Virus record (IMG/VR): IMGVR_UViG_3300050343_000243
Span: 15,463 to 79,462 of that record
Origin: a virus
Direction: 5' to 3' (one strand)
Length of the DNA stretch: 64,000 bases
The first letter of the stretch is position 1. Every line of letters begins with the position of its first letter. Both the position numbers and the translations under genes were made by a program. Below the pieces are notes generated by a model that worked only from the letters and a program-made list of their open reading frames with translations, was not told the origin of the DNA and did no database searches. Shown in pieces: positions 1-64,000 of the stretch.

Positions 1-586
1 AGTTTTTCCGGTTGACTCCAATAACAACCGTTTACAAGCAGCAGCGCAATGCTCTCATTTAGTGTCCACGAAGCCATACAGTGTATTTGGCTTACCTGTG
101 GAAAACTATATTATTTTATTGAGAAGTATTACGAGCTGCTTTTTGCCAAAAGTTCGCCTATAGGGGGCTAAAAATGGTACAAAATTTTAGACGTGTTTAA
201 TACCCTCTGTACCCGAACTACTGGTGCAACAAAAAAAATAACTACTGATACAACTGATGTTTCACCGCTCGCTTCGCTCGCTTGTTAACAACTGTTGTTC
301 GATTGCTTCGCAATCTCACGTTTAATCCTTTGTTCACGCAAGTCAACACACTTCAGTTAGTACACGATTGTGTAACACATCTGTTCTTCTGCATCGTGTG
401 TTTCCTACTTGCGCTCACATCTGTTAGCAGAAGTTACTACCGCTGTCTTTCATTCGTTGAAATCACACGCGAGAACTTATGCGTAACTTAAGTGAACCCT
501 TGATTCGCTTCGGGTACTACACCCTACCTCACCTACCCGTGCCCACTCCGTGGGCTTTATAACCATGTGTCTTTTACATAATTCAC

Positions 587-700
587 ATGTTTCTTGTATT
601 CAATTCATGGCTCGTTAGTAACGCGCTCATCATCAATGAATTCGGTAATCGTTACGCCTATACCTGGCGTGGTGAACCATTGTTCTGTTCAATTAAATGA
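587..700 (+). CDS. Small early protein (37 aa)
   Basis: ATG..TGA read by hand between hairpin copies 541 and 710; below ORF-track cutoff. Confidence 0.55.
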   Translation: MFLVFNSWLVSNALIINEFGNRYAYTWRGEPLFCSIK

Positions 701-755
701 ACCATAACTCCCCACTCTGTGGGGTTTTTCTTCATGTGTCTTCTATCTAATTCAC

Positions 756-911
756 ATGCGTAACTTCCAACTTCAAGTTCAATTCAACGGTGTTGGTGAA
801 CTCTATACGACCACGTGGTCACCACGTTCTTACAAGTCCGTATCCACGTTGTACAACATCTACACACGCAGGTTTCCCAATAATATCTATTGGATCTTAC
901 CAGTTGATTGA
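756..911 (+). CDS. Small early protein (51 aa)
   Basis: ATG..TGA between hairpin copies 710 and 919; AATTCACATG start context shared with 587 and 1496. Confidence 0.6.
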   Translation: MRNFQLQVQFNGVGELYTTTWSPRSYKSVSTLYNIYTRRFPNNIYWILPVD

Positions 912-1028
912 ACCTTATCCCCGCTCTGCGGGGTTTATCTTTCATTACTTCTTCGATGTAATTGCTTGTGCGTCTATCGCATTTCTTTTGCATCGTTGCT
1001 TGTCGGCATCTCTTTATATCTAAATTCA

Positions 1029-1208
1029 ATGACTAACAATCCATATGTGGATCAAATAATCCAGCAGACAGGTTGCACTGAACGTGAAGTTCGTGCCTTC
1101 TCTGTTCCTATGCGTCCGATGACCTTCCCTTGCGTCATCCACGGACGGACATTCGAATCACATGATGACTACATCAATGCGATGTATGACTACCTCGATT
1201 CAATGTAG
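1029..1208 (+). CDS. Hypothetical early protein
   Basis: MTNNPYV... part of ORF 966..1208; ends just before hairpin 1214. Confidence 0.65.
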   Translation: MTNNPYVDQIIQQTGCTEREVRAFSVPMRPMTFPCVIHGRTFESHDDYINAMYDYLDSM

Positions 1209-1260
1209 CTTTTACCCCCTCCGGGGGTTTTATTTGCGCGTGTTCTTCTTACTCACCACT

Positions 1261-1440
1261 GTGTCTAACACTTACACGCCTGTTCTCGTCGGTGCAACTA
1301 TCGGCCTCGGCCTTGCTGCCGTTGGCTTCTTCACCCTCCCCTGGTACCACGACTTCCTCGTCTGGTCCTACGCCTCACCTTGGACCTGGATCATTGGTAT
1401 CTCAGGTGGTGCTGCTCTAGCTATTGCTACAGACGATTGA
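1261..1440 (+). CDS. Small membrane protein (2 hydrophobic segments)
   Basis: GTG start after hairpin 1214; hydrophobic stretches. Confidence 0.6.
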   Translation: MSNTYTPVLVGATIGLGLAAVGFFTLPWYHDFLVWSYASPWTWIIGISGGAALAIATDD

Positions 1441-1495
1441 ACCTTAACCCCCTTCGGGGGGTTTATTTGCATGTGCAATTCATTTACCAATTCAC

Positions 1496-1693
1496 ATGCT
1501 TGCCACTAAAGCTATCCTTCACAAAGTCAACCGTACCCGTGGTCTCATCACTTGGCACTTCGTCGAGAATGAATCTAACGGTAGATGTAAAGCTATCCGC
1601 AATGACGGACGAGTGTTCGATTACTTGAACATCAAAGACATGCGAGAAGGCTACCGCTTCATGCGTGATACCTACGGTTTTCAACCTATGTGA
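1496..1693 (+). CDS. Hypothetical early protein
   Basis: ORF fills the space between hairpins 1447 and 1705. Confidence 0.7.
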   Translation: MLATKAILHKVNRTRGLITWHFVENESNGRCKAIRNDGRVFDYLNIKDMREGYRFMRDTYGFQPM

Positions 1694-1771
1694 ACAGAGG
1701 ATATGCCCCTTCCAGGGGCTTTTTCCTTCTTTGCCTTAATTGGCATTGTTCACTTATGATTTAATTTAACT

Positions 1772-1993
1772 ATGGCTTTTCGTATCCCTGGACGTAAAGA
1801 AAGCATCCGTGTCTTCGACCGTGTCAAATGTCTGGATACACAGTATGACGTCTTCGATGTTGGTGTACAACACGCTGACGGTGGTATCGACTCTGTAGTT
1901 GTCGGTGTATCTGCCTACTCTCTCAAGAAGGCTATTGCTGCACTCAACTCCAAGGCTGATGCCAAGGAAGCAGAAGCTCCCGCTACTGTCTAA
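1772..1993 (+). CDS. Hypothetical early protein
   Basis: ORF between hairpins 1705 and 2001. Confidence 0.7.
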   Translation: MAFRIPGRKESIRVFDRVKCLDTQYDVFDVGVQHADGGIDSVVVGVSAYSLKKAIAALNSKADAKEAEAPATV

Positions 1994-2045
1994 TGACTGC
2001 TCCCCCTTCGGGGGGTTTTTTCTTTTGTTTCGGACAACCGTTGAT

Positions 2046-2537
2046 TTACTTGTAGCGAATCATCAGGTTCTCGTCCTCATCCTCCGGTGCTAACGCTGCG
2101 GCGATGTCCATCAGACCTTTGCCTGCAAGTGATACACCTGTTGCTGGTAATACATACCTAGCACTAGCGGAGACTACGGGTTGTCCATATTTCATTGCTT
2201 GATGAGCAAGCATCGTTAACCGATCATTCGGATCAACTCCCTCAATAGTTCCCAACCCTCGTGTAATTGGTGATCCAACAATCTCACCTGTCATATTACG
2301 GACAACTCCCATAGGTGTGCCTCCCCTAGGGTCACCTTCGGGTAGGACAATGGCGTCCCGTACTTTGTCAGCGTACATATCATCAAACTGACGTAACTGT
2401 CCTCCAATAGGAGCAGCTGCGGCTACCACTCGTTCTCCAAGTGAACGCAGCATGTGATCAACCTGATCCTTAACTGTACGTGCATCTCCACGACGGTAAG
2501 TACGTCCGGGCTGATTACGATATGCCATTGTTACCAT
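2046..2537 (-). CDS. Hypothetical protein, counter-oriented, late-type promoter
   Basis: 163-aa ORF; TACAATAG at 2553-2560 (-). Confidence 0.75.
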   Translation of the reverse strand: MVTMAYRNQPGRTYRRGDARTVKDQVDHMLRSLGERVVAAAAPIGGQLRQFDDMYADKVRDAIVLPEGDPRGGTPMGVVRNMTGEIVGSPITRGLGTIEGVDPNDRLTMLAHQAMKYGQPVVSASARYVLPATGVSLAGKGLMDIAAALAPEDEDENLMIRYK

Positions 2538-2581
2538 TTATTTAACACCCCTCTATTGTATTCAATTAGGCTTATAAAGAA

Positions 2582-2767
2582 ATGATTAAGATACTAATAG
2601 CTACCCTGCTAATAATACCCCCTACCGTACTAATTCCCGCTACTGCAACACCTAATCTCTGCGAAGAGATAGAAGCTGTGCTGTGGGAAGCGGTAGAGGA
2701 TGGGTACATAAAAGAGCAGGTGGCCATAAGAGTGGCTGGTAACTGCTCACTCGAAACATACGAATAA
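2582..2767 (+). CDS. Small protein with signal-peptide-like N-terminus
   Basis: Hydrophobic N-terminus, two Cys. Confidence 0.55.
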   Translation: MIKILIATLLIIPPTVLIPATATPNLCEEIEAVLWEAVEDGYIKEQVAIRVAGNCSLETYE

Positions 2768-3139
2768 CAGCCATTACCCCTTCCAGGGGTTTTTTCAAAC
2801 GTTGTCCTTTGATAAATACGCATGACTACTGCTGTAATTATCTTCAGCTGGTTATTCGCCTTTTACGTAATAAAGACGGAAAACCCTTTTGGCTTATGAC
2901 AATGGTGCTATACGCAGCACTCACTATGGTTCTCCATCTTGAGCTAACTGCAACTCCAATTGTCCTACTGCCATTCATCTTCCCACGGGAAGAAATTGTT
3001 CCTATTTCTCTACAACCATGATTCAATTCGACTCACAAACTATCATCCTGGCTATCATTGGTATGACAGGACTATTTGCTACTGCAACAGTCCTTTCGTA
3101 CAGCTTTAAGCGCAACAGAACAGGTAACGGAAGGTACCA

Positions 3140-3361
3140 ATGAGAACATTAGATGGGAAAGAGCTCTCTGCTCTCAAAGACGAATATGCTTCTGCCGTTG
3201 TCGAAAAGATGACGAATGCAGAAGCTCGATCATATCTACGTCAGATTATCTACAACGATGTTGCTGTAGCTGACGGTCTGGACCTCTCTAAACGAATACT
3301 CAAAGTGTTCGGTGAAGAAGAGTACGACGATATGGTTGAGTTCGTCACCCGTAATAACTAG
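3140..3361 (+). CDS. Hypothetical protein
   Basis: 73-aa ORF with natural composition. Confidence 0.65.
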   Translation: MRTLDGKELSALKDEYASAVVEKMTNAEARSYLRQIIYNDVAVADGLDLSKRILKVFGEEEYDDMVEFVTRNN

Positions 3362-3443
3362 GTAGGGTATCCTCTCCTCTAAACCGAATAGCCTGGTCAA
3401 AAGATCAGGCTTAATATAAATCTAGTGATATATAAATAAGCAC

Positions 3444-3686
3444 ATGGGCTTCTATAACAATCCCTTCCAACTAGTGAACGACCTAGTGAACATCCCTTTC
3501 GGCTCCGATGTATATGTCATCTCTGATGAGAAATATAAGGAGTTAAAACAGAAACAGGCAAGAGATGAAATCTCTGTGCTCGAACGTAGGCTCGAATCTT
3601 ACGAAGTCGCGGCTACGAAACTACGAGATACCATCGCTTCTCTAAATGAGGAGCATGGTTTGCTCCCACCTCCTACTGATAAGTAA
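3444..3686 (+). CDS. Hypothetical coiled-coil protein
   Basis: 80 aa; VYVISD motif followed by coiled coil. Confidence 0.7.
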   Translation: MGFYNNPFQLVNDLVNIPFGSDVYVISDEKYKELKQKQARDEISVLERRLESYEVAATKLRDTIASLNEEHGLLPPPTDK

Positions 3687-3737
3687 CCAATGCCCCCTCC
3701 GGGGGCTTTTTAGTCAGTTGTTCTTTGATTGTCTCTT

Positions 3738-3983
3738 ATGACTATCATCTCAACTGCGAAACCTGTATCTCTTGAAGATGCTTTGGACATCGCTGAACAG
3801 CGTGCTTATGCCGCTAAAACACCTGCCTTCCCTCCTATTACCGACACTATTGTCTGGTTTAAACAGGTGGACTGGGCAGATGTACGTCAACGTGCTCGGG
3901 CTGGTGTCAACAATGTTGGTCTTGTCCTCGCTGTCGTTGGCGAGAAAGTACATGACTTTGGTGCCTTCTTGGCAAACGTCTGA
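3738..3983 (+). CDS. Hypothetical early protein
   Basis: ATG 18 nt after the TG box of hairpin 3692. Confidence 0.7.
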   Translation: MTIISTAKPVSLEDALDIAEQRAYAAKTPAFPPITDTIVWFKQVDWADVRQRARAGVNNVGLVLAVVGEKVHDFGAFLANV

Positions 3984-4176
3984 ACTTATGCCCCCCCTGG
4001 GGGCTTTTCTTTCATTTGTCCTACAAATGATTGCACATGTCATCAATCCTGATTGCACACCTGCAAAAACAAGCAGCTCGTCGCTTACGTATTGAGAAGC
4101 AATATGCGCTCGCTCGTAAGTAAGGAACCTGCCCCCTCTGGGGGCTTTGTTTTCCATTGTCTTCTATTTCTGAACA

Positions 4177-4323
4177 ATGGAACTCTATTCAGAACTTTCC
4201 TTGATCTCCGATTACAAGGAAGAAACCTACGACTGGATGTCATCTGATGACATTGACGTCGATGACTACGAGTACGTCCAGAACCTCGCTTCGGGCGTTG
4301 CCTCTCAATCTCGGTACTTCTGA
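4177..4323 (+). CDS. Small acidic early protein (48 aa)
   Basis: Read by hand between hairpins 4131 and 4330. Confidence 0.6.
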   Translation: MELYSELSLISDYKEETYDWMSSDDIDVDDYEYVQNLASGVASQSRYF

Positions 4324-4375
4324 ACTTATGCCCCCCCTGGGGGCTTTTCTTTAATTTGTAGTTCTCGTTATATTC

Positions 4376-4768
4376 ATGAGCGATTCAATCGAAAACACTC
4401 TTCCCAACTCAATCAGCACTGCTGATCTACAAAAGTTGGCAGACGCTGCTGCAGAAGCAGGGTCTAACAAGAAGACTGAAGAGGAGAAAACCTACGGTGG
4501 ACTCACCGTTGACGAACTCTGGGATGTCGCAGACGCAGGTTTAACTCTTATTCAAGAGAATTGTTCCCATCCCCTTGGACACAAGGTTGCTGCCATCATT
4601 GTCATGGGTAACATGCTCAATTGGCACAATAAGATGGCTGAGCAAATGATGGAAGATGGCGAATTTTCAAATGTTGCCGCTTGGCTCAAAGACGCAGGTA
4701 AATTCCAAGCCATCATGAACATCCTTCAAACCATTGAAATTGGTGACGACGACCCTACAACTCTCTGA
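4376..4768 (+). CDS. Hypothetical acidic protein
   Basis: 130-aa ORF between hairpins 4330 and 4777. Confidence 0.8.
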   Translation: MSDSIENTLPNSISTADLQKLADAAAEAGSNKKTEEEKTYGGLTVDELWDVADAGLTLIQENCSHPLGHKVAAIIVMGNMLNWHNKMAEQMMEDGEFSNVAAWLKDAGKFQAIMNILQTIEIGDDDPTTL

Positions 4769-5037
4769 TCCTTTGCCCCCCCCCTGGGGGCTTTTCTTTT
4801 ATTTGTACTTAGTAAAATACAAATGCAGTGGGCAGTTATGACCAACGCTCAAGAATGTCTTGGCGTATGGGTTTCATATGTAGATGCAGCACAGTTTGTA
4901 TCTGACAACTGTGAACATGAGAATGACATCTATGTCATCCCTTCCGAGGAGCTCACTAGTGAGACTGTCCTCTTGAATGCCTGACCTTGCCCCCTCTGGG
5001 GGCTTTCACAATCATTGTTCTTCAATTGATTGCGTTT

Positions 5038-5250
5038 ATGGCAACTTCCTTCGATTTCACCATCATCAGTGACACCACTGTACCTGGTATTTCGTTGGTC
5101 GTAAGTCATAACGAAGATGCATTCAGCTACATCACGGAAGAAGAGAACATGACCTGTCTAGATGATGGATCTGTTCCTCTTGCTACTGACAAAGTCGGTG
5201 ACTTCATTTCTGACGCTGGTTGGGATAAATACTCCTGCGAACTCGTTTGA
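5038..5250 (+). CDS. Hypothetical acidic protein
   Basis: MATSFDF... between hairpins 4989 and 5266. Confidence 0.7.
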   Translation: MATSFDFTIISDTTVPGISLVVSHNEDAFSYITEEENMTCLDDGSVPLATDKVGDFISDAGWDKYSCELV

Positions 5251-5311
5251 CTTCGATCAACCATTGCCCCCTCCGGGGGCTTTATCTCTCATTGTTCTTT
5301 ACATCACATTC

Positions 5312-5740
5312 ATGACTGACAAGACCTACGCATCATTCAACGCTCTCACCATCACTGGTCGCGTTTCTCATGCGGAAATGGTAGAAGGTAAGTATGGCAA
5401 GTTTCTTGCTGTAACTCTCCTGTCTGAATTGCAGAATGACGCACCTGCTGTCGCTGTTCAATTCAATCAAACTTCTGGTCTTCTCTTCTCCATCTTTGGT
5501 AAAGACGAGACTGCACTGCAGGGTCGTCTGGTTACTATCACTGGACATCTTGAGTCCTTCACCGAACTCTACTTCGATAAGAAGATCGGTAAGACCAAGC
5601 GCCTTCAGCGTCCCCGTCTCCAACTGTCCAAGGCAGTTGTTCTCGACGGTGGTCTTGGACCTAGCAAGCGTAAGGATGAGCCAGTCGATTCCGATATCGA
5701 GATCGATGAAGCTCCTGAACTTGCATCTGCAGAGTACTGA
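5312..5740 (+). CDS. OB-fold ssDNA-binding-like protein
   Basis: N..TITGR..., G.LV.ITG.L pattern and acidic C-terminal tail typical of SSB. Confidence 0.55.
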   Translation: MTDKTYASFNALTITGRVSHAEMVEGKYGKFLAVTLLSELQNDAPAVAVQFNQTSGLLFSIFGKDETALQGRLVTITGHLESFTELYFDKKIGKTKRLQRPRLQLSKAVVLDGGLGPSKRKDEPVDSDIEIDEAPELASAEY

Positions 5741-5751
5741 TGCAGCCACGT

Positions 5752-5778
5752 GGCACCCTTCGGGGTGCTGCGTTTTTT
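5752..5778 (+). terminator. Intrinsic terminator
   Basis: GGCACCC-TTCG-GGGTGCT followed by T-tract. Confidence 0.7.
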
Positions 5779-5805
5779 ATTTTTTAAAACTGACTAGGAC
5801 ATACT

Positions 5806-6015
5806 ATGACTACATCAAAAATCACTTATGAGATCCAAAAGAGCCGCTACGGACTCTATACATCAGTACAAACTGATGGAACTCGTATGGTCACAGGACC
5901 CACAGAAGACGCTTGTCGTTGGGTGACTGATAATATCCACATTCCGGTGCTTGAAGGCACCTACAAAGGCTTCACAAGTGTCCCTCGTAGCGCTACTGTT
6001 GACGGGAAACTATAA
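5806..6015 (+). CDS. Hypothetical protein
   Basis: 69-aa ORF ending VDGKL. Confidence 0.7.
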   Translation: MTTSKITYEIQKSRYGLYTSVQTDGTRMVTGPTEDACRWVTDNIHIPVLEGTYKGFTSVPRSATVDGKL

Positions 6016-6041
6016 ACTAGTAGTACTACTAATTAAAGCAG

Positions 6042-6218
6042 ATGAATATCCAACGCTTTGCCGGTGACAGCAAAATAATGCAAAAGATGGCAGCTGATAT
6101 GGCAGCCAACGAAGCACTCATGCGTCGTAATCAAAGCGAAGCTATGCAGAATGCATACCTAGCAAGATCTAGAGATATATCCGCTACTGGTATCACTAAT
6201 GCCGGAGCATTTTTTTAG
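6042..6218 (+). CDS. Small protein with RFAG motif (58 aa)
   Basis: Read by hand: MNIQRFAGDSK...; TAAACTAG upstream. Confidence 0.55.
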   Translation: MNIQRFAGDSKIMQKMAADMAANEALMRRNQSEAMQNAYLARSRDISATGITNAGAFF

Positions 6219-7092
6219 AACCATTCTTGCCATTGCCATTTGAACGCAGTACGTCGTGACCAATACTGACATCACCACCACCACTGTTAATAACTAGAGC
6301 ACGATCTCTATTCTCACCTGGGCTATCCATCCTCTCTGCTGTATTACCAGGACTTTCAAACCTAGTTGAGGCAATCTCTGGTGCAACTTCAGGACTATCG
6401 TATTGATAAGCGTTAGCTAACTCAAGTGGAGACAGACGATCAGCTTTCAGTCGCTTAAGAATGCTGTTCTTCAATGAATTGATCATTTCATCCCCTTCCC
6501 TGGCACCTTTAGTTCTATTCTCATACTTGCTTTCAAACATCATATTACTCCTGTCAGCAGACTGGCCACCATATTTCGCGTGAGGATTCTTATGTCCTCC
6601 ATCAAGCCCTGTCTCTTCATATAAAGAACCGGTGACTGGGTTCTTACCACCATCTAATTCCTCTATTCGATCTAAAGCACGAGCCAAACGTTCAGCACCA
6701 TCTAACTGTTCTACAGCACCAGAACGTAAACCAACTTTAGCTAGCTGGCTGGCACCTGCAGGGGCAAGAATCCGTTCACCTGCTTTACGTAACTCTTTTG
6801 TATGAGCACTAGGTGAACTAGGCATAACAACAGGTCCGTTCTTCTCTGCATCTATAGCCATCAACAAAGCATCGATGGTCTGTGGACTATCGCTACCCCC
6901 ATGCATCTGCTTGGGGATTAACTTCATTTTTCCCCGATCTTCAATTCTGCCATTAGTTAATTCGGCTAAGTCATAGTGACTACCTACTGCTTCTTGAAGC
7001 ATTGCAGCATCACCAAGACCCTGCAGTAGCTCAGGGCTGATATCACCGTTTTTAATTAATTGTGCTACTAATAATGCTTCATCGAAGACCAC
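6196..7092 (-). CDS. Hypothetical protein with HNH-like segment
   Basis: DGGHKNP..GG...N.......N..KG pattern. Confidence 0.6.
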   Translation of the reverse strand: MVFDEALLVAQLIKNGDISPELLQGLGDAAMLQEAVGSHYDLAELTNGRIEDRGKMKLIPKQMHGGSDSPQTIDALLMAIDAEKNGPVVMPSSPSAHTKELRKAGERILAPAGASQLAKVGLRSGAVEQLDGAERLARALDRIEELDGGKNPVTGSLYEETGLDGGHKNPHAKYGGQSADRSNMMFESKYENRTKGAREGDEMINSLKNSILKRLKADRLSPLELANAYQYDSPEVAPEIASTRFESPGNTAERMDSPGENRDRALVINSGGGDVSIGHDVLRSNGNGKNGSKKMLRH

Positions 7093-7262
7093 TCACATAC
7101 ATACTTATGATTATGTTTTTCCCATAAGTATCACTTACTACTCCTACATGTTATCTATAACTAATAACTTACTAAAATAAATAAAGAACCCAAAAATACC
7201 TATTAGTCAAAACAAATGCCCCCACTGGGGGCTTTATTCGTTGGTGTCCTTTGAATACATAT

Positions 7263-7823
7263 ATGAGAAGTTTCGCCAATGAAATGTATGTAGGTGTGGA
7301 AATCAATCCACCCTGCCCTCACTCTGTAGTTCACGCATTCGACCTAGACGACACGCTCTCTTCCAAACCTCAAGGGTTTGACAACACAGGAATGACCAAA
7401 GATGAATTCTTTGATGCCAGTCGTGACTTTGAGCCTGATATCGCTGTCAAAGATGTTGTTGAACTAATGCATATGCATGGTGATTGCATTGCTATCACTA
7501 CTGCCCGTCCACCTGAACGCTTGGCCGAGACAGTCCACTGGCTGTCAAAGCATGACATTCCTTTTGATCAAATCATTTTGAGCCAAGGAACTGTTCCTTC
7601 ATCCATTGCCAAACAAGCAATGCTTCAGAAGTTACAAGACGACTATCACGAAGTCGGCGTTCTATTTGATGACTCCCCTTACAACATTGAGGGTGCTCGT
7701 CTACAAGGCATATCAGCTATTCATCTACGTAAGAACGATGAGTACTGGGCCGCTAACCCCGAAGATGTTTACAGGTACGAAGATGAACAAGCACGAGAAG
7801 AAGCAAATCAAACTCATTGCTAA
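7263..7823 (+). CDS. HAD-superfamily phosphatase (PNKP 3'-phosphatase-like)
   Basis: FDLDDTL motif I, TARP motif II, FDDS motif IV. Confidence 0.85.
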   Translation: MRSFANEMYVGVEINPPCPHSVVHAFDLDDTLSSKPQGFDNTGMTKDEFFDASRDFEPDIAVKDVVELMHMHGDCIAITTARPPERLAETVHWLSKHDIPFDQIILSQGTVPSSIAKQAMLQKLQDDYHEVGVLFDDSPYNIEGARLQGISAIHLRKNDEYWAANPEDVYRYEDEQAREEANQTHC

Positions 7824-8001
7824 AGCAGACGCTTGCACCTCACGTGAGGAAGCTGTGAAACTTATACTCAAAGCAGAGAAACTTCGAGCTAAATTATTAG
7901 CGAAGAAGCTTTTATCTGATGCCAATTAACACTGTATTATTCGGTCTCGCAATGTTCCTCATTGGCGAGATCACCGGAATAATTATACCTACCTTACATT
8001 A

Positions 8002-8490
8002 ATGATCAAAAAAATATTTACTGTACTTGCAGGACTTGCAATTGCTTCTCCTGTCAATGCAACTAGTTGGACAGATGTCAATACTCTGACCGATCTAGTA
8101 AAACAAACTGGAACTACCGTTGAAGCGCGAGACTGTCAACGCGAAGGTCTACAAGGCTTTTATCAATATGATCAAGAAGCAGGGATAGATCTACTCGTTG
8201 TTTGCTCAAACGTTGTTGATATGTCTGACTCCGATGCTGTATGGGAAGTTGTTTCTCATGAAGCAACGCATGTCATGCAAGCATGTATAGGTGGACCTGT
8301 CTTGAAAGACACCTATATCCCCCGTGTATTGCGTGAACTGCAAGAAACAGCTCCTCACTATTATCAAACTCTTCAGCAATATCGTGGCGATCACAAACGC
8401 TACGAGCTAGAAGCGTTCTGGATGGAACTACGTGCTCCAAATGTTGTCCATGAATTCTTGGACAGATCTTGTTTCGCACAACCTGAATGA
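8002..8490 (+). CDS. Secreted Zn-metallopeptidase-like protein
   Basis: Signal peptide; HEATH (HExxH) plus downstream E.EA. Confidence 0.7.
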   Translation: MIKKIFTVLAGLAIASPVNATSWTDVNTLTDLVKQTGTTVEARDCQREGLQGFYQYDQEAGIDLLVVCSNVVDMSDSDAVWEVVSHEATHVMQACIGGPVLKDTYIPRVLRELQETAPHYYQTLQQYRGDHKRYELEAFWMELRAPNVVHEFLDRSCFAQPE

Positions 8491-8542
8491 CATCTGCCCC
8501 CTCCGGGGGCTTTGTCTGTTCATGTTCTTTCTCTAGGAACTT

Positions 8543-8761
8543 ATGAACATCCCAATGGTGAGTATCCCTCAAGTCCAACTTGATCAACTCATTCGAGATC
8601 TGCAAAAAGCAGAAGGTTACTGCCGTAGGGCACGTCCTGCTTCACGTCATCCGTCTCGTGAAGAACTATTCGCAGAACCTACCGAGTTCTACTCCGGTGC
8701 ATCTGGCTTTGCCGGTGCAACTCTGCGGAATGCGATTCAAACTATCGAATCGTACCTGTGA
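8543..8761 (+). CDS. Hypothetical early protein
   Basis: Follows hairpin 8496. Confidence 0.7.
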   Translation: MNIPMVSIPQVQLDQLIRDLQKAEGYCRRARPASRHPSREELFAEPTEFYSGASGFAGATLRNAIQTIESYL

Positions 8762-8770
8762 TTGGTACAA

Positions 8771-8800
8771 GCCACTGCCTTCGGGTAGTGGCATTTTTTT
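8771..8800 (+). terminator. Intrinsic terminator
   Basis: GCCACTGCC-TTCG-GGTAGTGGC followed by T7. Confidence 0.85.
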
Positions 8801-8966
8801 ATTTAAACTACAAATATGTGTGAAATCTTATTTGCTTACTTAATTATCAACGCTATTGAAGCCACTCCTGGCCACATGCGGGTTGAACAGTTGCGTTATA
8901 CCGACGGTATCCATACTGAAACTCGTGTAATCCATGTTCCTACCCAAGAGTATTTAGACTGTTGGG

Positions 8967-9161
8967 ATGGACAAAGATGAACTAAAAACTAAAATTCTAG
9001 AGGAGATTGATGATGTCGAATATCGATACTACGCTCTCCCTCATTCTGGTCTTATCGCTGACTGGTTTATTCACTACTGGGATCTCGCAGAGCTTGTCAT
9101 GCAGTACTTTGACGAGCCTTTTTATAAGCCGCAAAAGTCAACTGAGGATCAGATAAAATAG
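8967..9161 (+). CDS. Hypothetical protein
   Basis: 64-aa ORF. Confidence 0.55.
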   Translation: MDKDELKTKILEEIDDVEYRYYALPHSGLIADWFIHYWDLAELVMQYFDEPFYKPQKSTEDQIK

Positions 9162-9182
9162 AAATATTGCTTCTATATTCTC

Positions 9183-9800
9183 ATGGGTAAAAATCGGTTT
9201 AAAGATAAGTCATACAACCCTAAATACGGCATTGGCGGGCGTGTAACAAGTGACGATCTAAGTATCGACGGTAGGAGTTGGGATTACCGTGACCCACAAA
9301 ATAAGAAAGAGAGTGCACATCGTGCAATGGATGACAAAAACCCGAACTCATATGACTACACCAATCCCTTGTACGATTACTCATACGGTGCAGTCCGTGA
9401 TGCTAGTGAGGCAGTAAACGTTACCAACGTCAATAGTAAAGGCGACGTTAAGCAACTCATCGACTACCTCCAGAAAGGTCCCGAAGATAAGCCTGCTGAA
9501 GTAAAAGTATTGCCTGTTACAGACAAAAAGGAGGTTGATGCTCCTCCTCCTAAGCCTTATGAGCAATCACCAGAACTAACTGAAGCTAAAGAGCGTGTCC
9601 AAGTTTGGGAAGATTCCAATGCTGGCACTGATCCCTCTCCCTTTGGAGGCGAAAGGTTGGACTTCAAGTCAATGGTCTTCGATGTTGATTCCAACAATGG
9701 CGCTTCTGCTCAAACATCTAGTGGAGAAAAAGCACAGAGCCAGCTCGAAGTATTCAAGAACAAATTAAAAAATCGATTACACTTCCGGCCAGTACTCTAA
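9183..9800 (+). CDS. Hypothetical hydrophilic protein, late-type promoter
   Basis: 205 aa; TAAAATAG at 9154-9161. Confidence 0.75.
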   Translation: MGKNRFKDKSYNPKYGIGGRVTSDDLSIDGRSWDYRDPQNKKESAHRAMDDKNPNSYDYTNPLYDYSYGAVRDASEAVNVTNVNSKGDVKQLIDYLQKGPEDKPAEVKVLPVTDKKEVDAPPPKPYEQSPELTEAKERVQVWEDSNAGTDPSPFGGERLDFKSMVFDVDSNNGASAQTSSGEKAQSQLEVFKNKLKNRLHFRPVL

Positions 9801-9871
9801 AAGCTACATAACTTGCGTAGCTTCGAAAGCCCAGTCAAGTACTGGGTTTTTTAGTGCCTACTACCAAAAAG

Positions 9872-9985
9872 CTACGCTAACTACGCTGGGAGCCCTATAT
9901 ACCTTTTAAAAAATAGATAGAAGGGGATACCCCAGTGTGCGTATATAAAAAAGAGATATATAGAGAAGATGTGTAGCAAACGTAG
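9872..9985. repeat. CTACG-N4-CTAC ... GTAG-N4-CGTAG inverted element, copy A (ori- or operator-like)
   Basis: CTACGCTAACTACGCT identical to 38333-38348; AT-rich core. Confidence 0.7.
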
Positions 9986-10212
9986 TTTTTACATATTTCT
10001 ATTGGGGTACTGTTTGGACAGTTCCCTTGCAGCGCAGCGGAATACGAGCAAAAAACCACGATTAGACTTAGCTACAGTAGCTCTGTGGCAAGAGTATTTA
10101 TACGCCATTAAATGATCGATTAATAAAAATTTACCGAGCCCAGTTCTTAATACAGAGCTTCCTTTCGGCTAGTAGCACAGTAACGTTTATGCGAATAATG
10201 AAATTCGCATTT

Positions 10213-10560
10213 ATGCAGCGGATAGACGTCAAGGTTGACGAACGATTTGCTGCTGTCCTCAAAGGGTACTGCGCTTATTGGGGTCTGACTCTGGGAGAAC
10301 TCATGTATGAGGCTGCCAAACAACACGTACACTCATCTGCGCAAGTTTGTACACTTGCAGATGACTTAATGCGAAAGCACGGAGTAATTGCTGACAAGCG
10401 TTCAGCCAAGCACTGTTACGGCTATCTTTGCCGTTGCTGCAAGCATCAGCTTATGTGCAGAACTGGCCTGTATCAAAACGAATGGGAGATTGCTGACGAA
10501 CACAAGCACTTGCAAAAAGATCAATCAAACGATTACCCCCTTGACTCCTATAAACAATGA
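10213..10560 (+). CDS. Putative RHH-like regulator with Cys-rich C-terminus (paralog 1)
   Basis: Beta-strand plus helices at N-terminus; CYG..C..C.H...C.TG.Y...WE shared with next gene. Confidence 0.65.
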   Translation: MQRIDVKVDERFAAVLKGYCAYWGLTLGELMYEAAKQHVHSSAQVCTLADDLMRKHGVIADKRSAKHCYGYLCRCCKHQLMCRTGLYQNEWEIADEHKHLQKDQSNDYPLDSYKQ

Positions 10561-10874
10561 AAAAACTTCAAGTCCAAATGCCTGACCCATGTCATGCGGT
10601 ATTAAAGGACTATGCCAATGCTTGGGGCATGACAATGTCTGAAGTGATGTATGAAGCCACTCGTTGCTTTATGCACAAACATTCAGAGAATTGTGGATAC
10701 ATCAATTCATTATTTACATTTAGACGTATCAAAGCTGATAAACGACTTACCAAAGAATGTTATGGACATCCTTGTTTTGCCTGTGAGCACTTAGTTGCTT
10801 GTAAAACAGGACAATACAAAGGTGGCTGGGAAATGTCTGAAAAAGTTTCTGAGTACATCAATCTGAAAGCATAA
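10557..10874 (+). CDS. Putative RHH-like regulator with Cys-rich C-terminus (paralog 2)
   Basis: Aligns by eye with upstream gene (AVLK.Y...WG.T..E.MYEA). Confidence 0.65.
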   Translation: MKKLQVQMPDPCHAVLKDYANAWGMTMSEVMYEATRCFMHKHSENCGYINSLFTFRRIKADKRLTKECYGHPCFACEHLVACKTGQYKGGWEMSEKVSEYINLKA

Positions 10875-11243
10875 TTTTTTTTGCCTGAAAGCTTAACAAT
10901 AAGTTAGACGATTGATATCTGTATGTCTCGATATATTTAATCAAAAAAATGTATCAACGCAAACGTTGCGCTTGTGGCGTGAATAATCATACTTTCATTG
11001 TCGCTTGTCTGCGGCCTTCACAACTGATCGAATACATGACTACAAATAAACACCCACAAATCTCACATTTAATTGTCTCGTTTATGACAAGCATGAATAG
11101 CATGAGCAGGGTGTTGTTACACAACAAGTCTCAAAAATAAAGGCACACCTAGTTGCTTCACTTGTATAGCAATTATTGCCCCCTCCGGGGGCTTGATCCT
11201 TTCGTGCGCTTTGAAAAAAGCGTGTTCTTTATATGTCAATTCA

Positions 11244-12188
11244 ATGCCCGCAAATTTCACATCTGGCTGGCTCGGCAACGGCGAACGTGCATGGCACGAA
11301 ATGGGGGTCGTCACCGACGGCACCCTGCCAGCGCGAGAAGCGTTTGAAACTGCCGACGCTTTATTCACAGTCGAAAAGCGAGAACTTCTCGTTCCAGTCA
11401 CATTTAACGGACAAGCCTCAGTTGCCGCATCAGGCACCTACGGAGTTGTCCGTACTGACAGTCAAGGATTACTCGGTGTTGTCAGCAAGCAATATGAAAT
11501 CGTTCAAAACGATTCGCTCCTTCGGATGGCTGAATTCATCCGCGAGGAGGCAGACATGGACTGCGTCATCGTTCTATCGGACGGAGCCAAAGTCTGCTTT
11601 ACCGCCACACTCCGTGGTGCGGAGACGGACATCGTCCCTGGCGACACAGTCAAACGACGCATCGTTGGCTATCTAGGACACGACGGCAAGACTGGTTGTG
11701 GTGCAAAGTTCACCAACATCCGTGTTGTCTGTCAAAACACACTGACTGCCGCTCTCAATGAGAGTGGTGCTCAATCAAGCATCACCCATAAGGGTACTGC
11801 CAACGCTAACTTCGATGCTCTTATCAACAGTATTGACGTAGCACGGCAAGACTTTGCCGCTGAATGTGATCTGATGCGTGAGTTTTCACGTACCCACATG
11901 AGTGCTACTGGCTTCAACGAGTTTGCTGACCACGTTTACAACATCAGTGAAGGTGAAGTATTTCGCAAACGTCAGAAGCTAGAGCAAGCATTCCGTGCTG
12001 GTTATGGTTCGGAGTATGCCTCATTCTCACTATGGAATGGCTTGAATGCCATCACCCAAGTAGAAACAAGCACCCGTGGCACTACAGCTGCCAAGGGTAG
12101 AGCACAGTTTGCACGTGGCACCTTTGGTTCTGGTGCTGTTATCAGCAAAAAAGCTTTCTCTGTTGCACGTGACCTAGTTACTGGCTGA
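11244..12188 (+). CDS. DUF932 / TIGR03299-like protein
   Basis: AWH..G, LGVVS..Y..VQN, HDG, IRVVCQNTL, LWN..NA.T motifs. Confidence 0.85.
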   Translation: MPANFTSGWLGNGERAWHEMGVVTDGTLPAREAFETADALFTVEKRELLVPVTFNGQASVAASGTYGVVRTDSQGLLGVVSKQYEIVQNDSLLRMAEFIREEADMDCVIVLSDGAKVCFTATLRGAETDIVPGDTVKRRIVGYLGHDGKTGCGAKFTNIRVVCQNTLTAALNESGAQSSITHKGTANANFDALINSIDVARQDFAAECDLMREFSRTHMSATGFNEFADHVYNISEGEVFRKRQKLEQAFRAGYGSEYASFSLWNGLNAITQVETSTRGTTAAKGRAQFARGTFGSGAVISKKAFSVARDLVTG

Positions 12189-12264
12189 TAGAAATACAAT
12201 TGGGAGTACTTAATTGTGCTCCCTATTTGTTAGCTTAAGGTTTCATCCATAATATGAATTATTT

Positions 12265-12606
12265 ATGTTATCTAAAATCTTTGGTGTTACTAGTGCCGTT
12301 CTATTGGCTCTGTCTACACCCGCAACCGCTGCAAGCACTATGCTTACGAGCTGGTATGGACCATACTTTCACGGTCGCCTCACTGCGAACGGAGAAGTGT
12401 ATGACCAAATGGGATTCACCGCAGCACATAAAACTCTCCCTTTCGGAACGAGGCTACGGGTCTGTTATCAAGGATGTGTCAACGTCCGAATTAACGACCG
12501 TGGTCCGTATATCGGGGCTCGTGAGCTTGACCTCTCTCTGGGTGCTGCTAAAACAATTGGATTAGTAGATCCAGGCGTTGCAAATGTTCAGGTTACTTAT
12601 CTCTAA
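12265..12606 (+). CDS. rlpA: RlpA-like lytic transglycosylase (DPBB)
   Basis: SWYGP.FHGR.TANGE, TAAHKTLPFGT, INDRGPY..R.LDLS. Confidence 0.92.
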   Translation: MLSKIFGVTSAVLLALSTPATAASTMLTSWYGPYFHGRLTANGEVYDQMGFTAAHKTLPFGTRLRVCYQGCVNVRINDRGPYIGARELDLSLGAAKTIGLVDPGVANVQVTYL

Positions 12607-12904
12607 TTAACCACAATCGTCTGCTCCCGAAGATAAACTAAAAACAGTTCAAGGAGATACAAATGTCTAGAACAACTAAACATCCCATTACCAAAAATTG
12701 CTTTACTGATTTAGAGCACGAACGCAAAGAACGTAAACAACAACGCGCACAGAATATCGAGCTACTTAATGCTTCACTCGACTTAATCGTTAAAGAAAAT
12801 TAAGTATTTATACGCCGTTATTTGTGCATTTCTTAACATAGACTAGTTAAGTAGCGTTAACCACACGTGAGTATTACCCAAAAATAAAACACCGCACTAA
12901 TTAA

Positions 12905-13990
12905 ATGGCTTCATCAATCTCAGTAGCACGCACAGGCGTGCAATCAAACTGGGAGGAGTTTTGTAAGTGGGTAACATCAACTGACAACCGCCTTTATGTG
13001 GGCTGGTTTGGCATCTTGATGATTCCTACGCTCCTCGCAGCAACTATTTGCTTCATTATCGCCTTTGTAGGCGCACCACCTGTTGATATCGATGGCATTC
13101 GTGAACCAGTTGCAGGATCGCTCCTGTACGGAAATAACATTATATCGGGAGCAGTTGTCCCGTCTAGCAACGCAATCGGTCTGCATTTTTACCCAATCTG
13201 GGAAGCGGCTTCATTGGATGAATGGCTTTACAACGGAGGCCCATTCCAACTCGTTGTCTTCCACTTTCTCATCGGTATCTTCGCTTACATGGGACGCGAA
13301 TGGGAACTTAGCTACCGGCTAGGTATGCGCCCCTGGATCTGCGTTGCATACAGCGCACCTGTGGCTGCAGCTTCTGCCGTATTTCTTGTCTATCCTTTTG
13401 GACAGGGATCCTTCTCTGACGCAATGCCTCTCGGCATCTCCGGTACATTCAACTATATGTTGGTGTTCCAGGCAGAGCATAATATCCTTATGCATCCGTT
13501 CCACATGTTGGGCGTGGCTGGTGTCTTCGGCGGCAGCTTATTCAGTGCTATGCACGGTTCTCTTGTTACATCATCTTTGGTGCGTGAAACCACCGAAAGC
13601 GAGTCCCAGAACTACGGTTATAAGTTCGGACAAGAGGAAGAGACCTACAACATCGTTGCAGCTCATGGCTACTTCGGTCGATTGATCTTCCAATATGCTT
13701 CGTTCAACAACTCCCGTTCATTGCACTTCTTCTTAGCAGCATGGCCTGTCGTTGGTATTTGGTTCACCGCATTAGGTGTATCCACAATGGCCTTCAACTT
13801 GAACGGCTTCAACTTCAACCAGTCCATTAACTCTGCTGACGGTCACGTCATCAATACCTGGGCAGACATTCTGAACCGCGCAGGTCTTGGAATGGAAGTG
13901 ATGCATGAGCGTAACGCTCACAACTTCCCTTTGGATCTTGCCTCTGCAAGTACCAGTCAAGTCGCATTGACTGCACCATCCATCGGTTAA
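12905..13990 (+). CDS. psbA: Photosystem II D1 protein
   Basis: Full-length D1 ([31 protein letters not shown]); uninterrupted. Confidence 0.99.
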
Positions 13991-14012
13991 TATCAACTCG
14001 GAAGAGTTCCAC

Positions 14013-14036
14013 AGCCTCACTTCAGTGGGGCTTTTT
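14013..14036 (+). terminator. psbA terminator
   Basis: AGCCTCAC-TTCA-GTGGGGCT followed by T-tract. Confidence 0.85.
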
Positions 14037-14052
14037 AATATCAAGAATTAAT

Positions 14053-14271
14053 ATGGCTAAAAGTGAATTCATCGATCAACTAGCATCAGCTATGGAACAA
14101 CTAGGATTTACATCTGATGTTCCCTTAGATATTGCTATTGCCGGTGGCCAGGTCTACGAGATCGAAGGTACTGGCACTAAGTGGTCACCTAAAAAAGGTA
14201 CCCGCAAATACAACAATGATGCATTCATTGTTATCCGTAAAGTTACACCTGTTATATCTTCCAATGCTTGA
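14053..14271 (+). CDS. Hypothetical protein
   Basis: 72-aa ORF. Confidence 0.7.
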   Translation: MAKSEFIDQLASAMEQLGFTSDVPLDIAIAGGQVYEIEGTGTKWSPKKGTRKYNNDAFIVIRKVTPVISSNA

Positions 14272-14476
14272 ACTTCTCACTTATTACGTGATCGGAGGAG
14301 CACTACTTGTTGGTGCCCCTGCTGTATTTTTCCTGATTGCCTTTATGCCTGCATTGCAAAACACAAAAGGTAGGATGGTTGGATATAAAGATCACAAGCA
14401 ATACGGTGACATCTCTTCCTATGAGAATGCACCTGTAGATCAAACAAAGTTTTATCTGGTGCTGTCAGATGATTAA
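14264..14476 (+). CDS. Small membrane protein
   Basis: MLELLTYYVIGG... hydrophobic N-terminus; part of ORF 14132..14476. Confidence 0.6.
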   Translation: MLELLTYYVIGGALLVGAPAVFFLIAFMPALQNTKGRMVGYKDHKQYGDISSYENAPVDQTKFYLVLSDD

Positions 14477-14708
14477 AGTACTATTAGCTGCTTCATTGCT
14501 ACTTGCTGGATCATCAGTACTAGCAGAAGAAACACGTTGGCCTAGCTATTGCATACGTTCAGTAGAACAGAATGCTGCTGGATATCTATTAGATATGCCT
14601 GGCTGGCCTTATGGTATGGATAACAAACCAATGCAAGTCTCATCATTAGATAGGCTTGACAATACAAACGAATGTTCACCTAACGACCCAAGAATAAGCA
14701 ATGATTAA
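14469..14708 (+). CDS. Secreted hypothetical protein
   Basis: Signal-peptide-like N-terminus. Confidence 0.55.
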   Translation: MIKVLLAASLLLAGSSVLAEETRWPSYCIRSVEQNAAGYLLDMPGWPYGMDNKPMQVSSLDRLDNTNECSPNDPRISND

Positions 14709-14955
14709 AGCACTCTTCAGTCTTATGTTCGCTGCACTTATGTGGGTGCAAGTCCCACAGTGGAGTGATGACTGGAGCAAGTGCTCCGTTGATGTCCCTG
14801 ACGTTGCTTGTCATTGGTATATCACGGCACCTGATTCAACTATGGGTGAAGGATTTAGCTGGGCTAATGCACCTTGGTTCTCTGTTGAAGGCTTGCGTGA
14901 CGTAAGTCAACTAACAGATACCGTGCAATCTATACAAACAACCCATAATCTGTAA
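14701..14955 (+). CDS. Cyanophage-type hypothetical protein
   Basis: QVPQW.DDWS.C.VDVPD..CHWYI motif. Confidence 0.7.
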   Translation: MIKALFSLMFAALMWVQVPQWSDDWSKCSVDVPDVACHWYITAPDSTMGEGFSWANAPWFSVEGLRDVSQLTDTVQSIQTTHNL

Positions 14956-14974
14956 GTCCTTGCTATATTTAATC

Positions 14975-15072
14975 AGGGACTAATAAGTCTCTAGAGTAGT
15001 AAGCAAGGATAATAACTTGTTTGTTTCATAGGTTGTATCAATGGGTGTAAGCCTCACTTCGGTGGGGCTTTT
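14975..15072 (+). ncRNA. Candidate small RNA
   Basis: Extended -10 TGCTATATT at 14961-14969, two hairpins, terminator at 15049-15072, no ORF. Confidence 0.35.
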
Positions 15073-15105
15073 CATTAAGTGTTAACTGTACCCCAATAAA
15101 TAATT

Positions 15106-15390
15106 ATGAAAAGAGAATCTCCGGAGTTTTGGGGAGCCTTATGGGGCTCATCTATTGGGTGTGGCGTTATCGCCATACTCGTACTGCTTACATCATGCAA
15201 AGTAAATGACAGATTTGCGGCAAGTATCATCGACGATTCAGCTAACACAAGCTGTGTCGCTGGGTATGTGGAAGATACGCCCGGTAAAGGCACGATTGAT
15301 ATCTATACCGAGACCATCGGTACTGAAAGTATCTCCAACGTTAGCATTGAAATTGCAGATGAAATCTCTCACTCAATCGGCAACTGCTAA
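15106..15390 (+). CDS. Hypothetical membrane or lipoprotein
   Basis: Hydrophobic segment ending LTSC. Confidence 0.55.
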   Translation: MKRESPEFWGALWGSSIGCGVIAILVLLTSCKVNDRFAASIIDDSANTSCVAGYVEDTPGKGTIDIYTETIGTESISNVSIEIADEISHSIGNC

Positions 15391-15529
15391 TGGACTTTAC
15401 TCAAGAAGAACTAAATGATATTCGTGCTGCAGTAGTTCTCTATATGCAGAACAATATCTCAATTAGAAATCCTCGTTACCAAGAGTTCGAGGTTATACTA
15501 AAGAAGCTTAATAAAACATTACAAGAGAA

Positions 15530-15721
15530 ATGACTACAATTACAGAAGACGGCGGAAGAACAAATATCTACGCCAAAGAACCACAAGTACAAGTAATGGA
15601 GGTCTCCGTGACACACAACGAAATCGCTGAAAAACTAAATGGACGGCTTGCAATGCTGGGTGTTATCGCTGCCATTGGTGCTTATGCTGTCACCGGTCAG
15701 CTGGTTCCCGGCGTATTTTGA
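15530..15721 (+). CDS. hli: High-light-inducible protein
   Basis: AEKLNGRLAMLG and TGQLVPGVF motifs. Confidence 0.96.
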   Translation: MTTITEDGGRTNIYAKEPQVQVMEVSVTHNEIAEKLNGRLAMLGVIAAIGAYAVTGQLVPGVF

Positions 15722-16261
15722 TTGGTCTAATGGGTTCTATTCAGGACCTGCACTAATGATTAAACTATCGCAATGGTAGTTGTGAATGCCCCCTCCGGGG
15801 GCTATATTAAATAGGTGCCCGGCGATTGGGCCTGAACATATATATTTCAATTGAATGCAAATATCAAGAGAGCAGCTTGCGGAACTCCGTGAGCTCATTG
15901 AAGACACAGCAGAATACTTCTGCGACGAAAACAAATTGTCTGGCGAACTCGCATGGACATGCATCGAATGTTTAGCCACTGCAAAGCTGGCTGAAATGCA
16001 AGGTCTCATCACAGCGGATCAAGCCTGATGAAGGATTCCCGTGGTCTTGCAGAACTATTCATGCACTTTGTTCGTCAACTGATAATCGAAAATGAAGCGG
16101 ACAACCCACAAGAGTTGTACCAACTAGTGGCTGATCGCAGTCAAGCAGAAGCCAATCGATTGATGGCTTTAGATCCTGATCGCAACAAATAAAACTTATG
16201 CCCCCTCCGGGGGCTTGATTCTTCCATGCCCATATGGGCTTCAACTACATCCAAACTAACT

Positions 16262-16906
16262 ATGACTATCGCTCCTGTTAATACCTCTGTTCTTTCTCAA
16301 TTCATTGGCGAAGTACAAGACAGCTACGACATGATGATCGGCATCGCTCTTGTCAAAGAGTCCGATGCAGTGTTCTTCGAGTACCAGGGCGACAAGCAAC
16401 AGCCTGTGCCTCTCATGCTGTCGAACGGTCGTCCTCTCACATACCTGCGGAACGTGCGTCTGGGTGGTATCAGCATTGCCGAAGACATTGGTGAGTTCAA
16501 CTCCACCAAGCTCAACATCATTCTCGAAGCTGGCGGCAAGCGTGTACTTGTTACCTCTGGTCTCACTACTCTCTGGTCTCAAGCTGTGATGACTGGCCTC
16601 ATGGGCATGTTCAACAGCTACGACCTTGATACTCCTTTCACTCTCAACACATGGAAGGGTACCTCGAAGATGCGACCTGCATTCGCTTCTATCAAGCTTG
16701 CTGGTGACGTCAAAGTTTCTGATCAGATGCTGTACGACCAGCTCTGTGAACTCCGTAGTGATCGCGCTGCCGACAAGATCAAAGCTGTCATGCGTGACTC
16801 CGTAGAGATCCTGGCCGCTGGCCTGGCTGGTGGTATGCCTGCCATCAGTGTTGTTGTCGAAGAGCCCAAAGCTCTTACCTCTGTTGAGGAAGCTCTCGAC
16901 TTCTGA
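16262..16906 (+). CDS. Hypothetical protein with strongly biased codon use
   Basis: Follows hairpin 16200; long ORF ending LDF. Confidence 0.8.
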   Translation: MTIAPVNTSVLSQFIGEVQDSYDMMIGIALVKESDAVFFEYQGDKQQPVPLMLSNGRPLTYLRNVRLGGISIAEDIGEFNSTKLNIILEAGGKRVLVTSGLTTLWSQAVMTGLMGMFNSYDLDTPFTLNTWKGTSKMRPAFASIKLAGDVKVSDQMLYDQLCELRSDRAADKIKAVMRDSVEILAAGLAGGMPAISVVVEEPKALTSVEEALDF

Positions 16907-17066
16907 ATGACTAATCGGGTAGTCACCGAGATGCATGCAGCACGTAGGTATCTAACCAACGTGCTCTTGCACTTAAGTGTTGACGCAGACAATCTCACTG
17001 TCTATCAGTTGATCCAATTACTTGATCACTTTGCAGAACACCCAAATGAATACATCGAACTAACCA

Positions 17067-18499
17067 ATGACAACTATCTCTGAACTACCTGACTATGACG
17101 TCCTCGATGTCGTACTCCTGTGCCACGCAGCACTGGCCCAAGACTCACCAGAATTTCCTACGCACTATCTCAACCAGATACTCAACATCATGTTTGGTTA
17201 TCTCACTAGCGATCAGCGCCAGGAAGTCGAAGTGTACCTTGCTGAAAAGAAGTATCTACCTCCACTGAAACTACACCGTCCTAACTCATGATTTGCATTC
17301 AACAACAAGTTTGGATTACCAAAGAATCCTTTGAAGACGAGGAACTTGCAAAAAAAGAATTGGAGCTGCTCAATCGTCGTTTAATTAATGGTGAACAACG
17401 TACAGCCTTTCGTCTAATCACTAAATCATGACACTCTCAGTAATTGAACAAACCAACTTTCGTAACTACATCGTTCATCGATTGATGCTTGAAATCGAAC
17501 GTCTTATTCCTGAGTACATAAACACTAATCAATATCTCATTGAGCATATTGAAGACAAAGGCTATGAGTCTGTCGAAGAATCTTACGTCCAAGACGCAAG
17601 CAACATCACCTTTACCTGGCCACCTGACCCTTTTGGAAGATCATGAACCTATCAACTGACCAACTCGAAGACTTTCGATGGCATCTACGCAATGCTTTAG
17701 ACAATAACATTCTTGAGGAAATCAACTTCTATGTAGATCAAGTTGCATCACAGCTGCATAATGATAATGAAGCTAAGCGTGCACAACTTATAAATACATT
17801 GTGCGATGAGGCTCAACTATTACGTATTACCTTTGACGACGAATGAAAGACTTTGACGTAGTTTATGTAGATCAATCAGGTAACAAACAAGACTATGTAG
17901 TTACCGCTATCGATACCAATACAGCGATTGCAAATACATTAGAGCTTCGCTCTGATTGTCGTCGTGTAATTCGCTGTGCACCTAAACCAATGTTTGAAGA
18001 TGACAATTAACCATCACGTAATTCTGACAGAAAAAGAACAATTGATTGCTGTCCAAGCAGTTGATTTTTTCTATCGCTACTTCAAAGGAACTATTGAATC
18101 AGATGACTTTGAACAAAGTCGTCTAGCTGCTCGTGAATACGGGCATGAATCAATCAGTGACCTAGCCACCAAAATTGCTACCTCAAACTAATGTTCAAGC
18201 TCAACACCGAGATGGAAGCAGTTCCTGTGACTGCTCCTGAAGTTCGCACTGTCTTCAATCCGGTCACACTAAATGAAGACGAGCACCTTGCTTACGATGC
18301 TGAAATCCAGTACAAACGTAAGCCACCTGCTGTTCGCATGATTATGTGCAGCAGATTAGATAATGTAAATGTCGGTGAACCTGTGATGATCTCCTATCAC
18401 ATGGGCATGCGTTGTTACCAACATGCGCGGCATTTAGTAATATCTAATAGTGAGAATTGTATTGGTGGTTTCTATTACACCAATGGACAACCTGCATAA
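17067..18499 (+). CDS. Run of small hypothetical ORFs (17067-17291, 17428-17646, 17643-17846, 18000-18191, 18191-18499)
   Basis: Tightly packed + strand ORFs, several with overlapping stop/start. Confidence 0.6.
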
Positions 18500-18502
18500 C
18501 TA

Positions 18503-18850
18503 ATGATGAAAAATTACAAGCTCTATGTTTTTACCCAAGACGGCTGTGCTCCATGCACTCGTCTTAAAGATCACGTTTCTACCCTCACTAATGATGAGCA
18601 AGCTGAACTGGACTTTGTTCCTCTTAAAACGCCCACAGGCAGCCGTACAGCGCTTGCGGAGGAGCTTGCGGTGGAGTTGTCACCAACACTCGTCGTTGTA
18701 CACGAGGAGGTCTCTTGCAAACTTGATGAAGATGGTGACGAAGACTGCGACTATGTCGAACAGTCAGTCGAAAGATTCGTTGGGGCGAACAGCATCATCG
18801 AACATCTCCAAGCAACATTAGACGCCTACACCTACGCACATCCTGAATGA
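18503..18850 (+). CDS. Thioredoxin/glutaredoxin-like protein
   Basis: CAPC active site, SPTLVV cis-Pro motif. Confidence 0.8.
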   Translation: MMKNYKLYVFTQDGCAPCTRLKDHVSTLTNDEQAELDFVPLKTPTGSRTALAEELAVELSPTLVVVHEEVSCKLDEDGDEDCDYVEQSVERFVGANSIIEHLQATLDAYTYAHPE

Positions 18851-19022
18851 CAATCGACTTAACCCGAGAAGAGATGATCGACCGGATTATTGAAGAACAA
18901 TATGATGGTATGGATTACAAAGCTCTTTGGCACTTCTTTGAGTGGCATCAACAGCGTGAATACGCTGACTACAAGACAGAAGAAATTGAAACTGAATACA
19001 AAGAACTGTTTTCCGAAGAAGA

Positions 19023-19444
19023 ATGACACCTAACGAACGCGAAGAGCTTATATTTGATTTAGCACAGGCAAGAGTAAGCAAACTATCTCACGCAGGCATC
19101 TTTGCCATGGCTGTAGATCAGATGTGTGATCTCTTGAAGAATGAACCTGATGAGCAATTGCTCAAGGTTTCACTTGGCTATGCACCTAAAGAGAAGAAAA
19201 AAAAGAAAGCTAAAGGATTCTAATGAAAATATATGTCAACTACAACGTGAACGTCTCGTACACGGTTCCGATTGAACGTGAAACTCTTCCAACTGAAGAT
19301 GAGTTGCTTGAATCAATTACTAGAGACGAGCTTTGCGGAGGCGATGGTGAACTGACTTGGGATGCAATTAAAGATGCATGGAGATTCTCCGATCCTTCAG
19401 ATGTCATCGTCACTGACGACGAATTCAATGAACTATATATCTGA
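19023..19444 (+). CDS. Two small hypothetical ORFs (19023-19223, 19223-19444)
   Basis: Coupled by TAATG overlap. Confidence 0.6.
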
Positions 19445-19447
19445 CAA

Positions 19448-19672
19448 ATGGCTAAAGCAAATGTCATCCAAGCTAAAGGGGTGATTAATAAAGAAAGCGG
19501 CAACGGCTTCTTTCGTGTTGAACTCGAAGATCCTGCAGGACACCTGTGCCTTTGTCGTGCGTCAGGTAAACTTATTACTAGAAAAATTCAACTACTTGTA
19601 GGTGACAGAGTCACAGTAGAACTCTCTCCATATGACTTAGATCGTGGTAGGATTGTTCTCCGAGAGAAGTGA
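19448..19672 (+). CDS. infA: Translation initiation factor IF-1
   Basis: F.VELE, SGK...I.LL.GD.V.VELSPYDL.RGRI. Confidence 0.92.
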   Translation: MAKANVIQAKGVINKESGNGFFRVELEDPAGHLCLCRASGKLITRKIQLLVGDRVTVELSPYDLDRGRIVLREK

Positions 19673-19712
19673 CTCTCGTTGCTTATAAGATAAACAAACT
19701 GATCACTATATT

Positions 19713-20150
19713 ATGTCCCGACTAGAAGAAGCCAAGCAGTTTCGTGAAACGTTTGGCCAAGAGATACTACCGAATATCTCCCGCTTTGGGTTTATCAAAA
19801 CTCCACTGTGGAAAATGCAAATCAATCTTATCAAGGAAGAAGCATCTGAATTCCTTGTAGCAGCTGACGAAGTATATGCAGACCCTGAAAAAGATCCATT
19901 GCGTTCAGAGCTCCTCAAAGAGCTCTCTGACCTTGTTTTTGTTTGCTATCAGTTTGCTGCTACTTATAACCTTGATTTGGACGAGGCTTTACGTCGCGTT
20001 TACGAATCTAATATGAGTAAGCTAGACGAACAAGGCCACGTCATCTATCGAGAAGATGGCAAGGTTCTCAAAGGACCTAACTATAAAAAGCCAGATCTCA
20101 ACGGACTATTCCCTTCCTCTAATACTCTCTACGACACTCATGGAAAATAA
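19713..20150 (+). CDS. MazG-like NTP pyrophosphohydrolase
   Basis: LIKEE..E, KEL.DL, SNMSK, REDGKVLKGPNY. Confidence 0.85.
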   Translation: MSRLEEAKQFRETFGQEILPNISRFGFIKTPLWKMQINLIKEEASEFLVAADEVYADPEKDPLRSELLKELSDLVFVCYQFAATYNLDLDEALRRVYESNMSKLDEQGHVIYREDGKVLKGPNYKKPDLNGLFPSSNTLYDTHGK

Positions 20151-21561
20151 TGTAATCGCCCGTACTGGACGGGTGCAATCTTGGATCGATGATCCCAACT
20201 CGCGCCTCCCCGTCAGCTGCACAGTTTTCGTGTGTGACGACAGCATGACAGGACCTAATGGAATTGAGGCCAGCTGGCGCTACGTAAGTCACGGATTGCG
20301 CTTCGGGGCAGGAGTTGCAGTACATCTCTCAAACATTAGAGCAGCAGGAACTGATAACGGAAACGGACTAGTTGCAAGTGGGCCCTGCTCATTCGGCAAA
20401 ATTTATTCCTGTCTCAACGAACAACTACGTAGAGGTGGGGTATACAAAAATGGCGCAGTAGTTCTGCACCTTGACCTCAACCATCCTGACATCCTTGAGT
20501 TTGTCAGTATGCCTAGGCAAGAAATTCCTTGGGCAAAGCGTTGCGTCAACCTATCCCCTGTCATGTGGGACATGGCTATTCCCGCTGTCAAAGAAGCAAT
20601 CCTTAAAGGTATTGCTCGTGGTGACATCTGGCTTGCAAAGATCAGACGTGACCAGCACGGTGAACGCATTTACGCGAATGTGTGCCTCGAAGTTTTCCTC
20701 CGTAGCCGTGGCACTTGTCTCTTGGAGCACATAAACCTGGGGGCTTGTTCACCTGATGACCTTCCTGCTGCATTTATTGAAGGTATGGAAGAACTCATTG
20801 ATCTCCACGCAAAGACAGGAGTCGAGAACACTGGTGAGTATTTAACTCAAGCTGAAGATCGTCAAGTCGGTCTTGGAATGCTTGGTCTCGCCAATCTCCT
20901 TGCACTGGAAAAGGTTACATACGCCCAATTTGGTGAAGCACTCACTGCTCATAATTACCCCGAAGGCGATTACATCGTGACTCCAGAAGCCAGTAAGATT
21001 GTTAAAGCACTTCAGCTAGGAATTGATTCTGCAGCTGCTGTAGCAGCACGAGCCAACATGGATCGTGCCTTTGCTATTGCTCCTACTGCGTCATGTTCCT
21101 ACCGCTATACAGACAGAGCAGGCTATACAACTGCCCCCGAAATCGCACCGCCGATCGGACGCACCGTTGATAGGGACAGCTCTACATTTGGCGTTCAACA
21201 GTTCGACTACGGAGACGTAGAAACGGCAGAAGAATGTGGCTGGACTGACTACAGAAAAGTAGTTGACGGCATCATGGAAATGCTTAACCGAACTGGCCTG
21301 GCGCATGGCTACAGCTACAACACATGGAGTGATGTAGTTCAGTACACAGACGAGTTCATCGAACAGTGGCTGGATTCACCACAAACCAGTATGTATTACT
21401 CACTTCAAGTAATGCAAAACACCCAAGCCAAAGACGACGCACTCGCTGCTTTGGATGGGAACTTTGGCACCATGTTCGGATTTGACGAACTAGATGCTGA
21501 ACAAGATGATGTCCTTGACATTTTTAATGACCCCGCAAGTTGCGTGGGTTGTGCCGAGTAA
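20140..21561 (+). CDS. nrdA: Ribonucleotide reductase alpha subunit (cyanopodovirus-type class I)
   Basis: PVSCT, NVCLE, AIAPTASCS, C-terminal CVGCAE; adjacent beta subunit. Confidence 0.92.
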   Translation: MENNVIARTGRVQSWIDDPNSRLPVSCTVFVCDDSMTGPNGIEASWRYVSHGLRFGAGVAVHLSNIRAAGTDNGNGLVASGPCSFGKIYSCLNEQLRRGGVYKNGAVVLHLDLNHPDILEFVSMPRQEIPWAKRCVNLSPVMWDMAIPAVKEAILKGIARGDIWLAKIRRDQHGERIYANVCLEVFLRSRGTCLLEHINLGACSPDDLPAAFIEGMEELIDLHAKTGVENTGEYLTQAEDRQVGLGMLGLANLLALEKVTYAQFGEALTAHNYPEGDYIVTPEASKIVKALQLGIDSAAAVAARANMDRAFAIAPTASCSYRYTDRAGYTTAPEIAPPIGRTVDRDSSTFGVQQFDYGDVETAEECGWTDYRKVVDGIMEMLNRTGLAHGYSYNTWSDVVQYTDEFIEQWLDSPQTSMYYSLQVMQNTQAKDDALAALDGNFGTMFGFDELDAEQDDVLDIFNDPASCVGCAE

Positions 21562-21578
21562 ACCACTTATTAATACCA

Positions 21579-22310
21579 ATGAAAGCAGCAACTCCCTACC
21601 TCCATCTACACGGACGTAAGCGTACGTGGACTCCCGTCGCAGTTTCAGCAGGCACACTGCTGGAAGGCGGTGAGGAAGTCATTCAACGAGCACTTGCACT
21701 CCGTTGTCTTGAGATTCCTGTCGGAGACTTCATCAGTGAAGCAATGAAAGGCGATCTTCCTCAAGTTGAAGGTTGCAAAGAGCTGCTTCTATCTAATGTT
21801 GTCGATGAAGAGAATCATGATGTTGCCCTCAACTTTGCAGCAGCTGCTCACAAAGTGCCTACTCGCTTTGAAGCAGAAGCTGACAGAATTAAAAAAGCAT
21901 GGCTTGAACTGGACCGCCATCCGGTCCTTAAGGCCGTGGTGCTTGAGCGTTCCGTCTTCTTTGTCCTACTCCCGATCTTCCGATTCCTCGGAGACACAGG
22001 ATTACGCACGACAAGTGCCGATATCTCACGGGACGAACAGACCCACGTAGCGGCTAACACGCTTGTTTGTGAAGAGCTAGGACTTAAGTCTGACAAGGAG
22101 TTGAACAAACTGCGTCGTGCAACTGTTGCTTGGACACTCCAGTCTTTGCAAGCAAAAGCTGATCAGCGTTATTTGTCCAGTAACTTCTGGATGAAGAGTT
22201 CAGATTCTCTTTACACAATTGGCAAGGCTGAAGGGCTTGCTGAAACTAGAGCTTCACGAATGCCTGCCTTCTTTGAAACCGCTAATCAAAACCTTCCGCA
22301 GTACGCTTAA
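21579..22310 (+). CDS. nrdB: Ribonucleotide reductase beta subunit (ferritin-like)
   Basis: DEENH, LER.VFF, DEQTH di-metal motifs. Confidence 0.88.
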   Translation: MKAATPYLHLHGRKRTWTPVAVSAGTLLEGGEEVIQRALALRCLEIPVGDFISEAMKGDLPQVEGCKELLLSNVVDEENHDVALNFAAAAHKVPTRFEAEADRIKKAWLELDRHPVLKAVVLERSVFFVLLPIFRFLGDTGLRTTSADISRDEQTHVAANTLVCEELGLKSDKELNKLRRATVAWTLQSLQAKADQRYLSSNFWMKSSDSLYTIGKAEGLAETRASRMPAFFETANQNLPQYA

Positions 22311-22597
22311 TGCCACCTATTGAATTCACACTGAAAGAAAAAAATAAGATTCAAATTTTAGATCAAGAAATTGTCCCAGATTCATTTGACGACAGTAAGT
22401 TACCTACTGATATTCATATCGTCACCTATTCCTTGGGTGGCGAAACTAAATATGATGTTGTTCGTGCCTATGTCAAAGTAGATATCTTTGACGCCTACTA
22501 CGACAAACTGAAGGGACAAGGAGAATTGCTAGAGATTAAATCTGGCTATGGAAAGATCAGACCAAACCTATATGGCAAAATCAAAAACGAAGAGTGA
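22310..22597 (+). CDS. Hypothetical protein
   Basis: 95-aa coupled ORF. Confidence 0.7.
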   Translation: MPPIEFTLKEKNKIQILDQEIVPDSFDDSKLPTDIHIVTYSLGGETKYDVVRAYVKVDIFDAYYDKLKGQGELLEIKSGYGKIRPNLYGKIKNEE

Positions 22598-22687
22598 GTT
22601 AATCGAAGACTTGCTAATGTTAGTTAAGACAAAAGCATCCTCATGCACTGTCAAACAACTACGCGTATTACTAACTAGTTATAAATA

Positions 22688-23320
22688 ATGCATTCGGCAA
22701 ACCTAGTCTGGATAACACCAGACGCTGAAAAACTTATCGGGAAAATTGCCCGAGTATCCAATCCAAACAACGAGGATAATCCCAATGTCGAAGGCTTACT
22801 CAAGTACCTCATCAAACACAAGCACTGGAGCCCATTCGAAATGGCGTCCATGTGCGTCGAGATCGAGACTACTAGAGCTATTAGCCCGCAAATCTTACGC
22901 CACCGATCCTTCTCATTTCAGGAGTTCTCACAGCGCTACGCACCAGCAATGGCAGTAGAGCTCCCTCGTCTACGTCGTCAGGACACAAAAAACAGACAAA
23001 ACTCCATCGATGACATAGCTGAAGAGACTGCTGAATACTATGAGAAACGGATTGAAGATCACTTCAGAGAGTCAGAAGCGTTATATGAATCACTTCTGCA
23101 CTCTGGAGTAGCGAAAGAATGTGCACGTGCGGTGCTTCCTATTAACACTGGAACACGTATGTATATGTCTGGATCTATTCGATCATGGTTGCATTACTGT
23201 GATCTCCGTGCATGGCATGGAACCCAGTGGGAGCACACACAAATCGCTCTTAATTGCATGGATATATTGAAGGATGTTGTCCCAACTGTTGCTCGCGCAA
23301 TGTGGCCAGAGACTCTATAG
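22688..23320 (+). CDS. thyX: FAD-dependent thymidylate synthase
   Basis: HWSPFEM, QILRHRSFSFQEFSQRY, AKECAR.VLP. Confidence 0.97.
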   Translation: MHSANLVWITPDAEKLIGKIARVSNPNNEDNPNVEGLLKYLIKHKHWSPFEMASMCVEIETTRAISPQILRHRSFSFQEFSQRYAPAMAVELPRLRRQDTKNRQNSIDDIAEETAEYYEKRIEDHFRESEALYESLLHSGVAKECARAVLPINTGTRMYMSGSIRSWLHYCDLRAWHGTQWEHTQIALNCMDILKDVVPTVARAMWPETL

Positions 23321-23346
23321 TTGAGACTGGATAATGAACACCCTAT

Positions 23347-24003
23347 ATGAACTTTATTGCAGCAACTGTTGAACTCAAGTCTATTGTCACAGATTCAATT
23401 AATGCTTACGGGCTCGCTTATCGCGGTGCTGATGCTGTTATTCCCGCTGGCAGCAGTGGTAGTGAGGTACGACTCCGAGCACTCTGTTACGACAGAGCCG
23501 GAGCCAAGCTTGATTCCTTCCTTGACTGGAAACCAGGCACACGTGCATTGATTACTGGATACGTGGTCTTCTCTGATGACACATCGCAGCCACTAGATCT
23601 GTTGGTAACAACTATTGAATTCAACGTCCCGCAAGAAATGTACTGCAACCAAGTCGTACTTGGTAATGCATTCTTTGCATCAGACGAAATTAAAGAACGT
23701 AAGAATGATCAAGTCGCAATCAAAATCGGTACGTCACTTGACAATTCAGATACCGTTACCTGGCTATTTATGGAACTCCATTCAAGCCGTAAAGCCAAGC
23801 TCGCTGATCGAGTCCGCAAAGGTCGCAACATTTGTGTTCATGGCTACTTGCGTGAGTACCGCAAAGAAGGGGACACAAGTCCTTATCGGGCTATCGTCGC
23901 GAATGACTTCAGCACTCGCAAAGAAAGAGAGCAAACTAAAAATACTAGAAGTACGGGCCAAGCTAAAGGCTACGCAGAAGTTGACCCCGTCCCGGACTAC
24001 TAA
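23347..24003 (+). CDS. SSB-like protein with two OB folds
   Basis: Two N-V-L-G...KG..I.V.G.L repeats. Confidence 0.6.
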   Translation: MNFIAATVELKSIVTDSINAYGLAYRGADAVIPAGSSGSEVRLRALCYDRAGAKLDSFLDWKPGTRALITGYVVFSDDTSQPLDLLVTTIEFNVPQEMYCNQVVLGNAFFASDEIKERKNDQVAIKIGTSLDNSDTVTWLFMELHSSRKAKLADRVRKGRNICVHGYLREYRKEGDTSPYRAIVANDFSTRKEREQTKNTRSTGQAKGYAEVDPVPDY

Positions 24004-24057
24004 AGACTACAACTGGATGGACTAACCATCTAATTAACATAAACATTATTTTTTACT

Positions 24058-24357
24058 ATGAACATCGACATCAACAATATCTTCAGATCAGCAACTATTG
24101 CTGTTGTTGGACTACCACTGGCACTTTCTACAAGTGGTCTTATTAACTCTGCTGCATCAGCTGCACGTAATGCACAAGGCGTTCCTGAAGTTGTTCAGGT
24201 CAGGCAAGAGTTTGCAGGTAAAATTGCAAAAGCTTGCTATGGGTATGCACTGTCTAAAAATGACAGCACTTTAGAGCGTGAGTCAAAGACTGCAATCGAT
24301 GAAGTATTTGGCGGAGAAGTTAACTACCAAGCTGTATGCAACGCTCTCGTTTTCTAA
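24058..24357 (+). CDS. Hypothetical membrane-anchored protein
   Basis: N-terminal hydrophobic helix. Confidence 0.65.
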   Translation: MNIDINNIFRSATIAVVGLPLALSTSGLINSAASAARNAQGVPEVVQVRQEFAGKIAKACYGYALSKNDSTLERESKTAIDEVFGGEVNYQAVCNALVF

Positions 24358-24365
24358 TCGAGTAA

Positions 24366-24514
24366 CGTTAACTAAAGGACCGAAGAAGAACTACGTCAGG
24401 TCCTACTAACGGTTGCAGTGTTTTTTGTAGTTTCCAACTGCGTAATTGATGGGGTTGCCAGTTAGCTACTGGTGATCCTGCCCCACAAGAAAGCCTCATG
24501 TGCGGGGCTTTTTT
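24366..24514 (+). ncRNA. Candidate structured RNA (3 hairpins plus terminator)
   Basis: AGGACC/GGTCCT, GCAGT/ACTGC, TGGGG..CCAGT/ACTGG..CCCCA, then AAGCCTC/GGGGCTT with T-tract. Confidence 0.4.
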
Positions 24515-24527
24515 AGTATCAAAAATT

Positions 24528-24701
24528 TTACGCCTTACGAAGTCGTGCTGGAAGACTTGGCACCATTTCTTTCATGTGCTCATCGTACCTGTAATTAGTT
24601 GGAGCACCTCTTCCTGAATCTTTAATACTAGGCCATGCTGAATTCTCAGCTGCTGCAATAAGTTCTAGTACTTCTAGTGGAATACTTCCAGCTAAACGCA
24701 T
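24528..24701 (-). CDS. Small protein MRLAG... (57 aa), late-type promoter
   Basis: Read by hand; TACAATAG at 24724-24731 (-). Confidence 0.6.
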   Translation of the reverse strand: MRLAGSIPLEVLELIAAAENSAWPSIKDSGRGAPTNYRYDEHMKEMVPSLPARLRKA

Positions 24702-24765
24702 AACATTTATAGCTCACATTTATCTATTGTATTACTTATATTTGTAGAGTCTAATCATTAATTAT

Positions 24766-25506
24766 ATGACGCTACAAGTACTGCCTCCGGAGATGCTGGA
24801 AGGCTCAAAAGATAAAATTGAAACTAAAGAAGCACAGCCTTATTGGAAACCAAGCAGCCTTAAAGATGGAGAGTCAGAAGAATTTCGACTACTCGGTTGC
24901 TATGAGACAGGGCACGCAATCATGGGTTGGCAATATGCATCGGAAACAAATGGATCTGATGGCAATCTGCGCTTTAACGGTTATGTCGTTACGCGTACTC
25001 ACCCAGGTCAGCCTGCTGACTTGGCTCGTGAAACTGATTGGAGCAAACCAGATCGACCAAAGATTGATGGAACTTATGTCAAGCCTCGTCGCTTCCTTGC
25101 TTGGGTTGCCACGAGTGCAGCTCGCGGTCGTCTAGAGGTATTATTCATTGAACAAAAATCACTACGAGAACAGCTCACCGAAATCCTTCAAGAGATTGAA
25201 GACTACACTTGGACAGAAGATGGGCTTGCTAACTTTTCGATTAAGATTAGTCGCAAGGGAGCCGGTCTGGAAACTTCATACAGCATTCTGCCGAAAGTAC
25301 GTAAAGTGCCAGATAAAATTACAAAGGAATGGTCCACTCAAAAAGAATCAATCTGGCTTCCTAATTTCTTTGAAGGAAAGGATCCTTTTGACGGGCGTCA
25401 AGTTGACGAGAAAGGTCTTCCAGCTGGTGGAACCGACAAACGCGGTGCCCACGTAACACCTACTACAGCAAAGAAAAAAGTAGAACAAGAAGAACAAGAG
25501 TTCTAA
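24766..25506 (+). CDS. Phage ssDNA-binding or recombination protein
   Basis: KISRKG.GLET.Y.ILP motif, acidic tail ending in F, located in replication cluster. Confidence 0.6.
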   Translation: MTLQVLPPEMLEGSKDKIETKEAQPYWKPSSLKDGESEEFRLLGCYETGHAIMGWQYASETNGSDGNLRFNGYVVTRTHPGQPADLARETDWSKPDRPKIDGTYVKPRRFLAWVATSAARGRLEVLFIEQKSLREQLTEILQEIEDYTWTEDGLANFSIKISRKGAGLETSYSILPKVRKVPDKITKEWSTQKESIWLPNFFEGKDPFDGRQVDEKGLPAGGTDKRGAHVTPTTAKKKVEQEEQEF

Positions 25507-25566
25507 GTGTCACCATATATGGCACCAGGCTTGTATCAACTACATAACAACTAGATGAATTAGAAA

Positions 25567-26150
25567 ATGATCGAATTAAAAATTAGTAAAAATGAACTAG
25601 GTCTGTTCCAAGCAGACGCAGTACTGACCCTACCTCCTATCTGTGTCTCACGTCAGAAAGCTGATCGTGATGACCTGGAGTATGAACTCCGTAATGCATT
25701 CAGCCAGTTGGTTGAAGAAATCGTTTCTAAACAAATCAAAGAAGAATTCTAATGTCAAACGTAAACACCGATGGATTGCCTCCAGAAATGCAGGCACGCA
25801 TTGCACAAATCATTGAAGGTGCAAAACAAAAAGCTATTGCACAACATCAGACCCAGTATCCACCCGAGTCACCACATCAAGCAGCAATTGCAATGCCTGC
25901 TGCACCTGTAGCTCCTCCAACTCCTCCAGCTCCACCAGTACCCAACTTGATGGATCACACAATCGCTCTTCGTCAGGAAGTAGCTGCATTGTCACAGCAA
26001 GTGACTGCAATGGGTCAAGTCGTTGAAGCATGTGGTCAGGCTGTAGGTTCGATGTACTCAATGTTTCAATCGCAAACCACACCTACAGATACGGGCGCAA
26101 CGTATAGCCAGAACTTCCAAGAACAAGTAGACGTGGGGGACGATTACTAA
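25567..26150 (+). CDS. Two hypothetical ORFs (25567-25752, 25752-26150)
   Basis: Coupled ORFs; second is Pro/Gln-rich. Confidence 0.65.
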
Positions 26151-26503
26151 TGCCATACAAGGATCCGTCAAAGCAAGCCAACTATCGACGAATGTATCTG
26201 GCGGATCCTGCTAAAAAGGCAAAGCACAAAGCAACAAAGGATAAGAATCGCAGACAAAATTCCACAAAACGCAAAGAAATTTTATCCCGATTCCCTTGTG
26301 TCTTATGCGCCGAATCAGACCCAGATCTAATTGACTGGCACCACGTATATCCAGAAGACAAAGTCTTTGATATCAAAGGTTCACTGAGTCAGGCGTACAC
26401 CACTTGGTGGGATGAAGTTATTAAATGCATACCTGTATGCGCTCTATGTCACAGAAAAATACACAAAGATAAACTATGCCTGATACCACAGAAGAAGCGG
26501 TAA
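26150..26503 (+). CDS. HNH endonuclease
   Basis: CVLC, DWHH, CALCHRKIH. Confidence 0.85.
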   Translation: MPYKDPSKQANYRRMYLADPAKKAKHKATKDKNRRQNSTKRKEILSRFPCVLCAESDPDLIDWHHVYPEDKVFDIKGSLSQAYTTWWDEVIKCIPVCALCHRKIHKDKLCLIPQKKR

Positions 26504-27246
26504 ATAAACCGTACAGGATTCAAACTGCCAGTGGCTACCGAAAGTATTTATGTTCGGGACTTTACATGCCGTCTGTTACTACAGTCTTATCTGCTACGGA
26601 AACAGAGAAAGCAAAAGCTGGTTTACGCAACTGGCAAGCTAATAACCCTGGTGCATTAGAAGCTGCATCAACTAGAGGTTCAGCAATTCACCTTGGGTGT
26701 GAAAACTATTTACGTGGTTTAGATCCAGGTGTCCCAGAAGAATATCAAGATTTCTGGACGGGAATGACCCAATACCTCGACTGGTTTGATACACTTCATT
26801 GGAGTGAAAGACCACTCCGACCTGACTGGAATCACCTCCGCTCTGACGATCGTGAGGTTGCCTATGTCTGGTCAACAGAGCATCTTTACGCTGGATGCCC
26901 TGACTTGATTGGAGAAATCGGTGGTGTAAAAATTATCGCTGACTTCAAGACAAGTAACGCTCCCTACTCTGCTGTCTTCCCTGAAAAAGGTGACCGCGCT
27001 GGGTTCGGAGGATTTCGAAAGTATCAGAAGTGTGCTCAACAAATGGCGGCTTATCGCCTTGCATTGTTTGAACGTACCGGCTATAAATGTGATGCTGCTT
27101 TGATTATTGTTTCTACACCAGAAACATCTCAAGGCATATTCATCGATTCAGATCAGATGGATAGATTCGAAGCAAAGTTTCTGACGCGTTGTAAAATGTT
27201 CCACGATAAAGAGAGTGACGAAAATACTGAAGATCGCGGTCAATAA
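26476..27246 (+). CDS. PD-(D/E)xK exonuclease (Cas4-like phage exonuclease)
   Basis: PSVTTVL, RGSAIH, YAG.PD, DFKTS, Q.AAY. Confidence 0.85.
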   Translation: MPDTTEEAVNKPYRIQTASGYRKYLCSGLYMPSVTTVLSATETEKAKAGLRNWQANNPGALEAASTRGSAIHLGCENYLRGLDPGVPEEYQDFWTGMTQYLDWFDTLHWSERPLRPDWNHLRSDDREVAYVWSTEHLYAGCPDLIGEIGGVKIIADFKTSNAPYSAVFPEKGDRAGFGGFRKYQKCAQQMAAYRLALFERTGYKCDAALIIVSTPETSQGIFIDSDQMDRFEAKFLTRCKMFHDKESDENTEDRGQ

Positions 27247-29443
27247 GAACTGCGTAAATAAACAAAACCCTCAGCTAGTAGCACGGGGTTGGTCAAACGT
27301 ACTAGTCGATATCGACTGGTTAATGGGATGGGTAGGCAACGGCTATGGCTGGTGCGCTACCCATTTTCATCAGAAGCACAGGCTCGCTGATAATGCTGCT
27401 GGTAGCAACCTCGTAGTCATTGACTTCGATGGTGACACCACACTTGATACGTTCTGGGCTACCGACACCGCACAACAGTGGTGTGCAGGTACCTATACCT
27501 CTGCTTCTTACACAGAAGAAGAGCACAGATTCCGTGCTCTATTCCCTCTAGCTATAGATCTAGAGAGTTCCGCGCAGCACCGTGGTGCCTACTGGCTCAT
27601 TGTCAATCGGTTACTGGCAGACCTAGGTCTTACAGAACTCAAAGACAACTGTGGTCAAAAGCCTGAACGGCTCTGGTATGGCAACCAAAAGACGCAAACT
27701 AAGTTAAATCCTGGCGCAGAAGTCCCTGACTTTCTGCTTAATGACATTGACTACGACGAGCCCGCAGAGTTTACTCACTCTGACTGTGCAGAGATCGATG
27801 TCAAACGCTGCCAGTGGCTACTGCGTGAGTTCCTAGAGCCCTCAAACGACGATGAGTACGAGTCTTACTACGTGCCCGTTATGGCCGCTTGTGCAGGCGT
27901 AGGGACAGTGATCTTTGATGACTGGGTTGACTGGGTAATCCGTGGTCATCATGGTCATAAAGAAGAAAATATCCGAAGGTTTAAGTGGAAAGGTCTTGGT
28001 AAATATGCAGGTCATACTAAACTGTATTCGCTTGCTAAAAAGCAAGATCCCAATTGGACTAGACAACTACCTAGTCAGCTCCGCTTTGGTGCTGCAGGTA
28101 GTGCCGTTGGATATACAGAGCTTGATCCAGTTATCAACTTTGGAGAATTCATATCAACAAGTAAAGGAGAGACGATGGATTTTGATGTAGAACCGCTTGC
28201 GGATTCTCAACAAGCGCCGAAGAAGCGCGGACGTCCCAAGAAAAGTAATGACGACGCTGCCAAAGAACGTGAGGCTGACGTAGACAAAGTATCTACGATC
28301 CTCTCTGGTTTACGTAAGAACCGTCTTACTAACACCATTGAGTACGACGGTCCCAATGGTCAAGTCGTACAGCTCGAAGGCAATGACCTCGATCTAATGA
28401 CAACAAAGATGGCTTGTGAGCACGGGGTGTTTATCCCCGAGCCTCGTATCAAGTCAGCTATTCAGTACGCAGCTATCAAAAATAGCTACTGCCCTATCAC
28501 TCGTTACCTCGATGGGTGTGCAGCTCATTCCACACCTCACCCCGAGTGGGAGCGTATTGGTGAAGTGTTTCTAGGTAACAAGCACCAGCTTGCGACCTTG
28601 GCAATGAAGCGCATGATGATTGGCGCAGTTGCTCGTGCATACAACCCAGGTCAGTCAATGTCCTGGCTTCCAATCCTTGTGGGTGCACAGGGTGTTGGTA
28701 AGTCGATGTTTGCTCGCAACCTTGTACCTGATGCACTGTTCTCGGAGATCACTACTCCACTAGAGACACTGATCAAAGAGCAGTATCGACTTCATGTGGC
28801 GTGGCTCCTAGAGCTTCCCGAGATTGATAACTACTTCAACATCAGGAACATTGAGAACTTCAAGAACCTGATCACCAGTCGGGTTGATGAAGTCCGATTC
28901 CCTTATGCATCACTGCCATCGAAGCTGCCTCGTCGCTTCGTAATGATTGGAACCACGAACCGTAACCAGTTCCTTGTGGACTCCACAGGTAACAGACGTT
29001 TCGTTCCTCTTGAGATTGGCGCAGGCTTTCAAATTCCTTGGAAGCAACTGATTGCAGAACGCGACAGCCTCTGGGCTGCTGCTGTTGCTGATTATCGAGC
29101 CAACGTTGGATACGAATTCAACAGTGGTGAGATCGCTGCTATCTCGGAGTACATCCAAGAGTTTGGCGATCCTGATCCATGGCTCGACAAAATCGGTGCT
29201 TATGTCGCTATCCGTGAGGAAGTGACTGCTGCAGATGTTCTATCGCATGCACTGGAACTAGATCCACGTAACCAAAGCAGACGTGAAGGTAGACGTGTTG
29301 CTGATGTGCTGCAGTCTATGGGCTGGAGACGATTAGTAACTAGCAGGAAAGATCCTGTTACTGGTAAATCAAAGTCAGTTCGTATATGGAAACGTCCTAA
29401 GGACGATCCGATTGACGAAACTCATATCCTTAACGATTTCTAA
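27215..29443 (+). CDS. Primase-helicase (AEP/PriCT-like N-terminus plus VirE/VapE P-loop)
   Basis: IDFD, Walker A GAQGVGKS, IGTTN, DSTGNRRF. Confidence 0.88.
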   Translation: MTKILKIAVNKNCVNKQNPQLVARGWSNVLVDIDWLMGWVGNGYGWCATHFHQKHRLADNAAGSNLVVIDFDGDTTLDTFWATDTAQQWCAGTYTSASYTEEEHRFRALFPLAIDLESSAQHRGAYWLIVNRLLADLGLTELKDNCGQKPERLWYGNQKTQTKLNPGAEVPDFLLNDIDYDEPAEFTHSDCAEIDVKRCQWLLREFLEPSNDDEYESYYVPVMAACAGVGTVIFDDWVDWVIRGHHGHKEENIRRFKWKGLGKYAGHTKLYSLAKKQDPNWTRQLPSQLRFGAAGSAVGYTELDPVINFGEFISTSKGETMDFDVEPLADSQQAPKKRGRPKKSNDDAAKEREADVDKVSTILSGLRKNRLTNTIEYDGPNGQVVQLEGNDLDLMTTKMACEHGVFIPEPRIKSAIQYAAIKNSYCPITRYLDGCAAHSTPHPEWERIGEVFLGNKHQLATLAMKRMMIGAVARAYNPGQSMSWLPILVGAQGVGKSMFARNLVPDALFSEITTPLETLIKEQYRLHVAWLLELPEIDNYFNIRNIENFKNLITSRVDEVRFPYASLPSKLPRRFVMIGTTNRNQFLVDSTGNRRFVPLEIGAGFQIPWKQLIAERDSLWAAAVADYRANVGYEFNSGEIAAISEYIQEFGDPDPWLDKIGAYVAIREEVTAADVLSHALELDPRNQSRREGRRVADVLQSMGWRRLVTSRKDPVTGKSKSVRIWKRPKDDPIDETHILNDF

Positions 29444-29472
29444 TTACACTAATTAATACATAGGTATATAAA

Positions 29473-29709
29473 ATGCAAGCAACAGATATCAAGCTGGGCC
29501 TTCGTGTCTGTGTAAAAACTAATGGCATGACTGCACTAGTTGTGGGTCGTCCGGAGTACTACACACCACGATCAAAACTTGTACGAATCAAATATGAAAA
29601 CAGTACACGTTTTGAATACATGATTAGCAATCAACTCTCGCCACTGCCTACTGAAGATCAGTATCCAGCACTGGGAGGCACATACGTAAAACCTGAAGGA
29701 GAATTCTGA
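29473..29709 (+). CDS. Small hypothetical protein
   Basis: 78-aa ORF. Confidence 0.65.
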   Translation: MQATDIKLGLRVCVKTNGMTALVVGRPEYYTPRSKLVRIKYENSTRFEYMISNQLSPLPTEDQYPALGGTYVKPEGEF

Positions 29710-30524
29710 TGGCTGAAGCTCAACCTCATAAAGGCCGTGGTGGCCATGCATATGGCAGGCGTGTCAAGCAACTCTCCAATACTGCAGAAGAGGGAGAGCT
29801 TTGCCTGTATTCAGGACACTCACTTGGCAGGTTCTCTACTCACAGCATGCGGTATGACAGTCACCAAGCATGTGTTCGCTGTGTAGCTGGTGCTCGTGAA
29901 GGGCGTATGTCCTTTGACATCAGCAAACTGCTAAAGAAAAATCGAATTAAAGCTCTTAAATTTTGGTCACAAGTAGACATTGCATCACCCGAAGAATGCT
30001 GGGAATGGCAAGGCAACATCAACAAACACACAAAACAACCACAGTTTTCGTGGAGACGACACGGGATTAGCTCTTCTACACAACATCATCCCCAGCGGGT
30101 TGCTACTTGGTTTACTTGGGGTGATCTTGGATTTACCGGCGTTAAAACTACTTGTGGTAATAAGTATTGCTGCAATCCTTTTCATCTTATTCCGCAAAAT
30201 ATTGGTGTCTTTGTAGATCACGACAGTTATCTAGAAAGCTTTGAGCTTGCATGTGAAATTCATACGCTGAAGCAACAAGTTGCCGAGTATGTAATGGAGC
30301 AAGCAATCAAGGAGCAAGAGAAGCTAGAACGTATCGAGCACCTAGATGGTAAAGAAGAGCTAATACTTAATCCAAACACGTTGTTTGATCAGAGGTATGC
30401 AGCTGTCATGGTGGATATGCTCAACGGAAACCATACCAGTCAAATAGATCCTAAGTCTTTGGGACTCCATGGTCAACCAGAGGACCATGAAACTGATGAG
30501 GATGACCCCACATCAGACTTTTAA
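29709..30524 (+). CDS. Protein with HNH / His-Cys box-like domain
   Basis: FWSQVD..ECWEWQG ... CGN..CCNP.HL. Confidence 0.7.
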   Translation: MAEAQPHKGRGGHAYGRRVKQLSNTAEEGELCLYSGHSLGRFSTHSMRYDSHQACVRCVAGAREGRMSFDISKLLKKNRIKALKFWSQVDIASPEECWEWQGNINKHTKQPQFSWRRHGISSSTQHHPQRVATWFTWGDLGFTGVKTTCGNKYCCNPFHLIPQNIGVFVDHDSYLESFELACEIHTLKQQVAEYVMEQAIKEQEKLERIEHLDGKEELILNPNTLFDQRYAAVMVDMLNGNHTSQIDPKSLGLHGQPEDHETDEDDPTSDF

Positions 30525-30556
30525 ATAACCTATTCTTATACAAGAGTCATTACATT

Positions 30557-30979
30557 ATGTCTAGACGAACTGACCTACTACAGCAACTTATTAAATCAGA
30601 TAAGTGGGGTGATGAAAAAGATCAGGAGCAGAAGTTTTTAGCTGCAACTGCTGAACTCATCCTCACTGATCTCATTAATATCGCTATCAAAGGTGTTGAA
30701 AGTCAAGGCGCTGGATCTCTGATTATTAATTTGCAGAACGACTCCACGACATTCATGTCAGGTAGCAGCATTGAAAGTGACATCATTGTTGCTGAAGCTG
30801 AAGAAGACACTGATGTACTGGAGTTCTTGCGCAAACTGATTGAAGAAGTTGATGAAAATGATTGGTCACAAAACGTACTCGTAACCTTGATCAGTGATGC
30901 TGGAACAAGAACATTTAGTCTCGAAGCAGGAGGGAGCCAAGAAAGCTTCCGATCGATCGCAGCAGAATTTAGCGGATAA
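30557..30979 (+). CDS. Hypothetical protein
   Basis: 140-aa ORF. Confidence 0.75.
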   Translation: MSRRTDLLQQLIKSDKWGDEKDQEQKFLAATAELILTDLINIAIKGVESQGAGSLIINLQNDSTTFMSGSSIESDIIVAEAEEDTDVLEFLRKLIEEVDENDWSQNVLVTLISDAGTRTFSLEAGGSQESFRSIAAEFSG

Positions 30980-31565
30980 GTTAAAAGAAAAAGGATTAAA
31001 GCTGCCTCTCTATCCAACGCCACAACTCATTGAAAGAGCGCGGCAAGTGATGGGGAGCATTGACTTTGATCCAACATCTGATCCTGTCCAGCAAGTTCTA
31101 GTTGATGCAACATCTGTGCCATCTGTAGAAGTAAACCCACTACAAGAACACTGGCACGGCAATGTTTGGGTTGCTCCTAAAGGGGCAGTACGTAATACAC
31201 GTATCTGGCTTAATAAAACCATTAACGAGTATCGCAACAACTACATCAAAAGCTTCGTATTCTTTACTAGTGCCAGTGAAATTATTCGTGCCACTCCTAT
31301 TATTTGGGACTATCCTGTATGCATTCCTTTCAGGAGAGTTAAACAGCTTCGCGCTACAGCAAATGGCTTCGAACCTGTCTGTCCTTCCACATGGAACGTA
31401 CTGATCTACGGTCCACCCCTAGATGAAGCGATCAGTGACATCGATAAGGTGACACTCTTTTACAACACGTTCAGAGATATCGGACGTGTCATCTTTAACG
31501 AATATGCCGGTGATAACTGGTCCAAAGACCTAGAACATTTTGAAGAGCACAGAGGTGAAGTATGA
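30894..31565 (+). CDS. Phage N6-adenine DNA methyltransferase-like protein, catalytic motif degenerate
   Basis: TP..IERAR.VMG.ID.DP.S and W.GNVW present, but APKG replaces NPPY. Confidence 0.7.
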   Translation: MMLEQEHLVSKQEGAKKASDRSQQNLADKLKEKGLKLPLYPTPQLIERARQVMGSIDFDPTSDPVQQVLVDATSVPSVEVNPLQEHWHGNVWVAPKGAVRNTRIWLNKTINEYRNNYIKSFVFFTSASEIIRATPIIWDYPVCIPFRRVKQLRATANGFEPVCPSTWNVLIYGPPLDEAISDIDKVTLFYNTFRDIGRVIFNEYAGDNWSKDLEHFEEHRGEV

Positions 31566-31975
31566 GTAGGCACATCAACCCCAAGGCTTTCTACAACCTA
31601 CCGTCTGGTGCTCGTGTTCATCCCTGTAGGTTGATCCAAAAAGATGGCACGTTGATGTGGAAGCACGCGCTGCTTTCACAAAACGAACTTATCTGCATTC
31701 CAACTGTGCAGCCACACGAGGCTCACATTATTAAAACTGCTCAACGCATTGAAGAACTGAACTCCTGGGTCTCTCAAGACCTTGACCCATGGGAGTTTCT
31801 TAAGCCAGTGTCTTGGTATAACCCTGAAGTTCCGGGAATGGATCAAGGTATTTCATTGTTCTTTAAACATACGAGCTTGCCTAATAATCAAGTCTATGAC
31901 ATATTAAACAGGCACATAAGTGAGTATGAAACGTTAAAGCAACATCAAGGTCTTCTGTTTTTCCAAAGGTGTTAG
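31562..31975 (+). CDS. Hypothetical protein
   Basis: 137-aa coupled ORF. Confidence 0.7.
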   Translation: MSRHINPKAFYNLPSGARVHPCRLIQKDGTLMWKHALLSQNELICIPTVQPHEAHIIKTAQRIEELNSWVSQDLDPWEFLKPVSWYNPEVPGMDQGISLFFKHTSLPNNQVYDILNRHISEYETLKQHQGLLFFQRC

Positions 31976-31999
31976 TGCCCCCTCCGGGGGCTTGATCCG

Positions 32000-32356
32000 T
32001 CAGCCAGAAATCTTTTCGATCAGTCGATTCAGATACCAACGAGCTTTCTTGGCATCCTCAACAGGATTGTCCTTAAGCCAAATACGCAACATATATTTCA
32101 AGACTTGACCATGAAGCATTGCCAAGCTGCTGCTAGGTGCTGGTTCAATTGCCTCTTCAATGATGTCAATTGCTTCCTGCTTACCAGCTGTGTAATGACT
32201 AGGGCTATTAACCCGGTCCTCTACTCCAAATACAACAGAGTCAGGAGTAGCTAGGTGGAAAGGCGATGCCTTTTTGTACACCTCGTCAATGAATCCATTC
32301 TCGGTATTCCATTTCTCAAACTGCTTATTGGCATTGAAAAAATCTTCGTAATTCAT
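32000..32356 (-). CDS. DUF3310 (T7 gp1.7-like nucleotide kinase family)
   Basis: VNSPSHY..G..EAID.I, KY..R...K...ED.KKA.WYL. Confidence 0.85.
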   Translation of the reverse strand: MNYEDFFNANKQFEKWNTENGFIDEVYKKASPFHLATPDSVVFGVEDRVNSPSHYTAGKQEAIDIIEEAIEPAPSSSLAMLHGQVLKYMLRIWLKDNPVEDAKKARWYLNRLIEKISG

Positions 32357-32414
32357 GTATCCGCATCTATGTGATTCACTTCCTAATATAAGAATGTATA
32401 AGCCATAATGTGAT

Positions 32415-32963
32415 ATGCCAGCCCCAAAAGGTGACCCAACATATATAAAGAACAAAGATAAGTATTTCGTAAGTGTCGCTAAAACTATTGCCACTGCTTC
32501 ATCTCACCCCACTGCACCAGGTGGATGTGTAGTTGTACGTGACCGAGAGATCCTCGGTGACGGACGAAGCATTCTTACCGACAGCAAGATTGAAATTGAC
32601 TGTGTCTCATATGCCATTGCTGCTGCGTGTAAACGTGGCACAGGCATGACGGGTGCTGTTATCTACACCACTCGATACCCATTCTCCGCGTCAATCTTCC
32701 AAGCTCACATCATGGGCATCAGGAAGTTTGTAATCGTGGCACACGAATGGGAGCCGTATTACAAGGATGAATTCCGCAGAGCTGCGCGGCTAGCTCGTGA
32801 ACTGAACATATCTATTGAACCCCATTTTGATGATGAAGACCCAAGATTTGCAGTCAACTCCCGTGCAAGCAGAAAAGTTGACAAGACTCTCTACACCACA
32901 GAGGACCACGCCCCTGACGACTACGACCCAACCACTACTGAAGAAGCAATCCATGAAAACTGA
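32415..32963 (+). CDS. dCMP deaminase-like protein lacking Zn ligands
   Basis: G.VVV..., AI......G....GA.IY.T..P fold pattern; HAE and PCxxC absent. Confidence 0.7.
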   Translation: MPAPKGDPTYIKNKDKYFVSVAKTIATASSHPTAPGGCVVVRDREILGDGRSILTDSKIEIDCVSYAIAAACKRGTGMTGAVIYTTRYPFSASIFQAHIMGIRKFVIVAHEWEPYYKDEFRRAARLARELNISIEPHFDDEDPRFAVNSRASRKVDKTLYTTEDHAPDDYDPTTTEEAIHEN

Positions 32964-33483
32964 ACTGCTGTTTGACATTGAAAGTACTGGACTTCTACGC
33001 AAGGGATCCACTATTCATTGCATCGTGATGCGTGACATGGCTAACGTAGAAGAAGCAGAAGTCTTTGACTACAAGCCAGAACGTGCTGTTATTCAAGGCG
33101 TCAAACTACTAGAAAAAGCTGACACTCTTATCGGACATAACATTGCTGGCTATGACATCCCCTTGCTGCAAGAACAATATCCAGACTTTACGCCAAGAGG
33201 TGAAGTCATTGACACACTTGTTTTGTCTCGCTTGTATTATCCTCACATTGCTGACAGAGATTATGAGCGCAGACCTGCTGGAATGCCTCAACGCCTCTAT
33301 GGCAGGCACAGCCTCGAAGCCTGGGGCTACAGACTGAAGTGCTTCAAAGGAGACTTCGGTAAGAACGAGAGCAATGACTGGTCTACATACACACCAGAGA
33401 TGCTCGACTATTGCATTCAAGATACTCAAGTAACAGTAGCTCTCTATGAGCTACTCAAGCGCCGCATGGCGGACTACTCGTAA
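32953..33483 (+). CDS. Stand-alone 3'-5' exonuclease domain of PolA
   Basis: FDIES, GHNI.GYDIP, HSLEAWG.RL, YC.QD. Confidence 0.93.
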   Translation: MKTELLFDIESTGLLRKGSTIHCIVMRDMANVEEAEVFDYKPERAVIQGVKLLEKADTLIGHNIAGYDIPLLQEQYPDFTPRGEVIDTLVLSRLYYPHIADRDYERRPAGMPQRLYGRHSLEAWGYRLKCFKGDFGKNESNDWSTYTPEMLDYCIQDTQVTVALYELLKRRMADYS

Positions 33484-33500
33484 ACCAATTAATTAATCTA

Positions 33501-33743
33501 ATGACAACTAAAGCACCAAAGAAGACAGATCCTCTTACTCTTGAAGAGGTACAAGCAGCGTCAGATATATTCTTCCCACTGTTCAATGAAGTCCATGCTC
33601 GTATGCCTGCTGGGTCTACGACAGAGGACGCTCTAAAGATCATGGAGGCTGTGGCCAAGCTTGGTCATAAGACTCGTGCTGATGTTGCAGAGAAAAAGCG
33701 CAAAGAAAAATTCGGATTCAACAACCATGACGACAATTCCTGA
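33501..33743 (+). CDS. Small protein between the two polymerase halves
   Basis: 80-aa ORF ending KFGF. Confidence 0.7.
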   Translation: MTTKAPKKTDPLTLEEVQAASDIFFPLFNEVHARMPAGSTTEDALKIMEAVAKLGHKTRADVAEKKRKEKFGFNNHDDNS

Positions 33744-35052
33744 CTATGTAACTCTCGAAATGCGCATGGCAATGCTCATGTCGCAGCAAGAAGCCAGCGG
33801 TTTCCGTTTCGATATGGATGCTGCCATCCGGGTTCGTACCGAACTACAGGATGAGTACGACTCACTAGTCAACGAGATCACTTCTATCTATCTCTACGTT
33901 CCTGGCAAGGTGTTTACACCCAAGCGTGCAGATAAGAAGAAGGGTTATGTGGCTGGCGCACCCATGACTCGCCTCACTGACTTCAATCCAACAAGCAGGC
34001 AGCACATTGCGTGGGCTCTACAGACCTACCGTGGCGCTCGCTTCACCAAGGTGACTGCTACAGGTAAGCCACAGGTAGACGAAGCAACCATCTCCGAGGT
34101 GCGTGACCTTGCTCTTTCACAGGGCAAGGATCAACTGCATCACGAATGCGAGATGTTCATCCGTCTGCTGACATTGCAGAAGTGGCTGGGACAGTTATCA
34201 GAGGGAACCAACTCTTGGTTCAACTCTATTGAGGGTGATAACTGCATCCACCACAGCTGCTCACTGGCAACACAGACGGGTAGAAATGCTCACCGTGGTC
34301 CCAACTTGGGCCAGGTCGTTTCAGCACCTTGGGCACGTGAACTCTTTGTTCCACACCCTGGTCACGTCATGGTCGGCGCTGACCTTGAAGGACTGGAGCT
34401 CCGCTGCCTCGGGCACTACCTAGCCAAGTTCGACCAGGGGGCCTTCGCTGACGTCGTACTGAACGGCGACATTCATCAACAGAATGCTGACCGTGTAAGT
34501 ACCCCAGACGTTCCTGTCTCTCGGAAACTCGTCAAAAATCTAACTTACGGGTTCATCTATGGGGCTGGAGATGTGAAGTTGGGGCACATCATTAAGCCTG
34601 AACTGTCAGACGCACAGAAGAAAACTCTCGGTCAAGAGTTACGTCGCAAGTTCCTAGATGCTATTCCTGGTCTAGAGCCACTGATCGATGCAGTTAAGGA
34701 ACGAGTTCGTATTAACGGCCGCCTCCGTGCTCTTGATGGGCGTCCTATTTTCTGTCGCGCAGAGCATGCCTCACTCAACTATCTTCTGCAATCAGCAGGA
34801 GCCATCCTGTCGAAGCGTTGGGTGGTAGTTGGCCAAGAGATGCTGGACAGCGCTGGCTTGACCTATGACCATGACTACACTCGCTGTGCATACGTACACG
34901 ATGAAGTTCAACTATCAGTCGTTCCAAGCGAAGTCGATCGTGTCAAATCACTACTCGTAGCAGCAGCTCCCGAAGCTGGTAACTACTACAACTTCCGCGT
35001 TCCCATTACTGCATCAGCAGAGCATGGTGAGAATTGGGCAGCAACACACTAA
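33727..35052 (+). CDS. polA: Family A DNA polymerase, polymerase domain (T7-like)
   Basis: ADLEGLELR, KNLTYGFIYG (Tyr at the 762-equivalent site), HDE. Confidence 0.96.
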   Translation: MTTIPDYVTLEMRMAMLMSQQEASGFRFDMDAAIRVRTELQDEYDSLVNEITSIYLYVPGKVFTPKRADKKKGYVAGAPMTRLTDFNPTSRQHIAWALQTYRGARFTKVTATGKPQVDEATISEVRDLALSQGKDQLHHECEMFIRLLTLQKWLGQLSEGTNSWFNSIEGDNCIHHSCSLATQTGRNAHRGPNLGQVVSAPWARELFVPHPGHVMVGADLEGLELRCLGHYLAKFDQGAFADVVLNGDIHQQNADRVSTPDVPVSRKLVKNLTYGFIYGAGDVKLGHIIKPELSDAQKKTLGQELRRKFLDAIPGLEPLIDAVKERVRINGRLRALDGRPIFCRAEHASLNYLLQSAGAILSKRWVVVGQEMLDSAGLTYDHDYTRCAYVHDEVQLSVVPSEVDRVKSLLVAAAPEAGNYYNFRVPITASAEHGENWAATH

Positions 35053-35060
35053 TCAATACT

Positions 35061-35507
35061 ATGCAAACACTCGAAGTAAAAACTGGCTATATCTATTTTC
35101 TCAAGAGCACTCTGCTCGGTGGATACAAAATCGGAATTACAACTGCACCTGCCTCACGGTTTAAAGCACTGGCTGTCGGTACCAAAGCAAAGCTTATTGG
35201 CTACTGGAAGCTCGATGAATACCGTGAGCTAGAGAAGCAGCTACATAAGGAGTATTCAAAGCAGAGAGTCCCACAGAGCGAATGGTTCGACCTTGACTGC
35301 ATCCAAGTCCGTGAAGTGATCGACAAAATTTCCTCTATCTCCGAGCAAGAGTTTCTTATCCCTGAAGTTGCACAGACTTTCGTAGGTCCTCAATACAAGA
35401 TCACCAAGGTTGCACCCTACGAATTGGCTGCATACGCTGGCTGGAATTACTTTGCTGCCACAGCATTACTTACAATAGTAGGATTGATTGTTGGCTTAAG
35501 TCTATGA
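35061..35507 (+). CDS. GIY-YIG / T5orf172-like protein with C-terminal TM helix
   Basis: GYIYF, YKIGIT, E..LH, EWF.L. Confidence 0.8.
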   Translation: MQTLEVKTGYIYFLKSTLLGGYKIGITTAPASRFKALAVGTKAKLIGYWKLDEYRELEKQLHKEYSKQRVPQSEWFDLDCIQVREVIDKISSISEQEFLIPEVAQTFVGPQYKITKVAPYELAAYAGWNYFAATALLTIVGLIVGLSL

Positions 35508-35686
35508 AAGATGGGCCCCATATAACATTTAGCTGCAATGAGAATGCTATACGCACACTCTCATGGGCTGTTGACTACTCCCTTGCTACCTGGAGTGGAC
35601 AAGGGGAGGTAGATCAAGAAATGCTTATAGGGCTTAAGCATCAATTACACGGCTGCATCCTTGAGTTCTTATTTGATAAGGACTAA
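35504..35686 (+). CDS. Hypothetical protein
   Basis: 60-aa coupled ORF. Confidence 0.6.
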   Translation: MKDGPHITFSCNENAIRTLSWAVDYSLATWSGQGEVDQEMLIGLKHQLHGCILEFLFDKD

Positions 35687-35726
35687 ATGTTCGCCGTAAA
35701 CTAGTAGCCATAGCTACAATAAAGAT

Positions 35727-35778
35727 ATCGTTCATCCCTCACATAGGGACGCAAGTAAGACAGAGTCTGAAGGAACGG
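35727..35778 (+). promoter_or_regulatory. glnA-type glutamine riboswitch
   Basis: ATCGTTCA-TCCCT/AGGGA-CGCAAGTA-AGAC/GTCT-GAAGGAACG three-way junction; TACAAT -10 at 35715-35720. Confidence 0.85.
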
Positions 35779-35806
35779 GAAATTTCACCTCATTATGGAG
35801 TTTCCA

Positions 35807-35992
35807 ATGACCCAATTACAAGCACGTGCCATCGAGAATGCACGCCGTGAATTCAGTCGCGCCAAAAAAGAACTGAACATGCATCGCCTCAACGAAACCG
35901 CATACCGTGGTGTTCCCACCATTCGTGAGCGTCAAGAGGCTGCCGAAGTCCACGGTACTTTCGTTTACCGGGGCCGTACATACAGCAAGTAA
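35807..35992 (+). CDS. DUF4278-like YRG-motif small protein
   Basis: AYRGV and VYRGRTY motifs; GGAG SD; directly after the riboswitch. Confidence 0.8.
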   Translation: MTQLQARAIENARREFSRAKKELNMHRLNETAYRGVPTIRERQEAAEVHGTFVYRGRTYSK

Positions 35993-36134
35993 TGCCTGAA
36001 ATTGTATGGAGTATCGTCACCCTAGTAGCTATAGCTATGGGTGGCGCTGTTTACACCGTCTATTGGTTACTTACCTACGACGATCGGAATCCCAACTGAC
36101 TACTGCCCCCGCTTCGCGGGGGTTATTTTTTTGT

Positions 36135-36455
36135 TTATTCGTCTTTCTTAAACATGTCACCCTTGCTAGAAGGAGTGACGTTACTGAATTCTGATTTCTT
36201 ATTCTTGCCGTACTCACGCAGACGCTGCTGCTGAATAGAAATACCACCACGCAACGCTGGATCTGCTCCAGGTCTCTTGTCTGTAGTCCTTGGTGGAGTG
36301 TTCTTGCGGTATGACTGTTGACCTTTGTACGCACGCACGCGAGCTATTGCCATTGCCTGTTTGCCATGGGCACCACTACGGTTAAAATCAGACTTGTCCT
36401 TATCACTTAAGTAACGACGGTCTAGTGGTTTATTTCTTAAGCCTGCAGTTCTCAC
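36135..36455 (-). CDS. Small basic protein (MRTAG...)
   Basis: 106-aa Arg/Lys-rich ORF. Confidence 0.7.
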   Translation of the reverse strand: MRTAGLRNKPLDRRYLSDKDKSDFNRSGAHGKQAMAIARVRAYKGQQSYRKNTPPRTTDKRPGADPALRGGISIQQQRLREYGKNKKSEFSNVTPSSKGDMFKKDE

Positions 36456-36468
36456 ACTATGCCTTCAG

Positions 36469-36890
36469 CTACTTAACCATTGTATCGAAGTAGCCATCTT
36501 TAGGGATAACGTTCCCATCACAGATAAGTTTATCCAAGTAATCTCTATCAGGATCCTTTAGCTCTACATCATTGTCATAGAGCCATTGCCAAGCAGCAAA
36601 GTATTCATCAAGGGTATCTGCACCGCTGGTGCCAAAAGCAATGGTCTTCGCCTCTTTGACGTTCACAGTCCAAGTTGGTTGTTGATCTTACGCACACTGT
36701 CTGCCATTGGCAGCATCATCTTCAGTGTTTGTTGTGACACGTTGCTTGTGTTCTGTGTAATCAGTGAAGTGACTTCATTCCTGTGCACTTCAAGTGCTTT
36801 AGTTCTTTCAGCAGCACAACGCTTATTTGTGAAAGCAGTGAATTTCATGCTAATCAGGACCGCAAGTACTGGCCCGAGTACATATTCCAT
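36469..36890 (-). CDS. Two small ORFs (36469-36666; 36663-36890 with TM helix)
   Basis: Coupled - strand ORFs. Confidence 0.6.
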
Positions 36891-36918
36891 ATCTAATGTT
36901 TAACTAATCGAAGTCTAA

Positions 36919-37251
36919 CTAAATTCCTTCTACAAAGAGACCATCATCATCGAGGTCATCATTCTCATATCCTTCGTCTTCAATAGATGTAGGCATGTCA
37001 TCATCTTGCATCATTAAGAGATCCATAAAAGTCTCTTCGCTAATGATTTCAGGCAGACCCTCTTGCTGTTCATCAATCTTGAACATGATGCCATTAGCCA
37101 TCAGTGTTCTTTGAACGCCGTTCTTCTGTTCCATTCGGGACTTAAGCAGCCGCAAGGCAGTCCTCTCCAACGAGTGGCGGCTCATTTTCGATACTTCGTA
37201 CCTTGCTCTCGTCAGAGCAAACCGTTGCTCGATTGATAATTGCTCCATCAC
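36919..37251 (-). CDS. NblA-like protein with acidic C-terminal extension
   Basis: LSIEQRF....V.KMS matches NblA LSLEQQF....V..MS pattern. Confidence 0.55.
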   Translation of the reverse strand: MMEQLSIEQRFALTRARYEVSKMSRHSLERTALRLLKSRMEQKNGVQRTLMANGIMFKIDEQQEGLPEIISEETFMDLLMMQDDDMPTSIEDEGYENDDLDDDGLFVEGI

Positions 37252-37594
37252 CGATCTCTTCCTCTATAAAACGTTTGTTTGAAATCCATTCTTCGATTAG
37301 TTCTTTTGCAGTCTCGTTATAAAAAGACTGCCTTTGAAACCATACTAGCCAAGGTTCAGTACCTTTAGAGTGATTACACTCTAGGCACGCAGGTAGTAAG
37401 TTACTACGCAAGCTACTTCCACCTTTAGATTTCGGTTTTATGTGGTCCAGTGTAGTGGCGCGGTTACATCTGCAATAGCTACAGAGGCCGCCCCATCCAT
37501 ACTTAATTGACTTTTTAAATCTGCGCTTGGCTACTTGTTTAGATAAACAAGAGAGGTCGAACATTAGGTCCTTCCAGTCTTCAGCAATTCCCAT
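37142..37594 (-). CDS. HNH endonuclease
   Basis: CSYC, TLDHIKPKSKGG, NL.PAC..CN..KG. Confidence 0.9.
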   Translation of the reverse strand: MGIAEDWKDLMFDLSCLSKQVAKRRFKKSIKYGWGGLCSYCRCNRATTLDHIKPKSKGGSSLRSNLLPACLECNHSKGTEPWLVWFQRQSFYNETAKELIEEWISNKRFIEEEIGDGAIINRATVCSDESKVRSIENEPPLVGEDCLAAA

Positions 37595-37663
37595 AGTTGT
37601 TATTAGGCAACTGCTTTTACTTTACTTAACTTCCGTCTCTTGGAGAGTTATGTAGTGTAATTA

Positions 37664-37897
37664 TTAGAACTTTTTGGCAATTAGCTGATCCATCTTATCT
37701 TCAATTCTGATGAGATGGTCACCCATACGTGCCATAGCTTGAGTAAAATCCTGCTTTGACGTATAAGATTCAACAACTTTAAGTTCGAGCTTGTCTATAC
37801 GATTGTCTAGCGTCGTTACGCGTGTATTTACTTTATTAAAAAGCACAGCAGTACCTGTGACAATAGCTATTACAACTGGGATGGCGGTTTCAATCAT
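37664..37897 (-). CDS. TM plus coiled-coil small protein (holin-like)
   Basis: MIETAIPVVIAIV...; coiled coil. Confidence 0.55.
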   Translation of the reverse strand: MIETAIPVVIAIVTGTAVLFNKVNTRVTTLDNRIDKLELKVVESYTSKQDFTQAMARMGDHLIRIEDKMDQLIAKKF

Positions 37898-38137
37898 CTT
37901 TCTGTAGATGCTTATAAGAAGTAGAAATGGACCAGCTGTCTTCGCCAAACGTTCCTGTCTCGTTGGTTTCCCATTGAGTTTGTTCAGGAGGCTGCGCTTG
38001 ATTCCATTCTTCCTCTGCCTGGTCAAGCTTATGTGGAAGGGAGGTGTAAAACTTTTTTGCTTGGATTCCTCGGCGGAGTCGCTCAACGTTTGAACGACTG
38101 TCGTAGCGCCATAACCATTGCCCATCGTCTGGGATGT

Positions 38138-38287
38138 TTAGATCTTTTTTTCAGAGCCGGGCTTAATCGAGTTCAATGCAGAGAGCACAAGCTGTACAAC
38201 ACTGTTGGACTTTAATGGAGTAAGAGCAATAATTTCACTTGCTGCTGCAATAACAATCCAAAAGATTGCGGATTCTAAAATAGCCAT
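38138..38287 (-). CDS. Small membrane protein (49 aa)
   Basis: Read by hand: MAILESAIFWIVIAAASEIIALTPLKSNSVVQLVL... Confidence 0.6.
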   Translation of the reverse strand: MAILESAIFWIVIAAASEIIALTPLKSNSVVQLVLSALNSIKPGSEKKI

Positions 38288-38332
38288 GGTACTTATATGT
38301 AGATGCTTTATATATTTTAGCCAACTACGAAA

Positions 38333-38441
38333 CTACGCTAACTACGCTACTCACTAACCCTTTCAAAATAAATCCCCTGTACTGCATAGAGAACAAGGGA
38401 TTAAAAAGCAGGTATATAGAAAACTACGGTAGTTACCGTAG
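38333..38441. repeat. CTACG inverted element, copy B
   Basis: Same architecture as 9872-9985. Confidence 0.7.
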
Positions 38442-38500
38442 CTTTTGCAGTTTTTCTCGATTGGCTATATGCTTACTAAGCGTAGATGCATATATAGATT

Positions 38501-38779
38501 ATGGAATTCTCAACAGAGCAACAATTGTTTCTGGCGATTCGCAGCCTCGACACAAAGCTCGACAGCGTGCTTCGTCGTCTTAACTCAGAAGAACAAGCAG
38601 AGTGGCTAGACACTAGAGACACTTGCTCGATGCTTGGTTGCACCGACCGTCACCTCCGCAACTTGATGGCAGAGGGCACCATCGCTGGTGACTGCATCCG
38701 TAATGTCGGCACCATCAAACGTGCTCGTTACAAGTTTCACCGCAGCAAGGTTATGAGTCAGTACCTCAAGCGCGTTTGA
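38501..38779 (+). CDS. Excisionase-like HTH protein
   Basis: WLDT...C.MLG.T...L winged-HTH pattern; convergent with integrase. Confidence 0.7.
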   Translation: MEFSTEQQLFLAIRSLDTKLDSVLRRLNSEEQAEWLDTRDTCSMLGCTDRHLRNLMAEGTIAGDCIRNVGTIKRARYKFHRSKVMSQYLKRV

Positions 38780-39876
38780 ACTTGTCGCGCTGCTTTTCCC
38801 TCAGTGCACGCATGTTTTTCTTGTTGATCCACAGGTGGTAGTGCTTTCTATGTGTCGTTTCTGTGTGACCCATCAGCCTTGCAGCAGTGCTGATTTCAAT
38901 CCCCTGAACTAGCGATCGAATCGCGTAGGCGTGACGCAGGTTGTACAGAGACCAGTGTTTGAGATTGTTACGATCCATGTAATCGGAGAACTGCCTGGCG
39001 ACGTTCAAGCGATGGCAAGGTGGGCTTGTGTATTTCACGCAGGTTCAGCTCCTTGATCCATTCGTCTGGCAACGCCCAAGCTTCACGCAAGTAAGGCTTG
39101 CCTTTGGTTTTGTAGGTCATCACATTGATTACCTCATCCTCGAACTCGACGCTCAGTAATTCGCTGGGCCTAGTGCCAAAGGCCATGCTCATGCCATGTA
39201 CCCATTTCCAGCGTGGATCTTTGATGCTGCTCCAGATCGACAGCAATTCCTCATCACTAGGAATGTCCCGCTCAGTGAGTTGAGAAATTGTGTATCCCTT
39301 ACATCGCCTCGTACAGGGGCTGCTTATCCCACTTCAGTCCCATGTGATCAAGGGTGACTGAGACGATCGAGCCGAAGTTTCCTCGACTGCTCGGTGACTC
39401 GATGTCCTTAATCACCTGGCAGATCGCCTCTAGATCAGCAGAGCCATAGAACTTGCTGAACAGGCTGATCGTCGGTTTGTACTTAGCGGTGTAGATGCCC
39501 GCGCCTGTCTTGGGCTTGTCTGGGTAATGGGCATCGAAGCGTGACTCGATCGCCTGGCACAGCTCTGTGAACAGGATCGAATCACGTGTAGCACTGCTTT
39601 TCTTTGCAGTGATCTTGTCTTTGCTCCAGTTGCTCCAGCTGAAAGTGCCCATCGAAAGCTCCTCGTCCAAGCGGAACGCCAGCTCTTTGGCCTTATCAGG
39701 TGTACTTAAATCGCTGGCCCTTCAAGACCTGTCGGAATTTGCTGCTGCTTTACGCTTGCTCGGCTCCGTTTTGCAGGGCAGTGTGGCGACTAAGTACACA
39801 GCCTGTCGATCAGGCAGGGTTTTGATAGCGCAACGGTCAGCTTCTTATTGAGGAACGTGACCCAATTTCTGTCCAT
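38766..39876 (-). pseudogene. Tyrosine integrase interrupted by about 5 frameshifts
   Basis: Fragments reassemble to YLVATLP, FSWSNW, RDIPSDE, GTRPSE, LRHAYAIR, MGH, HY. Confidence 0.85.
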
Positions 39877-39992
39877 CACTGACTTCTCGGCTGATCCGAG
39901 TATGCCCCAAACTCACTGATGCTGTGTACTTAAAAACCGTCTTAAATCCCTGGTTTTGGTACCGGAACAGACCGGAACACAGGTGAACCAAT

Positions 39993-40017
39993 AAAAAAAG
40001 GACCCTTGCGGATCCCC
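39993..40017 (-). terminator. Terminator downstream of the tRNA fragment
   Basis: GGGGATCC-GCAA-GGGTCCT followed by T-tract on - strand. Confidence 0.65.
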
Positions 40018-40049
40018 TGGTATGACTGGTGTTTCAGCCGTTGACTGAA

Positions 40050-40098
40050 TCGGAGCGGCGGGATTTGAACCCACGACCCCTACTACCCCAAGGTAGTG
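40050..40098 (-). mobile_element. attP core: 3' half of tRNA-Pro(GGG)
   Basis: CACTACCTTGGGGTAGTAGGGGTCGTGGGTTCAAATCCCGCCGCTCCGA contains anticodon arm, T arm and 3' acceptor strand; no 5' half; next to integrase. Confidence 0.85.
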
Positions 40099-40174
40099 AT
40101 AATTCTTTATAAACCCGCTTCATGGCTGGCTTTTGATTCGTCAATTTTGTAAATGTGCTTAATTTTGTGCTTAA

Positions 40175-40468
40175 TCACTGAGGTGGTTTGCCACTCAGCA
40201 GTCCTCTAGAAGCACCTTCGTCAGGAAAATCTCTGGGCCTGGATTCGATGCTGCTCTTTCCACCAGACACACGTTCGTGTGATTGGAACGTTGCTCGCTT
40301 GTACCTATGCTTGAACACATCAGGTAGCCAGTAAGTTTCTACCCAGTTAATTGTAGAGTTTAGTTTTAGGTGCTTTTCAAGTGAGTGCGACATAGCTCCC
40401 ATTTGTATATAACCATCGTGAGTTACGCAGGTGTTATCACCTGTGCGGTATATGTATAAAGTTCTCAT
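40175..40468 (-). CDS. Hypothetical protein
   Basis: 97-aa ORF. Confidence 0.65.
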   Translation of the reverse strand: MRTLYIYRTGDNTCVTHDGYIQMGAMSHSLEKHLKLNSTINWVETYWLPDVFKHRYKRATFQSHERVSGGKSSIESRPRDFPDEGASRGLLSGKPPQ

Positions 40469-40477
40469 TGTATTTTT

Positions 40478-41525
40478 TTAACGGCGATGCCTTGCAGTCT
40501 TTTTGGCAACGTCTTCCGGTTGCTTACTGTGCTGTTGTCCTTTACGCATTGCCGCACGTTTCTTTGCAGTCGATCTTGCATACTCTTTATCTGACAAAGA
40601 CTCCCGTGCTTTTTTCGGAAGGTATCGTTCACCCGTAGCTTTCTTACCTTGGGTCGAGTTTTTACCGGACTTGGTGCCCCACTCCTCGTTCGTCCAAGCA
40701 GAAAGAGATTTCTGTGATTCTTTCTTAGCCATCAGTCTTTATACCCCCCGCCTTTTGCTTTGTACTCTTTCGCCATCATCTGTGCTTTACGAGCAGACCA
40801 CTGCCCTGGCTTCCCACCTTTGCTGCCAGCTTTGATGCGGTTGAAAATTGACTTACGCAATCCAGGCTTGGTGTAGTTACCTGCCTCATTGACACGAGAC
40901 TTAGCTTTTTCTTTTGCCTTTGCTCGATCAGCCATTACTTCTTACCTTTTTTCTCGTAGTACTTACGTAGACCTTCAGGCATCTTGGAAGTATCGCGTTC
41001 CTTAGATTCTTCTTCTTTACCTTTCATCTTGCCTTTGGTTTCTTCTTTCTTTTTTTCGAAGAATGCCTGTGCTTTCTTTTTAGACATAGCTCTTGATAAT
41101 TTTAGGACCGTGGCTCATACCACCATTTGGTTTGGCTGGATAACGTTCAGGTTTCTTGGCACAGCCTTCACCTGTGTTCACCATTGGAAGCAAGGCTTGC
41201 CCTGCCATACGTGTAGGAAAATCGGTGTCCATCACCACTTAGAATGATTGGCCCAGTATGCGGCTGACATTTTTCCTTTCTTGATGTTCTTAGCGTGGCG
41301 TGCCTTGAACGATGCACGCTTCTTCTTCATCTTCTCTGACTCACCTTCTTTAGGTTTGCCAGCGGTCTTTGCTCCTTGCTCACCAAAACGAATAAGTTTC
41401 TCTTTGCCATTCTCTTTTGCAAGAACCACATGAGATTTAGTCGGGTGGTTAGGAGTGCGCTTAGGTTTGTTTGGAGTCAAATTCTCCTTGCTCAACCTAT
41501 CTCCTGCCATGCGTTTTTCAGCCAT
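40478..41525 (-). CDS. Operon of five small, mostly very basic proteins (41525-41232, 41232-41080, 41087-40935, 40935-40732, 40732-40478)
   Basis: Stop/start coupled; GQWSARKAQ, GERYLP, SF.ARH motifs; TAAAATAG at 41547-41554. Confidence 0.75.
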
Positions 41526-41679
41526 AGCAATATATAACAGACCCTACTATTTTAGCTTCTTATCTAATGGATCATCTCCACCAGAAAGTATTGCTTTTGC
41601 TCTTTTGTAGTAGTAAGTATCCGTCTTCCCAGCATCTTCAAGAGCCTGTTTAATCTTGCGCCAATTTTCAATGTCGGTG

Positions 41680-41955
41680 TTATCCATCAGTAGTAGTAAT
41701 AAATTCCATTTCGGCGTGCATCTGATCGGACAGATTGCACACTTGTGCACAAGCACCAAGTACCAGGCCGCGCTGGTTAGGAGTTAGTTCCTTTGCTGTT
41801 TCAGCATCTTCTGCCAAGATGTTGCCGATATCACCTAGGCACATAATGATTGCCGGCAATCCCCACTTTTCGACAAGTCCATGCATTACAGATAGCAGCG
41901 GATTATCACCGCTTTCTACTGCTTCCCAGAATGCTTGACGTTGTTCAGTAGTCAT
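41680..41955 (-). CDS. Hypothetical protein
   Basis: 91 aa; TAAAATAG at 41976-41983. Confidence 0.7.
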   Translation of the reverse strand: MTTEQRQAFWEAVESGDNPLLSVMHGLVEKWGLPAIIMCLGDIGNILAEDAETAKELTPNQRGLVLGACAQVCNLSDQMHAEMEFITTTDG

Positions 41956-42017
41956 ACAAATAGCAAGTAGTATATCTATTTTACAGTTAGAATTCTTATA
42001 GCAGGTATAAATATGTT

Positions 42018-42809
42018 ATGTCCCTATTAAGTGTTGAGTCTTTTAAGAATTTTTTTAAATATTATTCAGATGAACCACATCAACAGGCAGCAATAGAGGA
42101 ACTGTATAAGCAAATAAGTATTAGTGGGCTAGACGAAGATTCTATATGGGTAACAACATATCGAACACCATTTGAGCCGCCTCAACAGAAAACGCCTATT
42201 ATTATTACTCCACCTGTTAGTCGACCAGCGGCAAAGAATAACTGGCCTATTACCAAGCAAGAGATGGCAGACATAATGCAATGCAAGGCTAGCCAATTAC
42301 CTGATGAACTAATGGATGACTTTGGTGTGTGCGCTGAACTCTATGGAATGAATAGAACTAACATTGGCTATTTTTTGGGACAGTGCGGGCACGAGTCAGC
42401 GGGCTTGCGATACCCTATGGAATTAGCTTCTGGGGCTGACTACGAATACAGAACTGACCTTGGCAATGTTTATACAGGTGATGGAGTTAAGTTTGCTGGT
42501 ACAGGATGGATCCAAGTAACTGGACGATATTGGCATCAGACTTTTGCTGATTATTTACAAGCAGTAGGCAAACCTGATCCGAAGGTTATGGAGATTGGCA
42601 AAACCTATACATGCAATAAGTACCCTTGGTCTATAAGCGGGCATTGGTGGAACTGCAATGATATGAATGCCTACACAAATGGAAACCCGCCAATCGATCG
42701 AGTTGGTCAGCGGGTAAATGGTCGGTATTTACCGATCGGATTTGAAGATCGACGGAACTATTCGTGGAGAGCCTTTGAAGTTCTCAGGCTCCCATATCCA
42801 GGCAATTAG
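42018..42809 (+). CDS. GH19 chitinase-like endolysin
   Basis: FLGQCGHES, YE.R.DLGN...GDG.KF.G.G.IQ.TGR. Confidence 0.88.
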   Translation: MSLLSVESFKNFFKYYSDEPHQQAAIEELYKQISISGLDEDSIWVTTYRTPFEPPQQKTPIIITPPVSRPAAKNNWPITKQEMADIMQCKASQLPDELMDDFGVCAELYGMNRTNIGYFLGQCGHESAGLRYPMELASGADYEYRTDLGNVYTGDGVKFAGTGWIQVTGRYWHQTFADYLQAVGKPDPKVMEIGKTYTCNKYPWSISGHWWNCNDMNAYTNGNPPIDRVGQRVNGRYLPIGFEDRRNYSWRAFEVLRLPYPGN

Positions 42810-43069
42810 ATATCCAATATTTCTGCAATTTGATCTGCAGTGTAACCTGCCTCTTCTAATGCTTTCGCTGCATTAAGCTTGACAGTTACATAGGATTCAA
42901 TTGGATAAAATGTCTTACTGTCTATTTTATGAAATCCCACAGGTACATAATCAGGCTGGATAGACAAATTAAAGATACCCAATTCAGGAATAGCTTGGAG
43001 ACTGCCATACTTGGCTATAAGCTCTTCCCCATCAATAAGACTATCTGCGGTTAAGTTGTAGTACTTCAT
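42806..43069 (-). CDS. Hypothetical protein (tail-fibre associated)
   Basis: Coupled to the fibre gene. Confidence 0.65.
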   Translation of the reverse strand: MKYYNLTADSLIDGEELIAKYGSLQAIPELGIFNLSIQPDYVPVGFHKIDSKTFYPIESYVTVKLNAAKALEEAGYTADQIAEILDI

Positions 43070-45960
43070 TAGGTTCCTGATTGAAAGGTGTTGTAAGTGG
43101 ATTCCAAAGCATCTGCATTGTCAGACTCATACTTAACTTTAACTCGATAATAAGTATTAGCAGACAAAGTAGGATTGCTCCAAGCAGTGGAACCATCCTG
43201 GCTGGCATTAGCTGCAGTATCAGAATAAGTTCCGACTACAGTCCAAGGACCTGAGGCACTGCTACTAGTTTCAAGCGTCCAGACTCGTCGAAGAAGGGTT
43301 GCATCCAAACCTGTGACAGGCGTTGTGTTGTTATTCGATGAAGTAAACACAATGCTGCTAGGTGAAGGAGCGGCCCTTGTGACTGTTGCACCCTCTGCAT
43401 AGAGATTAGGTAACCAGTTCCCAGTAGTACCCGAGAGCGTGATAGTGCTTCCAGCCTGAGAATCGACAGTCGTTGAGACTGTGTCCAGGGTTGGACCTGT
43501 CAGGGAGGCACCTGTAGGAACAGGAGAATCCACGACCATCTTCTTCGTTGTTGGGTCAGCATCCGTTACAACACTGGCATTCGTACCGAATGAACCTGCG
43601 GTTGCGTCTTCCTCGATGGCGATGTAAATAAAAGTTTCCCCTGAACTATTAAAGTCTGAGTCAGAACGATCGTCGATTTGAAACCCATTGGAGTTAAACC
43701 ATACATACGGACCAAAGCCGCCATCAATTGTTTCGCCCCATAGTCCGTCAGCTCTTAAATACCTATCAACATTAGTAGCGCTGGACCTTTTGTTGTCGAA
43801 TATACTCCAAGAGCCAGAACCAGTAGCTCGCTTAACCATCAGCCAACCAGGCTTAAATCCGACACCGTTAACATACACACCACTACCACTGGTATAGCCC
43901 GTATAGGTGCCGCACTTAATGCTTCCAGTGTTAGCAAATAGGTAGGCGACATATTCCTCTCCATTCTGATTAACATCAGTAGACGATGAAAGTGTGAAAT
44001 GAGTAGAAGTAGGCGTTGTGTCATCCCACGCTGTAGTACCTGCTTGTCCGTTACTTGAGTTTAATCTCAGAGTCTTTTCGTTTCCTGTAGATGTATGATA
44101 GACCTCCCAGCTTCCACTACCGCTTGTCTTCTTAACAATCATCATGCCAGGCACGCTCGTGAGGCCATGCGGAATGTTTCTAGTCGAACCGTTCCCCGTC
44201 CAGGTAACAATATCCATGAAATTAGGCGCTGCACGGAAGTTCCAGGCGACCATATTCCCGTTGTTTGTAGTATTACTACCTCCAACATCAAACCCAGTGC
44301 TGTTTAAACCATTAACTGCGTAAGGTGTTTCAACTAATCCACCTGTAGTATTAGTTGAAAACGCATACAAATCAGTTCTACCAGATGCCACTGGTGCACT
44401 TGTATGAGTTAAAATGTGATCACCACTTGAGTTTCTTTTTTTAAGCCAAAGCAACGAATTCTTGGTATTATCAATTCCAGTAGTAATTGACTGTGTTGAG
44501 CTGTTACCCGTATAAAGCGTCGTGCTAAAAGCATCGGTCTGAGTTGTGCTTGCAGGTGAAGAGACAGCGGCACCGGCCTTCAGGAACTGCAGATCGGTGT
44601 CATCTGTAAAAGTCAGTTCAGTTGTGTCTGCGGAGAACGCACTGTCGCTGATAGCGATGTAAACGTACTTAGTCGAAGAGTTAATGCTGATCTCACTGTA
44701 TCCGGGGTTTCCGTTGAATCCGGTAGAAGTGAAACCAAAGCCCCAACCACCTTCGTTGACTTCTGCGTCGTCTGTATTTGGTCTGAATATCATCGAGCCT
44801 CTGACATTGTCCATCAAGACCCAATTTGAGCCACCATCAACTCGCTTGATGATCACAAAGGCTGGCCTAAAACCGCAGTTAATGCCGCTGCTGAGCTCGT
44901 TACCCATATATGAGCCGCACTTAATGTTGGTGTCGTCGCTGGCAAATAGGTAGGCGACATAGTCCGAACCCTGATCATTCGGGGTGCCGTTCTGGCCCAA
45001 AGTGAACGTAGTGTCTGTGTCACTCAAGAAGGCGTCTGAAACGCTCACTGCCCCCGCGGATGAATCCAGCCGCAGCATTTGTGACCTGGTTAAGTCTTTA
45101 TGCCAGAAGCCCCAGTTAGAAACTTGACTAAGGTTCTTCGTGATGATTACACCAGGAATTGCGCCAAGGTCATGGGGGATAACATTATTAGTTGTGCTCG
45201 TACCTGTTCCTGTGTATTCGACAATATCCATGAAGCCTCGGGCCTTCACGAACGAATAGGCCATCATGCCTTTAGAACTTTGATTCACAGAACTGTCGGT
45301 CCCGATCGTAAAGCCAGTAGATCCGAAGGCCTTAAGTTGATTCGTGCTGTTGCCCTCAGAGCCGCTCGAGTTGGAGTTGAGGGCTTTGTTTGCCCCTCTT
45401 ACAGTGTCAGTAAGGATGTGATCCTGACCGCTGCTGCCCCTGTTCTTGATCCAGACCAGTCCACCTGATCCGGTCATGTCGAGATTGTTCGTGATTGTTT
45501 TTTGCGTAGCGTCGCCCCAATAGGCATTGATTGCGAAGAGATCCTCGCCCGTAATTGTTGTGGCTGCCGTGATGGCTGTGGTCTGTGGGGTCTTCACGTT
45601 GCCGTTGGCATCCACCATCTTGACGGGGCCAACAATGTTCGCCAGTTCGGTGTCATCTGTGAAAGTGATGACGCCACCGGTCTCGCTGACAATTGCAGTA
45701 GACAATGGTTCGTAAGACTGACCTGCGTTTAGTCCTGCCCCGTTGAGAGGTGTTAGTACCTGAACAGGAGAGTCGAAATAACCAGAAGTACCAAGCTGAT
45801 CTTTAACATCGAGACCAGTGACTTTATAGCTGTCCGTACCTCTTTGGATTAGTAATAGGTCAGTATCGTTAATAGTACTCATTAGATCTTCCGCGTTAAG
45901 TTTATAAGAATTGGCTCCTCTTTGAACCAGGAACTGGTCGTCATCATTTAAAGTGCTCAT
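43069..45960 (-). CDS. Tail fibre / receptor-binding protein with two tandem modules
   Basis: FMDIV...G.G..R.IPH.L..VPG, YVAYLFA, IKCG.Y.G each occur twice. Confidence 0.8.
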   Translation of the reverse strand: MSTLNDDDQFLVQRGANSYKLNAEDLMSTINDTDLLLIQRGTDSYKVTGLDVKDQLGTSGYFDSPVQVLTPLNGAGLNAGQSYEPLSTAIVSETGGVITFTDDTELANIVGPVKMVDANGNVKTPQTTAITAATTITGEDLFAINAYWGDATQKTITNNLDMTGSGGLVWIKNRGSSGQDHILTDTVRGANKALNSNSSGSEGNSTNQLKAFGSTGFTIGTDSSVNQSSKGMMAYSFVKARGFMDIVEYTGTGTSTTNNVIPHDLGAIPGVIITKNLSQVSNWGFWHKDLTRSQMLRLDSSAGAVSVSDAFLSDTDTTFTLGQNGTPNDQGSDYVAYLFASDDTNIKCGSYMGNELSSGINCGFRPAFVIIKRVDGGSNWVLMDNVRGSMIFRPNTDDAEVNEGGWGFGFTSTGFNGNPGYSEISINSSTKYVYIAISDSAFSADTTELTFTDDTDLQFLKAGAAVSSPASTTQTDAFSTTLYTGNSSTQSITTGIDNTKNSLLWLKKRNSSGDHILTHTSAPVASGRTDLYAFSTNTTGGLVETPYAVNGLNSTGFDVGGSNTTNNGNMVAWNFRAAPNFMDIVTWTGNGSTRNIPHGLTSVPGMMIVKKTSGSGSWEVYHTSTGNEKTLRLNSSNGQAGTTAWDDTTPTSTHFTLSSSTDVNQNGEEYVAYLFANTGSIKCGTYTGYTSGSGVYVNGVGFKPGWLMVKRATGSGSWSIFDNKRSSATNVDRYLRADGLWGETIDGGFGPYVWFNSNGFQIDDRSDSDFNSSGETFIYIAIEEDATAGSFGTNASVVTDADPTTKKMVVDSPVPTGASLTGPTLDTVSTTVDSQAGSTITLSGTTGNWLPNLYAEGATVTRAAPSPSSIVFTSSNNNTTPVTGLDATLLRRVWTLETSSSASGPWTVVGTYSDTAANASQDGSTAWSNPTLSANTYYRVKVKYESDNADALESTYNTFQSGT

Positions 45961-46181
45961 GGTAAAGTCGTCAGTAAATCAACTCGAAAGCCAGATGCGC
46001 TAACGGTTGAAGCAACAGTTAAACTGCCGGTGACGCTGACGTTCCCGTTCGAATCGGGAAGCAATGGAAGACCAGAGGTTTGTGCTCTAGACGTCCACTT
46101 ATCTCCGTCCCATACATATGAAGAACCTTGATAGGTATAAACGTCGTTAACGGATGGTGATTGGGGGAATGTTAATGCCAT
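45957..46181 (-). CDS. Small tail-associated protein
   Basis: FP.SP...D.Y......Y.WDG.KW. Confidence 0.7.
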   Translation of the reverse strand: MALTFPQSPSVNDVYTYQGSSYVWDGDKWTSRAQTSGLPLLPDSNGNVSVTGSLTVASTVSASGFRVDLLTTLP

Positions 46182-46183
46182 GA

Positions 46184-46465
46184 TTATTCAAATGGTGAGG
46201 TGGGGAATGTAACTTGTACTGGATATCCTGTTTGTTCTGGTAGATCCCGCAAAGCTTGTCTGTACGTAGCCCATGCCTCCTTATCAGTAGGAGTATCAGG
46301 TAGTTGTGTCCAGTCTGATGCTGCCAAAAGTTCGTTGCGCTTGGCAACTAATTGACCGGCGAGTGTTTCAGACCAGGCTTCTTCTACGGTTAAACCAGGA
46401 TCTTCGACACGAGCATCGTAGGTGTCAAAGATTTTCTTTGCTTCTGCATATTGTTGTGCATTCAT
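46184..46465 (-). CDS. Tail fibre assembly chaperone
   Basis: RN.LL..SDWTQLPD...W..YRQALRDLP.Q.G.P..V.FP. Confidence 0.88.
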   Translation of the reverse strand: MNAQQYAEAKKIFDTYDARVEDPGLTVEEAWSETLAGQLVAKRNELLAASDWTQLPDTPTDKEAWATYRQALRDLPEQTGYPVQVTFPTSPFE

Positions 46466-46467
46466 GA

Positions 46468-48951
46468 TTAAGCGGGGGTAATGATGTTAGACGAGAAGGT
46501 ATCAGTAGCAGAGCTGTTAGTTGCGTCTACCTCTACTTGCAGAGTTGTTCCAGCAGGCAGTTCCGAATCAGGAGTATTGCCTGTTGGGAATGTTGCTGGA
46601 AAACTAATCTGTTGTGAAGTGCCTGGACCAAGTTGGGTAAAACCAGGGTCACTTGACTGTGTAGTAGTGACAGCACCGCTGCTATTAATCACAAGGAAAC
46701 GAGTTGAAGTGGCGTTTCCGGTTGAGGCAGTAGCCTCCACGAAGTCACCTGTTGCAAAATCATCGAAACCATTAACTACAATGTCTGTGGTCCCATTGCC
46801 ATTTGAAGTAATAGAGCCGATTTTTGCGAACAACATTGGATTTGTTGCACCAGGCTTTTTCACAACATCACCAACATTAAGTAAACTTAAATCAGCACCA
46901 TCAGTTACGGTTACTGTCTGAGAGCGGATTGAGGTTACATAATAGTAAAGGTTGTTGTTGGTGCCATCCTTTCTGGCACGCTGTCGGCGGCCGTATAAAT
47001 AATTGTCAGGTACCATGAATTCAGCTTCATGGCCACTTGTTTCTGTTGGGTAAGCATTAGCAACCCAGGTAGCTCCTGAGTTATTACTGGAGTAGTAATG
47101 GGCTGCCCGGGCGGAGTAGCTTGAATTGTAATTTGTATTTCTTGCGATTAAGTTGCCAAAAGGGTCTTCCCAAATACAGTAATATTCGTTTACATAGCCA
47201 GAAGGTGCTGAAGGTAATGTATACGACTGAGGAGTTGAATTACCCGGAGTAAACCTACGAATCTTATCTCTGAAGACCGTAATTACGGCCCCTTTATGCC
47301 AGATAACGCAACCTACTTCGTTGCGCATATAGGTTGATATAGATCCGTCTTTGTAAATATAGCTGCCTTGTGAAAGGCTTGCACTTTGAGCGTCTGTAAG
47401 TTCTCTATACCAAAGATTGTTTGACGTGCTATCTCTTCCAATAATAAAGACCCTGTCGGACAAAGTTTCAATAGCATGCATACCACCACCGGATCCATTT
47501 ATTCCAGTACATGAAATGGTAGTATAATTACTTCCATCAAGTTCAGTACGATATACCGTACCGTTAGCCCGAAAATCGTAAATGTAAGCATCCGTTGAAA
47601 CTTTACATCCCGAGGATTTTGATGGGTTGCCACCAAGAATATTTGAAATGTTAAAAGATGAATTATAATTATCGTCTCTCCTACCAAAAACGTTAAGGAA
47701 TGTGCCCAGCCTATTTGCTTTTACATGTCTTGGATACTCATCCGAAAATGATGTATAGAAATTATTTTTAAGTACTGTGTAGGCAACTAAATCTTTGCTC
47801 GCATTTTCCAACATATCGTCATTGCTATTACTACCATCGGGGATCCACATAAAACATCTAACTGCATTAGTAGACGGATCAACTAATTGAAAAGCAGATA
47901 CCCAATAACCGTTATTAAGAGTACTGCTACCACTTTTTGTAGAATTACCTATATTTGAGGCACTGGTAGAAACTGTTTCAGCAGTAATAGCTGTTGTTGA
48001 TGGGAACTGTTGAAATTGTGCAGTAACCTTACCTTTGATACCCTTTTGACTTACAGGTGCACCTTCATCAAGCATCGTAATAGCAACAGAAAATGCTTCA
48101 CTAGTAAAGCGATCACCTGAAGTATTTTGCTCTGTAAGTACTACATTACCAATTGATGGAGGAGAAACAGATGCACCACCCGCTGCTTCCCAAACAGTTC
48201 CATTCCAGATTTGAAGTTTACTGTCTGATGAGTTGAAGATCATGTCTCCAGCATTCAACCCAGTCAGGCTATTACGTGCTGTTGTTGTGTATGCACCGGG
48301 ATTTATAACCGCACCATTCAACTTGGGTGATGTAACCGTGTTCTTATCTGGATTATAAGACAGAGATGTTGAATAATTAAATTCATCATCTGTACCATCG
48401 AAAGCGCCAGAGATACCAGTCAAGTAGTACTCAACATCATCTGTGTTGATTACTGTTGCTGCCAAGATAGTCGTTTCAGGGACTGCAGGTATCCACTGCG
48501 ATGAGTTAGCGTCTGTGTAGTAGACATATAAACGACCGTCGTTTGTATCCCACCAAAGCGCACCTTCGTCAGGGCTGGTAGGTGCAACTGTTCCTACTTC
48601 AGTAGCAGAAGGAATATTAATATTACCGAGTTCAGTATCTACATACTGCTTCGTAGCAGCCTCCATTGCAGCTGTAGGATCGGCAAACAGGGTGATGTTT
48701 CCTGTCAACGTGCCACCAGAAAGCATCAGGTAGCGATCGTCTAGCGTTCCCGATTGGGAAGAACTATCTGACAAATCAGGAAGACCTATTCCTGAAATAC
48801 GAATAACTTGATTATTACTATCTTTTAGAAAAATTACTGGGTCATTTGCACTGTAGTTAATGGCAAGTTCGCCAAAGTCTAGTTGAGACGCTGTTGGTGT
48901 TTTTGCTGCACCATTAACAAGTACATTTGATCTTTTTAGTTGTAGCTTCAT
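46468..48951 (-). CDS. Tail fibre protein
   Basis: QLKRS...P....L..GELA.N start; EG.LWWDT.DGRLYVYY. Confidence 0.8.
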   Translation of the reverse strand: MKLQLKRSNVLVNGAAKTPTASQLDFGELAINYSANDPVIFLKDSNNQVIRISGIGLPDLSDSSSQSGTLDDRYLMLSGGTLTGNITLFADPTAAMEAATKQYVDTELGNINIPSATEVGTVAPTSPDEGALWWDTNDGRLYVYYTDANSSQWIPAVPETTILAATVINTDDVEYYLTGISGAFDGTDDEFNYSTSLSYNPDKNTVTSPKLNGAVINPGAYTTTARNSLTGLNAGDMIFNSSDSKLQIWNGTVWEAAGGASVSPPSIGNVVLTEQNTSGDRFTSEAFSVAITMLDEGAPVSQKGIKGKVTAQFQQFPSTTAITAETVSTSASNIGNSTKSGSSTLNNGYWVSAFQLVDPSTNAVRCFMWIPDGSNSNDDMLENASKDLVAYTVLKNNFYTSFSDEYPRHVKANRLGTFLNVFGRRDDNYNSSFNISNILGGNPSKSSGCKVSTDAYIYDFRANGTVYRTELDGSNYTTISCTGINGSGGGMHAIETLSDRVFIIGRDSTSNNLWYRELTDAQSASLSQGSYIYKDGSISTYMRNEVGCVIWHKGAVITVFRDKIRRFTPGNSTPQSYTLPSAPSGYVNEYYCIWEDPFGNLIARNTNYNSSYSARAAHYYSSNNSGATWVANAYPTETSGHEAEFMVPDNYLYGRRQRARKDGTNNNLYYYVTSIRSQTVTVTDGADLSLLNVGDVVKKPGATNPMLFAKIGSITSNGNGTTDIVVNGFDDFATGDFVEATASTGNATSTRFLVINSSGAVTTTQSSDPGFTQLGPGTSQQISFPATFPTGNTPDSELPAGTTLQVEVDATNSSATDTFSSNIITPA

Positions 48952-48998
48952 CGGCTAATAAGCGATATATCGCAGTAATAACTGCTTCACTTATTCTA

Positions 48999-49595
48999 TC
49001 AATAAGTACCACCGTCGATTGTATCTGTATATGATGTTGTAGTGCCTGATTGAGTTAAAACAAACGTACCGTCAGTAGTAGGTTCGCTTATAAAACTTGA
49101 TATATCTGGACCTGCAATATCAATTGTCGCAGCACCTGCTTGGTTCAAAGTAAATGAGCCCCCTGTAACAGTAATTCCTGTACTACCAGTGATATCTATC
49201 TGTGGATTATTAGCTGCTGGTATTGCTGTAATATCTCCTTCAGCTGTAGTGAGACGTGTATCTAATGCACTAATGTCACTTGTATTGGTACTAATGCCAT
49301 TTGTATTGGTACTAATAGAATTTGTATTAGTACTGATATTATTTGCGTTGGTGCTTATTGCATTTGTATTGGCACTAATAGCATTTGTATTGGTGGTTAT
49401 GTTTCCTGAATTAACAGTATCCCCCGCATCTACATAGAACTTGTTAGCAGCATCAAGGTTCACAGCAGGGTTTGGTACTCCTGTCAGGCCGTTGGACTGT
49501 AGGTTAACGGCACCATCGACGATCAAGTTATCGCCACTCTGGAATAACTCCTGATAACCAGCAGGGTTGAGAACTGTGATCTTACGATTTGCCAT
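48999..49595 (-). CDS. Fibre protein with I-x-x-N-T-N heptad coiled coil
   Basis: About six tandem ISTNTNA-like heptads (21-bp repeats, ~49265-49410). Confidence 0.75.
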   Translation of the reverse strand: MANRKITVLNPAGYQELFQSGDNLIVDGAVNLQSNGLTGVPNPAVNLDAANKFYVDAGDTVNSGNITTNTNAISANTNAISTNANNISTNTNSISTNTNGISTNTSDISALDTRLTTAEGDITAIPAANNPQIDITGSTGITVTGGSFTLNQAGAATIDIAGPDISSFISEPTTDGTFVLTQSGTTTSYTDTIDGGTY

Positions 49596-50131
49596 TAGAT
49601 TACCGTTGCGGATTGGATTTCAATAGACATCTTGTTGGTGTCTACTGCGACACCGCAGGAGCGAACAACTGCACCGGCTGTCGTCGTGTCGGGAGTAGTA
49701 GTCCAGTTGCCTGGTGTGGTGCTTAAGTAATACGTAACGCCTGGTGTCAAATTAGTTGGTGTTGTATCAACGTATAAATTTGAGTAGAAGAAGTCCTCAA
49801 CCATATTGCGGACATACTTACAAGGTGAGGATGCACTTATGCTTTCGGTAGCCATACCAGCAACCGTTGCTGTACTGATAGAAGACGCATCTGCGAGATC
49901 AAGCTCACCACTTGAATTGACGTAGACAAGTTGTCCTGCCTCAATATCTACAGCAGTAATAGCCGTAACAGATAAGTCTGCACTTGCACCCCCTCCTGTA
50001 GGTGTACCAGTGTCATCAATACGCAGACGCCAGGTCCCAATAGTTCCTACGTTGTCTCCTGATGCTGTCAAAGGATTTAGGTAGATATAACTTCTACCAA
50101 ATTTGTCTTTTGTTTCGCCTACGTTTGGCAT
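49595..50131 (-). CDS. Structural protein
   Basis: LADA....G.A, LTPG..YYLS pattern. Confidence 0.7.
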   Translation of the reverse strand: MPNVGETKDKFGRSYIYLNPLTASGDNVGTIGTWRLRIDDTGTPTGGGASADLSVTAITAVDIEAGQLVYVNSSGELDLADASSISTATVAGMATESISASSPCKYVRNMVEDFFYSNLYVDTTPTNLTPGVTYYLSTTPGNWTTTPDTTTAGAVVRSCGVAVDTNKMSIEIQSATVI

Positions 50132-50141
50132 ATCAACTTGG

Positions 50142-50378
50142 CTAACTATCTTCTATTATTTTAACGGCTTCTGGTGATAGCCTTCCGAGTTCTTTCTTGA
50201 GTGAATCTTCAAGCACCACGGCAAGTAAATGCTGATAGCGCATTAATGATTCAGCGCAAGTTACCAGTTGCTTACGCATCTCTTTAATATCATCACACTT
50301 TTCAATCTCATCTTTAATCACCCTCATACGGAGAGCTTTTTCCATTGGCAATTCAAAATCCTCGGGATTGAATAGCAT
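50142..50378 (-). CDS. Possible second NblA-like helical protein
   Basis: EL.ME..LR.R.....I....D..E.R..L helix pattern. Confidence 0.4.
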   Translation of the reverse strand: MLFNPEDFELPMEKALRMRVIKDEIEKCDDIKEMRKQLVTCAESLMRYQHLLAVVLEDSLKKELGRLSPEAVKIIEDS

Positions 50379-50442
50379 TTTTTTATAACAATCACATATC
50401 AAAAGTCTAACAAGCACGCAAAACTAAATTGATATTCACTCT

Positions 50443-52398
50443 TTAAGCTTCTAAGAAAGTCTTGTCAACTGCAACGATCGCACCGTCCGCTTTATTAACG
50501 ACGAGGAACAGATAGTTGTCATTGCCACTGCCATCAACAGGCACAGTACCTGCGGATGTTGCACCAACCAAAGTGTTGACATTTGCACCAGTAGTAACCT
50601 TGCCAGCAATGTCTGTTTGCATCGTATTCTTTGCAGTTTCTAGTTCCCCAAGTTTTGTCCTGACGTCAATAGGATTGCTATAAAGAGGACCAGCAGCGTT
50701 TGCACTTAGATTACAGAGGATCAAGTCCTTGGCATATGCTTTGTCTGCTACTGCAAAGACACGAGTGTTGTTGTGGATATAGTTAAACGATTCGTTTGAG
50801 CCATACTCCCAGCTGTACTCATAGGGGTTTGTACTAGTACCAAAGGTGGTGTAGTGAGTACCTGAACCAGCGGGGACAAATGTCTTGAACTTCATTGCCT
50901 TATCGCCATAGACAGCATTGTCAGAGAAGTCAATACCAGCCAATGTCGTATCAGTGTTGTTGATCTTGACCTGTGCAAATGCATTACTACCCTTTGATAC
51001 CAAGTCATTTCGTAGCACTACCTCACGGTCGTCAATATATTTCTTGTTCGCTGCATCTTTTAAAGCAACAGGGTCCCCAACATTATTTATCTGGTTATTG
51101 TCCATATTGATTGCACCAGACAGGGTTCCACCAGATGCCGACAATTTTGCTGCTACATCAGCAGCAGAAGGTAGAAGAGTAATTTCTGTCTGCATAACGG
51201 CTACATTAGTATTAAGTGTTGAAGTCGTTGCAGTCAATCCAGCAACCGTTTGCTCAATTGCCGTAATGTCTGATTCAAGTGCGACTTTATCTGCATTAAC
51301 GAGATAGTCTGCTTCGATGTTCGCAACTGCTGTTTCGATCGCAGCAGCACCAATGGTGATTCCGTTAGCACCTTCAGTAACAACAAGGTTTCCAGTAGCG
51401 TTGATGTTGACACCAGTAAGTAGACCACCGCTGTCTTTTAGCCAGATGCCTGGAGTAGATCCATTGCCAGCACCCTGTGTGGCAGAGGTTCCAAGGCTGT
51501 AAGTCTTTGAAGGTAATGCTTGTAAGTTCCCAACGGCTGTCTGCAAGGCTGTAACGTTTACTTCTACTGCTTCGATATCTGTATTCAGTCCTGCATCTAC
51601 CGCCTGTAGTGCTGTGATTGCTGCATCACCACTGATGTCTGGATATGGAGTGACTGGATGCCAGCTGGTGTGCTCGTAAACGTACAGCGTTTGATTGGCT
51701 GTTTTGTAGAACAACTCACCATCAGCACCAGAACTAGGCAGGGTTGCACCTTTTGCTACCGTTGCACTTCCGTCAATTACTGTCTCAAGTTCAAGCAGAG
51801 CTGCATATACCCACTGGTTATAACTTTCCTGTGTTGTAGCGGTAGTTGATGTAAGGGTATTACCAGGTGCAGTGAAACTTGCTGTTGTTGCATTAGTGAG
51901 AATTAAATTAGGTGTACTGAATCCAGTGGGTGCAGTTATCTGATCCCAACTTGCGCCGTCATAGATATAGAGAGCTTGATTATTAGTGTTGAACCAGAGA
52001 GCACCTACAACTTCTTGTACTGGAGGATTAGCATCAACGGTCGGAATACCATCAGCACCATTTGTTTGGTAGTAACCATCATCTAGCCATATAAACAAGC
52101 GACCTTGACGTTTGTCGAACCAAAGATCTCCATTTTTAGGTGATGGGTTAAACGCACCACCTGAGATATTGCCATCACCATCAACTTCAATCTCCCAACC
52201 GGGTGGATACTCACTAGAATCTGCTGTGCCCCATCTCTGCAATTCAACGATTGCTTTGATGATGCCTTGATAGTTCGGCGGATAATATCTGGATGATTCT
52301 CCCTGTGATTCACGCAACGCATTGAATGCATCAATAATCCCCTGGAAACTGCTAGCAGTTTGGTTAGATGATGATGTACTCGGATATGTAAAAGTCAC
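50443..52398 (-). CDS. Tail or virion structural protein
   Basis: GDLWFD...GRLF.W repeats, coiled coils. Confidence 0.75.
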   Translation of the reverse strand: MTFTYPSTSSSNQTASSFQGIIDAFNALRESQGESSRYYPPNYQGIIKAIVELQRWGTADSSEYPPGWEIEVDGDGNISGGAFNPSPKNGDLWFDKRQGRLFIWLDDGYYQTNGADGIPTVDANPPVQEVVGALWFNTNNQALYIYDGASWDQITAPTGFSTPNLILTNATTASFTAPGNTLTSTTATTQESYNQWVYAALLELETVIDGSATVAKGATLPSSGADGELFYKTANQTLYVYEHTSWHPVTPYPDISGDAAITALQAVDAGLNTDIEAVEVNVTALQTAVGNLQALPSKTYSLGTSATQGAGNGSTPGIWLKDSGGLLTGVNINATGNLVVTEGANGITIGAAAIETAVANIEADYLVNADKVALESDITAIEQTVAGLTATTSTLNTNVAVMQTEITLLPSAADVAAKLSASGGTLSGAINMDNNQINNVGDPVALKDAANKKYIDDREVVLRNDLVSKGSNAFAQVKINNTDTTLAGIDFSDNAVYGDKAMKFKTFVPAGSGTHYTTFGTSTNPYEYSWEYGSNESFNYIHNNTRVFAVADKAYAKDLILCNLSANAAGPLYSNPIDVRTKLGELETAKNTMQTDIAGKVTTGANVNTLVGATSAGTVPVDGSGNDNYLFLVVNKADGAIVAVDKTFLEA

Positions 52399-52436
52399 AA
52401 CGCGCTATTCTACTGTACTTCTCCTATTGTATTTGA

Positions 52437-54200
52437 TTAGAAGTTGCTAGTTAATAGCACGTACCCTAGTTCTACGTCATCTAAATTTAAAGCCTCTGCT
52501 AATGAATAGATCAGCTCAACAGTAGTAATCTCTGATCTACGCAACTGTGCATTAAATTCTTCAGCTACTTCATTAATATCATTTGCAAGCTTCTCTTCAA
52601 AGTTTTGTCGAAGCTCATATGTAGGTAGGGAGCTAGGTTCCTGCACTCTCACTTTATTGATAAACATTGAAGCGATAGTGTGCTTGCATACCTTGAAACC
52701 TTTCTTATATTCACCAGTAGCCCAAGACTGTGCAATCGTTGCAGCTCTACCTAGACCAGCAACATCAAAATCACTAACACCCTTCGCTGTAGGGAATGGT
52801 GCTCTTACTTGTCTGTTCAATTTGTTTTCTCGATCATCATATACTTCGGGACTACGGATGATTGCTCGAAGGTATGAAGGGCAGCTGCATGTGTATACAT
52901 CAGCAAACGTTAAAGCGTTATCTGCTGTGAAGACTTCATCTTGCCAGGCATCAACATCTAGTTGAATTTTGGTCCATGTTTTCTCGCCAGGGATAGGCGT
53001 TTTATGGTTATAGTTTCCATCAGCATCGAAATCTGGAAGCTCTTTTGTAAAACTATTATCTGCAAACACTACCCACCTCTCATTTGCTGATGGTGCAAAC
53101 AAGCGTAGTGATGCTTGGAATGGAACAGAAGTGAGATAAAGTAAACCAGCAGACTCATCTATTCGTATTGACTGAATGATCCACGGTTGAATGGCATAAG
53201 ACAGGCGATCTACTTCATTCCTCACAACATCTGCAGTTAGATACTGTTGACCATAGAATCTTTGATATTCATTCTTTTCAATAACAAACGTACCATTGAG
53301 ACTGCCTGTAGTATTTAATGTTTTAAAAATACTAGGAAGAGTATCTATTTCACTCAAAAGAGGAGGCAAGTCATCTGTTGTTTCTAGAATATTGATCTCT
53401 TCTCCACCAACAAAGTCGGCAGTCCTAACGCCGACAGAATCAGCTGAGTCTATAAATTGATCTAATTGCGTTATCGGTCTTGTAGTTTCAAACTGCGGCA
53501 TATACACTGACTTGCCAACCAGTGACTGTAAATTACCAAAGTTGTCCTGAATAAATTGACTTGCTCTGATCTCAACTAATGGGATAGTGATATTGACGGA
53601 CGTTCCTTCTTTGGGACTTTTGCCTAGAAATATAGCTGGATGTTTATCTGTAGTAAGTATCCAAATGATATTTGCAGCTGTTATACCGTCAGTAACTCTT
53701 TCACCAGTTGATCTTAAAAGAAGATCGTCTGACGTTGTATTGCCTCCTGTGCTGATCTTTGTCCAAATCTCTCTATTCTTATATTGCAGAGGATAAGTAA
53801 TTTGATCTGATTCTATTTCTGTTATAACGCCCAGTTGACGATTCTGATCGATCGATCGTCGTATTGCATAGTGAGTCCTACTGTCTGCATTACGTGTAGC
53901 AAACCGGTAGCCATCGAACGTGACAGGTACTTCGTGTTCAGTTCCTTGGTATAGGACAGCATTTGTTTCCGTAAAGTTGAGGTAAGCACCTTGGAAGTAG
54001 TACTCCATGCCACGACGCCAGCGTGCCCATGTACTTTCTATGTTGTATTGCTCAATGACAGACCGAGTAAATGTCGAACCAAAGTCACGCTTGGCAGGAT
54101 AGTTACCAAGCGCTTTAGTTCCTTTACCTTTGGTGATGCTGTCAAACTTCTTGAATCCTGGACCGCCTATATTCCCAAACCCATTCTGCTTCCTAGGCAT
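52437..54200 (-). CDS. Large hypothetical protein with SWIM-like CSC...CKH
   Basis: YTCSCP ... VCKH. Confidence 0.7.
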   Translation of the reverse strand: MPRKQNGFGNIGGPGFKKFDSITKGKGTKALGNYPAKRDFGSTFTRSVIEQYNIESTWARWRRGMEYYFQGAYLNFTETNAVLYQGTEHEVPVTFDGYRFATRNADSRTHYAIRRSIDQNRQLGVITEIESDQITYPLQYKNREIWTKISTGGNTTSDDLLLRSTGERVTDGITAANIIWILTTDKHPAIFLGKSPKEGTSVNITIPLVEIRASQFIQDNFGNLQSLVGKSVYMPQFETTRPITQLDQFIDSADSVGVRTADFVGGEEINILETTDDLPPLLSEIDTLPSIFKTLNTTGSLNGTFVIEKNEYQRFYGQQYLTADVVRNEVDRLSYAIQPWIIQSIRIDESAGLLYLTSVPFQASLRLFAPSANERWVVFADNSFTKELPDFDADGNYNHKTPIPGEKTWTKIQLDVDAWQDEVFTADNALTFADVYTCSCPSYLRAIIRSPEVYDDRENKLNRQVRAPFPTAKGVSDFDVAGLGRAATIAQSWATGEYKKGFKVCKHTIASMFINKVRVQEPSSLPTYELRQNFEEKLANDINEVAEEFNAQLRRSEITTVELIYSLAEALNLDDVELGYVLLTSNF

Positions 54201-54203
54201 GGA

Positions 54204-54689
54204 TCAATAAAATCCGCCTTGAGCTCCGATTATAGGAGTATCAGCTGTGCTATTAGGGGCTGCTAATTGCAGTGTTGCCCATAGTGCTTTCCCTTTCGGA
54301 ACGTACAAAGCTTGTGCCTGTGCTTGACTTCCTACATGAGGGACAGGAGCCAAAATACTTGGAAGCACTGCCTTGGTTTTTGCACCAGAAGTCGTGGCAC
54401 TTTCGATACTTGCGATGTAAATGCCTTCACCTGGACGAAGATAGTCAACTGACGTGCTCATATAGAACAGCACTGTGTAGGCAGTTGAGGATCCTGTACG
54501 TGCAATAGCGTATAAATCCTCAACAATTCCACCATCATTGGTAGTGCAGTCAACCAGAATGGCAGACTGGTTAGTACCAAGAATATCTAATGATGTACCA
54601 GATCCTGATGTGAGAGTATTTCCCTCGATAGCGTTATGAAATACGCGGTCAATAAGGAGGGGTTGCTTATTAGTAGCGGTTGTTGCCAT
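54204..54689 (-). CDS. Putative virion protein
   Basis: 161 aa in structural cluster. Confidence 0.7.
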   Translation of the reverse strand: MATTATNKQPLLIDRVFHNAIEGNTLTSGSGTSLDILGTNQSAILVDCTTNDGGIVEDLYAIARTGSSTAYTVLFYMSTSVDYLRPGEGIYIASIESATTSGAKTKAVLPSILAPVPHVGSQAQAQALYVPKGKALWATLQLAAPNSTADTPIIGAQGGFY

Positions 54690-55243
54690 TACTTCTTACC
54701 TTTCTTTTGAATTTTGGTTGGTGTGGAGCCGGGGATCATTTCACCACCGACAACTTGTTGCGATGTAGGCATTGCACCAAGAGGTGAGCCGCCGCCAGGG
54801 ATCGTTGGATCAAGAGCACCTGGCATCAAAGCAGGGCTTCCAGTGATTCCCATGAACTGACTTGAGGTCAATCCTTTCTGCATAGCCTCACCACCAAGAC
54901 GCATGCCTTCCATAGGCTCTTGTGAATTGACAGCAGGCTGTTGTTGGTAGCCATAAGGAATTTGGCCATTAAGTCCGCGTCCCATTACGCCACTACCGAT
55001 ACCGGAGTTTTCTACTTTGAATGGATCAAGAATGTCTGCTCCTAGTTGAGCAGGAGCGGCCATACCAGAATCACCATATGGATATTCATTGACACCACTC
55101 ATGGAACTAGGTTGTCCACCAAAACTAGTAACATTCATTGGGTTGTTATTCATAGGACCGCCAGGCATGACAGCCATATTCTTTGCAACCTTGAACCGAT
55201 TAGGGTCAAGCATTTGTGCGTTGTCTTGCTTACTATTAGCCAT
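54689..55243 (-). CDS. Gly/Met/Pro-rich protein
   Basis: 184-aa coupled ORF. Confidence 0.7.
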   Translation of the reverse strand: MANSKQDNAQMLDPNRFKVAKNMAVMPGGPMNNNPMNVTSFGGQPSSMSGVNEYPYGDSGMAAPAQLGADILDPFKVENSGIGSGVMGRGLNGQIPYGYQQQPAVNSQEPMEGMRLGGEAMQKGLTSSQFMGITGSPALMPGALDPTIPGGGSPLGAMPTSQQVVGGEMIPGSTPTKIQKKGKK

Positions 55244-55590
55244 CAGATACTCCCGGTTTGTGATCGATCATTCAAGCTATAGCCAGCATTACTGGCTGCT
55301 TGTGTGTACATGTTTAGACGACGCTCAAGATCGTCAGTTTGGAACTGATCTGGATTAGAGCTTGCATATTCTGTCATTGATTCACCAGTCTCCACTGATC
55401 CTGAAAGATTGCGGATGTCTTCAACAGGAGAATTAGTTGTTGAACTTACTTGTGCTTCTGGTGCTTGCTTACCAAACACACTTGGATTACCATCGCCTTG
55501 GGCTTTGGCTTGGCGAAGGCGCTCTTGATAGTCACGCTCTTTGCTATCCATAGTGATTTTAGTAGCACCATGTGTTGATACTGGATGCAT
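55243..55590 (-). CDS. Hypothetical protein
   Basis: TAGAATAG at 55615-55622. Confidence 0.7.
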   Translation of the reverse strand: MHPVSTHGATKITMDSKERDYQERLRQAKAQGDGNPSVFGKQAPEAQVSSTTNSPVEDIRNLSGSVETGESMTEYASSNPDQFQTDDLERRLNMYTQAASNAGYSLNDRSQTGSI

Positions 55591-55625
55591 AACTATGAAA
55601 GATCTTACCTAAAACTATTCTACTA

Positions 55626-56123
55626 TTATCTCCACTCTTGACTTAAGGTCATCCTCGAACCTACTGCTGTATCAGCAGGGCCAGGTACAGCCATAATAAA
55701 CTCACTACCAGCACGATCATAGGCATACCTCCTAACTTCAGGGCGGCGATAATTAGCAACATACAAAGTTTCTGCCATCCGGTCACATTCCCGGAGGTAG
55801 ATTTCTCTGAAGTACTCATCACCTTTCAGTGGGTCTGACTGTGAAATTGTCCGTTGAATATCTCCCGAGATGATCTCTTGTCTAGAGAAGTTGACAATAC
55901 CTTGTCCTCCTGTCTCATTAATGTCATCAGGGAAGTAAGCAGATACCTGCCATGCGTTATCACAACGCTTGACGTGATAAACAACTTGGTTATACCAGAG
56001 CTCGTCTGGAATAAGAGACATGGCTTCTTCTAAACGTGCTCTATCACCAGCGGGAAGCTGCGCACCAGCGTTATATCCAAGATGGAATCTGATTGAAGAC
56101 TTCAGGTACTCACTTAATTCCAT
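55626..56123 (-). CDS. Putative head-completion protein
   Basis: IRFHLGY N-terminus; position after the capsid genes. Confidence 0.55.
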   Translation of the reverse strand: MELSEYLKSSIRFHLGYNAGAQLPAGDRARLEEAMSLIPDELWYNQVVYHVKRCDNAWQVSAYFPDDINETGGQGIVNFSRQEIISGDIQRTISQSDPLKGDEYFREIYLRECDRMAETLYVANYRRPEVRRYAYDRAGSEFIMAVPGPADTAVGSRMTLSQEWR

Positions 56124-56518
56124 TACTGCATCTGCGAAGGATCGGTATATAGCTCACCCAAGAGCTGTGCGAGCTGTTGCTCTTCAATTGAATTAATTGA
56201 TCCTTTTGCTTGAATCTTGCCTAACAGCTTTCCTGCATCACCTTCTTTAGCCATTGCAGCCATACCGCCACCCATCAATCCACCCAGCAGCATTCCAGTA
56301 AGACCACCAGCAATACGTGCACCGGACTTAAACCTTGCAGGGGTATGACCCCTCATGTGATTAATACCTCTACCGATTTGATGCTGAACATTCCCCGCAG
56401 CTGCACCTAATGCTGCACCACCCAGACCACCAACAATCTGACCAGTTTGCTGTGCTTCTAGTCTTTCTGTTTCTTCTTGAGCAGCTTTAAGTAGCAGTGC
56501 CTCTTCTAGTGACAGCAT
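56123..56518 (-). CDS. Gly-zipper protein
   Basis: GGLGGAALG and LGGLMGGG repeats. Confidence 0.7.
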   Translation of the reverse strand: MLSLEEALLLKAAQEETERLEAQQTGQIVGGLGGAALGAAAGNVQHQIGRGINHMRGHTPARFKSGARIAGGLTGMLLGGLMGGGMAAMAKEGDAGKLLGKIQAKGSINSIEEQQLAQLLGELYTDPSQMQ

Positions 56519-56546
56519 CTATCTTGTCAGTAACATTATTACTAGT

Positions 56547-56978
56547 TTAACTAATGAAGATAAGGTCTTCTTCGATAAACTGTTCCCAGTTAACACGTGG
56601 GATGTTTTCTAATTGCTTGAGATTGTTGAAGCGCTCACCAGATAGCGACATTCGCAATTCAACGATACGCTTTGCAGTTGCGTAACCTACACCTGGAAGA
56701 CGTTTTGCAATCTGTTCTGCAGGTGCTGTATTCAAATTCAGACGAATGTCTTCAATAGGTACAACTCTTTCGGGAAGCTTTTCTTCGGGTTCGGGCTGAA
56801 CTTGTGGAGCCGCAACTTTAGATAGACGGCCTTTTTCTTTGTCGTAGGGGACGAGTGATTCAAGATTCACATAGGTAATGTTTCCACCTGCATCACGCAC
56901 CATTGCATATTCTTTGTCGTGCTTATTGATGAACTCAACCAGCTTGCCGGTGTTTCTATCTTGGAATAAATTGCTCAT
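56547..56978 (-). CDS. Helix-hairpin-helix (ComEA-like) DNA-binding protein
   Basis: LNLNTA..EQI...LPGVG...A.RIV..R. Confidence 0.85.
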   Translation of the reverse strand: MSNLFQDRNTGKLVEFINKHDKEYAMVRDAGGNITYVNLESLVPYDKEKGRLSKVAAPQVQPEPEEKLPERVVPIEDIRLNLNTAPAEQIAKRLPGVGYATAKRIVELRMSLSGERFNNLKQLENIPRVNWEQFIEEDLIFIS

Positions 56979-57012
56979 TTGTATGGTGACTACACTACCC
57001 CATTATAGGCAC

Positions 57013-57039
57013 AAAAAAAGACCCCCAAGTTGGGGGCCT
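57013..57039 (-). terminator. Capsid operon terminator
   Basis: GGCCCCC-AACTT-GGGGGTC followed by T7. Confidence 0.8.
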
Positions 57040-57056
57040 AGTTATTAACGAAAGGA

Positions 57057-57626
57057 TCAATAACCTTGACCAGCTTCAGTCCTGTAAGGGAGTGAGACGG
57101 AATCAGAGTCAGGTGCGTCAGCAGTGGTGTACCAGCAGACTTCGACGAGTACAGCAGCTTGGCTGGACTTGTCAACGATCGTCAGATCACCAGAGTAAGC
57201 AGCGGTGATGGCGGCAGCAGAACTCTCGGAGGAGACGGTTGCGAAGCCATCAAATGCTGTGGCGGCACCAGCAGCGGCAAAGTCACCACCCACGGCAGCC
57301 AAAGTAGCTTCCAAACCGGCAGTCGTCAGACCCTCAACCTTGACGGTTTGAGTGCCGGAGGCTTTCAGGTTAACGGTAGAGATTGCTGTGCGGTACACAG
57401 TTGCACCTGCAGGGACAGTCAACACCTTGTTCAGGCGAGGCTTGTCATCTTGACGCAGGTCGGGGGACTGAATTTCAACAGTCAATGTTCCACCACCGGT
57501 ATCATCGGAGGTGATAATTGCAGCACCAATGGCTTGATAGAACTCAATGCCAGGGATAGCTTCTACGCCTTGATCGCGATATGCGTTCAAAGCTGCTACA
57601 TAGTTACCGGGAAAAATTGTAGACAT
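57057..57626 (-). CDS. Putative capsid decoration / minor capsid protein
   Basis: Directly after MCP; AGGAG SD. Confidence 0.6.
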   Translation of the reverse strand: MSTIFPGNYVAALNAYRDQGVEAIPGIEFYQAIGAAIITSDDTGGGTLTVEIQSPDLRQDDKPRLNKVLTVPAGATVYRTAISTVNLKASGTQTVKVEGLTTAGLEATLAAVGGDFAAAGAATAFDGFATVSSESSAAAITAAYSGDLTIVDKSSQAAVLVEVCWYTTADAPDSDSVSLPYRTEAGQGY

Positions 57627-57642
57627 AGTTAGTTAACTCCTA

Positions 57643-58791
57643 TCAATATACGAAAGAGTAACCAACCGTGATGAAGTCCTTATTAAGTACTTCAAAACCG
57701 GCGAACAAGCTCCAGATCATGATGATGAAACGACTGAAGTCGTCGTTGTTGTTCAACAAGATTTGAGCGTTGTTACCACCAATACCCACGCCTACAGCTT
57801 GAGGGCCGAAGAAAACGAGCTGTGATGCTGTGTAATCAGCAGCGCCAGAGGCTTTATCGGTAACCACGAGGTTGTAAGAAGTCTCGGGCAGGTTGGTGGA
57901 CTCGAACCAACGGACACCCTCAAAGAGGAAGCCAGTAGGCATGACGGGTTGACCGGCAACAAAGCCAGCTTGTCCGTATGCAGGACCCATGCCTTGGTAG
58001 AAGTTGGCGTTGGGAGCCTGGTTAGGTTGCATCGGATTGATCATTCCGCTGCCGGGGTACCGGGCAATTTCACGGAAGTCAGAGTTCTGACGCAGGTGCA
58101 TCATCGCGGTTGGATCCACGATGCAGCGGTAGTAACCATCAGCGAAGGTAGGGACGTTGCGCTTACGCATGTCCTTAACAACTTCAAGGAGGTCAGTTGT
58201 GACATCAAACTTGGCAGATTCGCCTTCGGCATAAGTAACGCCGAGGGTTCCACCTGAACCACCCTTGGCTTTGCCGCCTGGGAGGTAGTAGCCACCTTGC
58301 TCTTTATCAGCGGCACCGTTTGCTTCTGCTTTCAGCAGTTCGTTTGCAAACACGCGGTCACGCCAGCGACGGTAGTCATCAAGCAGCGTCAGGCTACCGA
58401 TGGACTGGTGGAACACGTTGAGGTTGCCAGTGTCAAGAAGAAGACGCTGTGCAGTAATCAGGGTTTCGCGTGCAACTTTGAAGGTAGAAGGCTGTGCACT
58501 GTCGCGGGTATCGGCGGGGCCGGTGTACTCACGCAGGGTCACGAGGACCTTGTCCTTAACAATGTTGCGGGCTGAAGCGGTACCGAGGGTTTGATCGGCT
58601 GTCCGCTCGCGGGACTCCTTGGTTCCAGGCTTACCCCAGAAGCGGTAACGATCAAGCTGCACGGTTTGACCAGGCTGCTTTGAAAAATCGTGTACAACTA
58701 CGGGCTCAACTGCCATCTCAATGATGTAGGCAGGATGAGGACGGTAAAGTTCTGCACCAAGAAGCTTCGGAAAATCATTATCAATCCACAT
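57643..58791 (-). CDS. Major capsid protein
   Basis: 382 aa, GGAG SD, strong codon bias, G.L.GVR..ES and FG..A.G patterns. Confidence 0.8.
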   Translation of the reverse strand: MWIDNDFPKLLGAELYRPHPAYIIEMAVEPVVVHDFSKQPGQTVQLDRYRFWGKPGTKESRERTADQTLGTASARNIVKDKVLVTLREYTGPADTRDSAQPSTFKVARETLITAQRLLLDTGNLNVFHQSIGSLTLLDDYRRWRDRVFANELLKAEANGAADKEQGGYYLPGGKAKGGSGGTLGVTYAEGESAKFDVTTDLLEVVKDMRKRNVPTFADGYYRCIVDPTAMMHLRQNSDFREIARYPGSGMINPMQPNQAPNANFYQGMGPAYGQAGFVAGQPVMPTGFLFEGVRWFESTNLPETSYNLVVTDKASGAADYTASQLVFFGPQAVGVGIGGNNAQILLNNNDDFSRFIIMIWSLFAGFEVLNKDFITVGYSFVY

Positions 58792-58910
58792 GGATTAATA
58801 CTCCGTAAGCTAAAAAGGTATAAGTGACATCGACATTGCCACATAGTTAAATAGTACTAGTAATTGCTATACTTTTAAGTGAGTACCCAAGAATACTTGG
58901 TAATAATAAA

Positions 58911-59267
58911 ATGGAATTTATTGATAGTAATGAATGGATACCTGTGCACACTTTGCCAGGATACGAGTGCTGTATTGAGTACTACATAAACAAAAAAGGT
59001 GACGTCAAAAGTACTAAAGGTACTGTCGAACGATTACTAAAACAGAAAATTAGCAAGACTGGCTATCCAGTTGTTAACTTGACGCAAAGGATTGGACGGA
59101 AGCAATTAGTGACTGTACCTATTCATGCACTTGTAGCCTTTGCATTCCTAGGCACACCTCCAACTCCATACGGTAGAAAACGTGGTTGTTCTGTCATCAC
59201 ACACGTAGATGGGAACAAAACAAACAACTGCGCATCTAATTTACGTTGGAAGAAACGTGCTGAATAA
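58911..59267 (+). CDS. NUMOD4-HNH homing endonuclease-like protein
   Basis: W.P..GY...Y.I...G.V.S, H.LVA.AF, H.DGNK.NN...NL.W. Confidence 0.88.
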   Translation: MEFIDSNEWIPVHTLPGYECCIEYYINKKGDVKSTKGTVERLLKQKISKTGYPVVNLTQRIGRKQLVTVPIHALVAFAFLGTPPTPYGRKRGCSVITHVDGNKTNNCASNLRWKKRAE

Positions 59268-59307
59268 ATAATTGTCTAAAATAGTAGAAGGTATTTAATG
59301 TAATCTA

Positions 59308-60048
59308 ATGGCTGATAAGCTTACGTATAAAGGTGGTGCCAGGGTTGTAGGTAATTCAGGCACTGCAAAGCTTGTACTTCCAGCTGGTGGTGGTGACTTC
59401 CATCGTGTCCCTAAATGGTGGGGCAAGAAAGGAACTGTCTCCTATGTAGAAGCAGCTATTTTTAAAGTCCCTCTTGATAACGGATCAACCGTCCGCTTGG
59501 TTCTACCAGATGTGAAATCTCACATGACTGTAGAAATTAGGCACGATGGTGCAGGGAACTTCACCTTCCCTAATGAAGGCCATCTTGAGCGAGCTGCCGT
59601 TACTGCCGTCGATAGTCTTGCTGTGCTGGTGGAGTATCAATTCTCAAAAATCTCTGGTGGAGCTGTACTGAAACGAAGCATTAGCGCATTGCCTGATGCC
59701 CCAGCTAATGAGAATACGTTTGAAGGCCGACTGGCCGCTGCTGAATACACTTATAACGTTACGGTTGTCAATCCTGGTTCGGGCAACGTTTATGCCCTTA
59801 ACGGAACGAATCAGCTTCCAGTCAATTTGACTTTGAACGAAACTGTAGCATTTGATTTCAGTGCAGTGGCAGGTAATCACCCTCTGGGAATCTTCACTGA
59901 TGCTTCTAAATCACAACCTGTGAACAATGGCGTTGAACTTGGCGGAGCAGGTAACGCCATTCTGCTCTTCACGCCAGCAGCAATCGGGACATTCAGCTAT
60001 CAGTGCATCAACCATCCAAACATGGGTGGAGACATCACAGTTAACTAA
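59308..60048 (+). CDS. Protein with C-terminal cupredoxin (plastocyanin-like) domain
   Basis: NHP and YQCINHPNMGG type-1 copper ligand pattern. Confidence 0.7.
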   Translation: MADKLTYKGGARVVGNSGTAKLVLPAGGGDFHRVPKWWGKKGTVSYVEAAIFKVPLDNGSTVRLVLPDVKSHMTVEIRHDGAGNFTFPNEGHLERAAVTAVDSLAVLVEYQFSKISGGAVLKRSISALPDAPANENTFEGRLAAAEYTYNVTVVNPGSGNVYALNGTNQLPVNLTLNETVAFDFSAVAGNHPLGIFTDASKSQPVNNGVELGGAGNAILLFTPAAIGTFSYQCINHPNMGGDITVN

Positions 60049-60730
60049 TTAGATACTTCCGCTCATTAGCGGATAGAGTATTAGATGAAATTAATTCACC
60101 ACTGACTGTCATACGCACGTTGTATGGCAGTCTTTTTGTATTACGGGCATGGAAGCCTAAGTAGAAAAACCCTTTAAGTGGAACGTACATCGTGTCGTAG
60201 TCATACGGCTGACGGTCAGGTGTGTACAGCCTCACATCAAACCAGGCATCGATATACTTATTACCTGTCTTGAGGTTTTCAAGATCGATCTTTACTACAC
60301 CATTAGGAACGAAGTCGATCTCATTACTAATAACTGCCGGAACAAAAGTATTTACAGTATTCAAATCTAAACTGTAATCTCTAATTGCAGTATCCCAGTA
60401 CAAATCACTATCATCTATTACGTCATCAAGCACTGCTTCGGTGTAGCCGTCTATAACAATTCCATCAAGAAGGATTCCATTGGCAACATTCAAACTATTC
60501 TGAATGTCCAATTGAATTTTTATAAAAATATTCTCGGCTCCAAATAAGCCAACAGAATCTGCATAGCTCTTGATAAAAGGAACCGCAGTTACTCTCTCCT
60601 CGCTAGCATTGATGAGGCTATTAGAACCTTTAGCGTAGTTCAGTGACTTGCTAGAAGAATAATAACTAGGGTTGGATGAACCTCCCCCATAACTTACCAT
60701 CTGTCTATTAATCTGCTCGGTTACGTTCAT
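60041..60730 (-). CDS. Hypothetical protein
   Basis: 229 aa; TACAATAG at 60754-60761. Confidence 0.75.
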   Translation of the reverse strand: MNVTEQINRQMVSYGGGSSNPSYYSSSKSLNYAKGSNSLINASEERVTAVPFIKSYADSVGLFGAENIFIKIQLDIQNSLNVANGILLDGIVIDGYTEAVLDDVIDDSDLYWDTAIRDYSLDLNTVNTFVPAVISNEIDFVPNGVVKIDLENLKTGNKYIDAWFDVRLYTPDRQPYDYDTMYVPLKGFFYLGFHARNTKRLPYNVRMTVSGELISSNTLSANERKYLIS

Positions 60731-60763
60731 TCCAACTACGGCTAAACCTAACTCTATTGTAAA

Positions 60764-61702
60764 TTACAAATAGCAGACAATTTCGCTATCTGATTGACGC
60801 AATGATCGCATTGCCTTTTGTTCGAGTGTACGTACACGATCTCGTGACATATTAAGGACTTGTCCAATAGCTGTCATTGACATTGGTTCAACCATATCGT
60901 CGCCAATTCCATATCTCATAGAGATTACAGCTGCCTGCATTTCAGGTAGTTCAACGATAAGCTCACGAATATCTTCTTTTATGTACTGCTGTTCAAGCAG
61001 GAATTCTGGTAATTGGGTTGTATCTTCAATCAAATCAATAAGTGCAGTGTCCCTATTTTCTCCAATTTTGGTTTCCAATGATGTTGGCTGTCGTGCCTTA
61101 CACATCAGATCTTTAACATCTTCTACACCCATATCCATATGATCTGCCAGTGCAAACACGCTAGGTGTTGTACCGTGCATCGCCATTAATTCACGCTGGG
61201 CTTTCTTAAGTTTGTTGAGGTTTTCAGTAACGTGGATCGGTAAGCGGATGGCTCTGCTCTTCTCCGCAATCGCCCGAGTAATGCCTTGTCTGATCCACCA
61301 ATATGCATAAGTACTGAACTTATAGCCACGGCCAGGATCGAACTTCTCCACGCCACGTACGAGGCCGATGGTGCCTTCCTGGATGATGTCCAGTAGTTCC
61401 ATATTTCTCTTGGTATATTTCTTTGCCACGCTGACAACAAGACGAAGGTTCGCTGTAACCATCTTGTCTTTTGCCTTTTCACCAGCACGTAGCTCCCTAC
61501 GAATTTGTTTTACAGGTAGATCCATTGATGCAGCCAGTCCTTCGATATCTAGCTCCAATTCCTTTTGAATACTTTTAAGTTCCATCAAGCGTTGTACTTG
61601 GCGACCCAATAGAATCTCTTCTTCGTGCTCTAACAGTGGGATTCTTCCAATGTCACGAAGATACGAACGAACTGAATCTCCAGCAATCTTTGATTGGCTC
61701 AT
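60764..61702 (-). CDS. RpoD-family (group 2-like) sigma factor
   Basis: DSVRSYLRDIGRIPLL, ANLRLVVSVAKKY, KFSTYAYWWIRQ, SRDRVR. Confidence 0.96.
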   Translation of the reverse strand: MSQSKIAGDSVRSYLRDIGRIPLLEHEEEILLGRQVQRLMELKSIQKELELDIEGLAASMDLPVKQIRRELRAGEKAKDKMVTANLRLVVSVAKKYTKRNMELLDIIQEGTIGLVRGVEKFDPGRGYKFSTYAYWWIRQGITRAIAEKSRAIRLPIHVTENLNKLKKAQRELMAMHGTTPSVFALADHMDMGVEDVKDLMCKARQPTSLETKIGENRDTALIDLIEDTTQLPEFLLEQQYIKEDIRELIVELPEMQAAVISMRYGIGDDMVEPMSMTAIGQVLNMSRDRVRTLEQKAMRSLRQSDSEIVCYL

Positions 61703-61783
61703 ATATTATCTTTGGGTATATATTAAATATAGCCTATATTATACAAATACGCAAGCTTAAATATGATTTAGCGAGTAAATCAT

Positions 61784-62086
61784 TTAGTCGTTATAGACAC
61801 CTGCAAAGCGTGTGCTTTCTTGAGGAGCCTCGCCACCTTCTAATGCTTCTACTGCCATGGCCTGGGCAGCATGCTCGTTATATCCACGCTCTTTAAAATT
61901 CTCGTAATAACGCTCGTATTTCTCGACAGAACTATCAACGTCTTGTCCATGCGTGACCATCTCTGCAGCCAATTGATTGGCAGCTTGATCTGGCATGCCA
62001 TCAGTCTTTAGATGTTTCCAAATAGTCTGGAAAATCTCTGGATCTGATTGAGTATATTCACCAGCAAGACGCATTCTATTTGACAA
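61784..62086 (-). CDS. Small protein with RLAG and RFAG motifs
   Basis: Internal duplicated G..E.AA..MA.E; TAGAATAG at 62099-62106. Confidence 0.75.
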   Translation of the reverse strand: MSNRMRLAGEYTQSDPEIFQTIWKHLKTDGMPDQAANQLAAEMVTHGQDVDSSVEKYERYYENFKERGYNEHAAQAMAVEALEGGEAPQESTRFAGVYND

Positions 62087-62111
62087 TAACGGCTTTTTCT
62101 ATTCTAGTAAA

Positions 62112-62579
62112 TTAGACGTAGCTTTGTCCTTGCATATTGTTTAGTACGATATCAGGATTGACACCCATACCCATAGCTTTTCCAGTTGCAATGTTCAGAC
62201 GAAAGGCTTCAGTTTCTGTATCGCTCATTCCACCCATCGTGTCTAGGGCAGGTGTGTCCATAACGCTGGTAATTTCTTTCATGCGATCGCGCAGGAATGC
62301 TTGCTCTGCGTTGACTTCAACCAAAAGCTGTTTATTCATCTGCTGCTTTGCATCAGCACCTGCTTGAGGTGCAGCAGCGACGGTGTTCTGCAGGATATTT
62401 TGCTGTTGCATCCTGGAGTTGTTGAAGGACTGGGTGTTCTCTCCAACCTTTGATGCAGGACCACTGTCCATCATGTTTGGACCCAGAGGAGCAGCCGTAC
62501 GCTGCATTCCCTGTAGTCCGCGCATAGCGGAGGATTGTCCTAGTGATTCTTCAGCAACACTAAAAGGTGAAATGCGCAT
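62112..62579 (-). CDS. Gln/Met-rich hypothetical protein
   Basis: 155-aa ORF. Confidence 0.7.
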   Translation of the reverse strand: MRISPFSVAEESLGQSSAMRGLQGMQRTAAPLGPNMMDSGPASKVGENTQSFNNSRMQQQNILQNTVAAAPQAGADAKQQMNKQLLVEVNAEQAFLRDRMKEITSVMDTPALDTMGGMSDTETEAFRLNIATGKAMGMGVNPDIVLNNMQGQSYV

Positions 62580-62648
62580 TTTTTCTAATCAATTACTGTC
62601 TAATACTTATATTGTAAGGGGTCCAATTAAGGACCCCTTTGTTATCTA

Positions 62649-63653
62649 TCAGAGGTCTTGAACCAGCATCTTCTGGGACAGAGCACCTTGAGGAGCTTGT
62701 GACAGGTACTGCCAAGCATTCTCGGGGTTCTGATCCATCATCTGGCTGAAGCCACCCCAGAAATCATTAGCAGCGTTCACTTGGCGACCAGGGGTCGGGA
62801 AGTCCATTTCAGGACGCTGGAAGGACTGAGGAACTTGTCCCTGCTCTTGGGCTTGGATTTCTGCTTCGAACTGTGCACGGGCTTCGTACTGTTGACGTGC
62901 AGTTGTCTCGTCGCGGGTCTCGGTCGGGTAAGGACCTTCGGGACCGTAGAAGTCGTTGACATAGTCAGCGAGAACGTCGGGATCGGTCAGCATGAGGTTC
63001 ATGGCCGCACGCTCTTCACCCGCTGCTTCGAGCATCAAGCTCATGGATTGACCACGACCAACTTGCTCGATCAGTGCATCTTCAACGGCACATGCATAGG
63101 TGTTGAGAAGCGTGGGGGCTTCTGCACCAAAGTGCTCAAGTACTTCAAGGCTGTCATCGGAGATTTGGCTCAAATAAGCGTCACTTGCTGGTGCGCTTAC
63201 GGCCTGACCTGCGGCCTGCTGCTGGAGCAGAGACTGGACCTCGCTGGCCGAGTAGCCCTGGGTTGAAGGAGCCTGACTGTAAGTCTGGGGAGCCGAATAC
63301 GGGGCTTGCACCTGGGTTTGCTGTGCCGAACCCCAGTTGACCTGCTGACTGGCTTGTGGGGTCGGTGTTTGGTAAGCCGAGTACGGCACCTGGGCCTGGG
63401 ACGGGCTGCTTGTATTCAAGCTTGCGCTCAATGCCTGGAACGCCTCCTGCCACGGATTGCCCGCCGGAGCCGAAGCCTGCGATGCCTGGGCCGGAGCCTG
63501 GTAAACCGGAGCCTGGGGCGCCGTTGTCTGTGATGCCTGGAATGCTTGTGGTTGGCTCGTCGCGTACTGGGCGGCCGATGGCGCTCCGGCGCTTGTCTGC
63601 ATCGGAGAGCTCTGAGACGTTGTCGTCGCTACTGCTTGGCTTGTACTTTCCAC
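62649..63653 (-). CDS. Putative scaffolding protein
   Basis: AAGGAG SD before GTG; Q/A/P-rich N-half, acidic helical C-half; position after portal. Confidence 0.65.
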   Translation of the reverse strand: MESTSQAVATTTSQSSPMQTSAGAPSAAQYATSQPQAFQASQTTAPQAPVYQAPAQASQASAPAGNPWQEAFQALSASLNTSSPSQAQVPYSAYQTPTPQASQQVNWGSAQQTQVQAPYSAPQTYSQAPSTQGYSASEVQSLLQQQAAGQAVSAPASDAYLSQISDDSLEVLEHFGAEAPTLLNTYACAVEDALIEQVGRGQSMSLMLEAAGEERAAMNLMLTDPDVLADYVNDFYGPEGPYPTETRDETTARQQYEARAQFEAEIQAQEQGQVPQSFQRPEMDFPTPGRQVNAANDFWGGFSQMMDQNPENAWQYLSQAPQGALSQKMLVQDL

Positions 63654-64000
63654 TGTAACTTAACTCCTTACGTAAATAATCAAGTGATCTATATAAGAAC
63701 CCTGTTAAATCAAGGTTCGGGTCTGACGCCAATGGAAGATCAGGCGTCTGTGGGTGTGGTAGTTGATATAAATTACCCAGCATTCCCACGAAGCTGTTAA
63801 TTGCTGTTTGCGTTTGTTGGACCACCCTGAATGGGAAGCCGCTCATCATTGCTGCTCGTTCTTCCTCTGTTTTGTTGGGGAAGAGATATTTGAGAGCTTC
63901 AATGGAACCGACACCTGCTTCCTGAAGATTTCGGACAACAATACTGTTTTGCAGAATTTCATCAGATGTATCTTCGAAGACTTCACCCATCCAACGCCAG
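63181..64000 (-). CDS. Putative portal protein, C-terminal part (truncated by window)
   Basis: WRW.G.VFED..., GV.S.EAL..LFP pattern; position. Confidence 0.6.
   Translation of the reverse strand, partial: WRWMGEVFEDTSDEILQNSIVVRNLQEAGVGSIEALKYLFPNKTEEERAAMMSGFPFRVVQQTQTAINSFVGMLGNLYQLPHPQTPDLPLASDPNLDLTGFLYRSLDYLRKELSYSGKYKPSSSDDNVSELSDADKRRSAIGRPVRDEPTTSIPGITDNGAPGSGLPGSGPGIAGFGSGGQSVAGGVPGIERKLEYKQPVPGPGAVLGLPNTDPTSQSAGQLGFGTANPGASPVFGSPDLQSGSFNPGLLGQRGPVSAPAAGRRSGRKRTSK

Follow-up and report, generated by a model that had tools for sequence, protein, structure and literature searches.

Nearly every small early gene of this phage is parted from the next by a stop hairpin and a TG box at a fixed distance behind it. 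With a probability of roughly 0.45, we read this unit as a terminator fused to a start signal of the early gene class, resembling the promoter-early stem-loop (PeSL) cassettes known from phages of the T4 type (Arbiol et al. 2010, PMC2839356; Comeau et al. 2014, PMC4122927) but with a box that is not of the sigma70 type and fits none of the standard bacterial promoters; the role of the box as a start signal is what we infer. The source phage is an uncultured marine relative of the Synechococcus phage S-EIV1, and the window analyzed here, a stretch of 64,000 nucleotides, is part of its 79.5-kb genome. Near-identical genome copies were found in marine metagenomes of 14 further studies, and close relatives of the phage terminase on at least 230 IMG/VR contigs. 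How this abundant lineage expresses its early genes is the question that the units address.

Units in the window

The + strand carries 20 co-oriented GC hairpins at 541–16214, with perfect stems of 5–7 bp and loops of 3–5 nt, which begin at 541, 710, 919, 1214, 1446, 1705, 2002, 2776, 3692, 3990, 4131, 4330, 4775, 4989, 5266, 7218, 8496, 11178, 15788 and 16200. The initial annotation had described 21 co-oriented triloop copies; the array was recovered as 20 GC hairpins, but the loops are not all 3 nt long. The TG that it had placed at +13/+14 after the stem was found there in 17–18 of the 20, the exceptions being 919, 15788 (+14/15) and 2002 (displaced by one position under some ways of drawing the stem), and a start codon follows 17–21 nt past the conserved G at 14 of the 20 hairpins.

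The start codon lies exactly at G+18 in the same eight copies that had been singled out before, namely unit 1 (541..589; hairpin 541–555, TG 568–569, ATG 587), unit 2 (710..758; hairpin 710–724, TG 737–738, ATG 756) and the units at 2776..2824 (hairpin 2776–2790, TG 2803–2804, ATG 2822), 3692..3740 (hairpin 3692–3706, TG 3719–3720, ATG 3738), 4131..4179 (hairpin 4131–4145, TG 4158–4159, ATG 4177), 4330..4378 (hairpin 4330–4344, TG 4357–4358, ATG 4376), 4775..4825 (hairpin 4775–4791, TG 4804–4805, ATG 4823) and 5266..5314. The last of these, with its hairpin at 5266–5280, the full box TGTTCTTTA at 5293–5301 and ATG 5312, is the top match in the window to the family model (46.3 bits). Six more units, where five had been counted originally, have their start codon within G+17 to G+21: unit 4 (1214..1263; hairpin 1214–1228, TG 1241–1242, GTG 1261 at G+19), unit 5 (1446..1498; hairpin 1446–1463 with a UUCG loop, TG 1474–1475, ATG 1496 at G+21) and those at 3990..4039 (hairpin 3990–4004, TG 4017–4018, ATG 4037 at G+19), 4989..5040 (hairpin 4989–5003, TG 5016–5017, ATG 5038 at G+21), 7218..7265 (hairpin 7218–7232, TG 7245–7246, ATG 7263 at G+17) and 8496..8545 (hairpin 8496–8510, TG 8523–8524, ATG 8543 at G+19). 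Because the gene upstream of the unit at 7218 is on the − strand, the hairpin there ends no + strand gene directly.

Unit 3 (919..953; hairpin 919–933) has a T-run and a degenerate box, TTAC for TTGT, and the next ATG is distant, at 1029. Unit 6 (1705..1774; hairpin 1705–1719, TG 1732–1733, ATG 1772) lacks the TTCTTT box and is the sole unit with a sigma70-like pair, TTGCCT-18-TATGAT at 1731–1760. Three variants share a second hairpin that is opened by the TG. At 11178..11246, hairpin 11178–11192 is followed by TG 11205–11206 and the second small hairpin, after which come the box TGTTCTTTA (11223–11231) and ATG 11244 of a DUF932 gene; at 15788..15857, hairpin 15788–15802 is followed by TATATT, the displaced TG and ATG 15855, and orthologous variants occur in the related genomes G001 and G005; at 16200..16264, hairpin 16200–16214 is followed by TG 16227–16228, the start codon likely being ATG 16262. 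Two reverse-oriented genes within the array have AT-rich, sigma70-like upstream regions and not inverted units.

The window contains 12 matches to CCC-N3-GGGGGS-T-N11-TGY, all on the + strand, as compared to 0.00 expected from 100 shuffles. In seven genomes, TGT starts at +13 after 62 of 163 GC hairpins, as compared to about 3 at each other offset. When the search is started from the box alone, a perfect hairpin ends exactly 13 nt before the G in 17 of 33 boxes on the + strand and in 0 of 17 on the − strand.

Conservation in related phages

The unit is kept in six related phage genomes, and 81 units were collected from G000, G001, G005 and four IMG/VR contigs, seven genomes with 15–20 copies each and 70–78% identity (approximately) in their conserved genes. 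The stem sequences differ between units and yet all stem positions pair; there are 43 distinct 5′ stem arms among the 81 units, with identical spacing in all. In the whole set, G000 included, loops are 4 nt long in 47 of the 81 (range 3–6 nt), and no stem base is conserved. The box has the consensus TGT(T/C)CTTT(A/G), with C at the fourth position in 20 of the 81 units, and its distance to the stem is exact across the set. All 90 matches to the family model are co-oriented within their own genome, and none was found in S-EIV1 or in L038, the left-arm segment of the present genome that makes up the initial 15.6 kb of the contig. The idea of a covarying element of fixed geometry tied to early gene starts is thus borne out, and more strongly than first described. 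The initial annotation had also named the TG spacing in homologous genomes as the feature that would set the units apart from ordinary terminators; since the spacing is kept there, the units are not merely that.

If they were ordinary terminators only, box and spacing would persist by common descent and by homogenization through recombination, and stems and loops are indeed shared within the genome: an identical 15-mer hairpin occurs at seven sites, and 3981–4019 and 4321–4359 form a near-identical 39-bp pair, a duplicated junction. Such sharing shows gene conversion or duplication. An extra copy of the recurrent 15-mer hairpin lies beyond 541–16262, at 31977..31991 on the + strand, and has neither T-run nor box. 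However, the sequence of the 12-nt spacer diverges freely at constant length in the 81 units, and the box is missing from terminators with no co-oriented gene after them (2002 and 36106) as well as from two longer terminators, at 8771 and at 5748..5784 (+ strand; hairpin 5748–5773 with 11 pairs and a UUCG loop, long T-run). We therefore regard this explanation as highly improbable. The hairpin at 2002..2015, with a long T-run and no proper box, closes a + strand gene block ahead of a convergent − strand gene and needs a stop only, which supports the two-part reading of the unit.

The hairpin half

The mean hairpin energy of the 81 units is −10.6 kcal/mol. T is found at +1, +2 and +3 after the stem in 74, 62 and 75 of them (77–93%), and 66 of the 81 have 5–7 T within the first 8 nt past the stem. 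Terminator-like sites number 48, as compared to 12.3 expected. The single RNA run found comprises sparse contigs 151–280 nt long. Where stems deviate from Watson-Crick pairing, which is rare, the pair is G.T in the + sense and never A.C; together with the T-rich positions +1 to +3, this points to an RNA hairpin and a terminator U-tract. The U-tract directly after the stem is missing at 31977 and, in agreement with the initial annotation, at 11178, 15788 and 16200. Judged from sequence and from comparison between genomes, the best reading of hairpin and U-rich tail is an intrinsic (Rho-independent) terminator in the + strand RNA or a 3′-end hairpin; in the minimal version, the hairpin would shape the 3′ terminus of the message before it. 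The cyanobacterial host group is not known to have Rho.

The proposal that had been put forward for the hairpins was quite different, namely that they are extruded in the DNA as the core of an N4-like early promoter that is read by some polymerase or factor and has its start site at the +14 G. The covarying stems and the rigid spacing to the TG, as if the hairpin were a ruler, are what such a promoter would show, and the hairpin is retained in the first unit of every genome even though no gene precedes it. The array also adjoins a probable genome end, as in N4 (PMC4496689): the leader before the first unit, at 201..540 on the + strand, is homologous to a 304-bp exact terminal repeat of the relative G001, which places the genome end probably near 201. 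This leader contains a covarying hairpin (301–315) and several TGTTC-like words. N4 promoters have conserved stem and loop bases (−11 purine, −10G, −8G and +1C) and a hairpin centered at −11, and N4 has just three of them, which require a virion polymerase of 3500 aa (PMC4496689). Here, most loops have 4 nt and no base in them is fixed; the central purine reported for the template-strand loops holds in this genome but is not fixed in the relatives. The conserved G lies about 21 nt from the loop center (center near −21), as compared to about 11 nt for an N4 start, and each genome has 15–20 copies.

The search of the rest of the genome for a polymerase that could read the units yielded no RNA polymerase of any kind among the ORFs scanned, including all of at least 300 aa, and thus no giant enzyme of the N4 type. 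The largest ORFs, of 963, 917 and 827 aa, match no polymerase family; those of 963 and 827 aa are tail-like, and the one of 917 aa, the largest protein of no assigned function, is absent from the unit-carrying relatives. The phage encodes a sigma factor of the host's group-2 type (61% identity to host group-2 sigmas), and because its −10-reading residues are normal, recognition of the box by it is not expected. With a conserved T-run, G.T wobbles in the + sense, mixed loops, no −10 hexamer, no RNA polymerase among the ORFs scanned and a normal group-2 sigma, a structure-dependent promoter of the N4 kind is not supported, and we consider it very unlikely.

The box as a proposed start signal

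We propose that the second part of the unit is the box, its G 14 nt past the stem and 17–23 nt before the next start codon. The box is specific to early-class genes. The next message would begin here, with its 5′ end at or beside the invariant TG, by fresh initiation or possibly by cleavage, and with a short leader of about 18 nt that has no Shine-Dalgarno sequence; transcription may possibly start at the conserved G itself. So many terminators in a run need either restarts or antitermination. The TG is kept where a second hairpin replaces TTCTTT (15788, 16200 and position 56025 of G005), which suggests a feature confined to a point, for instance an RNA end. In late genes, TAGAATAG precedes the ATG by about 25 nt, a distance implying that their leaders are likewise about 18 nt long.

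No TAnnnT hexamer is enriched at any offset in the unit and no −10-like hexamer occurs there, for which reason the host sigma-A holoenzyme should not initiate at the units. Only two TAnnnT hexamers occur in 190–640, and sigma70-like sites in 1–17000 number 13, as compared to 29 expected. A bolder suggestion concerns the block of about 23 nt that consists of the U-rich tail and the TG box, its position being measured from the hairpin: it would be a new class of early start in phages, one that does not follow −10/−35 logic and is recognized either by the host polymerase in an undescribed mode or by a factor that enters with the DNA. This we find rather doubtful; if true, the new class would be used 15–20 times per genome in a globally abundant lineage of marine cyanophages. 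Against a start signal stands that no phage RNA polymerase was detected, that whatever reads the box for the very first genes has to be there from injection on, that the reverse-oriented genes use sigma70-like regions, and that the first units keep hairpins that follow no gene.

The main alternative is that one long early RNA starts at a promoter to the left of the array and that the box acts in this RNA, the hairpins being leaky terminators or stabilizers of 3′ ends. The box could load host NusB/NusE, as boxA does, so that the polymerase resists the following hairpins, or provide a pyrimidine-rich stretch on which the ribosome (protein S1) lands in leaders with no Shine-Dalgarno sequence. The units are unidirectional and confined to the direction of early transcription, promoter-like hexamers are absent from them, and a conserved sigma70-like TTGGCT-16-TATTAT lies upstream at 87–114, although, with a physical 304-bp terminal repeat, this promoter would be at the far end of the linear genome. 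The word UGUUCUUUA is one base off the rrn boxA of E. coli, UGCUCUUUA (8/9 identical), and fits the core shared with the boxA of B. subtilis, AUGAUCUUUGAAA, which is also preceded by a small hairpin (PMC13753749). The consensus box likewise fits the general boxA core UGNUCUUUR (PMC13753749), but with C at position 4 in 20 of 81 units and no ACAA tail.

The boxA-like word of the host's own rrn operons does not match: in 23 picocyanobacterial rrn leaders the universal word is ACCTGGACAA, whereas the phage word GTTCTTTA occurs in only a few of them, and GTTCTTTAA or a one-mismatch variant, found in 10 of the 23, lies within a differently conserved block. The word reaches just about 1.7 times the control in host genomes, psbA, capsid and other well-expressed phage genes have no box, and the TG outlasts the loss of TTCTTT. 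A role in translation agrees with a box 10–19 nt upstream of the AUG in a G-poor leader, and the leaders of relatives often form a 4–6 bp hairpin that pairs with the AUG (mean z −1.4 to −2.5 vs. shuffles), indicating that RNA-level structure is under selection there; in this genome such hairpins are not significant (mean z −0.22). Overall, we see a long early RNA as possible, though on the unlikely side.

The invariant TG, one per gene, offers a precise handle on the matter, as RNA 5′ ends either lie there or do not. If the units are start sites, they represent promoters of a kind not governed by the sigma70 rules, in hosts that are not known to have Rho; if they act in RNA, they represent a dense, repeated signal for antitermination or translation. 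As a terminator fused to a start signal, the unit would also act as a seam for gene swapping, for which we count the near-identical pair and the seven-site 15-mer. Under both readings, the units delimit points of exchange of early host-takeover genes, which helps to annotate the many small genes of no assigned function in marine cyanophages.

Comparison with known systems

The units share with intrinsic terminators a GC-rich stem of 5–7 bp, a short loop, an immediate U-rich tract and a location 8–14 nt past stop codons, but they add a conserved 9-nt box at a fixed downstream distance of 13 nt, three copies have no U-tract, and in each array no gene stands before the first unit. With the promoters of the N4 virion RNA polymerase they have in common a short, small-looped GC hairpin near the genome end, upstream of early genes and at a fixed distance to a conserved purine, whereas the conserved bases, the geometry and the copy number differ and the polymerase is missing or different in the phage. 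Antitermination of the rrn and lambda type, with a boxB hairpin and a boxA (PMC13753749, PMC3177189), is similar in that the transcript has, upstream of terminators, a hairpin and after it a single-stranded word. However, the host's own boxA-like rrn words are ACCUGGACAA and GAACCUUGACAA, the phage element comes after every gene and not once per operon, and no N-like protein was identified in the phage.

PeSLs hold a sigma70 promoter, TTGACA-N17-TATAAT or close variants (PMC2839356; PMC4122927), whereas a −35/N17/−10 arrangement beside the stem-loop was not found in the units, except for the pair at 1705. The phage units also differ in their cyanobacterial host, in the distance of about 32 nt from stem to ATG and in the rigid distance from stem to box. 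Like PeSLs, they are small composites of a stem-loop and a gene-start signal between small, variable early genes, present in many co-oriented, lineage-specific copies where genes have been gained, lost or duplicated, as at the junction 3981–4019/4321–4359. We therefore tentatively favor the view that the units are PeSL-like cassettes with a start signal of another type than sigma70.

A hairpin and box unit ahead of the early genes

Many small early genes in the window are headed by a unit consisting of a GC-rich hairpin, a run of T and, at a fixed distance, a TG box. A scan for perfect GC stems recovered the hairpins of the initial annotation, and in every one the 5' arm, read on the + strand, is the C-rich one. 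The TG that the annotation placed at +13/+14 after the stem is found there in 17-18 of 20 copies. All eight copies for which a start codon exactly 18 nt after the G had been reported were correct, and the range of 17-21 nt for further starts also holds, with six more copies rather than five. A search of the window for a stem, a single T and TGY in the correct spacing gave 12 matches, all of them on the + strand, as compared to 0.00 expected from shuffled sequences. Terminator-like sites number 48 in the segment 1-17000 (12.3 expected) and sigma70-like promoter sites 13 (29.2 expected).

Relatives were identified with the terminase and with a family-consensus pattern, the latter of which gave four further IMG/VR contigs. 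Scanning IMG/VR with the exact hairpin-plus-box pattern of this genome returned single chance matches only, and an SSB-like early protein used as search bait found no relatives. Two relatives are complete, G001 (83,953 bp) and G005 (80,431 bp), with about 70-78% nucleotide identity in conserved genes, and in these two and the four contigs alike the unit heads small early genes. The 81 units collected have 43 different 5' arms (e.g., GAGCGC, GGACCC, CCGCCC, GGCGTC and CCCGTC) and loops of 3-6 nt, mostly of 4 nt (TAAT, TAAC, TATC, TGTC). The stem is followed by the consensus TTT(A/T)TTT, about five less conserved bases and then TGT(T/C)CTTT(A/G), with the first ATG 17-23 nt after the G (mode 18).

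A count of covarying pairs on this alignment is circular, because the units had been selected for perfect pairing, and the fair test is to begin from the TGTYCTTT words alone. On the + strands of three genomes, a perfect hairpin ends exactly 13 nt before the G at 17 of the 33 words, and the words without such a hairpin are mostly located inside genes; on the - strands, none of the 17 words has a perfect hairpin at that spacing. A covariance model built from 36 units gave 90 matches in 416 kb, all co-oriented within their own genome, and none in S-EIV1 or in the left-arm segment of this genome (L038, the first 15.6 kb of the contig). The TG spacing, the loss of which in homologous genomes would have made the units ordinary terminators according to the initial annotation, is thus retained, and the units are therefore not merely such terminators.

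S-EIV1 (record L225) is without the TG-box unit. It has an element of its own in two copies (43480 and 43774, - strand) upstream of small early genes, composed of CCGTCAAAGCGGGT and, after it, a covarying stem of 7 bp that closes a GTGCAAA loop.

Segments 3981-4019 and 4321-4359 form a 39-bp pair with a single mismatch, covering the stop codon, hairpin and box of two adjacent cassettes, and the 15-mer GCCCCCTCCGGGGGC is present at seven sites. Both point to units that were duplicated, or underwent gene conversion, not long ago. That the box has no function and is kept by descent is nonetheless a reading to which we assign a very low probability. The box is missing where only termination is needed, as in the cases of 2002, which precedes a convergent gene, 36106 and the two longer terminators (5748 and 8771).

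The gene at 3444 is preceded by a different hairpin (approximately 3392-3411) and two TATAAAT-like boxes (window 3375-3443), the second of which ends 6 nt before the ATG and may provide a near-leaderless sigma70-type start inside the array. The cassette at 4037-4123 (+ strand) codes for a 28-aa arginine/lysine-rich peptide (…QKQAARRLRIEKQ…), which, speculatively, resembles the arginine-rich RNA-binding motifs of proteins like lambda N.

The hairpin as a putative RNA terminator

The mean hairpin energy across the 81 units is -10.6 kcal/mol. Within the first 8 nt after the stem, 66 units have 5-7 T, and the three stem-adjacent bases are T in 74, 62 and 75 units; the pattern is that of the U-tract of an intrinsic terminator. 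Stop codons are situated 8-14 nt upstream of the stem. The second base of a -10 hexamer should be A, which is present at the would-be position after the stem in only 1 of the 81 units, so that the post-stem tract does not have the pattern of a -10 hexamer. Misalignments aside, the non-Watson-Crick pairs in a model-based alignment are five G.T (+ sense) and zero A.C, which weakly favors folding of the + strand RNA over the template strand, the numbers being small and the model itself favoring G.U. Sequence and comparison make it likely that the hairpin serves as an RNA terminator or 3'-end hairpin. It is also kept in the first unit of every array, which has no preceding gene, and in unit 7218, which comes after a - strand gene, and may therefore be more than the terminator of its neighbor, or insulate the array.

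The initial annotation had instead suggested an N4-like promoter, in which the DNA hairpin itself is recognized and transcription starts at the conserved G. The triloop with a central purine on the template strand that inspired the comparison is real in this genome, but does not extend to the relatives with their mostly 4-nt loops. N4 promoters have conserved stem and loop bases and a hairpin centered at -11, and there are only three copies per genome, along with an injected polymerase of 3500 aa (PMC4496689). Neither the conserved bases, the -11 center, the copy number nor the polymerase was found here, and we assign a very low probability to this reading as well.

Candidate roles for the box

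The TG is the most constant feature of the unit. In three variant units and their orthologues, the TG is kept and followed by a second small hairpin in place of TTCTTT, which suits an RNA end, whether a start or a cut, better than a binding word.

Several other roles for the box were considered and rejected. As a -35 element, a MotA-type box or an extended -10, it would place the -10 or the start site within the ORF, and there is no -10 hexamer; TAnnnT hexamers are not enriched at any offset between stem and ATG. A leaderless start at the ATG would have to use a -10 (TAYATN) without its last T. The consensus for RNase E is RN-WUU, which does not fit the unit logo around the TG. In five host genomes the box is only about 1.7-fold more frequent than a reversed-pattern control, which speaks against a general host signal, and its pairing to host 16S rRNA is limited to a single stretch of 8 nt in helix 23, no more than chance would give. 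For an integron attC-like site, the possible pairing between AAC upstream and GTT downstream extends over just 3-4 bp, and the genome showed no integrase. No Rfam family matched the unit.

The main alternative to the reading favored below, and a less probable one, is that the array is read as one long early transcript and that the box acts in the RNA, either like boxA or in translation. UGUUCUUUA is one base away from the E. coli rrn boxA. It also fits the core that this boxA has in common with the boxA of B. subtilis, the latter likewise located downstream of a small hairpin (PMC13753749). We read the rrn leaders of 23 picocyanobacteria for the boxA word. Their universal boxA-like word is ACCTGGACAA, with GAACCTTGACAA in the spacer, and GTTCTTTAA or a one-mismatch variant is present in 10 of the 23 leaders, within a block conserved for other bases; the box and the host rrn boxA word are not the same. 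Since the host NusB-NusE should prefer the host word, the boxA lead is weakened, though not lost. Downstream of the box, the leader shows a tendency toward pairing with the AUG; this applies to the relatives and not to this genome. RNA and DNA data for 1-18000 (a single oligo-dT RNA run and three runs that are probably of DNA) consist of sparse short contigs, except for psbA.

Genome organization and putative genome end

The source IMG/VR record, of which the window covers bases 15463-79462, is 79,462 bp long and rated complete. Near-identical DNA is contained in 19 sequencing runs that belong to 15 marine studies, one of them possibly being the source sample. The closest isolate is Synechococcus phage S-EIV1, with a terminase identity of 54% as compared to only about 24% for the next matches, and at least 230 IMG/VR contigs code for a close terminase relative. 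The window also codes for ribonucleotide reductase, a VapE-type primase-helicase, family-A DNA polymerase, the large terminase, the major head protein and a sigma70-family protein. Within this S-EIV1-type genome is an auxiliary set made up of psbA (12905-13990), whose nucleotide identity with the copies in T4-like cyanophages is about 80%, thyX (22688-23320) and genes for a polynucleotide kinase/phosphatase-like protein (7263-7823) and a T5orf172/MUG113 nuclease-family protein (35061-35507, directly 3' of the polymerase gene).

The genes are rightward between about 540 and a two-way terminator at 36106. Leftward genes begin slightly to the left of the first base of the window and continue across the contig junction until they reach this terminator. 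A glutamine riboswitch aptamer (35727-35781, + strand), which scores 50.9 bits as Rfam RF01739 where the gathering score is 35, precedes a small ORF at 35795-35992.

The physical genome end is probably located just left of the first hairpin, since both ends of the G001 contig carry the same 304 bp without a mismatch; this repeat corresponds to window 201-about 490, and it starts within the most conserved intergenic block of the family (at ATACCCTCTGT, window 201). The block of about 90 nt at 158-245, nearly invariant across three genomes, is a candidate for the terminase cutting site and the true genome end. A covarying hairpin at 301-315 in the repeat-homologous leader has the stem GATTGC/GCAATC here and other stems in G001, G005 and the sequences L216 and L023, with conserved flanks (TGTTGTTC before and TCACGTTT after). 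Only two TAnnnT hexamers occur in 190-640, and the one good sigma70-like site (87-114, kept in G001) is positioned left of the probable genome end.

Search for a reader and the phage sigma factor

A Pfam and PHROGs scan of the ORFs, including every ORF of at least 300 aa, gave no match to an RNA polymerase family. The first left-arm genes beside the control region code for proteins of 917 aa and 386 aa with no detectable family (L038:11263-14016 and L038:14154-15314, - strand). No Pfam or PHROG family matched the 917-aa ORF, which also lacks a usable Atlas match and has only 4 homologues; being absent from G001, G005 and S-EIV1, it cannot be a shared reader, such as a hidden polymerase, and its absence from close relatives marks the flank of the control region as hypervariable.

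The sigma70-family gene (60764-61702, - strand) is full-length, with regions 1.2, 2, 3 and 4, and lies inside the head-gene block, with a TATAAT upstream at about 61743. Its product shares 61% identity with a pair of group-2 sigma factors from a marine Synechococcus; the -10-reading motif (YAYWWIRQGITRAI) is intact and region 4 is normal. G001 and G005 both have the gene (in G005 across two frames, possibly through a frameshift), and S-EIV1 has neither it nor the units. Despite this co-occurrence, the phage sigma, being of the host-type group 2, was rejected as the reader of the box. The motif TAGAATAG, a candidate -10 element of late promoters, is located about 25 nt before five left-arm (structural) gene starts on the - strand (48998, 52412, 55622 and 62106, together with 79345, a rotated coordinate that falls about 117 nt to the left of window base 1). 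The natural targets of the phage sigma are these putative left-arm promoters.

Comparison with known systems

We favor, with a probability of roughly 0.45, the hypothesis that the unit combines a terminator with a box that sets an RNA 5' end at the TG, in a joint similar to the promoter-early stem-loop cassettes (PeSLs) of T4-type phages, using a non-sigma70 signal. The box would then mark the start of a gene and fix where its message begins, and the hairpin before it would close the previous message. A self-contained cassette of this kind should work in either direction, yet the two genes that run in reverse within the array are preceded by AT-rich, sigma70-like sequence and lack inverted units. 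The probability that remains is left to explanations that we have not thought of. A full-text literature search found no description of the element for S-EIV1 or its relatives, and the nearest described kind is that of the PeSLs (PMC2839356, PMC4122927).
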